A DNA stretch of 31,398 nucleotides from a virus (Duplodnaviria; Caudoviricetes), in IMG/VR virus record IMGVR_UViG_3300020043_003881, positions 1 to 31,398 of that record. One strand, given 5' to 3'. This document shows positions 1-31,398 of the stretch, in pieces (within the stretch, counting starts at the first letter, position 1; each line of letters begins with the position of its first letter). The notes under the pieces are model-generated. The model was not told the DNA's origin. It saw only the letters and a program-made list of their open reading frames with translations, and ran no database searches. The translations under genes and the position numbers were made by a program.

Positions 1-806
1 CCGACAAAATATATATCCAGGCCATTTTTCTTTGTCGGTAAATACCAGCGGGCAGAGCCCTCTTGCGTGTGGTTGCCTTGCCACTCCTTCAGGGCTTCCA
101 GCCACTTGCTCTAGCAATAGATAAAGGAGTGAGGAGCAAAATTTGTCTAGATTATTTTTAGTATCTTTGTTTTTTTCCGATGGCAGCACCACCAGAAGCG
201 ATTGTCCGCTGTACTTGTCTTGCGCCAATCCAGTTTGGTAAAAATGGTTTTACTTTTAATGTCACCTGATTAATACAAACATAAGCAAGAGCCATTGCTA
301 GTGCAGAGTCTGCGTGTGAATCCATGTTGTCTGGCAACTCTACAGATCCTTTATCTGTTAACTGTAGTGCTCGTAGCTCTTGGTAAGTAATCATATCTAT
401 TGTTCTAATGTAACCATCCTGTATTACTTGCTTTAAGTTTTCAAACATTTCAGTCTTTGATTTAGATGTAGTTAACCAATCTTTACCATCGCGCTTCCAT
501 GTATTATAATATCCTAAGTGTCCTAGCTCATTTAAAACAACGTTGCCAAAGTTATTAGATTCGATTAGCACTAATGCTTTATTGTAATCTGTAGCAATTT
601 CTTGTAATCGTTTAGCAAGAGCTGTAGGGATAATTAGCTTGGAGCGGTAGATAGCAACGCAATTATATGTTTTTTTACTAACAACATAAATCACAGAGTA
701 GTCTCTATTGACACCAGCAGCTACGTCTACGCCAATGGCGTAGGCGTCATCTTTATCTGGCCTACAGAAAACATTCCATTCTATTGGCTCCACAGGAACG
801 ATATCG
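1..806. repeat. Terminal direct repeat, left copy (matches 30593-31398)
   Basis: Base-by-base comparison: ungapped match at offset 30592 with 20 substitutions over 806 nt; implies a circular or terminally redundant genome of 30,592 bp. Confidence 0.97.
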
Positions 807-1672
807 AGATCGCCAAAGTCATCTTTGTTAAAATAAACATTTCCTGTCTGACTGTAGGCATCATCAATATCTGCAGGAAATTCTCTCTTAAATTTATCTA
901 GCCCAATTTTTGATATTTTTTCTCTACGCCATGCAATTTGCTCTAGTGACAAACTATGAGTCTTTGCTAAAGTAGCTTCGAATTCTGTTGGTTGAATATC
1001 TGTATTAGGTAAAGAATATTCTTTATGAGTAAACCAAGGAAAGAAAAGCTGATTCCAATCAGCTTCACCGCGCAAGCCTTTAATCCATTCTTGATGTAAA
1101 GCATCGTTAAAATAATTTGCTGTAGATTCTATGATTAACTGTCCATCGTTCAAAGCATTTAGAGCAGTGGCTTTTAATTCTTCTGGATTTGGTGCAAACG
1201 CATATTCTGATATGTGAAGATACGAACAAGTAAATGAACGAATGCCACCTTCGGCTCCTGCGGATACTGCGATTATCTTTGCGCCAGAGTCTTTAAATTT
1301 TATCTCAGTAGTATTGCTTACTTCTAGTGGCTTCTGTAGAAAGCTTGGCAAGTTATCATAGAAACACTTATGCATTGTTAACAGATGCTTAGAGCTTGCA
1401 AGCTTATGTGATAGAATAGCAAATGTGGTAGGGGTTTTACTTACATATGTTTTCCAAAAGAAATACGCAGCAACAATCGTGCTACTTCCTATCTGGCGAC
1501 CTTTAAGAATCAGGGTCATCTTTCCAGATTCTAATGCTTCTATTATTTTTATTTGCTCATCATTAGGGTGTAGCGACTGCAAAACTCCAGATTTATTTAT
1601 TATTTTTAATCTTTTTATAAATTCTACCGGATTATTTAATACTCGTGCTAACTCTGCTTTTGTTTTAGCCAT
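158..1672 (-). CDS. terL: Terminase large subunit
   Basis: 504 aa; Walker A LKGRQIGSST, Walker B LHISEYAF, coupling motif ESTAN, RNase H-like nuclease motifs IGVDVAAG, IESNNFG, HADSALA; upstream of portal on the circular map. Confidence 0.95.
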   Translation of the reverse strand: MAKTKAELARVLNNPVEFIKRLKIINKSGVLQSLHPNDEQIKIIEALESGKMTLILKGRQIGSSTIVAAYFFWKTYVSKTPTTFAILSHKLASSKHLLTMHKCFYDNLPSFLQKPLEVSNTTEIKFKDSGAKIIAVSAGAEGGIRSFTCSYLHISEYAFAPNPEELKATALNALNDGQLIIESTANYFNDALHQEWIKGLRGEADWNQLFFPWFTHKEYSLPNTDIQPTEFEATLAKTHSLSLEQIAWRREKISKIGLDKFKREFPADIDDAYSQTGNVYFNKDDFGDLDIVPVEPIEWNVFCRPDKDDAYAIGVDVAAGVNRDYSVIYVVSKKTYNCVAIYRSKLIIPTALAKRLQEIATDYNKALVLIESNNFGNVVLNELGHLGYYNTWKRDGKDWLTTSKSKTEMFENLKQVIQDGYIRTIDMITYQELRALQLTDKGSVELPDNMDSHADSALAMALAYVCINQVTLKVKPFLPNWIGARQVQRTIASGGAAIGKKQRY

Positions 1673-1917
1673 TAGTTATCCATACCTCCTGACAGATAAG
1701 CATCTAACATTTCATCTGATAATTCGTCAACATCTTCTATAACTTCTAGAATGCTTTTAGAATAAGCAGATACCATTTTATTGACTTCTTCTAGTCTAGC
1801 TTTGCCTTGCGTATATTTCTGTAAAGTAAGCAAAAGAGAGAGCTTGAGGCCCTCATCGCCATTAGTCTCTCTTACCCACTTTCGTAATTTTACAACATAA
1901 TTTGGTGGCCTAGGCAT
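1672..1917 (-). CDS. Hypothetical protein, possible terminase small subunit
   Basis: 81 aa, helical-looking, acidic C-terminus; stop overlaps terL start (TAATG coupling); GGAG RBS. TerS call rests on position only. Confidence 0.45.
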   Translation of the reverse strand: MPRPPNYVVKLRKWVRETNGDEGLKLSLLLTLQKYTQGKARLEEVNKMVSAYSKSILEVIEDVDELSDEMLDAYLSGGMDN

Positions 1918-1931
1918 GTTATTCTCCGATC

Positions 1932-2258
1932 TTATGGTACAGAATTTTGTTTGTTTAATATAGATTTTATTTCAATCAGGGCCTTTTTTAGTTCCTGATG
2001 CATATACTGTTTTGTTTTAGATCTGGAGTTACCCATCTGCTCTAAGGTCTTGCCTTCAAAAAAATATTCTGTCAAAAGAAGTCTGTATTTTTCACTTATA
2101 ACTTCGAGGGCTAAATGTACATTCGGACCTTCATCCGGTTCAGGAACACCATCAATAAGATCTATTAAACTATCTTCTACGTTTGGACCTGGATTATCTA
2201 GCATCCAACAATCTTCACCAACGTAGACGTATCTCCAATCGCTTTTAGTCTTAGACAT
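1932..2258 (-). CDS. Sigma-70 region-4-like HTH protein lacking region 2
   Basis: 108 aa; ISEKYRLLLTEYFFEGKTLEQMGNSRSKTKQYMHQELKKALIEIKSIL follows the sigma region 4 pattern; AAGGA RBS. Confidence 0.7.
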   Translation of the reverse strand: MSKTKSDWRYVYVGEDCWMLDNPGPNVEDSLIDLIDGVPEPDEGPNVHLALEVISEKYRLLLTEYFFEGKTLEQMGNSRSKTKQYMHQELKKALIEIKSILNKQNSVP

Positions 2259-2314
2259 GATGTTCCTTATATATAATATAGTAAATAAATAGTAGTTTTT
2301 GTTATATTACTTAA

Positions 2315-2740
2315 TTATTTTCTAATATTTATACAGCCGGGTTTTCCTACATATATGCTTAGTAGGTAAGCTTCTTGCGCTTCTGCTTCTGCTTTATTTT
2401 TATATTTTCCTATAATGGTCATATCAAAAAGATTTTTAAAGGCTTCTTCGCCAAGATTATGGAATAATTCCATCATACGTTTGTTAGCCTGTCCTCTCTT
2501 TATATCAGCAAAGTGCTGCGTTTTTCTTTTAGAAAGACCTTGTGATGTGTGCCCAAAGTAATATTCCGAACCTATTCTTATAACGTATGTTATATTTTCT
2601 TTTATATTTTCACGATATTTTTTATCATATTCTTTATTGTAATCTTTATATTTTACACGATATTTTTTTAATTTTTCAGGATTTTCTTCGCGCCATTTTT
2701 TTGAATATTCTGCTTTTTTAACTTTTGCTTCGTCTAACAT
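2315..2740 (-). CDS. GIY-YIG family homing endonuclease-like protein
   Basis: ITYVIRIGSEYYFGHT (GIY-YIG variant), KRKTQH arginine helix, EAQEAYLL catalytic Glu, CIN terminal Asn; Lys/Tyr-rich N-terminus. Start moved to ATG at 2740 because GGAGG lies just upstream. Confidence 0.75.
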   Translation of the reverse strand: MLDEAKVKKAEYSKKWREENPEKLKKYRVKYKDYNKEYDKKYRENIKENITYVIRIGSEYYFGHTSQGLSKRKTQHFADIKRGQANKRMMELFHNLGEEAFKNLFDMTIIGKYKNKAEAEAQEAYLLSIYVGKPGCINIRK

Positions 2741-2794
2741 CGTAGCCTCCATCGGCACTTTATTGTACCGCGCTTTTTATTTTTACTTTAACAG

Positions 2795-3005
2795 GGCCGG
2801 GTACTGTACCCGGCCTAGCGACTGTCGCTTCGCTCCAGCCTACAAGAAGAGCTTCAAGCTTTATCTTTTTCCTGTAGGTAGTGCCTACGGTCGAAGACCT
2901 TTTGTGCGACGAGGTATAATGACCTTGCCTCTCCAGCATCGCCTCCGGCCTCTTGCGTAGCAATATATAAAGGAGTGGCGAGCAGAAATCGTCCAGAATT
3001 TTTTA
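2795..3005 (-). other. Non-coding cassette B (bipartite motif + hairpin cluster + inverted repeat)
   Basis: Motif TGGACG-N17-CTTTATAT at 2995-2965; GCC-GGA-GGC hairpin 2941-2949; GGTC/GACC hairpin 2889-2899; CCTACA stem about 2839-2878; perfect palindrome GGCCGGGTAC-T-GTACCCGGCC 2795-2815. Confidence 0.85.
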
Positions 3006-3081
3006 AATAAATTTTAAAATAAATTCCACGATGGAGTTCAAATCTATTATTTTTTAGACATTAGGTACAAGAGAGGTTCAC

Positions 3082-3606
3082 ATGGCAATAATCACTACCA
3101 ACTACAACATGATAATAATGCACATTGCAGAATGTATTTCACACGGAAGAGGCGAAGCACTTTCTCTCCTAAGAGAAGAATATAGCGATGAAGATATTAT
3201 CAGAGATACTTATATTCACGCACTCGTTGCAAGCGATGAGGCATCTAAACAATTAAGAGCTTATTACGATGGCTGGAAAGGTCCAGAGGAAGAAGCAAGA
3301 ATGAGAATATCTATGGTTTGCAAATCATTTGTATCAAGTAAAGCAAAAATAATCAAAAGAAGAAGAGAAATCTTGCGTGAAAATGGCGAAGCTATAATTG
3401 CAGCCACACACTCTTCTGATTCAGAGACAAAACTAGCAAAGCTTGTGTTGGGCCTGCCAATCAATGATTCTGAAAAGACTATTCTTTGCTGGAGATTAGA
3501 TATGATTAAACAAGAGGAAGCGATGAACGAACTAGGACTTTCAAGAGCTTCGCTTTATGGAAGATGGATTGAACTAAAAACAAAACTACAGGGGTTATTC
3601 ATATGA
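3082..3606 (+). CDS. ECF-type sigma-factor-like protein
   Basis: 174 aa; DEDIIRDTYIHAL resembles ECF region 2.2 (AEDxxQETFxxA); LPINDSEKTILCWRLDMIKQEEAMNELGLSRASLYGRWIELKTKL resembles the region 4 HTH; GAGG RBS. Confidence 0.65.
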   Translation: MAIITTNYNMIIMHIAECISHGRGEALSLLREEYSDEDIIRDTYIHALVASDEASKQLRAYYDGWKGPEEEARMRISMVCKSFVSSKAKIIKRRREILRENGEAIIAATHSSDSETKLAKLVLGLPINDSEKTILCWRLDMIKQEEAMNELGLSRASLYGRWIELKTKLQGLFI

Positions 3607-4067
3607 TGAAAATTTGCATTTGCTGTAAGATAGAAAAATCGTCCACTGATTTTGGTGTTAATAAAAGTAGAAAAGATGGTTTGAATTATTATTGCAAAGC
3701 TTGTGTATCTATCAAAGATAAAGAAAAAAATAAAAAACATGCTGAAAGAATAAAAGTAAGAAAAGCAAAAGCTCGTCAAAGTATAGATGGTAAATATCAG
3801 ACATATAAAGATGCTGCCAAAACTCGTGGTATGGTTTTTGATCTTACAAAAAATGATTTTGAAACATTTTGGCAAAAACCATGCTATTATTGCGATGCTC
3901 CAATGAAAACAATCGGAATAGATCGTAAAGATAATAGCATTGGATATACGTTGGATAATTGTCTATCATGTTGTAAAATATGTAATCTAGGAAAACACAC
4001 TAGCACTTATGAGGAGTACGTCGAGCACTGCAAAAGAATGGCAAGAAAATGGGCCGATGCTATATAA
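3603..4067 (+). CDS. HNH-type endonuclease with N-terminal zinc finger
   Basis: CICCKIEK...DGLNYYCKAC zinc finger; PCYYC...GIDRKDNSIGYTLDNCLSCCKICNLGK His-Me finger core; ATGA overlap with the upstream gene. Confidence 0.85.
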   Translation: MMKICICCKIEKSSTDFGVNKSRKDGLNYYCKACVSIKDKEKNKKHAERIKVRKAKARQSIDGKYQTYKDAAKTRGMVFDLTKNDFETFWQKPCYYCDAPMKTIGIDRKDNSIGYTLDNCLSCCKICNLGKHTSTYEEYVEHCKRMARKWADAI

Positions 4068-4127
4068 AAAATATTTTAAAAAAATTAACCAGAAACACAG
4101 GATTTCTGCTAATTAAGTATCATATGA

Positions 4128-4262
4128 TGTCAGACACCAATTCCGGTTTCTGGCAAAAGATAAAACAACAATTGCTTTTTGTTATTCTATACAGTCAGAG
4201 TCAGACCCCTCCCCAATCAATAAGCCACTCGGTGAACCTCCCGAGTGGCTTTCTTTTTTATC
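4128..4262 (+). ncRNA. Candidate small RNA in convergent intergenic region
   Basis: TATCAT -10-like box 4118-4123; 5' hairpin 4128-4155; C-rich CCCCTCCCC 4206-4214; ends in an intrinsic terminator. No family recognised. Confidence 0.35.
4222..4262 (+). terminator. Rho-independent terminator, possibly bidirectional
   Basis: Perfect 11-bp stem AAGCCACTCGG/CCGAGTGGCTT with 8-nt loop, then TCTTTTTT; lies between convergent transcription units. Confidence 0.85.
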
Positions 4263-4275
4263 TTTTTTATTTTTT

Positions 4276-4530
4276 TTACTTAACAGACTTATCGCCTCTG
4301 CAACCCCAACGTTTACGGCTTAGATTGTTCGGAGTGTTAGGATCATTCTGCTGTTCTTTTGATAAGCCTTTCTTAATACCAGCAGATCTGGCACAATAAC
4401 TATCGGCACGTTTCGATCCTTTTGGTGCAATCCTGTAACCCTTGGCACCATAAGAAACGGTTTTCTTTCTACCGGTTTCTGGATCTTCTACGACCTTAAC
4501 AGATTTCTTTCCTTCAGCGGGCTCAGCCAT
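4276..4530 (-). CDS. Small basic conserved phage protein
   Basis: 84 aa from MAEPAEGKK (GGAGG RBS upstream); R.DSYCARS...DPNTPNNLSRKRWGC pattern recalled from uncharacterised phage proteins (DUF6321-like, unverified). Confidence 0.75.
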   Translation of the reverse strand: MAEPAEGKKSVKVVEDPETGRKKTVSYGAKGYRIAPKGSKRADSYCARSAGIKKGLSKEQQNDPNTPNNLSRKRWGCRGDKSVK

Positions 4531-4921
4531 TTTTCCTCCTAGTAATTTGTATGTGCGGATAATCTTTAAACTTCTTCCAATTTCCGCCCCACTCAATATC
4601 CCATTCTGCACTTTCTTCCATATCATTCCAGGTATCTAAGATGTGTTCTCCAATCTCTTTAAATGAGTCGAGATCATCCCAGTCCAACGGGTAAGGGACA
4701 AAGTCAAAAGCCTGTGATGGAAGCTTGTTATGTTTGCTTGTAGGAAATTTTAGTTTGCTATTACCAGACTTAAAAGCAGCATCTTGTTCAGCCTTTCCTC
4801 TATGACCGCAGATTACTGTAAAGTCTTTAGGGCTTGTTTCTAATGCTTTGTTAGCAAGCTTCTGTAGGGCTTCTTCGCAGGTCGATAGATTTCCGAGACT
4901 GCGTTTTGAAAATTTATACAT
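4523..4921 (-). CDS. Endolysin, peptidase M15 family (L-Ala-D-Glu peptidase-like)
   Basis: SKRSLGNL, DFTVICGHRGKAEQ, SKHN...AFD, WGGNWKKFKDYPHIQ zinc-peptidase motifs; next to holin-like gene. Confidence 0.92.
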   Translation of the reverse strand: MYKFSKRSLGNLSTCEEALQKLANKALETSPKDFTVICGHRGKAEQDAAFKSGNSKLKFPTSKHNKLPSQAFDFVPYPLDWDDLDSFKEIGEHILDTWNDMEESAEWDIEWGGNWKKFKDYPHIQITRRKNG

Positions 4922-5078
4922 CTTTATAAGCTTCAGATATTTTATGTGCTAAATCATAAAGAGCTTGCACTATTACTGTTATTTCTTCTTTTGTTAATCC
5001 ATCTTTGCTTAATGATGCAATCAAAGAAATTGTTTTTACACCACTAAGAATTAAATTTGCGCGTTCTTTATGTGTCAT
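4914..5078 (-). CDS. Hypothetical 54-aa protein in lysis module (absent from ORF track)
   Basis: Hand translation MTHKERANLILSGVKTISLIASLSKDGLTKEEITVIVQALYDLAHKISEAYKDV; GGAGA RBS, TAATG coupling to holin stop, overlaps endolysin start. Confidence 0.8.
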   Translation of the reverse strand: MTHKERANLILSGVKTISLIASLSKDGLTKEEITVIVQALYDLAHKISEAYKDV

Positions 5079-5347
5079 TATCTCTCCTTTAAAATTGCAT
5101 GTTTAATATCTTTAACATCATCTTCAACTTTTTCTAAGCGTCTGCTCATCACTTCAACAGCGTCAACGAAAACCTTTCTGTTAGCTCTGCTTTCTGTAAT
5201 AAAACCATCCATTATTTTTTCTTGGGCGGGAAGAGAATACTTGACAAGAAAATAACCAAAGCCAAACATACAAAGAAGCGAAACAGCCACCGCCGAAGCT
5301 GGACCAGAAATCGCTGATACCAAAAGGCTAACCGTTGCAGCATCCAT
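5078..5347 (-). CDS. Putative holin (N-terminal TM segment + coiled coil)
   Basis: Hydrophobic stretch SAVAVSLLCMFGFGYFLV followed by charged coiled coil MSRRLEKVEDDVKDIK; upstream of endolysin. Confidence 0.6.
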   Translation of the reverse strand: MDAATVSLLVSAISGPASAVAVSLLCMFGFGYFLVKYSLPAQEKIMDGFITESRANRKVFVDAVEVMSRRLEKVEDDVKDIKHAILKER

Positions 5348-5551
5348 TTATTTATCCTTCCCAGCATCTAACATAGCTCTTACAATCGGCCTACAAACAG
5401 AGACCAAGGGTGAACTAGAGCTGGTTTCATCGTAGCTAAGAAGAAGAGCTTCCCATTCTGCATCAGTAAAAACAACAGCTATGCTTATTCCTGGTTCGTA
5501 ACCATCTTCGCTATTTTGATATTCACCGCGATTAACAAAATCTATTTTCAT
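5348..5551 (-). CDS. Hypothetical protein
   Basis: 67 aa, AAGGAGG RBS, tiles the operon. Confidence 0.75.
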   Translation of the reverse strand: MKIDFVNRGEYQNSEDGYEPGISIAVVFTDAEWEALLLSYDETSSSSPLVSVCRPIVRAMLDAGKDK

Positions 5552-5560
5552 AAAACCTCC

Positions 5561-6337
5561 TTAAGCTATTTTGGTTACGATATACTTTATTCTCATTGAG
5601 AAGGCGCCTGCCGTGGTGGTCAACGTGCCATTGGTTGACAGTAATATTCCAAGACTTAGCTGACCAGTTGTTGCAATGTTCCACTGTCCACCATCTAATC
5701 TTGAGTTTACTGAACCCCCTGGTGCCGCAGAATAAGCCGCCATCATAACACCAGATTTATACATCGTATTTGTAGGTCCACCACTAAATGCAGCAGTTCC
5801 TACACCTCTAACCATATTCGCAACAGAAGCAACAGCACCAAGGTTATCGGCTCCCCAACCACCAACACCAGGAGTACCGACAGAAGATGTTAGGCAATAA
5901 ACGCCGCTTCCTCTAAGTGTTCCTAATACTGTGCTTGTAGGGTTTTGTATAACAGAAGTGCAAACCAAGTATTGTCTTGCCAAACCTGGACTTATCTGAT
6001 CTATTGTTACCGACAAAGTAAATGTATCTCCGGCTAATACTGGAGAGCCATCAGCATAGGTAAGTAGCTTATGCCACTTTGGACCTGTAAAGTTTGAACC
6101 AGATATTATGGAATATGTTTCGTTAGCTACGCCGATTGTATTGACGTTAAATGTATGTATATCGTTTGTGCTATTATAAGAATAACTTGAAAGAGCTACA
6201 CCTGCTGTGTTAGTAAATGTATAGGAACCTCCGTTAAGATCACCCAAGGATTGTATAGGATCTATTGGTGTCGGTGAAGGAACCACACCTCCAATCGCTC
6301 CACCGGTATAAGGATCAAATACGCGTGATACTGGCAT
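5561..6337 (-). CDS. Putative virion fibre/receptor-binding protein
   Basis: 258 aa, Gly/Ser/Thr-rich with beta-strand character; N-terminus MPVSRVF resembles that of the 337-aa neighbour. Confidence 0.55.
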   Translation of the reverse strand: MPVSRVFDPYTGGAIGGVVPSPTPIDPIQSLGDLNGGSYTFTNTAGVALSSYSYNSTNDIHTFNVNTIGVANETYSIISGSNFTGPKWHKLLTYADGSPVLAGDTFTLSVTIDQISPGLARQYLVCTSVIQNPTSTVLGTLRGSGVYCLTSSVGTPGVGGWGADNLGAVASVANMVRGVGTAAFSGGPTNTMYKSGVMMAAYSAAPGGSVNSRLDGGQWNIATTGQLSLGILLSTNGTLTTTAGAFSMRIKYIVTKIA

Positions 6338-6338
6338 T

Positions 6339-6533
6339 TTAAAAATCTCCCCAGCTTCTAAGGCTGTCTGTTGCCGCTAGTACATCTGCCATGCTTTCGA
6401 TTATCCAAATGGTTCCGAAAGCGTTTATGGAAGTGTATAGTTCTGTTGGATAAATAGTTTCTAGCTCGTCACAAATGGTTGACCAAGTAGGTGAATAGTG
6501 AACTTGAGCCTGACCTTCTACAATGATAATCAT
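6339..6533 (-). CDS. Hypothetical protein
   Basis: 64 aa, GAGG RBS, ATGA overlap with upstream gene. Confidence 0.7.
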   Translation of the reverse strand: MIIIVEGQAQVHYSPTWSTICDELETIYPTELYTSINAFGTIWIIESMADVLAATDSLRSWGDF

Positions 6534-7543
6534 AGTGACCTCTCAAAAATGCTAATCTTTTTAATCCGAAATGGAACATCATTAGCTTGAATGCTGCCGG
6601 TAGATCTTGAACAGTATGCAACCATCCAAAGATTATTGGTTGTTCTTCCGGCAGTAAATGTTGAAGGTAATGAATACGTTGTTGTCGCATTCATGTTACC
6701 TGCTGGTGCAGATCTAACAAGAGAACATGTATTATTAGAATGCTGATTTAGACAACCGCCACCTAATGTATTCCAAGTTGTTGACATTCTAGTTGAGCTT
6801 GTATTAAAGAATGTATTAAATGGAGCCGCTGCAGTTTGAAAGGAACCTTGAGGATAAGAACCAGCAGCAAAGCCTGAAGGTCCAAATGATATCGCTCCAA
6901 TCTCTGATGTTCTTCCTAAGCTTGTAGGTATACTTGTATGCCTATATCCGGTAAAGTTTCCTTGAGGTCTTGGTGTTCCGTTAGCTGCCCATAGATCCAA
7001 GTTATGTAGGAAGCCAACGTTCATATAGCTGTACGCTGTTTGTGCATTTGATACAGATCCATTTAACCAAAGTGGTTCTATATCGACCACGACCTCATAT
7101 TGAAGTTGCTGGAAATAAGTGTCCCCTTGAAGTTTTGTGGAAAGCGTTCTTAAATCTATGCCTAGCATTGGAACTGCGATGTTTGACCAATACTGAAGAC
7201 CAAGCTCACTTGTTACAACATCAGGAAGAAACTCAAGTTTGCCAGATTTTATTCTCTGAATACCGCTAGCACCAATGCCAGCAGCGCACTTAACCGCTTT
7301 GATTGTAGCAGTCTGTGCGCTTGTAGACCCACCGGTTACGGGGATTTGGTAATCACCGTCAACCTTTAAGTTTTGATCCGGCATTTGAGAGAAGTCAAAC
7401 TGTGCAAGAAGAGAGTTGTCTATATAGACTGTAGGACCAGGAACATCGACGTATACGGTCGGACCTGGCACGTCAACATGCACAGTCTGAGATTCAACTT
7501 TGATAATCTCTTTTGTTTTAGAGAAAGCACGTCCAAGAGGCAT
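6530..7543 (-). CDS. Putative virion fibre/receptor-binding protein with VDVPGPTVY repeats
   Basis: 337 aa; N-terminal VHVDVPGPTVYVDVPGPTVYID stalk-like repeat; Ser/Thr/Gly/Asn-rich C-terminal domain. Confidence 0.55.
   Translation of the reverse strand: MPLGRAFSKTKEIIKVESQTVHVDVPGPTVYVDVPGPTVYIDNSLLAQFDFSQMPDQNLKVDGDYQIPVTGGSTSAQTATIKAVKCAAGIGASGIQRIKSGKLEFLPDVVTSELGLQYWSNIAVPMLGIDLRTLSTKLQGDTYFQQLQYEVVVDIEPLWLNGSVSNAQTAYSYMNVGFLHNLDLWAANGTPRPQGNFTGYRHTSIPTSLGRTSEIGAISFGPSGFAAGSYPQGSFQTAAAPFNTFFNTSSTRMSTTWNTLGGGCLNQHSNNTCSLVRSAPAGNMNATTTYSLPSTFTAGRTTNNLWMVAYCSRSTGSIQANDVPFRIKKISIFERSL
7424..7477 (-). repeat. Tandem 27-nt repeat encoding VDVPGPTVY x2
   Basis: Peptide identical, DNA diverged at third codon positions. 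Confidence 0.85.
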
Positions 7544-7547
7544 CGGA

Positions 7548-7973
7548 TTACTCCGACCAGACGATACAACTATTTGCTAAAGTTACAGTTCCAGAGTCAG
7601 TTTTAATAAAAACATAAAGTTTTTCTGTGCCAAAGAATTGTTTAAGTGGGAGCTTAAATTCGTATGCACAAGTTCCGGTAGTTGCGGTAGTTAATCCAAC
7701 AGCAATATCGGCTTCTGTATCTGGAAAGAATGTAAAATCTCCAGTGGGATCGCAAGTAATCCTAGCAGTAATTTTAGCTGCGCCACCAGCAATAGCTGTT
7801 ACGCGAACGTAAAGACCTTCAACGTATCCAAAAAATGCTGATCCTTGATAGGCTAAGTTGCCATCAAGACCAAGATCATGTTCGTGGAATTTTGCTACGT
7901 CAAAAGCTGTGCCAGCAGACGTTCTATTTAGAGTAACTGTTGAGCTGTGATAAAAATTTCCTGTTTTAGCCAT
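7548..7973 (-). CDS. Putative structural protein
   Basis: 141 aa, beta-rich, Thr/Ala/Gly-rich; first gene after a class II motif. Confidence 0.55.
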   Translation of the reverse strand: MAKTGNFYHSSTVTLNRTSAGTAFDVAKFHEHDLGLDGNLAYQGSAFFGYVEGLYVRVTAIAGGAAKITARITCDPTGDFTFFPDTEADIAVGLTTATTGTCAYEFKLPLKQFFGTEKLYVFIKTDSGTVTLANSCIVWSE

Positions 7974-8000
7974 AAACCTTCTCCTTCTTCTTCGGGGTTA

Positions 8001-8021
8001 TATAATAGTGAATAAGTCAAG
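8001..8021 (-). promoter_or_regulatory. Class II motif (putative late promoter)
   Basis: CTTGACTTATTCACTATTATA upstream of the 7973 operon; related to four other intergenic copies. Confidence 0.7.
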
Positions 8022-8024
8022 TGA

Positions 8025-11000
8025 TTATTTTCTTTTCTTTAGTGCTTCTGATTCAGATTCTAGTTTATCAATTCTTGCTTCAATTTCTTCAACGTATGCA
8101 TCAAGAGCATCTTCATCGCCTTGAAATTTAGTTCTTAAAAGTTTTAAGAGATTTGGGCGACTCAACTCTGCAACCAATTCTTCGACAGTCATATCGTAAA
8201 TTGTCTGCTCTTCTATATCTTGAGACAACTCTTCTGCGCCTTCTAAGAAATCTTTCTGTGTTGCGGTTGCTGCTTTTGCTCTAGCTTCGTCTGCTGGGTC
8301 TACTTCCATAATATCTCTCATAAACTCTTGGTCAAGAGCAGATATACCGCTTGGTGCTGTGTATCCTGCCTTGCCTTGTATAGCAGCCAATTTTGCATAT
8401 TTGTTATACAACTCTAGTTTCCAAGCTGGCACGGTTTCAAGTGGATTTGTAATAGCCCCTGCGTAAGCAAGGGTTCCAAGAGCACCAGTGGCACCACGAG
8501 TAGCAGTACCTTGACCACTAGTGATTTTGTAAAAATCGCTCATTGCTCTACTTAAACCAAATAACGATAATGTTTTAACAAATGCTTGATATCTTGATCT
8601 TTGTTCTTCAGTTGTTAATGGATAAATGTAGCCGTCTACAGATTTTTCATCAGGTCTTGCTTTCCTTGGTTTTATTTCACCACCAATTATTGTGCTCAAC
8701 ACTGTAACATAATCTGCGCCTTCATTCTTAGAAGCTTCTTTTGCAAAAAATACATGCTCTGGAGAAATCATTCTTTTATTTTCGTTAAATGTATCTTCTA
8801 CACCAAAAACTGTTTTTAGTCCTGGTGTTAGCATTCCCTGTGCAACACTTGATGGTTGAGAAATAAGATCTCCAAACAATTTTATAGCCTCAGCTTGCGG
8901 TGTCCTGGTAGATAAATTGTAAATATCTTTGTCGGACCCCTTTTCTCTAGGAAGCTTGTTTAGAATAATCTGTGTTGGTGCGCGACCTTTAATAAACTTA
9001 GCTTCATCCTCAGATATATCAGACAATTCTTTGGTTATTTCTTCAGCAGATCTTTGAGTTGACAAAGTCTTGATAATCCTCTTTCGTCCTTCGGAGCTTG
9101 CAACATTCTTTACAAGATTTACAAGGTTGTTTCTCGCCCATCCGTAGAAGAGGAATATGTTTTGCAATTTCTTTTCTATATCTGTAATGTTAGCGGCGTC
9201 AAACATTGCCTTTCTTGCAAGCGCAACAGCTTCAGATTCTGTTCTGCCAGATCTAATTGCATCAGCAAATACAGCGTATCTAAATGCCATATCTTCTACT
9301 TGAGGAGTATCTCCCGCTATTCTTAAAGCTTCTGTAAATTTGCTGTTGCTTTTATTATCAATTAGATTTAAAGCTCTTCTTGTATTTACGTTGGGCAGGG
9401 CAGCAGTATAAAGTGATTTACCACCTTCCATCTGAAGCAATTCGTAAACTTCTCTGTTTGTATAGAATCTTGGGTTAGGTGATTGTCTACCAACAGCCTG
9501 AACTTTTTCAGCACTTGTTGTAGGTTTTTGTAGCAAAATGCCACTAGGATTAAATCTTGACTCTGCTGCTAGCTTGGCTCCATTAATAACGTCTACAGGA
9601 TTTGGAAGTTTTCCGGTTGTAGAATAAACAATTTCTGCTGCAGTTAGTAAGTTAGCACCATGAAATCTTGAGTTTACCGTAAGTAATAGATTATAGAATG
9701 CAGCGTTATAATAATCATATAATGTTTTTAATCCTTGTTTTGCTTTTAAGAAGCTGGTTTCATTTTTTATTACTGAATTAAATAAATCAGCTCTTAAATC
9801 TTCAAAGCCTTTAGATAAACCATCAGTAAGTTCTTTTGCGCCTTCTTCACCAAAAAGTACTTTCAATCTATTTTGAATGCCAGCATCAACACTTATATTT
9901 TTTATGGTATCTTCCACAAGACTTATGGAAGCTGCGCCTTCTAGTTGATTTCTTCTTGCTACAGAGCTAGCAATATCATTTCCAACTTCGGTTAAAACAT
10001 TTACATCGCGTAAAAGAGCTGGAGTAGCCAATATTGTTGCAGCATCAGCAGCAGAAACTTTTAGCAAATCTTGGATTTCCGACGCTGTTAATGGCGCTGT
10101 AAGAGAAGGTCTTCCGGATTTTAATAATTTTTTTAATCTTTCCTGTATGATATTTGCTTGCAAGTCAGTTAAATCTGGTTTTACAGATAAGCCGGCACTT
10201 ATTAAATTATTTTGAATTCTAAAATATTCTTCATTAGAAAGAGCATCTGAGATATTATATCTTGATAGACCAATTTCTTCAGTTGTTAATCTGTTTAATA
10301 TATTGTCTACAATTTTATCAGCCTGAGCTTTATAATAAAGAGATAAAGCTACTTCTGGTGGTAAACCTTTCTCAGAAGAATTTATTATATCTTTTGCAAG
10401 ATTTGGTTCTTTAAGAAGTAAAGCATCTGGAGATGATGAGTTTGCTTTTACGCTATCAACAACAGGTTTTACAACTTCATCTACAATAAATTTTAATCGC
10501 GACCACAATTGAGTTGGGTCAGCCGCTATTAATTTGGCTGCTTCGGTAATTTCTCCATCCACTACTTGTCTACCGACTGAAGAAAAAATATCAGTATCTC
10601 TTGCTACTGTCGTGCCATAAAATACATCAAACAAATTTTGTCTTGTTTTCTTTGTATAAAAAATGGAATCTAAAGCAAATCTTAAAACATCTTCTATTTC
10701 ACTAATACTTTTATCTATTTCACCAGCATCTATACCTTTTGGACCAACAATCGCATGAGCAAGTGCTTCTTCGCGTGATAGTTTTTTACCAGCAGGAATT
10801 CCATAGGCTTTAAATAGCTCTGGATCACCAGCAAGAAGATCTTTCATTGCAATTCTTAATGAAGTATCTAGACCACTTACGCGAGCAGTAGCTTGCTGTA
10901 ATATTTTTTGCTGACCAAAAGATAAATTAGAAGGTGATGCTTTGCCAAAAGTAATTTTATCAACAGCATCTTTTATTGCTTGTCTTGTAAAAGATCTAGA

Positions 11001-13925
11001 TTCTAGTGGCTGCAAAAAAGCTCTTTGCTGAGAAGGGCTTAGTCTAGCTATATCTCGTCCTCTAGTTACGTTAAGTTGCGGAGTAGATTTTACAAGACCT
11101 TCAGCAGTTTCGTCAATCGTTGCATCGATTAATGATCTAAAATCTTTTGTTCCTATTACAGATGAATTATTAACCATTTCAGCAATTCTTGCAGCATCTG
11201 TAGATGTTAATCTATTAGATCTTTCTAAGTTAGTAATAATTTCTGTTAAATCATTTACTTGGGTACCTTCTAATTTAATAGCTTGTATTATTTGGTTACC
11301 ATCTTTTGCAAAAACTATTTTTTGGTTTCTTAGTTTATCAGATATTTTACCTACTGGTGACGCGCTAACTTGCTCCATAATTTTTGGAAGCAAAGCTTTA
11401 TTTACAAATGTATTTTTTGTAGCAGCAACAAGATTTTCTAATTCAGAAACATCTTTAGTTCTTTTAAAAATTGTTGTCGATGCTAGGTCTTGAACAAGAC
11501 CACGTTTCAATAATCCTAATTTATTTCTATTATTTAAAGCAGCAGTATATTGTTGTAATTTTGGTGCTGTATTTATAGCAGCATCATCAACCGCTTTTAA
11601 AATATCAGCAACTTCATTATCAACAGAGGCCAAAGCACCAAGCTGTCTTCCAAATTCTTTTGATCTAACAAGGCTTGTTGCTCCTTTTGTTCTTATCTCA
11701 TCAATACCTACAGAAATATCTCTGGCTGCTTCTAAAACCTCGTCGCCTGCTGCTTTAGCTGCATCTGATAATTCTTTAGCAACTTCTTCCGCAGATCTTC
11801 CGGGTCTTTGTATATCAGCTTCTTTGAATTTTTTAGCATAAGCAGAATCACCTAGCTTGACATCTGCCGCAGCTAGACCTGGTGTTGCTCGTGCTTGATC
11901 AGATACTTTTACAGCATCGTCAAGAGAATCGCTTAGAGTTGCTGTAGCTAAAGATCTTGCGTTGGCTGTTTTTGTTAGGTTTTTACCTGTAGAACCTACG
12001 AGAGAAAGGAAAGAGCTTTCAATTGCTTCATCGATACCTTTGGTTAAACCTGCCTTTGCTGCGGAACGGAGTGCTTCAGCTTGCGAAGGCTTAAGAGAAC
12101 CCAAAGCACTAACAGCTTTATATTGATTTTTAGCTGCTTTTATGCCAGCACCAGCGCCTTTAGCAAAATCAAGCGTTGGATCCAATAAGTCTGCTCCGAA
12201 AGTACCGGCTATGTATAATCCTTTCTGAAATCCCTCTAAGCCCATAATATCAGCAGTCTCAACGCCTTCGCCAGTAAACCCTCTGTTCTGAGAAATGTTA
12301 TAAAGTATTGGAGAATCTTTGTATGCTTCAGGTCTGCGTTTACGTTTTTCTTCTTCTATTAAAGCTCTATTTTCTCGACCCTCTTCAGTTAGAGCAGTAC
12401 CTTCAAATAGCAAAGGACTTACAACGCCAGCAACGGCGTTGGGCAAAGTAAGCGCAGACCTTAGCAGCCAAGAAGTTGTAGTCTCTGCGGTGCCTCCGTA
12501 GATATCTGTGTCGGCAAAGAATCCTTCCTGCTTGTAGGCTTCTGGATTAGCTAAGTATTCTTTCTTTAATTCTTCGTCTAGGTACCAAGGTCTTTTATAT
12601 TTTTGTGTTAATTCTCTATCTAAATCTTTTTCTGTTTTTGGTACTTCTAACTTTTTGTAACGAGAAAGATCTGTATCTTCTCTAGCGCCAGATAATTTCT
12701 GCTTGTATTCTTCTTCGCTAATAGTCTTACCATCTATTTGATAAACAACTTTTGTTTCTTTGCCTAAACGAGCCGCTTTTTCTGCAGCCTTAAGTCTATC
12801 ACCAATTGTTTTTAAATATTCAATCTGACCGGGCGAGTAATCTGGAACTCCACCAGAAGTTTTCTGTGGTTCTAATGCAGCAGCAATTGCATCTGCACCT
12901 TCCTTCTCTGTTATTTTTGGACCAGCGCCAAGCGTTCTACCAACAGAATCAATGCCTTTTAATTCATCAATTGTTCTTTGGTAGACTCTTTCCGCAATCT
13001 CTTTTGAGCGCGGTTCATCCGCACCAAGCGCAGCGAGGTTTGGAATGCCTGATAATTCTGCAACAAGATTCTTAGAATAAGCAGCCTTCAAGGCTTCTAC
13101 TTGGTCGTCAGCCTTGGTTCCTGTAATACCAGAAGCCTCTAAAGAAGATTTTACCGCATTCCAATCGATTGATCCACCGATTATAGATGCAGATGTTTGC
13201 AGAGCACCTTCGCTTGGAGATGTTCTTTTTGCTTCACCTTTTAAGAATCCTTCGGTAGTTGGGTAAATAACTTGAGGTCTTAGAGCATCAAAAAATGACG
13301 CTGTGCTTCCAGGGATATAATCTGGTTTTGCAGCTTCAGGAAAAGACACACCTGGAATTGGAATAAAAGTTGATCTATCAGATTTTTCTTTATAAGTATC
13401 GCCGCTAAAACCAGCCTGCTGAGGAGCACCAAAAGATTCGCTAAATTCTTCTTGAGCCATCTGTGTTGCAATAGCAGGAGAGAATCCGGAAGCTTGTAAT
13501 GCTTGAGCTCTTTTTAATACAAATTCTGCTTCAGCCTGCCTAAGCTGCTGATCTACTTTAAGAGTTTGTCTTTGGCCTTCTTCTAGCTGAAGTTGTTCTT
13601 CTGTTTTTACAGGAGCTTTAGGCTTAATAGTTTCTCTGTAGGTTTTTAATTCTTCAGGAGTTGGTGCTCTACCGCCTGGGGCAATAGGAGTTGGTTCTTT
13701 AGGCTTTGCTACTTTAGCCTCAACTCGTTTGGCAAACTCGCCTGGCTTTCCAGATACTTCGTCAAAAGCAACTTGCAAAGCAGAAGCAGGATCGTAACCA
13801 TTTGCTAAAAGCTGGTCACGTCTTGCTAAAATTTTTGCTTTTTGAGCTGCCTTCTCTGCTTCTAAAGATTTTGCTTGCTTAAATTCTTCTATCTTTGCTG
13901 CTTTAATTTCCGCTGGTGTAGCCAT
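8025..13925 (-). CDS. Large internal virion (ejection) protein
   Basis: 1966 aa, Ala/Lys/Glu-rich and helical; C-terminal FRYAVF...AVALARKAMFD...ITDIEKK...FLFYGWARNN pattern typical of large podovirus internal proteins; third of three genes after the tail module. Confidence 0.7.
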   Translation of the reverse strand: MATPAEIKAAKIEEFKQAKSLEAEKAAQKAKILARRDQLLANGYDPASALQVAFDEVSGKPGEFAKRVEAKVAKPKEPTPIAPGGRAPTPEELKTYRETIKPKAPVKTEEQLQLEEGQRQTLKVDQQLRQAEAEFVLKRAQALQASGFSPAIATQMAQEEFSESFGAPQQAGFSGDTYKEKSDRSTFIPIPGVSFPEAAKPDYIPGSTASFFDALRPQVIYPTTEGFLKGEAKRTSPSEGALQTSASIIGGSIDWNAVKSSLEASGITGTKADDQVEALKAAYSKNLVAELSGIPNLAALGADEPRSKEIAERVYQRTIDELKGIDSVGRTLGAGPKITEKEGADAIAAALEPQKTSGGVPDYSPGQIEYLKTIGDRLKAAEKAARLGKETKVVYQIDGKTISEEEYKQKLSGAREDTDLSRYKKLEVPKTEKDLDRELTQKYKRPWYLDEELKKEYLANPEAYKQEGFFADTDIYGGTAETTTSWLLRSALTLPNAVAGVVSPLLFEGTALTEEGRENRALIEEEKRKRRPEAYKDSPILYNISQNRGFTGEGVETADIMGLEGFQKGLYIAGTFGADLLDPTLDFAKGAGAGIKAAKNQYKAVSALGSLKPSQAEALRSAAKAGLTKGIDEAIESSFLSLVGSTGKNLTKTANARSLATATLSDSLDDAVKVSDQARATPGLAAADVKLGDSAYAKKFKEADIQRPGRSAEEVAKELSDAAKAAGDEVLEAARDISVGIDEIRTKGATSLVRSKEFGRQLGALASVDNEVADILKAVDDAAINTAPKLQQYTAALNNRNKLGLLKRGLVQDLASTTIFKRTKDVSELENLVAATKNTFVNKALLPKIMEQVSASPVGKISDKLRNQKIVFAKDGNQIIQAIKLEGTQVNDLTEIITNLERSNRLTSTDAARIAEMVNNSSVIGTKDFRSLIDATIDETAEGLVKSTPQLNVTRGRDIARLSPSQQRAFLQPLESRSFTRQAIKDAVDKITFGKASPSNLSFGQQKILQQATARVSGLDTSLRIAMKDLLAGDPELFKAYGIPAGKKLSREEALAHAIVGPKGIDAGEIDKSISEIEDVLRFALDSIFYTKKTRQNLFDVFYGTTVARDTDIFSSVGRQVVDGEITEAAKLIAADPTQLWSRLKFIVDEVVKPVVDSVKANSSSPDALLLKEPNLAKDIINSSEKGLPPEVALSLYYKAQADKIVDNILNRLTTEEIGLSRYNISDALSNEEYFRIQNNLISAGLSVKPDLTDLQANIIQERLKKLLKSGRPSLTAPLTASEIQDLLKVSAADAATILATPALLRDVNVLTEVGNDIASSVARRNQLEGAASISLVEDTIKNISVDAGIQNRLKVLFGEEGAKELTDGLSKGFEDLRADLFNSVIKNETSFLKAKQGLKTLYDYYNAAFYNLLLTVNSRFHGANLLTAAEIVYSTTGKLPNPVDVINGAKLAAESRFNPSGILLQKPTTSAEKVQAVGRQSPNPRFYTNREVYELLQMEGGKSLYTAALPNVNTRRALNLIDNKSNSKFTEALRIAGDTPQVEDMAFRYAVFADAIRSGRTESEAVALARKAMFDAANITDIEKKLQNIFLFYGWARNNLVNLVKNVASSEGRKRIIKTLSTQRSAEEITKELSDISEDEAKFIKGRAPTQIILNKLPREKGSDKDIYNLSTRTPQAEAIKLFGDLISQPSSVAQGMLTPGLKTVFGVEDTFNENKRMISPEHVFFAKEASKNEGADYVTVLSTIIGGEIKPRKARPDEKSVDGYIYPLTTEEQRSRYQAFVKTLSLFGLSRAMSDFYKITSGQGTATRGATGALGTLAYAGAITNPLETVPAWKLELYNKYAKLAAIQGKAGYTAPSGISALDQEFMRDIMEVDPADEARAKAATATQKDFLEGAEELSQDIEEQTIYDMTVEELVAELSRPNLLKLLRTKFQGDEDALDAYVEEIEARIDKLESESEALKKRK

Positions 13926-13933
13926 TTTTTCTC

Positions 13934-16288
13934 CTATGATATATTACCAAACATTAGATTTTTAGCTACGAGATATTCGAGTGCAGCGTCTCTTAATTTT
14001 GGCTGCTTCTCGTATACTCTTGCTATCTCACTATAGGTGGATTTGTAAACATCCGCCTTAGATAGATTTATATCATAGAGTTTGTCAACAAGCGCGATGT
14101 GTTCCGGTATCTTTTTTGAACGTTCATGTTCTGGTAAATTTGTTTTTGCAAGTCTAGCTAATTTTTCTGGTTTGCTTGCAAGATCTTTTCCTTTCTGAAT
14201 TATATTTAAAGCATAAGAAGCAGATCTTTGCTGACGAGTTTTCGGCAAAGAACCTTGAGAATCTTCTGATGGTGCTTTTGGAGTTGACTTTGGCGCCATT
14301 CTTAATTCATTTAATTTTTGAATATAATAATCAGAAAGATCTCTGTCTGTCATAATTCCCATATTAGCTTTATTAGCTTCATATGAATCAAAAATTTCTT
14401 TTTTCTCATCAGGAGTTGGATCCATTTGCTCAATATAAGCATCTGTTTTGCTTACCTGCTGGAAGAAAGCCTGGCTTTGACCTTCGCTTTGTCTTGCTAA
14501 ATCTGGATTTATTGGAGGACGATCTCTGTATCTAAGATATGATTCTTCAGTTGCTTTTTCTGCTTTTGATCTTTTATTTTTTTCCATTTCAATTAGATAT
14601 CGTCTAACCATTTCTTTCTGGCCTTCGCCTGGAAGTGCCTTCTTACCTTCAGGTTTTGGTCCAGCAAAATAAGAAGGAGGATTTTTTGCAATATCTTTAT
14701 TTGGGCTTGCTTTCCAATAATCCAATGCTTTTCTGTATATGTCTGGATCTTCATCTTCTGCAATTTCAACGTCTGTTATAGTTATAACAGGATCTGTAGG
14801 TGAAGATTCTGGAGCTAAATCCGCTGCTCTTGGGATTGGAGCAGGAGGAGGAGCAGGACTTTCTATTTTTCCTTCCTCTTCAAGCATTTTATTAAAGATT
14901 TCTAAATCACTTGGAGTGCTGCTTGTAGGATACATCTCTTCTTCAAGCTCTAAAAGAGGAACTACACCTCCACCAAAATTTAATTCTTCTTCTTCGCTTG
15001 GCTTAGGAGTAGGCGCCAGACCGGCTTTGCCTGAAGGAAGTGGAGTGGGTGGAGGAGGTGGAGGAGGTGCTCTGTATGGTTCTATATCTTGCGGAGGAGT
15101 ATCAGATTCTAGACGATCTATAAAGTCTTGAAAAGCCGGATCTCTTGGTGGTGGAGATGCTGGTCTTCTTCTAGGAGCAGGAGTAGGAGTGGGTTCTGGA
15201 GTAGGAGCAGGAGGAGCTTCTGTTATTTCAACATTGGGACCACTAGGGCCTCTTGGAACCCTATTGCCAGTCATAAATTGTCGAGCAGTAACAGGAGCGG
15301 TTACGGCGCTAGCTGAAAAAAATCCTTCTTGAGCAGTCTTTCTAGCTCTAACAAGAGCATCCTGCTGTAGTCTCAAATCTTCAGCAGGAGTTAGTTTTCT
15401 TTGAGGATCAAGAGAAAGAATTCTTGCTTTTGTTTCTATGTAATCATTATCAGCCATTTCTTTAATTGTACGATCCAAGTTTTGATCGCTTTCTGCTCCA
15501 AACAATTCTCTTCTTGCTTTGGCTTCGTCATAGATTGGAGAAGACTTTGTAGGTCTTTTAGCAAAACCAAATCCACCAACACTAGCCATTTCGCCGAAGC
15601 CTTGTCTGGTTCTTCCGATTGTATCTATAGTTGGTACAGATGGTGCCTTCAGACCAGATAGTTCTGCTTGAATTTCTGCGGCTCTTGCATCAATAGCGGC
15701 GCCAGCATCACCGCCGTATTTTGCTAAAATATCTTCGTATCTGCTTGATGGTTTGGCAACGTCAGTAGCACCGCCTTCTTTAGCTGCATCAGCCTGAGAA
15801 GCCCCTTTGGTGCCAGCTTTATATCTAACAGTACGAATCATTACTGGACTACCATCTTCATTAAATCTTGGTTTTCCAGTTGCTGTTTTTGCTTGTGTTT
15901 CTGTAATTGTGTATTCAGATCCGCCACCTGCTGCTCTAAGTTCATTTCTTTCGTTAGATAATTCAGTATTTGCGTCAGCAATTGCTAACCTTAAAGCATC
16001 TTTAGGATCCAAAGCTCCAGATGCAACTTTATTTTTAATATCTCTTAATTTACTTAATGACCTTTGCAGCTCTGCTTGCTGTTTTGCAAATACATCTAAT
16101 TGAGCTTGATAGCCCATTTTTTCAAATTCAACTTGCTGAGCTACGGCTTCTTTGGCTGCTTCCCATATCTGCCAACGAAGCTGGCTGACAAGCTGTGCAT
16201 AGCCGGTTCCTGCCGAAGTCTTCGCTGAGTCTACGGGCCCTGCATCAATAATATATACGGATTTTCCGCCTACTTGTCTAATTGCCAT
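13934..16288 (-). CDS. Internal virion protein with proline-rich central region
   Basis: 784 aa; N-terminal coiled coil; APPAPTPEPTPTPAP and APPPPPPPTP tracts; middle gene of the ejection-protein trio. Confidence 0.6.
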   Translation of the reverse strand: MAIRQVGGKSVYIIDAGPVDSAKTSAGTGYAQLVSQLRWQIWEAAKEAVAQQVEFEKMGYQAQLDVFAKQQAELQRSLSKLRDIKNKVASGALDPKDALRLAIADANTELSNERNELRAAGGGSEYTITETQAKTATGKPRFNEDGSPVMIRTVRYKAGTKGASQADAAKEGGATDVAKPSSRYEDILAKYGGDAGAAIDARAAEIQAELSGLKAPSVPTIDTIGRTRQGFGEMASVGGFGFAKRPTKSSPIYDEAKARRELFGAESDQNLDRTIKEMADNDYIETKARILSLDPQRKLTPAEDLRLQQDALVRARKTAQEGFFSASAVTAPVTARQFMTGNRVPRGPSGPNVEITEAPPAPTPEPTPTPAPRRRPASPPPRDPAFQDFIDRLESDTPPQDIEPYRAPPPPPPPTPLPSGKAGLAPTPKPSEEEELNFGGGVVPLLELEEEMYPTSSTPSDLEIFNKMLEEEGKIESPAPPPAPIPRAADLAPESSPTDPVITITDVEIAEDEDPDIYRKALDYWKASPNKDIAKNPPSYFAGPKPEGKKALPGEGQKEMVRRYLIEMEKNKRSKAEKATEESYLRYRDRPPINPDLARQSEGQSQAFFQQVSKTDAYIEQMDPTPDEKKEIFDSYEANKANMGIMTDRDLSDYYIQKLNELRMAPKSTPKAPSEDSQGSLPKTRQQRSASYALNIIQKGKDLASKPEKLARLAKTNLPEHERSKKIPEHIALVDKLYDINLSKADVYKSTYSEIARVYEKQPKLRDAALEYLVAKNLMFGNIS

Positions 16289-16965
16289 TAGAGGGTTCCT
16301 CCGCTTCTTGATTTGGCGCTTAATGATTGTATAAACATTTTTGCTCCTTCTGGATCTTGTGCTTGCAATTCTATAACACCTCTTGCTTCGTCATCTGTTG
16401 TTAGACCAAGCGATGTTTTTACTGCTGATATCATTTGAGGAGATGGGTTTCTTGCACCTTGAATTATTTTTTGCTGAGCAGCAGTGGTAAGACCTGCTTC
16501 TAATCCTGCACCAGCGATTGAAGCTGCGGCAGACGCACGCTCGGCTCTCTTCTGGGACTGGGCAGCCTCTATGGCTGATATACGTTCCTTCTGCTCCGCT
16601 TCCTTGGCTAAGTCCTGCTCCAGTATCGTCTGAGCCATCCTCTCCTGTCCTTGGGCCCTCTGAGCGTCCACAGCGACAGCCTGTTGTAAAGCTTGTCCGC
16701 CGGTCACTGAACCGCCACCAGCAAGAATTCTAGCTCGATCCTGAGCAGCTTGCTGCTGTACCTGAGTCGAGCCAGCAGAAAGTCTGCCTTGCATGGCAGC
16801 TTGCTCTTTTTCTGTTAAACCAAGAGCATTCATTTCTTGCAATCTTTTTAATTTTTCTAATTCTTTCTTTTGGCTGCGCTCAATCTGAGTTGGAATCAAA
16901 GTACCGACTTGCGAAAGAGCTTGACCTCCTACGCCAGTAAGGATAGCTAGTGTGACTGGATCCAT
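16288..16965 (-). CDS. Small internal virion (pilot-like) protein
   Basis: 225 aa from MDPVTLAILTGVGG (AGGAG RBS; MDP + hydrophobic start is typical); Gln/Ala-rich coiled coil. The ORF-track start at 17040 runs through regulatory DNA. Confidence 0.7.
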   Translation of the reverse strand: MDPVTLAILTGVGGQALSQVGTLIPTQIERSQKKELEKLKRLQEMNALGLTEKEQAAMQGRLSAGSTQVQQQAAQDRARILAGGGSVTGGQALQQAVAVDAQRAQGQERMAQTILEQDLAKEAEQKERISAIEAAQSQKRAERASAAASIAGAGLEAGLTTAAQQKIIQGARNPSPQMISAVKTSLGLTTDDEARGVIELQAQDPEGAKMFIQSLSAKSRSGGTL

Positions 16966-16976
16966 TATAATGCTCC

Positions 16977-16997
16977 TATAGATGTGGATAAGTAAAG
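16977..16997 (-). promoter_or_regulatory. Class II motif containing a perfect DnaA-box sequence
   Basis: CTTTACTTATCCACATCTATA; TTATCCACA at 16991-16983. Confidence 0.6.
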
Positions 16998-17009
16998 TTA
17001 AAAATTTGT

Positions 17010-17174
17010 TTAAAAAATCTGGACGATTTTGGACTCTCAATCCTTTATATAAGCGTAGCGTAAAGGGCCGGAGGCCAAGAGAAAGGGCAAGTGATTAAGA
17101 ATGTCGGGCTTACGCCCTCCAACCTACAAGAAGGATTCCAAGCTTTTGGCCCGGTCAGTATTCTTGTAGGTATA
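17010..17174 (+). other. Non-coding cassette D (only copy in + orientation)
   Basis: TGGACG-N17-CTTTATAT 17020-17050; GGCC-GGA-GGCC 17066-17076; GGCAAG 17086-17091; GGGC-TTAC-GCCC 17106-17117; perfect 11-bp IR ACCTACAAGAA 17122-17132 / TTCTTGTAGGT 17161-17171. Confidence 0.85.
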
Positions 17175-17915
17175 TTACCCATAGAATACTTCGCAAGTGA
17201 ATGATCTAGCTGATGAGTAGCCCTGCTCGACCTTAGCACTTACCATCAGAATAAAGCTGTATTCTCCTGCTGGTAATCCTTTAACTACCCAGGTCCATCC
17301 AGACCATCTTCTAAGACAGTATTGTGCGTCTGTTGTAGGTCCATAGCCTGCTGCAAGCAATAATGATGTGTTGGTCGCATCTCTTGGAGCGGCTGTTACT
17401 GCAGTTGTTTCCTCAAACGAATAAGACCTTGTTCCTTCAATTGTCTCCCAGTTATTTGATGTATTATCACGATAACGAAGAGCGATTTTGCTGTCCCATT
17501 TGCCTTTGCCCTGGACTTCATTTTCATCAGAAATAAATGTGCCACCAAAAGTTATAAGAATATCTGCAGTTGAAGATAAATATAATGTTTGTCCGGTGTT
17601 ATAAATACTTTGATATTGAACAGGATTGGCACTTGTCTGTCTACCTGTTTTTATATTGCTTGTAAAGTAAGCCCTGTTAACAACTTCTTTGTCTGAAAAT
17701 TGACCTAGTACTTCACCGGATACAAAGCGATACTGGTTTGTGATTGGCTGCAACTCGCCGCTCTGTATTTGATCAAAGTCAATATTTGAATCGGCATAAT
17801 CCGCAAATACAATTCCTTGGTTAACATATTTTTTAACAGCGTCATCATTAAGCTGCTGATTAGCTCCAGAAAGTACGTTACCATCTACGTATGCATACGG
17901 TTTTGTGAACGACAT
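17175..17915 (-). CDS. Tail-associated protein (fibre/baseplate-like), paralog 3
   Basis: 246 aa; N-terminal YVDGNVLSGANQQLNDDAV anchor-like motif; follows nozzle gene. Confidence 0.55.
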   Translation of the reverse strand: MSFTKPYAYVDGNVLSGANQQLNDDAVKKYVNQGIVFADYADSNIDFDQIQSGELQPITNQYRFVSGEVLGQFSDKEVVNRAYFTSNIKTGRQTSANPVQYQSIYNTGQTLYLSSTADILITFGGTFISDENEVQGKGKWDSKIALRYRDNTSNNWETIEGTRSYSFEETTAVTAAPRDATNTSLLLAAGYGPTTDAQYCLRRWSGWTWVVKGLPAGEYSFILMVSAKVEQGYSSARSFTCEVFYG

Positions 17916-17927
17916 TTATTTCCCCTT

Positions 17928-18629
17928 TTATCTTTTAGCTTGAACGCATTGAATTTGGTGTCTGGTTATAGAGAGCGTATTTGCACTGTCAAATAAGGCG
18001 ACCTCAAGTGTTGCTTTTTTATATTCTCTAACACCAGTTGTTCCGGTATATTTGACTATTGTAGATGCTTGAAAGGTTTGCCAATTTATTTCTGGACCTT
18101 TACCAGAAGTAGTAAAGTATCTATTTAAACCATTTGTAGTAAAGCTGTAGCCCCAGTATCCGACAATAAGAGATTGATCTGCACCACCAGAATCAGAATA
18201 AGTTAACTTAATTCTAAATGCATAATAATTTGGTTTTCCAAGATCTGTTCCAACGAAATCATAATCTTTAACAACAGTATTTTGTCCTACTAAACCAGAA
18301 ATATGAATTCTTATAATTTCATTATCTTTTGGAAAATAATTAAGCGCAACCTCGCATGGCGTAGAGGCTGGAGCGGGTGATTTTACAGATTCATAAGTTG
18401 TATTAGTATAAGTTCTGGCTACGCTACCATCGTGAAAGTAATGATATAATTTATTTATTGGAAAAAGTGTTGATGGAGAGTCAAGATGCTTAAAAGTTAG
18501 CCATCCAGCTCCTTGATTTGTTTCATCAATGTCTGCAGAAGCTACGGCTAAAGCATCATAAGCAGCATTTAACTCAGCGGCTGTAGGTACTTGATCTGGT
18601 TCAAAATACTCTTTTTCTACTACTGGCAT
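17928..18629 (-). CDS. Tail-associated protein (fibre/baseplate-like), paralog 2
   Basis: 233 aa; FEPDQVPTAAELNAAYDAL anchor-like motif. Confidence 0.55.
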   Translation of the reverse strand: MPVVEKEYFEPDQVPTAAELNAAYDALAVASADIDETNQGAGWLTFKHLDSPSTLFPINKLYHYFHDGSVARTYTNTTYESVKSPAPASTPCEVALNYFPKDNEIIRIHISGLVGQNTVVKDYDFVGTDLGKPNYYAFRIKLTYSDSGGADQSLIVGYWGYSFTTNGLNRYFTTSGKGPEINWQTFQASTIVKYTGTTGVREYKKATLEVALFDSANTLSITRHQIQCVQAKR

Positions 18630-18638
18630 CTTATCTCC

Positions 18639-19376
18639 TTAGCGATATTCATTACGGCACCATATTTCTGCCGAAAAAAGATTAAAGTTACTTGAGGTGG
18701 TATCAAGGCTGGGGCCTCCAGCCGCTCTATTTGTAATTGTAATAAATCTAACATCAACGGTAATTTGCTGCGATCCACAGGGTATTGCGAAAGGAATTTG
18801 TGTTGTGTGTCTTCTTGGATATATCTGGCCACTTCTTGCGACCAACACGTTATTTACAAAAACGCCCCATTCGGTCCACCAGTCAAAACCTCTGCTTCTT
18901 GCGGCAAAACCTTCTCCAACTGCTACGTTAAATACTTGTGTTCCGTGCTCCCAGTCAATTATAGCACAGCCAACAAGCATTCCTTCTTTGGCTTCGAATA
19001 CCAATGGAAAATCTTCGAAGTCTGTAAATTGTGTTAGAATATTAAAACCCTTGGACCAAGAATCTTGATCAAGGTCTATTTCTAAAAGCGGGGTAAATAC
19101 GTTAGATACTTCTTCAAAGCTAGAAGATCTTCTTGTTTTAAAATAAGCCTGTGTTGCGTAGCTAGTTCCTAATTGAAGAACATCACCAGCTACATCTCCA
19201 AAAACCCCGTCATTAGGAAGAATAAAATGCTGCTCTCTAACTGTTTCAACAGGGTTATTGTGTCCATCAAGATTGCCGTTAAATTCTCCTAAATATTTAT
19301 CAAAATTTTCATTAAGATTTTCTGGCCTTACGCTCTGAAGGTCGTTGGTAGGTATCTGTGTAAATGCTTTAGCCAT
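18639..19376 (-). CDS. Tail-associated protein (fibre/baseplate-like), paralog 1
   Basis: 245 aa; VRPENLNENFDKY anchor-like motif. Confidence 0.55.
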   Translation of the reverse strand: MAKAFTQIPTNDLQSVRPENLNENFDKYLGEFNGNLDGHNNPVETVREQHFILPNDGVFGDVAGDVLQLGTSYATQAYFKTRRSSSFEEVSNVFTPLLEIDLDQDSWSKGFNILTQFTDFEDFPLVFEAKEGMLVGCAIIDWEHGTQVFNVAVGEGFAARSRGFDWWTEWGVFVNNVLVARSGQIYPRRHTTQIPFAIPCGSQQITVDVRFITITNRAAGGPSLDTTSSNFNLFSAEIWCRNEYR

Positions 19377-19384
19377 CCTATCTC

Positions 19385-21646
19385 CTAGTAAGGCTGCCCG
19401 GAATTTCCGCGGGCTTTTTGGTTTAGTGGTAATTGATCGTTAGAATCGTAGTTTATATTAAAGCTTAATAAATGCATTGGATATGTAGACTTAAGCCTAA
19501 ATCTAAAGTTATCGACAAGCGAAGTAGATACATCCCATCTTACTCTAATTATACGATAATCTTTTATCGCAGATTTTCCTATTGTAAATGGAACCTTGGT
19601 TACGGATGGCGTAGCAGGACCAAATACTGCATCTTCAAAAAGAGTAAATAAAGTTTCGCTTTTCGCAGGCTTCTGTGTAGGAGCAACATTCCAAGCCGAA
19701 TCATAATCTTGGCCCCAATCTAGGTCAATAGAATTATCACCAAAGCTTAAAATCTCAACATCTAAGCTAAATACTCGATGCTTGATACTGTTGTCTCCGA
19801 AATCTATCCACCCACTTTCCCAAATATTTTGTGGTAAAGCTATTTTAGTTGCAGTGTATGTCCATACTTGAGATGCAAGAGAAGCAACTAAAGTATTTCC
19901 CCAGTAGTTAGCACCAGACCAAACGTGAAGACCGACGAGCGTTCCTCTTGCTCCATTTGTTAATGGGTTACTTAATCCTCCGAGTAAAGTCCTCCATCTT
20001 GGTCTTGTTCCTAAAAGAATATTTCCATCTGGATCTGTAGCCATTGCTGTAAATGCAAATCTGTTAGCTTTTGATTTTACTTCTGCGTGTCTTAGGGACC
20101 AAGTAGCGTCATCAGTATGAAGCACAGCACCTCTTGTCGGTATTTTAGATCCTTTTTCTGGATAGTGACACCAATATTCTTTTTCTTTAGTTGAGTATGT
20201 TGATGTTGCTCTGCAGATTGACGCTGTAGATATTCTTGCTACTTCGTTAGCTATAACGCCGCTGATCTTTGTCACACTGATTGTAGAGCCACCGTCCAGA
20301 CCGCCTGAGATGGCATAGAAGCCGTCGTTGGTAAGGAAGACGACACCAATCTCAGGCACAAGCTGGATGCTGTCAGAAGCCCTTGTACCTATGTTGGGAG
20401 AAACGGTGCTTATTGAGAAGCTTCCACCGTTAGTTCTGATTACTTCAATTGAAGATTCTCTAAAAACTAACAAGTTATTATAATAAGAATAAAGTTTTGT
20501 GATAGCGCCGCCGGTTCCGTTGCCCAACTCAAATGTATTAAAAACAGGAAATTGCTCAGGAAAACTTGCTTCAGAATAAATTATTTTAACTGGATGTGTA
20601 ACACCTCCACCTAACCAAATTCTATTATTCCAGGTTGCGCCGAAGTGATACAAGCTATCAATAGTTGATGATGCGCTAAGTTCCGCTTGATTAACTAGGG
20701 CATTATCAGAAACAATATCAATAAATTCTTCAGAGCTGTTATCATTAATCTGTTTAACAAAGTAGTAAATGCCTTCTTGAGCAGAACTTTGGTTGCCTAG
20801 TCTTTGATTTTTTGTTCTGTAAATTCTTCTAGCAACGCAACCTTTTGGTCCGATTGGAATATCATTGACAAAAATACCAAATCTTCTTTCGGCATTGTTA
20901 TCTGCTGGTATAGTCCATGTAACGAAGGCTGGAGCAGACATAGGGCTCTCTGATCCGCTATCCATAATAAATGTCATTCTATAGCTGTAAACGCTTGTAT
21001 CTCCTTGACCTCTATCACCTAAACCAGCAGGCACGGTTTGAAAGTTAGGGAAAGCAGTACCGGTTGTTAACTCGCCAGCCGTAGGAAGCTCAAGATAATT
21101 TGGCTGTATAGGAAGCAATTCAATTGGTGGTGTTGGAAGTAAGAACGAATAATCTCTTATAATATTGTCGCCATAAAACCATATTGGTTTATCAACACCG
21201 TTTATTATTAGGAGCCTATTTCCGAATGGAATAAACTGTGTACCTACTTCGTTTGCTCTGGGTATGTGTCTGTTTGAATCTAACAAAACAACATTTCTTC
21301 TCCAGTCGGTAGAGACAGAGCTGCCTTTATTGCCCCAAATGTAATAAAGATAACCGCCCTGTTCAGCAATTATATAAACTTGATTTGTGCTTTGCTTTGT
21401 CCAGACAAAAAGAGAATCAAACTTTTCGCCAAGAAGAGCCTGCTGCACGTTAGTTATAATTTCGCCAGACACAGCAAATGATGGGCTTTGATCCCACCAA
21501 GGCTCTATACCGCGATCACAAAGCCATCCTTCTGTTGGATGTTTTCTAAAATTTATGATATCATTAGCTGTACCAAGAGGAGCTTTAAGAGCTTGGTTGA
21601 TGCCACCAGCTTTATTAAATTTAACAGATATTGATTTGACAGCCAT
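19385..21646 (-). CDS. Tail nozzle / head-stabilisation protein (P22 gp10 / T7 gp12-like)
   Basis: 753 aa; GGIN start, beta-propeller-like segments (NNRIWLGG, IIYSE, NNLLVFRESSI, GVVFLTNDGFY), WESGWIDFG; follows adaptor. Confidence 0.75.
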   Translation of the reverse strand: MAVKSISVKFNKAGGINQALKAPLGTANDIINFRKHPTEGWLCDRGIEPWWDQSPSFAVSGEIITNVQQALLGEKFDSLFVWTKQSTNQVYIIAEQGGYLYYIWGNKGSSVSTDWRRNVVLLDSNRHIPRANEVGTQFIPFGNRLLIINGVDKPIWFYGDNIIRDYSFLLPTPPIELLPIQPNYLELPTAGELTTGTAFPNFQTVPAGLGDRGQGDTSVYSYRMTFIMDSGSESPMSAPAFVTWTIPADNNAERRFGIFVNDIPIGPKGCVARRIYRTKNQRLGNQSSAQEGIYYFVKQINDNSSEEFIDIVSDNALVNQAELSASSTIDSLYHFGATWNNRIWLGGGVTHPVKIIYSEASFPEQFPVFNTFELGNGTGGAITKLYSYYNNLLVFRESSIEVIRTNGGSFSISTVSPNIGTRASDSIQLVPEIGVVFLTNDGFYAISGGLDGGSTISVTKISGVIANEVARISTASICRATSTYSTKEKEYWCHYPEKGSKIPTRGAVLHTDDATWSLRHAEVKSKANRFAFTAMATDPDGNILLGTRPRWRTLLGGLSNPLTNGARGTLVGLHVWSGANYWGNTLVASLASQVWTYTATKIALPQNIWESGWIDFGDNSIKHRVFSLDVEILSFGDNSIDLDWGQDYDSAWNVAPTQKPAKSETLFTLFEDAVFGPATPSVTKVPFTIGKSAIKDYRIIRVRWDVSTSLVDNFRFRLKSTYPMHLLSFNINYDSNDQLPLNQKARGNSGQPY

Positions 21647-21649
21647 TTT

Positions 21650-23164
21650 TTATCCTTTTGTTCTCAATGAAGCGTAATCGTAACGAACGTAGTTATCGAA
21701 TCCGCCAAGTGTAAATTGGCCTCTGACGATCATAGAGTCAATGTGACTGACGTATCTTTTTTCTAGACCTTTTATTTCTTTTTCAAATCTGGACCTATAC
21801 AATTGTGACTGCGATATATTTCCAAGCTTATCGTAAAGTGTTTCCAATACTTTGTAGGAAATTAACTGGTGGAATTCATTTGGCATTTCTGGAGAATCTG
21901 TTTGTAGGCCAAGTGCTTTTGGCTTGTAATAGTATCTTGCGACACCTTCGCGTAAATACTGTAGATTTACTTTTGATGTAGTTTCGGTTGCATCAGCTTC
22001 TAAGATTCTGCTATCCCAAGCGTCTACTCTTGGGTAGGGTCTTATCTGAAGATGCTGACCATCGTATTCGATATATCGTCTGTTACCAGCATCAATTTGA
22101 TTTAAATGTGTTATTGTTACTGTAGAAAGCAAATCGTCTACAACTACTGTATCCAAATATGTTGTGCTATTTCTTGTAGCACCACCTTTATTAAATGTTT
22201 TCCATACAGGAAGACCGAGGCGTTCACCGGTTGCTCTATCAAAGTTTGCATTCCAGAAAACTACTTTTCTGTAGCCTTCCCACTGAGTTGGCTCTTTGTC
22301 AAAGCTTTGGAAAGAATCCGCAAATATAGCTTGGTCATCCCAAGATACAAATTTTATTGTCAAAGAATAAGAAGTAATTTCTTGTCCTACAGCAAAAGAA
22401 ATGGTTTCTGGTTTAGAAAGAGGGCCTACAAGACCATCCTTAACAAATGCCCAGCATACTTCAAGCGAAGTACCAGGAACAAATCCAGAGGTTCCTTGAA
22501 TTGATGTTGCTTCTAGAGCTACTTTTTCGGCTCCAGGTATATTGTAAGCCTCTGACCAAATATATGTTTCTGCGTAAGTAGCAGCGTAATCCATTCTGAG
22601 ACCTAGCTCTTCGTCTCTTCTTGGCATTAATCCGATTATTTTTCCGTATGGAGGGAATCTTCCGGTGCCGCTTGTAGAGTTAGGTACATCTCTGTGAGCA
22701 AGAGAAAGTAACTCTATGCAATCTTCTGGTAGTGAATACCATCTATGTTTAATTCTCCAGGAAGAATCATCAATTTTTGTATCACCAAGAAATTGCTGGT
22801 CAAGGAGTATCGTTCCGCCATTAACTACTTTAGAGATTGTGTATTCATAATTTTGTATTTCTATTGGCTGACCTTCCCATAGGTCTGGTAGCAATCTATC
22901 CATAAACGGAGCAAATGTTACCTGTCTGCTTCCTTTAACAACGCTTGCAAAAGTATCAAGACCTGGATTTTCTCTTTCAGGTGTCATGTCTGGATGAAAT
23001 CTAAAATAATATTCTTTAAATCCGTAAACCCAGCGTCTCATAGTCCATATGGAGTAGTAAGCGTCATTTATTAAATCATCAAGCTGATCATTGTAAGCCG
23101 CAAGCTGAGGGCTATAATCGCTGATATTTTTAATTTTTTCTTTGATCGCGGTTAAGTTGCTCAT
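21650..23164 (-). CDS. Head-tail adaptor (gatekeeper) protein with inserted domains
   Basis: 504 aa; LDDLINDAY...W N-terminal helix, YSLPEDC, IRPYP, DSPEMPNEFHQLISYKVL C-terminal adaptor pattern. Confidence 0.7.
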   Translation of the reverse strand: MSNLTAIKEKIKNISDYSPQLAAYNDQLDDLINDAYYSIWTMRRWVYGFKEYYFRFHPDMTPERENPGLDTFASVVKGSRQVTFAPFMDRLLPDLWEGQPIEIQNYEYTISKVVNGGTILLDQQFLGDTKIDDSSWRIKHRWYSLPEDCIELLSLAHRDVPNSTSGTGRFPPYGKIIGLMPRRDEELGLRMDYAATYAETYIWSEAYNIPGAEKVALEATSIQGTSGFVPGTSLEVCWAFVKDGLVGPLSKPETISFAVGQEITSYSLTIKFVSWDDQAIFADSFQSFDKEPTQWEGYRKVVFWNANFDRATGERLGLPVWKTFNKGGATRNSTTYLDTVVVDDLLSTVTITHLNQIDAGNRRYIEYDGQHLQIRPYPRVDAWDSRILEADATETTSKVNLQYLREGVARYYYKPKALGLQTDSPEMPNEFHQLISYKVLETLYDKLGNISQSQLYRSRFEKEIKGLEKRYVSHIDSMIVRGQFTLGGFDNYVRYDYASLRTKG

Positions 23165-23502
23165 TGATGCTTCTCCAAATATTTTATAGCAGATTTTAAA
23201 ATTTCTATATTATCTTTAGACATACCAAGCAATGTATTACATTTATTACAAAGCAAGCCTCTTGCTTCATTAGTAATATGGCAATGGTCAACGCAAAGTG
23301 CTTTTGATAAGTCTGCTTGATGATCACCACAAATTTTACAACAACCTTCTTGGTCTATAAACATTTGATTGTAATCATTATATGTAAAAAATTGTTTATT
23401 TATCATTATTCCAGAATTTTTCCATCTCCAATTACATTCATAAACTTTTCTTTTACCTGGATTTTTTTTAGCCCATTTAGCTTGCGCTGGATTTTTAACC
23501 AT
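23161..23502 (-). CDS. Endonuclease VII-like protein
   Basis: QEGCCKICG...LCVDHCH...ARGLLCNKCNTLLG. Confidence 0.9.
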   Translation of the reverse strand: MVKNPAQAKWAKKNPGKRKVYECNWRWKNSGIMINKQFFTYNDYNQMFIDQEGCCKICGDHQADLSKALCVDHCHITNEARGLLCNKCNTLLGMSKDNIEILKSAIKYLEKHQ

Positions 23503-23704
23503 CTGTGTCCTCTAATTTATTTATAATTTCATCCAATTGTACCTGGTCTTCTTTTATAAAATAATTAGACCATTTCTTAATTTCATCAAACAGCGGTTCT
23601 TCTCCTATATATTTATACATTAGGTAATTTATGAAATTTTCTTCTTCCTTACTTCCCTTTTTTTTTAGTTCTAACAGTAGGCCGAAGTAAGTATAGTTTT
23701 CCAT
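23495..23704 (-). CDS. Hypothetical protein
   Basis: 69 aa, GAGGTG RBS, overlaps the next gene start. Confidence 0.7.
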   Translation of the reverse strand: MENYTYFGLLLELKKKGSKEEENFINYLMYKYIGEEPLFDEIKKWSNYFIKEDQVQLDEIINKLEDTDG

Positions 23705-23718
23705 AGAAACACCTCTTC

Positions 23719-23739
23719 TACATATACGGATTTGTCAAC
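23719..23739 (-). promoter_or_regulatory. Class II motif (divergent copy)
   Basis: GTTGACAAATCCGTATATGTA immediately after a terminator and before the tail operon. Confidence 0.55.
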
Positions 23740-23740
23740 C

Positions 23741-23774
23741 AAAAAAACTAAGGCCCGGCAGAGCCGAGCCATAG
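23741..23774 (-). terminator. Rho-independent terminator of capsid operon
   Basis: Minus strand CTATGGCTCGGC-TCT-GCCGGGCCTTAG followed by T7. Confidence 0.85.
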
Positions 23775-23797
23775 AATCTAAAGATTTTTAATTTATA

Positions 23798-24352
23798 TTA
23801 GAACTGCTTGAATACCCAGCATGGTGCAACGTTTGATACAGCGTCTGCTAGAGCAACACCACAGATATTTACGTTTGCAGCATCTGCAATTGAAGCTCGA
23901 CCTGAAGCGGTTGTATCGCAAGATAAAGCCAATCCTTTAGTTGAGCCAGTTGATACTGCAGCGGTTTCTACGTATCCGCCAACTACTACTCGAACTGAAG
24001 CTTCGGTAACACCGCCAGCAACACTTGATTCTGTAACGGTTACGGTATCAAGAGCAACACCGAGTACTGGAACACCTATTGCAACTGCGAGGGCGCTTGT
24101 ATCCTGAACTTCTACACAAAGAACTCTCTGATCGCCAGACTGATCGTAATCAAAAACAACCCAAGCACCCTTGTTAATTGTTTTTGTAGCACCAGTGGGA
24201 GGCGAAGCAGCAGTAAGTCTAAGTTTGAAGGTTTCTACCTGTGATCTGTTTGATACATCTGGTGTAGAAACAGAGCTGTATGAACCAGGAACGGTCTTTG
24301 AAGATTCTAGAGCGGTTCCGTCTAGTTTCTGAACTAAGGTTGAAGTAGCCAT
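23798..24352 (-). CDS. Capsid decoration/cement-like protein
   Basis: 184 aa, Ala/Val/Thr/Gly-rich; internal repeat LGVALD / CGVALAD typical of cement proteins; directly downstream of MCP. Confidence 0.65.
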   Translation of the reverse strand: MATSTLVQKLDGTALESSKTVPGSYSSVSTPDVSNRSQVETFKLRLTAASPPTGATKTINKGAWVVFDYDQSGDQRVLCVEVQDTSALAVAIGVPVLGVALDTVTVTESSVAGGVTEASVRVVVGGYVETAAVSTGSTKGLALSCDTTASGRASIADAANVNICGVALADAVSNVAPCWVFKQF

Positions 24353-24378
24353 ATTTAATTCTCCTTTTTTTTAATTGT

Positions 24379-24720
24379 TTATTTAAGATTGTTAACAAGA
24401 TAAGATTTTGCGTTATCCAGTAATTGAATATTATCTTCGAATGCCCCTATGCTTTTATTGCATCTATCACATAAGAGACCGCGGACTTTACCGGTTGAAT
24501 GACAGTGATCTACACAGAGCGATTTTTTTAAATCTTTTTGATGCGTATTGCATATAGCACAGCATCCTTTTTGATTTTCAAACATTGCCGTCCATTCTTC
24601 AGCAGAGACACCGTATCTTTGCTTTAATTTTCTGGCTCGCTCTTTGCCTTTTACATCACAATCATTATTCAATCTGCGTTCCCTCATGTATTCTTTCATT
24701 TTTTCTTTAGATAGAGGCAT
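24379..24720 (-). CDS. Endonuclease VII-like protein
   Basis: LKQRYGVS...QKGCCAIC...LCVDHCHSTGKVRGLLCDRCNKSIG. Confidence 0.92.
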   Translation of the reverse strand: MPLSKEKMKEYMRERRLNNDCDVKGKERARKLKQRYGVSAEEWTAMFENQKGCCAICNTHQKDLKKSLCVDHCHSTGKVRGLLCDRCNKSIGAFEDNIQLLDNAKSYLVNNLK

Positions 24721-24725
24721 TCGAA

Positions 24726-24755
24726 AATCCTACGTATTATTATACCGCAGGGATT
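24726..24755 (-). promoter_or_regulatory. Hairpin after MCP stop that overlaps the endonuclease RBS
   Basis: AATCC-C-TGCG...CGTA-GGATT stem followed by TT; AGGA in the 3' arm, TATAAT inside. Confidence 0.55.
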
Positions 24756-24756
24756 A

Positions 24757-25758
24757 TTACTGGAGATTCACACCGACTGCCTGACCGCCGAGGAAATCTG
24801 CGACGAGCTGGCACTTGACATAGAGGTTAGCAGATCTTGCGGTTGTACCGGAGATATGCTCGAAAGGAGAGATTGCGAAGTCGCCTTCGCTATGGAATAC
24901 AAGCTTGATACCATCGTAGTTTAGCATGTATGCATCGAGGGTTTCTCCACCAACGCTAGTTCCGAAGCCCATTTCTGGATCTGATTCAGCTAGAGCGCCG
25001 TTGAAAGCTAGGCCCATTCTTCCGCCGTCAAGAGTCTTGGTGTCGATAAATCTCTGGATATCGAAAAGTTCTTTTCTGTATCTTGCTAGAGCACCCTGTG
25101 ACATTATGAGGTGATCAACATCGCCCATTGGTGAAACTTGGTTAGCAGCAATGTACATGTTGTAGAGGTTGGTCATAAAGTCAGGAACTAGAGCACCGTT
25201 TGAGAACTGGTTTAGCCAACCTGGTACTGGGAAAGTAACCTTGGATATACCACCAACAATGTTGGTCTGAGCGGTTGTTGCTCTTGGCTCTAGGAAACCA
25301 AATCCACCAGCGGTTGAACCGTTGAGAGTATTGAGTGAGCTTAGAACAGCAGAGTTTCCTCTTAGAAGCTGCTTGTTTGCTTCTCTTCTGAGCATACCCA
25401 TAACAGACTTCATTCTTGCTTCAAGAATCTTAACGATAGCGTATTCTCCGCTATTCTCCATTTCTTCTTTCTTTGTGATTACGATTGGAGCGACGAAATC
25501 CGACCAATCATAAACTGCTGGTCTCAATACATCGTTAACTGCTAGTGAAACAGGCTCGTAACCGGTAGCAAGCTGGGTTATGGTTGAGTGTTCCTGGATG
25601 CTTAGTGGTCTCTGGATTTTGATGCCGCCTTTCTCGACTTCAACACCGCCAGCTTTCTTAACACCATCGAGGAATGCGACTTTCTTGTATAGTTCGTCAA
25701 CCTCTCCGTCTCTGATTGAGTACAGGGTTGAGCTGAGTAGATCATTGCTTATTGCCAT
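24757..25758 (-). CDS. Major capsid protein
   Basis: 333 aa; size and position between scaffold and decoration genes, strong RBS (TAGGAG), GGIKIQRPL and IVITKKEEMENSG patterns recalled from HK97-fold podovirus capsids. Confidence 0.85.
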   Translation of the reverse strand: MAISNDLLSSTLYSIRDGEVDELYKKVAFLDGVKKAGGVEVEKGGIKIQRPLSIQEHSTITQLATGYEPVSLAVNDVLRPAVYDWSDFVAPIVITKKEEMENSGEYAIVKILEARMKSVMGMLRREANKQLLRGNSAVLSSLNTLNGSTAGGFGFLEPRATTAQTNIVGGISKVTFPVPGWLNQFSNGALVPDFMTNLYNMYIAANQVSPMGDVDHLIMSQGALARYRKELFDIQRFIDTKTLDGGRMGLAFNGALAESDPEMGFGTSVGGETLDAYMLNYDGIKLVFHSEGDFAISPFEHISGTTARSANLYVKCQLVADFLGGQAVGVNLQ

Positions 25759-25928
25759 TGTAATTCTCCTAATTTTTTTTATTAATTTTTTTTAAACAAA
25801 CTGATTTTTGAAATTATTGTTGACGTGTCTGCGCGATGCAGGTGTCTAGATTTTTTCTTCGCCAGTTTGTGAATTAGGAAATCACATGGATGCTATATTC
25901 ACGCAGTCGGGAGAGATTGCACTGCTTC
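25759..25928 (-). ncRNA. Structured 5' leader of the major capsid gene
   Basis: 170-nt non-coding gap with stems GCAGT/ACTGC, ACAAACTG/CAGTTTGT (25863-70 with 25796-803) and inner CTGC/GCAG. Confidence 0.45.
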
Positions 25929-25949
25929 ATAAGATAAGAAAAAGTCAAG
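25929..25949 (-). promoter_or_regulatory. Class II motif (putative late promoter for MCP)
   Basis: CTTGACTTTTTCTTATCTTAT followed by GAAG. Confidence 0.6.
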
Positions 25950-25988
25950 TAAATTTACTTATTTTTTAAACATAATCTACAGACCAAT

Positions 25989-26140
25989 ATCTTGTTGTTA
26001 GATATCGCTCGCTGCGCTCGCTACCTACAGAGATAACACCCTCATGTCTTCTTGTAGGTCTGGGAGCGCAGCGACCAGTCTCCGAAGAGACTTCGTTAAT
26101 ATAAAGGAATGGGAGAGCAAATTTGTCCAAATTATTTTTA
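25989..26140 (-). other. Non-coding cassette C (short variant)
   Basis: TGGACA-N17-CTTTATAT 26129-26099; AGTCTC-TTCG-GAGACT hairpin; outer IR TCGCTGCGCTC 26009-26019 / GAGCGCAGCGA 26064-26074 enclosing ACCTACA/TGTAGGT. Confidence 0.85.
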
Positions 26141-26677
26141 GGGCTCCCAATAAATTTGTGACCCACGATAATAATTCTTTGTCATCTCTCGTTTGCCTGT
26201 AGTGAAATGCTTGTCTGTTAGAATAAAATAATTATTTGGCAGAAGAGCAAAGTGACCACCATCTACAATTAATAAACTTAAAGGCTTATGTTCTTGCGGA
26301 TGTTTAGCAAAGGCGTCGTCCCAGTCTACAATGATTCCTGTATGTCTGCCTTTCTGTGGTCCAAAGCGAAGCTCTACAGATAAGCCACCAAGATATTCTA
26401 GTTCAGATATCTTTAGATCTCTACCCATGCAGCCCCAAGGCTGAAGAATAGCTTGATCAACCTGGGGCCCTACCCAGTCTTCTGTGCGAAGCAAGTGTAA
26501 CGGAATGCCGCTCCAGTTTGCTCCAGTGTCTAACAAAACATGAGTTAAAAGAGCCTGACCTTCTCTGCCGTATATTCCGTGTAAAAGCCCTCGTGTATAA
26601 CCTTCGGGCATCTTGGGACCGAGCAACGCATTAGGTACAGAAACGTAAAAATGCTGAGGCAAGGTTTTGTGATTCAT
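26138..26677 (-). CDS. Hypothetical phage protein between scaffold and MCP
   Basis: 179 aa, ATGA overlap with scaffold stop; contains VLLDTGA, LQPWGC, EHK and LPNN motifs. Confidence 0.8.
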   Translation of the reverse strand: MNHKTLPQHFYVSVPNALLGPKMPEGYTRGLLHGIYGREGQALLTHVLLDTGANWSGIPLHLLRTEDWVGPQVDQAILQPWGCMGRDLKISELEYLGGLSVELRFGPQKGRHTGIIVDWDDAFAKHPQEHKPLSLLIVDGGHFALLPNNYFILTDKHFTTGKREMTKNYYRGSQIYWEP

Positions 26678-27450
26678 TTCATACCGTTAGCTTTGTGCCA
26701 ATTATATGCTTCCATAGCATTTTTAAACTTTGGAGCAGCAGCAACAGCGGTTCTGCTACCTACAGAAGATTTAAGTGCAGTATCTTTTCTAGCAGCTTTT
26801 GCTTCTGCTATTTTAGATCTTTCTACATCTAAAGCCTGTGATCCTAGTTTTGCTTTTACAATGTAAAACGCATCTTCCAACTTAAGCTCTGGTCTCTGTG
26901 CTAAAAGCTCCAATACTGGGCCTCGGTAAGTAGGATCAGTAAGCTCAGGATTCTTAGCTTTAAAATCATCCAACTGCAATTTTCTTTGCTGTACTTCTAA
27001 CTCTTTCTGAGCTGGCTCTAGCATCTGCTTTAGCATCAATCCAGCTTGTCTCTGAATCTCTGCCTTCATTCCGTTAGGATCAAAGAGGTCGTACTCTTCT
27101 TCTACATTTATTTTATTTAGCTGCTCTGCAAGTGGGCCTCTCATAATGTGCTCATTCTTGCGGTACATCTCGGCTTCTTTATCTTCAAGTGATTTTCTTA
27201 TGTTAGAAATCTCCTGAGTCTTTCTTGTGTAATCTGCTCTAATATTTGCTAAATGTTTTCGTACATCCTCTGGTACGTGTTGCATCCAGTGTGAGAGCGG
27301 CTTCATTCCTTTATGAGAATCTTCTGCTTTAAACTCTGGATACTGCTCGTCATCTATATTGAGCAAATCTTCTAGGGTTATATTATCTGGTAAACCACTA
27401 TCTTCTACTGAGGTATTGTCCTGAACGACAGTCTCGTTGTTTTCTGACAT
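26674..27450 (-). CDS. Capsid scaffolding protein
   Basis: 258 aa; acidic N-terminus, ADYTRKTQEIS motif, coiled coil, LEDAFYIV and short C-terminal helix; upstream of MCP. Confidence 0.75.
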   Translation of the reverse strand: MSENNETVVQDNTSVEDSGLPDNITLEDLLNIDDEQYPEFKAEDSHKGMKPLSHWMQHVPEDVRKHLANIRADYTRKTQEISNIRKSLEDKEAEMYRKNEHIMRGPLAEQLNKINVEEEYDLFDPNGMKAEIQRQAGLMLKQMLEPAQKELEVQQRKLQLDDFKAKNPELTDPTYRGPVLELLAQRPELKLEDAFYIVKAKLGSQALDVERSKIAEAKAARKDTALKSSVGSRTAVAAAPKFKNAMEAYNWHKANGMK

Positions 27451-27472
27451 TTTTTATTCCTTATTTTTTTTA

Positions 27473-27625
27473 TTATTTTTTATCTTTCTTTTTATCAACT
27501 TTAAATGGGCCTTTCTTTTTCTTCATCTGCTCATAGACTTTTGGATCGATTGTAGAATCTTTCTTAGATCTTGGTCCGCCTTTCTTTTCTCTAGACTTGC
27601 GGATGTTTTCGTAAAGATTGCTCAT
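27473..27625 (-). CDS. Small lysine-rich 50-aa protein (absent from ORF track)
   Basis: Hand translation MSNLYENIRKSREKKGGPRSKKDSTIDPKVYEQMKKKKGPFKVDKKKDKK; TAATG coupling to the upstream gene; fills the gap before scaffold. Confidence 0.8.
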   Translation of the reverse strand: MSNLYENIRKSREKKGGPRSKKDSTIDPKVYEQMKKKKGPFKVDKKKDKK

Positions 27626-28167
27626 TACATTCTATCCATCATCATTGCGTCAGCGTCTTCTTCGGTCATCATTTCAGCTTCTGGAGCTTCCATTTCCATC
27701 TCCATTTCTTCAGGCTGCTCTTCTTGTAAGAATCTTTTAAATTCTCTATCTCGAGCAAGCATTTCTATTTTACCAGAAAGTGACATTAATTCTGCATCAG
27801 ATCTTATTGATCCCAAGTCTATTTTCATCTCTGGGTTTAAAATACCAGCTTCAATAGCATCGTCAACTGCGGCAACAAACATAGCAAGCACTCTAACAAG
27901 ATCGGTTGGCAATACATTTGTGTCCATAATCTTTGGATACGAGGGGTCTTGTCCAAAAAGAACCAAAAGTTTATTTGTATTCTTAACCAAAGGATCGAGA
28001 GCCCTTGAAGTGAAAGAGCCTTTAGGAGCCATTGCAGCATAAGTTTCCTCGTCTTCCATTTCTAGTTCATTAAGCTCTTCTGCTACAGGTGAAGATCCTG
28101 GCGCTCTACCGCCAATCTGTATCTCTACTTCTACGTTTGGTTTCTTTTTCATCATGTCTTTCATCAT
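27625..28167 (-). CDS. Acidic Met/Glu-rich hypothetical protein in head module
   Basis: 180 aa, AAGGAG RBS; EEMEMEMEAPEAEMMTEED tail. Confidence 0.8.
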   Translation of the reverse strand: MMKDMMKKKPNVEVEIQIGGRAPGSSPVAEELNELEMEDEETYAAMAPKGSFTSRALDPLVKNTNKLLVLFGQDPSYPKIMDTNVLPTDLVRVLAMFVAAVDDAIEAGILNPEMKIDLGSIRSDAELMSLSGKIEMLARDREFKRFLQEEQPEEMEMEMEAPEAEMMTEEDADAMMMDRM

Positions 28168-28180
28168 GTTAATCTCCTTT

Positions 28181-28651
28181 TTAAATTGTTATTTTTTCGT
28201 TGAATGTTTCATGAAGAGAACCATCAAGGCAAGCTTCGGTTGTGAAAGTTTCTGTCATAGCCCTGATTTTATCGCCGCCATATTCAGTAACCTTACTATT
28301 ATAGGTATCTGTCAACCTATCTTGCTCTTTTATTTTTTCTATTTTTTTAGCTTGCTGATCTTCCCACCAATGTGGAGCTAGATCAGATTCAGAAACGAAA
28401 CCTTTTGCCTCAAGTATCTTTGCTTCTTCTCTTTTAGAATGTACTTTTTTACCGAGTGCGTGAGAATGAAATCCCTGTCCCTCTAACCCGGCGTTCCAGC
28501 CCCCATTCCACAATGTGCTAGTTTTTGCGAGTAGAGGCGGGAGTTTTTTCATAGATATATCGCAGGCAGTACAGATAACTTCTGTTTCTTTTCTAATAAA
28601 TTTTTCTACTTTAGCTCCGCAAACGGGGCAATGGAAATCGAATATTGGCAT
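28181..28651 (-). CDS. FmdB-like zinc-ribbon protein
   Basis: MPIFDFHCPVCG...CTAC N-terminal zinc ribbon; immediately downstream of portal. Confidence 0.8.
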   Translation of the reverse strand: MPIFDFHCPVCGAKVEKFIRKETEVICTACDISMKKLPPLLAKTSTLWNGGWNAGLEGQGFHSHALGKKVHSKREEAKILEAKGFVSESDLAPHWWEDQQAKKIEKIKEQDRLTDTYNSKVTEYGGDKIRAMTETFTTEACLDGSLHETFNEKITI

Positions 28652-28661
28652 TTTTTATCCT

Positions 28662-30296
28662 TTATTGTAGTGATTGCGCTAAGGCTTCTGCATCGCTTAT
28701 ATTGGTTTCTACACCGCCTTCGATGTTCTCTATGTCTGCGGCTGAAGGAGCGGCTACAGGTGCCTCTGGAGGCGCTGGAATAGCCTCTAGGAAGGTCTTT
28801 GGAAGCTCGTATGCTCTGATGATTTCTTCTTTTATTTTTTCTGGTGGTACGCCCAGACCTTGTAGTGTTGGTAGTAAACTTAAAAGATTTTGTTTTCTTA
28901 TTGCATCAGATAGTGGAGTGCTTCCCTGGTCTAAAGCATTGATTCTAAACTTACCTTCCAAGTCTGCTGGTGTAATTACTTTGCCTTCGCCTTCGACGTT
29001 AAGTACAGCTTTATCGCCATCTTCTGCAAGTAGAACTAGTGTTCTGATATAGACGTTAACTATATTCTCTAACGAGTTATCACGTTCTCTTGCTAGTTTA
29101 CCAATTTCACTTGCAGAATATTGAGCTAATGCTGTAATTTCTGTTGCAGTTGCTTTAGTAGCCTCTCCTCTAGCAAATGGTGCAAGTGAAGATCCTCTAT
29201 TAATATCTGACTCGATTGCTGCAAGATATCTGTCAAAGTTAGATGATATTGGTTCTACGCCAACAGGCATTATAATACCTGACAAGGTATCTGAATCTAC
29301 GCCAATCATAGCGCCGTCGATACCAGCAGTAATCTTTGCCAAAGCTTCTTCATCAATCATGCCTTCTCTGTAAAGATACTGTCTGCTGTCTCTTCTAACT
29401 GCGTTTGCCCAGTATGTTCTTAAAATATTTTTTTCATAAAACTGGTCGTATAATCTTGCAAGTGAGCTTAAACCTTCCATTGGTTTAGATGGCGACCTGC
29501 TATAAAAAAGCGGAACAATTGGTGCGAGTGGTAAATCATTGTATGTTCTAACAGGAATCTCTGAACGAAGAATTAGACCGTCACCATTCTTGTAGGATGG
29601 CGACCAGTAGTAAACTTCGTTGTGTAGTAGGTCGTATAGCTCAACGATTTCTATGTAAAGATAATCATCTGGTAGATCATTGTAGTCTTGCTTTGTGTAG
29701 CTTACTGGACCGCCGCCTTCATCAAAATAGTTTTCTTTAGGAACTGCAACAAACTTTTTAGCCCCAAATTTTCTTTTTGCTTCTACCATGTTTAGGTAGT
29801 AAGTGTGTCCAATAAATCTTTGATCAGATGCTGCTGTTGCATCTCTATCTAATATTACTTCCCAGCAAGGTATTGCTGTAATTGTTGCTTTGTCTAGCAT
29901 TTCATCTGATTCTGCAGGGCTTAGCTTAAGCGCAGAGTAAGGATAGATAAGTGCAAGTCTTGATGCTATCTCAAATTGTTCTCTCTGATTATAAAGAAAT
30001 CTATTTGCTGCTGCTTGAGCTAGCTTTGGATCACCACCTGTTGCAGCTAAATCTGCACCGATAACAACTGAAGGAGACTTGGAGAATAGAGAAGAAATAT
30101 AGCTTTCGATGAAGCCATAAGCATCTGCAGTCTCAACACGAATCATTGTCGTGTCATACATCTCTTCCTTCCAAAATTTAGACTCGTATGCATTTTTATA
30201 TCTTTTTAAATCTCCGGCTTGCTGTTTCCAGAATTCTTTGTGGTCCGAGAAGATAATTTTTATAAATTTCTGTATGTCGTCGTTATTTCTGGCCAT
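28662..30296 (-). CDS. Portal protein
   Basis: 544 aa; follows terL on the circle; ARGEATKATATEI motif typical of podovirus portals. Confidence 0.85.
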   Translation of the reverse strand: MARNNDDIQKFIKIIFSDHKEFWKQQAGDLKRYKNAYESKFWKEEMYDTTMIRVETADAYGFIESYISSLFSKSPSVVIGADLAATGGDPKLAQAAANRFLYNQREQFEIASRLALIYPYSALKLSPAESDEMLDKATITAIPCWEVILDRDATAASDQRFIGHTYYLNMVEAKRKFGAKKFVAVPKENYFDEGGGPVSYTKQDYNDLPDDYLYIEIVELYDLLHNEVYYWSPSYKNGDGLILRSEIPVRTYNDLPLAPIVPLFYSRSPSKPMEGLSSLARLYDQFYEKNILRTYWANAVRRDSRQYLYREGMIDEEALAKITAGIDGAMIGVDSDTLSGIIMPVGVEPISSNFDRYLAAIESDINRGSSLAPFARGEATKATATEITALAQYSASEIGKLARERDNSLENIVNVYIRTLVLLAEDGDKAVLNVEGEGKVITPADLEGKFRINALDQGSTPLSDAIRKQNLLSLLPTLQGLGVPPEKIKEEIIRAYELPKTFLEAIPAPPEAPVAAPSAADIENIEGGVETNISDAEALAQSLQ

Positions 30297-30310
30297 ATTT
30301 CCGTGTCCTC

Positions 30311-30331
30311 ACTATTAGTGAATTAGTCAAG
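30311..30331 (-). promoter_or_regulatory. Class II motif (putative late promoter for portal operon)
   Basis: CTTGACTAATTCACTAATAGT followed by GAGG; nearly identical to the 8001-8021 copy. Confidence 0.7.
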
Positions 30332-30333
30332 TG

Positions 30334-30543
30334 CTAGTAGATATAAAAAGCTTCATGAAACAAAAGTTTCAATTGTTCTTCTGGCTGTAACCAATCAAGA
30401 ACATGCTCTTTCCTGATAGGATAATTGCTGCGACCATCGGCCTCTTGTATTGACCACTCTCCAGCGGGTGAGCGCCAGTCTGGCATATGAAACACTACTT
30501 TGCGGATTCCAACGTCTATAATTTTTTTATCTTTGTTATTCAT
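30334..30543 (-). CDS. Hypothetical protein
   Basis: 69 aa, AGGGGA RBS, between cassette A and portal. Confidence 0.65.
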   Translation of the reverse strand: MNNKDKKIIDVGIRKVVFHMPDWRSPAGEWSIQEADGRSNYPIRKEHVLDWLQPEEQLKLLFHEAFYIY

Positions 30544-30589
30544 TATAGTCCCCTAGGGGCGCTGCCCCATTGATATTATACGAGGGCTA

Positions 30590-30752
30590 TTACCGACAAA
30601 ATATATATCCAGGCCATTTTTCTTTGTCGGTAAATACCAGCGGGCAGAGCCCTTTTGCGTGTGGTTGCCTTGCCACTCCTTCAGGGCTTCCAGCCACTTG
30701 CTCTAGCAATATATAAAGGAGTGAGGAGCAAAATTTGTCTAGATTATTTTTA
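30590..30752 (-). other. Non-coding cassette A (also at 1-160, truncated by 3 nt)
   Basis: TAGACA-N17-CTTTATAT 30741-30711; GGCT-GGA-AGCC 30685-30695; GGCAAG 30669-30674; GGGC-TCT-GCCC 30642-30652; perfect 11-bp IR TTACCGACAAA 30590-30600 / TTTGTCGGTAA 30623-30633. Confidence 0.85.
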
Positions 30753-31398
30753 GTATCTTTGTTTTTTTCCGATGGCAGCACCACCAGAAGCGATTGTCCG
30801 CTGCACTTGTCTAGCACCAATCCAGTTTGGTAAAAATGGTTTTACTTTTAATGTTACCTGATTAATACAAACATAAGCAAGAGCCATTGCTAATGCAGAG
30901 TCTGCGTGTGAATCCATGTTGTCTGGCAACTCTACAGATCCTTTATCTGTTAACTGTAGGGCTCGTAGCTCTTGGTAAGTAATCATATCTATTGTTCTAA
31001 TATAACCATCCTGTATTACTTGCTTTAAATTTTCAAACATTTCTGTTTTTGATTTAGATGTAGTTAACCAATCTTTACCATCGCGCTTCCATGTGTTATA
31101 ATATCCTAGGTGTCCTAGCTCATTTAAAACAACGTTGCCAAAGTTATTAGACTCAATTAGCACTAATGCTTTATTGTAATCTGTAGCAATTTCTTGTAAG
31201 CGTTTAGCAAGAGCTGTAGGGATAATTAGCTTGGAACGGTAGATAGCAACGCAATTATATGTTTTTTTACTAACAACATAAATTACAGAGTAGTCTCTAT
31301 TGACACCAGCAGCTACGTCTACGCCAATGGCGTAGGCGTCATCTTTATCTGGCCTACAGAAAACATTCCATTCTATTGGCTCTACAGGAACGATATCG
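30593..31398. repeat. Terminal direct repeat, right copy (matches 1-806)
   Basis: Ungapped match to 1-806 with 20 substitutions. Confidence 0.97.
30750..31398 (-). CDS. terL: Terminase large subunit, C-terminal part (redundant copy, runs off window end)
   Basis: Encodes the same peptide as 158-806. Confidence 0.95.
   Translation of the reverse strand, partial: DIVPVEPIEWNVFCRPDKDDAYAIGVDVAAGVNRDYSVIYVVSKKTYNCVAIYRSKLIIPTALAKRLQEIATDYNKALVLIESNNFGNVVLNELGHLGYYNTWKRDGKDWLTTSKSKTEMFENLKQVIQDGYIRTIDMITYQELRALQLTDKGSVELPDNMDSHADSALAMALAYVCINQVTLKVKPFLPNWIGARQVQRTIASGGAAIGKKQRY

Follow-up and report, generated by a model that had tools for sequence, protein, structure and literature searches.

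The four related cassettes (A to D) of this small uncultured tailed phage of the ~30-kb class are most simply its own promoters, and the explanation that we tentatively place first, while granting it somewhat less than even confidence, is that they are promoters for host RNAP plus the sigma-like protein sigL, whose following 100-150 bases would act as single-stranded DNA, opening a replication start for host enzymes. The window (the whole 31,398-nt stretch of DNA analysed) is a circular assembly with a terminal overlap of 806 nt (1-806 = 30593-31398, 786/806 identical), and its relevant features are as follows:

30593..30751, minus strand: cassette A; -35-like box 30736-30741; CTTTATAT 30711-30718; hairpin 2 30685-30695; GGCAAG 30669-30674; hairpin 3 30642-30652; core inverted repeat 30625-30631 / 30593-30598; directed toward a 69-aa ORF and the portal operon.
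1..159, minus strand: duplicate of cassette A within the 806-nt terminal overlap.
2795..3005, minus strand: cassette B; -35-like box 2990-2995; box 2965-2972; hairpin 2 2941-2950; GGCAAG 2924-2929; hairpin 3 2889-2899, with a GAA loop on the opposite strand; core 2873-2879 / 2839-2844; hairpin 4 2822-2838 (GAA loop, tandem G-A); additional 9-bp hairpin 2795-2815; directed toward the GIY-YIG-like, sigma-r4 and terminase genes, back-to-back with the sigL gene.
26007..26139, minus strand: cassette C, without hairpin 2 and GGCAAG; -35-like box 26124-26129; box 26099-26106; hairpin 3 26060-26078; core 26053-26059 / 26024-26029; hairpin 4 26007-26021; hairpins 3 and 4 with mirror-image GCA loops and tandem G-A pairs, on opposite strands.
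17010..17170, plus strand: cassette D; -35-like box 17020-17025; box 17043-17050, then a GC-GTA-GC minihairpin; hairpin 2 17066-17076; GGCAAG 17086-17091; hairpin 3 17106-17117; core 17122-17128 / 17165-17170; runs antisense into the end of the tail gene 17175-17915.
3082..3606, plus strand: sigL, putative sigma-like protein, 174 aa (fold lead plus -35 co-variation).
1932..2258, minus strand: sigma70 region-4-like HTH protein, 108 aa, downstream of B.

The four-copy set, first described in a sequence-only reading of this DNA, was confirmed to be real, its coordinates and sequences being borne out on recheck. Common to A-D is T[AG]GAC[AG]-N17-CTTTATAT, the 31-mers are pairwise identical at 21-25/31 positions, and each cassette held out of a leave-one-out PWM scored 30.4-34.6 bits (next genomic site, 13.5 at most), a score reached by 0/100 shuffled genomes. 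A fifth copy at 1-159 was rejected as an independent locus, being the terminal overlap of the circular assembly. Hairpin 2 does follow the motif after the claimed 14-15 nt (15 in A, 14 in B, 15 in D), and hairpin 3, the ACC[TG]ACA..TGT[AC]GG inverted repeat and the lack of hairpin 2 and GGCAAG in C are all as described. The GGCAAG spacing, given as 9-10 nt, is 10 in A, 9 in D and 11 in B, where it is measured from the 3-bp stem and becomes 10 in register with the other copies. The stem loops, said to be unrelated, are so only in part, 18/27 family loops containing CCGG or GGCC (eye count), and the upstream A-tract is a strongly AT-rich flank in B and D only (97-98th percentile, versus 72nd for A and 62nd for C). 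Two further features had not been pointed out before: one hairpin shares positions with the TATA box, and B and C have GNA hairpins that contain tandem G-A pairs.

The cassettes are conserved in relatives; the family comprises 25 distinct copies (42 anchored matches collapsed at 97%), which are related, so that counts across them are not independent of one another. Every one of the 27 full-cassette matches among 47 metagenome pattern matches adjoins homologues of window genes, no copies were found outside the clade, neither plasmids nor named phages giving a sequence match, and the family appears confined to the podophage-like clade of the window. The suggested comparison with Rfam was run, and the cassettes match no described RNA family there: the Rfam 15 covariance models gave six matches at E<=5, none within a cassette and all below gathering. 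Within the clade, model R1 of the cassette matches 1/32 of the relatives' records and 0/4 of the complete ones, and hairpins 3 and 4 are missing from several copies (L102, L129, L130).

As judged from the sequences compared, the 5' part of the cassette behaves as a promoter: 20/25 copies run in the same sense as the gene that follows, operon starts are among the places where copies lie, and the promoter-like box is conserved and oriented in the family, with a sigma70 consensus scan listing none of A, C and D. The -35 hexamer reads T[AG]GAC where sigL is at least 42% identical to that of the window and TTACA[CG] in genomes with the 29-32% sigL clade, promoter type being concerted within genomes and tracking the clade of the adjacent sigma-like gene; where the sigma-like gene belongs to another family (A6), the genome's multicopy promoter is of a different type, also ending in CCAACAA. 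This co-variation, together with copy orientation, suggests that the cassette promoter is likely read by sigL. The sigma assignment of that protein is itself weak, a lead only: it has no Pfam or PHROG match and no sequence match, and its predicted structure, of low confidence (pLDDT 64, C-terminal part poorly modelled), finds sigma domain-2 structures at ranks 1-4, 6 and 14-17, the best with Z 5.7 and rmsd 3.4 over 84 aligned residues. A sigL gene lies beside a cassette in 11 relative loci, 8 of them fetched by the cassette pattern itself, the unbiased cases being L128, L129 and L130 only, and L037 has a distant sigL and no cassette. The 108-aa region-4-like protein, whose homologues are widespread among the fetched relatives, is an alternative candidate binder (Pfam Sigma70_r4 at E 0.0056, below cut-off; PHROG sigma/activator matches at E 2e-4 to 4e-3).

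The downstream part of the cassette, in turn, looks like a DNA signal, given GNA loops on both strands, mirror symmetry, few sense G-U pairs and a G-rich transcript. Hairpin 2, absent in C, is present in 19/19 aligned copies (in one of them closed by a C-A mismatch), its pairing kept at 97% with a C-G to T-A change in 5/19. Across 28 cassettes the top strand has 40 GNA-type triloops and the bottom strand 16, where base shuffles give 2.2 and 1.5; each strand shows all four middle bases, and the polarity of the triloops runs top, bottom, core, top, mirrored round the CCNACAA/TTGTNGG repeat; the full mirror pair of opposite-strand hairpins is seen in B, C, L004 and L007, elsewhere one side or none. 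The 5' arm of hairpin 1 overlaps the TATA box in L111, L141, L151 and L170, and this hairpin would therefore not be transcribed in full. Over the first transcribed bases, 24/25 copies show a positive GC skew (mean +0.36; coding background +0.06, SD 0.23). Such minihairpins are far stabler as DNA than as RNA and are found at G4, ssiA and N4 initiation sites (PMC13037366). Conservation and DNA-type hairpin signatures lend the origin idea indirect support.

In the preferred mechanism, sigL-RNAP would bind the TRGAC..CTTTATAT promoter, the G-rich, purine-rich transcript would remain on its template as an R-loop, GNA minihairpins 1 and 2 would keep the displaced strand open, and hairpins 3 and 4 would fold on opposite strands round CCNACAA/TTGTNGG; DNA synthesis might then be primed by the RNA end or by a host primosome loaded there, with the backward copy D supplying a start on the other strand and the sense copies also driving the terminase, portal and capsid operons. 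At the promoter-origins of ColE1, T4 and T7, the RNA end or a loaded primosome primes DNA synthesis, and T4 and T7 have several transcription-primed origins per genome. R-loop origins (ColE1 RNA II, T4 ori(uvsY)/ori(34), T7) likewise have G-rich transcribed DNA and structured elements behind a promoter, and a G-rich transcript over a C-rich template is what 24/25 of the (related) copies would yield; the cassette differs in that it is a multicopy element of ~150 nt, both strands of which are crowded with GNA hairpins. T4 and T7, moreover, encode their own replisome, whereas none was detected in the window phage. Loading of host restart proteins is possible at R-loops as well as on ColE1-like plasmids (PMC5778457). 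The cassettes also share GNA/GNNA minihairpins with RSF1010 ssiA/ssiB (RepB'), G4 ori (DnaG) and phiX174 pas (PriA), as well as the inverted arrangement of two signals on opposite strands; strand-polar DNA hairpins in an inverted pair are found, but with an attached double-stranded promoter and without a cognate primase gene of the RepB' type in the window (no Pfam, PHROG or A7 HMM match). The earlier statement that the genome has no replication genes stands within the sensitivity of Pfam and PHROG scans, which covered 33 ORFs, and of an HMM made for the PolA-like protein of the clade. In the cumulative skew analysis that had been proposed, the turning points follow gene orientation only.

The origin reading is weakened by the 20/25 copies that are explained as plain promoters, a possibility that the sequence-only reading, itself partly supported, had underweighted. 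One relative (G003) is without cassette, sigL, A6 and polymerase, so that the clade can replicate without any of them. As for copy D, an antisense copy at the same tail/ejection-gene junction also occurs in distant relatives, namely in L118 (flanking proteins 26-42% identical), L135 and G004, the last keeping slot and orientation with an unrelated promoter type; at least six of the loci compared, as well as G001-G003, have nothing in this slot. An A6-type region is linked to a D copy in L001, which suggests that D is not strictly dependent on sigL.

A distinct possibility, if on the whole an unlikely one, is that the promoters carry a 5' leader with structure, or DNA hairpins able to extrude, that would tune transcription only (put-like antitermination, pausing or promoter opening), antisense RNA from D damping the tail operon. 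The sense orientation of 20/25 copies and the location of copies at operon starts agree with this, as does the lone CCAACAA immediately before the ribosome-binding site in A6-type copies, and a long late operon would presumably benefit from antitermination. HK022, like the window phage without a recognised antiterminator, also has multicopy, promoter-proximal stem-loops (two ~70-nt, two-stem put elements behind promoters; PMC9378689), but the cassettes have no Rfam match and their hairpins are DNA-type, partly on the untranscribed strand. GNA loops on that strand, mirror symmetry and scarce sense G-U would be unexpected for an RNA element; as RNA, A and D fold no better than shuffles (z -0.8 and -1.7, folding being strong only for C, -5.7, and B, -2.7), and the capsid gene has its own promoter and a separate leader downstream of C.

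Improbable, in our estimation, is a small-RNA expression unit made up of promoter, leader and a stem for processing by an enzyme of the RNase III or Mini-III type, with room for cargo such as a tRNA in its loop. An RNA stem fits the core because its variable position is paired in 20/27 with three pair types (compensatory T-A, G-C and A-T) and because tRNA-Ala is enclosed in a doubled CCAACAAG/CTTGTTGG stem in L001, L002 and L005 (19 bp, one sense G-U); tRNA-Ala follows the cassette in L004, C folds strongly, and no window homologue lies in sense orientation downstream of the antisense copies. An RNase III or Mini-III stem would be a long sense-strand helix with G-U as the main non-canonical pair; the core stems are 7-18 bp long and, in 22 of them, sense G-T is the rarest non-Watson-Crick pair (4/35; A-C 12, G-A 6, other 13), a spectrum unlike that of an RNA helix; the core motif also occurs without its partner arm, and neither an Rfam match nor, for A, C and D, a listed terminator-like site directly behind the core is present. 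The proposed "paralogous small RNAs" are accordingly weakened by the mismatches and kept alive by the tRNA inside the stem of relatives.

A minimal family-A polymerase (335-414 aa) is encoded by G001, G002, G008 and, more distantly, G004, in the same variable block as the sigma-like gene. Its predicted structure (pLDDT 91) matched, among the Foldseek matches listed, family-A DNA polymerases throughout (best E 3.3e-3), with a near tie between DNA Pol I (Z 9.4) and T7 RNAP (Z 8.1). With conserved R169, D193, K244 and HD321-322, the modelled protein appears to have the features of a TV-Pol, namely, a minimal family-A palm/fingers, hairpin Arg, two Asp and RxxxK; TV-Pol/CCPol share the family-A fold and the conserved R, D, K and HD(G) (PMC2579912, PMC7581432), unlike the window, which encodes no such enzyme. 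The neighbouring ORFs that were scanned included no recognisable D5 helicase, resolvase, integrase or MP partner. That the hairpins serve as initiation points for an N4 vRNAP-like or TV-Pol-like enzyme (family A, single-subunit), either as a legacy of an ancestor with a polymerase gene or served in trans by a co-infecting relative, seems very improbable: G004 does carry, besides its PolA-like ORF, three copies of a TATA box with a GGA/GAA hairpin, one of them upstream of that ORF, but the clade HMM detects no family-A enzyme in the window, where the 1966-aa protein (no Pfam/PHROG match; nearest named atlas cluster LPD38) appears to resemble LPD38-type ejection proteins and not a polymerase, and G001, G002 and G008 have the enzyme without the R1 cassette. 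N4 vRNAP binds C-GGA-G / C-GAA-G triloop hairpins like hairpin 2 (PMC13037366), but in the cassette the closing pair is T-A in 5/19, the hairpin is preceded on its own strand by a sigma-type -35/-10 box, an N4-style reading would run antisense to the next upstream gene in tandem slots, and no vRNAP was detected in the window phage.

REP/BIME elements are defined by a conserved GTAG foot and a RAYT transposase. Functionless mobile or REP-like repeats scattered in intergenic gaps are hardly credible, for although the cassettes occupy at least six different slots in both orientations, the genome has four homing-endonuclease-like ORFs and the TGTAGG plus hairpin arm presumably recalls REP elements, GTAG varies (GTCG, GTTG), no transposase or RAYT was detected in the window ORFs (Pfam, PHROG), promoter type is concerted and tracks the sigma-like gene, G004 refills the D slot with an unrelated promoter type, and no copies were found outside the clade.

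Going beyond the promoter-origin reading, it is conceivable, if unlikely, that this ~30-kb clade uses swappable priming modules: either a minimal family-A primase-polymerase or a sigma-like protein making host RNAP a dedicated primase at cassettes on both strands, in which case a full virion-making dsDNA phage would manage without any replication protein of its own. Replication genes are not seen in many of the small tailed phages known only from uncultured material, and this clade makes the question of how their DNA is copied testable: it supplies cis elements that can be cloned, a sigma-like protein as their candidate cognate factor and, as an alternative, a minimal polymerase. Should the cassettes prove to be promoters and nothing more, they would still represent a phage sigma/promoter pair that has not been described and that co-varies naturally, together with an unusual leader rich in hairpins.

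The sequence-only reading had claimed four intergenic cassettes, and all four are present at the positions it assigned to them (A, B and C on the minus strand, D on the plus strand), each held-out copy scoring 30.4-34.6 bits under a leave-one-out matrix for which the next genomic site reached at most 13.5 bits and the held-out score was attained in 0 of 100 shuffled genomes. From 5' to 3', a full cassette comprises a promoter-like box (a -35-like hexamer, then CTTTATAT) and minihairpins 1-4, with GGCAAG and the core inverted repeat CCNACAA/TTGTNGG among its parts. Comparison with Rfam matched no cassette to a known RNA family. The genome is a circular phage assembly of ~30.6 kb, in which positions 1-806 repeat 30593-31398 (786/806 identities); the assembly begins precisely where the cassette A core stem has its outer end, and the 20 substitutions within the overlap suggest strain mixing with a break at this cassette. 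Pfam and PHROG scans of the 33 ORFs recovered the large terminase, major capsid protein, adaptor, virion proteins, an M15 endolysin, three endonuclease VII-like ORFs and one weak sigma region-4 protein, and found no helicase, primase, polymerase or integrase; the portal and a GIY-YIG-like ORF were assigned by eye and position. The nearest atlas clusters of the 1966-aa protein are LPD38-type, cumulative GC skew of the window was uninformative, and no host could be assigned, as the capsid-protein search of genome contigs returned a single, spurious match of 62 aa and named phages matched at only 24-32%. The homing-endonuclease-like ORFs are as follows:

2315-2758, 3603-4067, 23161-23502 and 24379-24720: four ORFs in 30.6 kb, of which PHROG marks three as endonuclease VII-like, while one looks GIY-YIG-like by eye.

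The 5' part of the cassette very probably acts as a promoter. For 20 of the 25 distinct copies the next gene lies in the sense direction, the slots of sense copies being those before the sigma-r4 (sigma region-4 protein)/terminase block, portal block, FmdB-like gene, g30, capsid gene and sigL, which encodes the 174-aa sigma-like protein beside B. A non-standard reader is likely, as the sigma70 scan did not list A, C or D (B lay outside the scanned range) and TATATA, taken as the -10 box, stands 20-21 nt from the -35-like hexamer. The low-confidence model of sigL finds its best fold matches among sigma domain-2 structures (Z 5.7), which is a lead only towards a sigma-like protein; the profiles of sigL, A6 and the PolA-like protein had no significant sequence match in the PDB. 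The hexamer reads T[AG]GAC in every case where sigL shares 42% or more identity with that of the window, and TTACA[CG] with the 29-32% sigL clade and loci linked to it, a correspondence to be read with its sampling in mind: of the 11 loci in relatives where sigL adjoins a cassette, 8 came from the cassette-pattern fetch. Against the link stand L037, which has a distant sigL without a cassette, and L001, in which an A6-linked region is found together with a D copy, the latter within a 3-kb stretch that matches the window at 96% identity. A6 genomes hold a weakly related protein family in the sigL slot (sigL against A6 by hhalign: E 0.0033, probability 9.7%, a weak lead) together with a different multicopy promoter, sited before the sigma-r4 gene and within the scaffold-capsid region, and relative G004 has yet another element, one copy of which is antisense in the D slot (the tail/ejection-gene junction) and one upstream of its PolA-like gene. 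A pattern scan did not find the latter element in other viral contigs. Homologues of GroES and RusA are encoded in G004 as well.

L002 2894 and 9569; L043 2240 and 9187; L001 6188; also L010, L119, L122, L125, L126 and L131: A6-type second multicopy cassette (GGYCCT, TA-rich box, GCATCTYGG, small hairpins, CCAACAA).
L189 5949-6068 and 15494-15621; L190 ~13700: G004 third multicopy element, three copies (TATACAT box and GAA/GGA hairpin).

The 3' part, judged from its sequence, looks like a DNA signal. Hairpin 2 has 97% of cells paired and a GGA or GAA loop; in 5 of 19 sequences a C-G pair is replaced by T-A. Across 28 cassettes (the 25 distinct copies and three with the 3' module only), GNA triloops number 40 on the top and 16 on the bottom strand, where base shuffles give 2.2 and 1.5, and other triloops 44 against 26.5, all counts being inflated by the kinship of the copies; all four bases occur at the GNA middle position, on either strand. 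Hairpins 1 and 2 have top-strand polarity, followed by hairpin 3 with bottom-strand polarity, the core repeat, and hairpin 4 with top-strand polarity again; tandem G-A pairs can be read directly in the outer hairpins of B and C. According to PMC13037366, GNA-type minihairpins have a much higher stability in DNA than in RNA, and such hairpins are found at the G4 origin, at the RSF1010 single-strand initiation signal ssiA and in N4 vRNAP promoters. The N position of the core is paired in 20 of 27 copies (T-A 5, G-C 2, A-T 13), sense G-T is the rarest mismatch type among 22 distinct core stems (4/35), and CCAACAA also occurs in A6-type copies without a partner nearby. A pseudoknot in which the loop CCGG would pair with hairpin 2 was considered by eye and rejected, as it fits some copies and fails in others. 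The core-stem loop of L141 (~700-990) carries an insert of ~290 nt flanked by a 13-nt direct repeat.

Transcription-linked origins are known from T4, T7 and ColE1, and on this model we tentatively favour, at somewhat less than even confidence, the DNA after the promoter being a replication start that transcription would open. A G-rich transcript (with G-skew over its first 50 bases in 24 of 25 copies) would form an R-loop, the minihairpins would keep both strands open, the RNA or a host primosome would prime DNA synthesis, and D would serve the other strand; sequence pattern, conservation, polarity, skew and gene content are observed, and sigma function, transcription, R-loop and priming are what we infer. 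Host restart proteins are active at R-loops and on ColE1-like plasmids (PMC5778457). Cassette D faces the end of a tail gene, and its slot and orientation recur in L135 and in L118, the flanking proteins in L118 being 26-42% identical; G004 keeps both with an unrelated promoter, L006 has there an 18-bp inverted repeat with core-like sequence, and several other loci, as well as G001-G003, have no copy in the slot. The ORF block ahead of the copies in L151 and L155 is oppositely oriented. The sole consensus DnaA box of the genome lies at 16983-16991, ~30 nt upstream of D; a DnaA-box origin was rejected, the box being absent from the D orthologue in L135.

A regulatory leader, or promoter hairpins, is the main alternative, though a rather less likely one; the sense cassettes resemble the HK022 put antiterminator RNA elements in position and copy number (PMC9378689). 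RNA-level use of a stem is fitting for a tRNA gene enclosed, behind an A6-type promoter, in what may be a processing stem; L004 has a tRNA gene downstream of its cassette. Separate from the cassettes, a conserved, structured leader ahead of the major capsid gene looks RNA-like because of double-sided changes in 6 of 21 predicted pairs (six sequences) and several G-U pairs; it has no Rfam match.

L001 6270-6425, L002 and L005: tRNA-Ala(TGC) gene within nested, duplicated CCAACAAG/CTTGTTGG stems.
Window 25790-25950, minus strand; also L001 6425-6615, L007, L008, L009 and L010: major-capsid leader with its own sigma70-like promoter and invariant CTTGAC.

That the cassettes are small-RNA units seems improbable. 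Sense-RNA folding beats shuffles for C (z -5.7) and B (z -2.7), and does not for A (z -0.8) and D (z -1.7).

Relatives G001, G002 and G008 encode a PolA-like (family-A polymerase-like) protein of 335-361 aa, and G004 a more distant 414-aa version, in the same variable block as sigL, which is flanked by the genes for lysis and terminase, the reading direction being against that of the structural genes. Its model (pLDDT 91, from a 52-sequence alignment), with an N-terminal winged-helix-like domain, would fit the minimal TV-Pol class, and its phages have no recognised helicase. That class comprises predicted primase-polymerases (PMC2579912), one member of which primes DNA together with a partner protein (PMC7581432).

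L184 1174-2181 (-), L186 1170-2216 (-), L012 1504-2592 (+) and L190 12153-13397 (-): an unannotated family of minimal family-A polymerases with 69 representatives of clusters.

The apparent swap of cassette and sigL against polymerase is suggestive but two-edged: the enzyme might serve either priming or transcription, and none of sigL, A6 and the PolA-like protein has a match in G003. The complete genome of G003 has a 600-nt gap with a GGA-triloop hairpin (L187 10314-10931). Sites for a family-A enzyme acting in trans are a very improbable reading of the cassettes; the PolA-like profile has no match in the window.

Selfish repeats are the least credible explanation of all. The cassette family is patchy among relatives. 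Loci were fetched by capsid (80) and terminase (14) anchors; nhmmer gave 42 anchored matches, 25 of them distinct at 97% with a terminal-overlap duplicate left out, and of 32 records from relatives just 1 was matched by the covariance model, with 0 among the 4 complete ones. Scanning by pattern turned up 34 matches in viral and 47 in metagenome sequences, with the full cassette in 5 and 27; all 27 of these metagenome matches adjoin homologues of window genes, as do 0 of the remaining 20. Copies outside the clade were rejected, the rest of the cassette being missing in 20/47 metagenome and 29/34 viral matches. Scans for C-type, A6-type and G004-type elements gained just one new contig. L114 (the best of the partial matches, E 0.35) and L090 share with the cassette only TATA, GCCGGAGGC and GGCAAG, which in L114 (146-198) lie upstream of a 589-aa ORF that may be virophage capsid-like, and in L090 (4950-5050, a 405-kb contig) within a long perfect inverted repeat; both are probably independent GNA-hairpin signals.

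The separate ingredients of the cassette are already known, blastn found no meaningful match in named phages or plasmids, and no description of the cassette was found in Rfam, named phages, plasmids or the literature searched (most subscription papers lying outside it); such a multicopy, sigma-linked arrangement in a phage with no detected replication genes appears to be undescribed.
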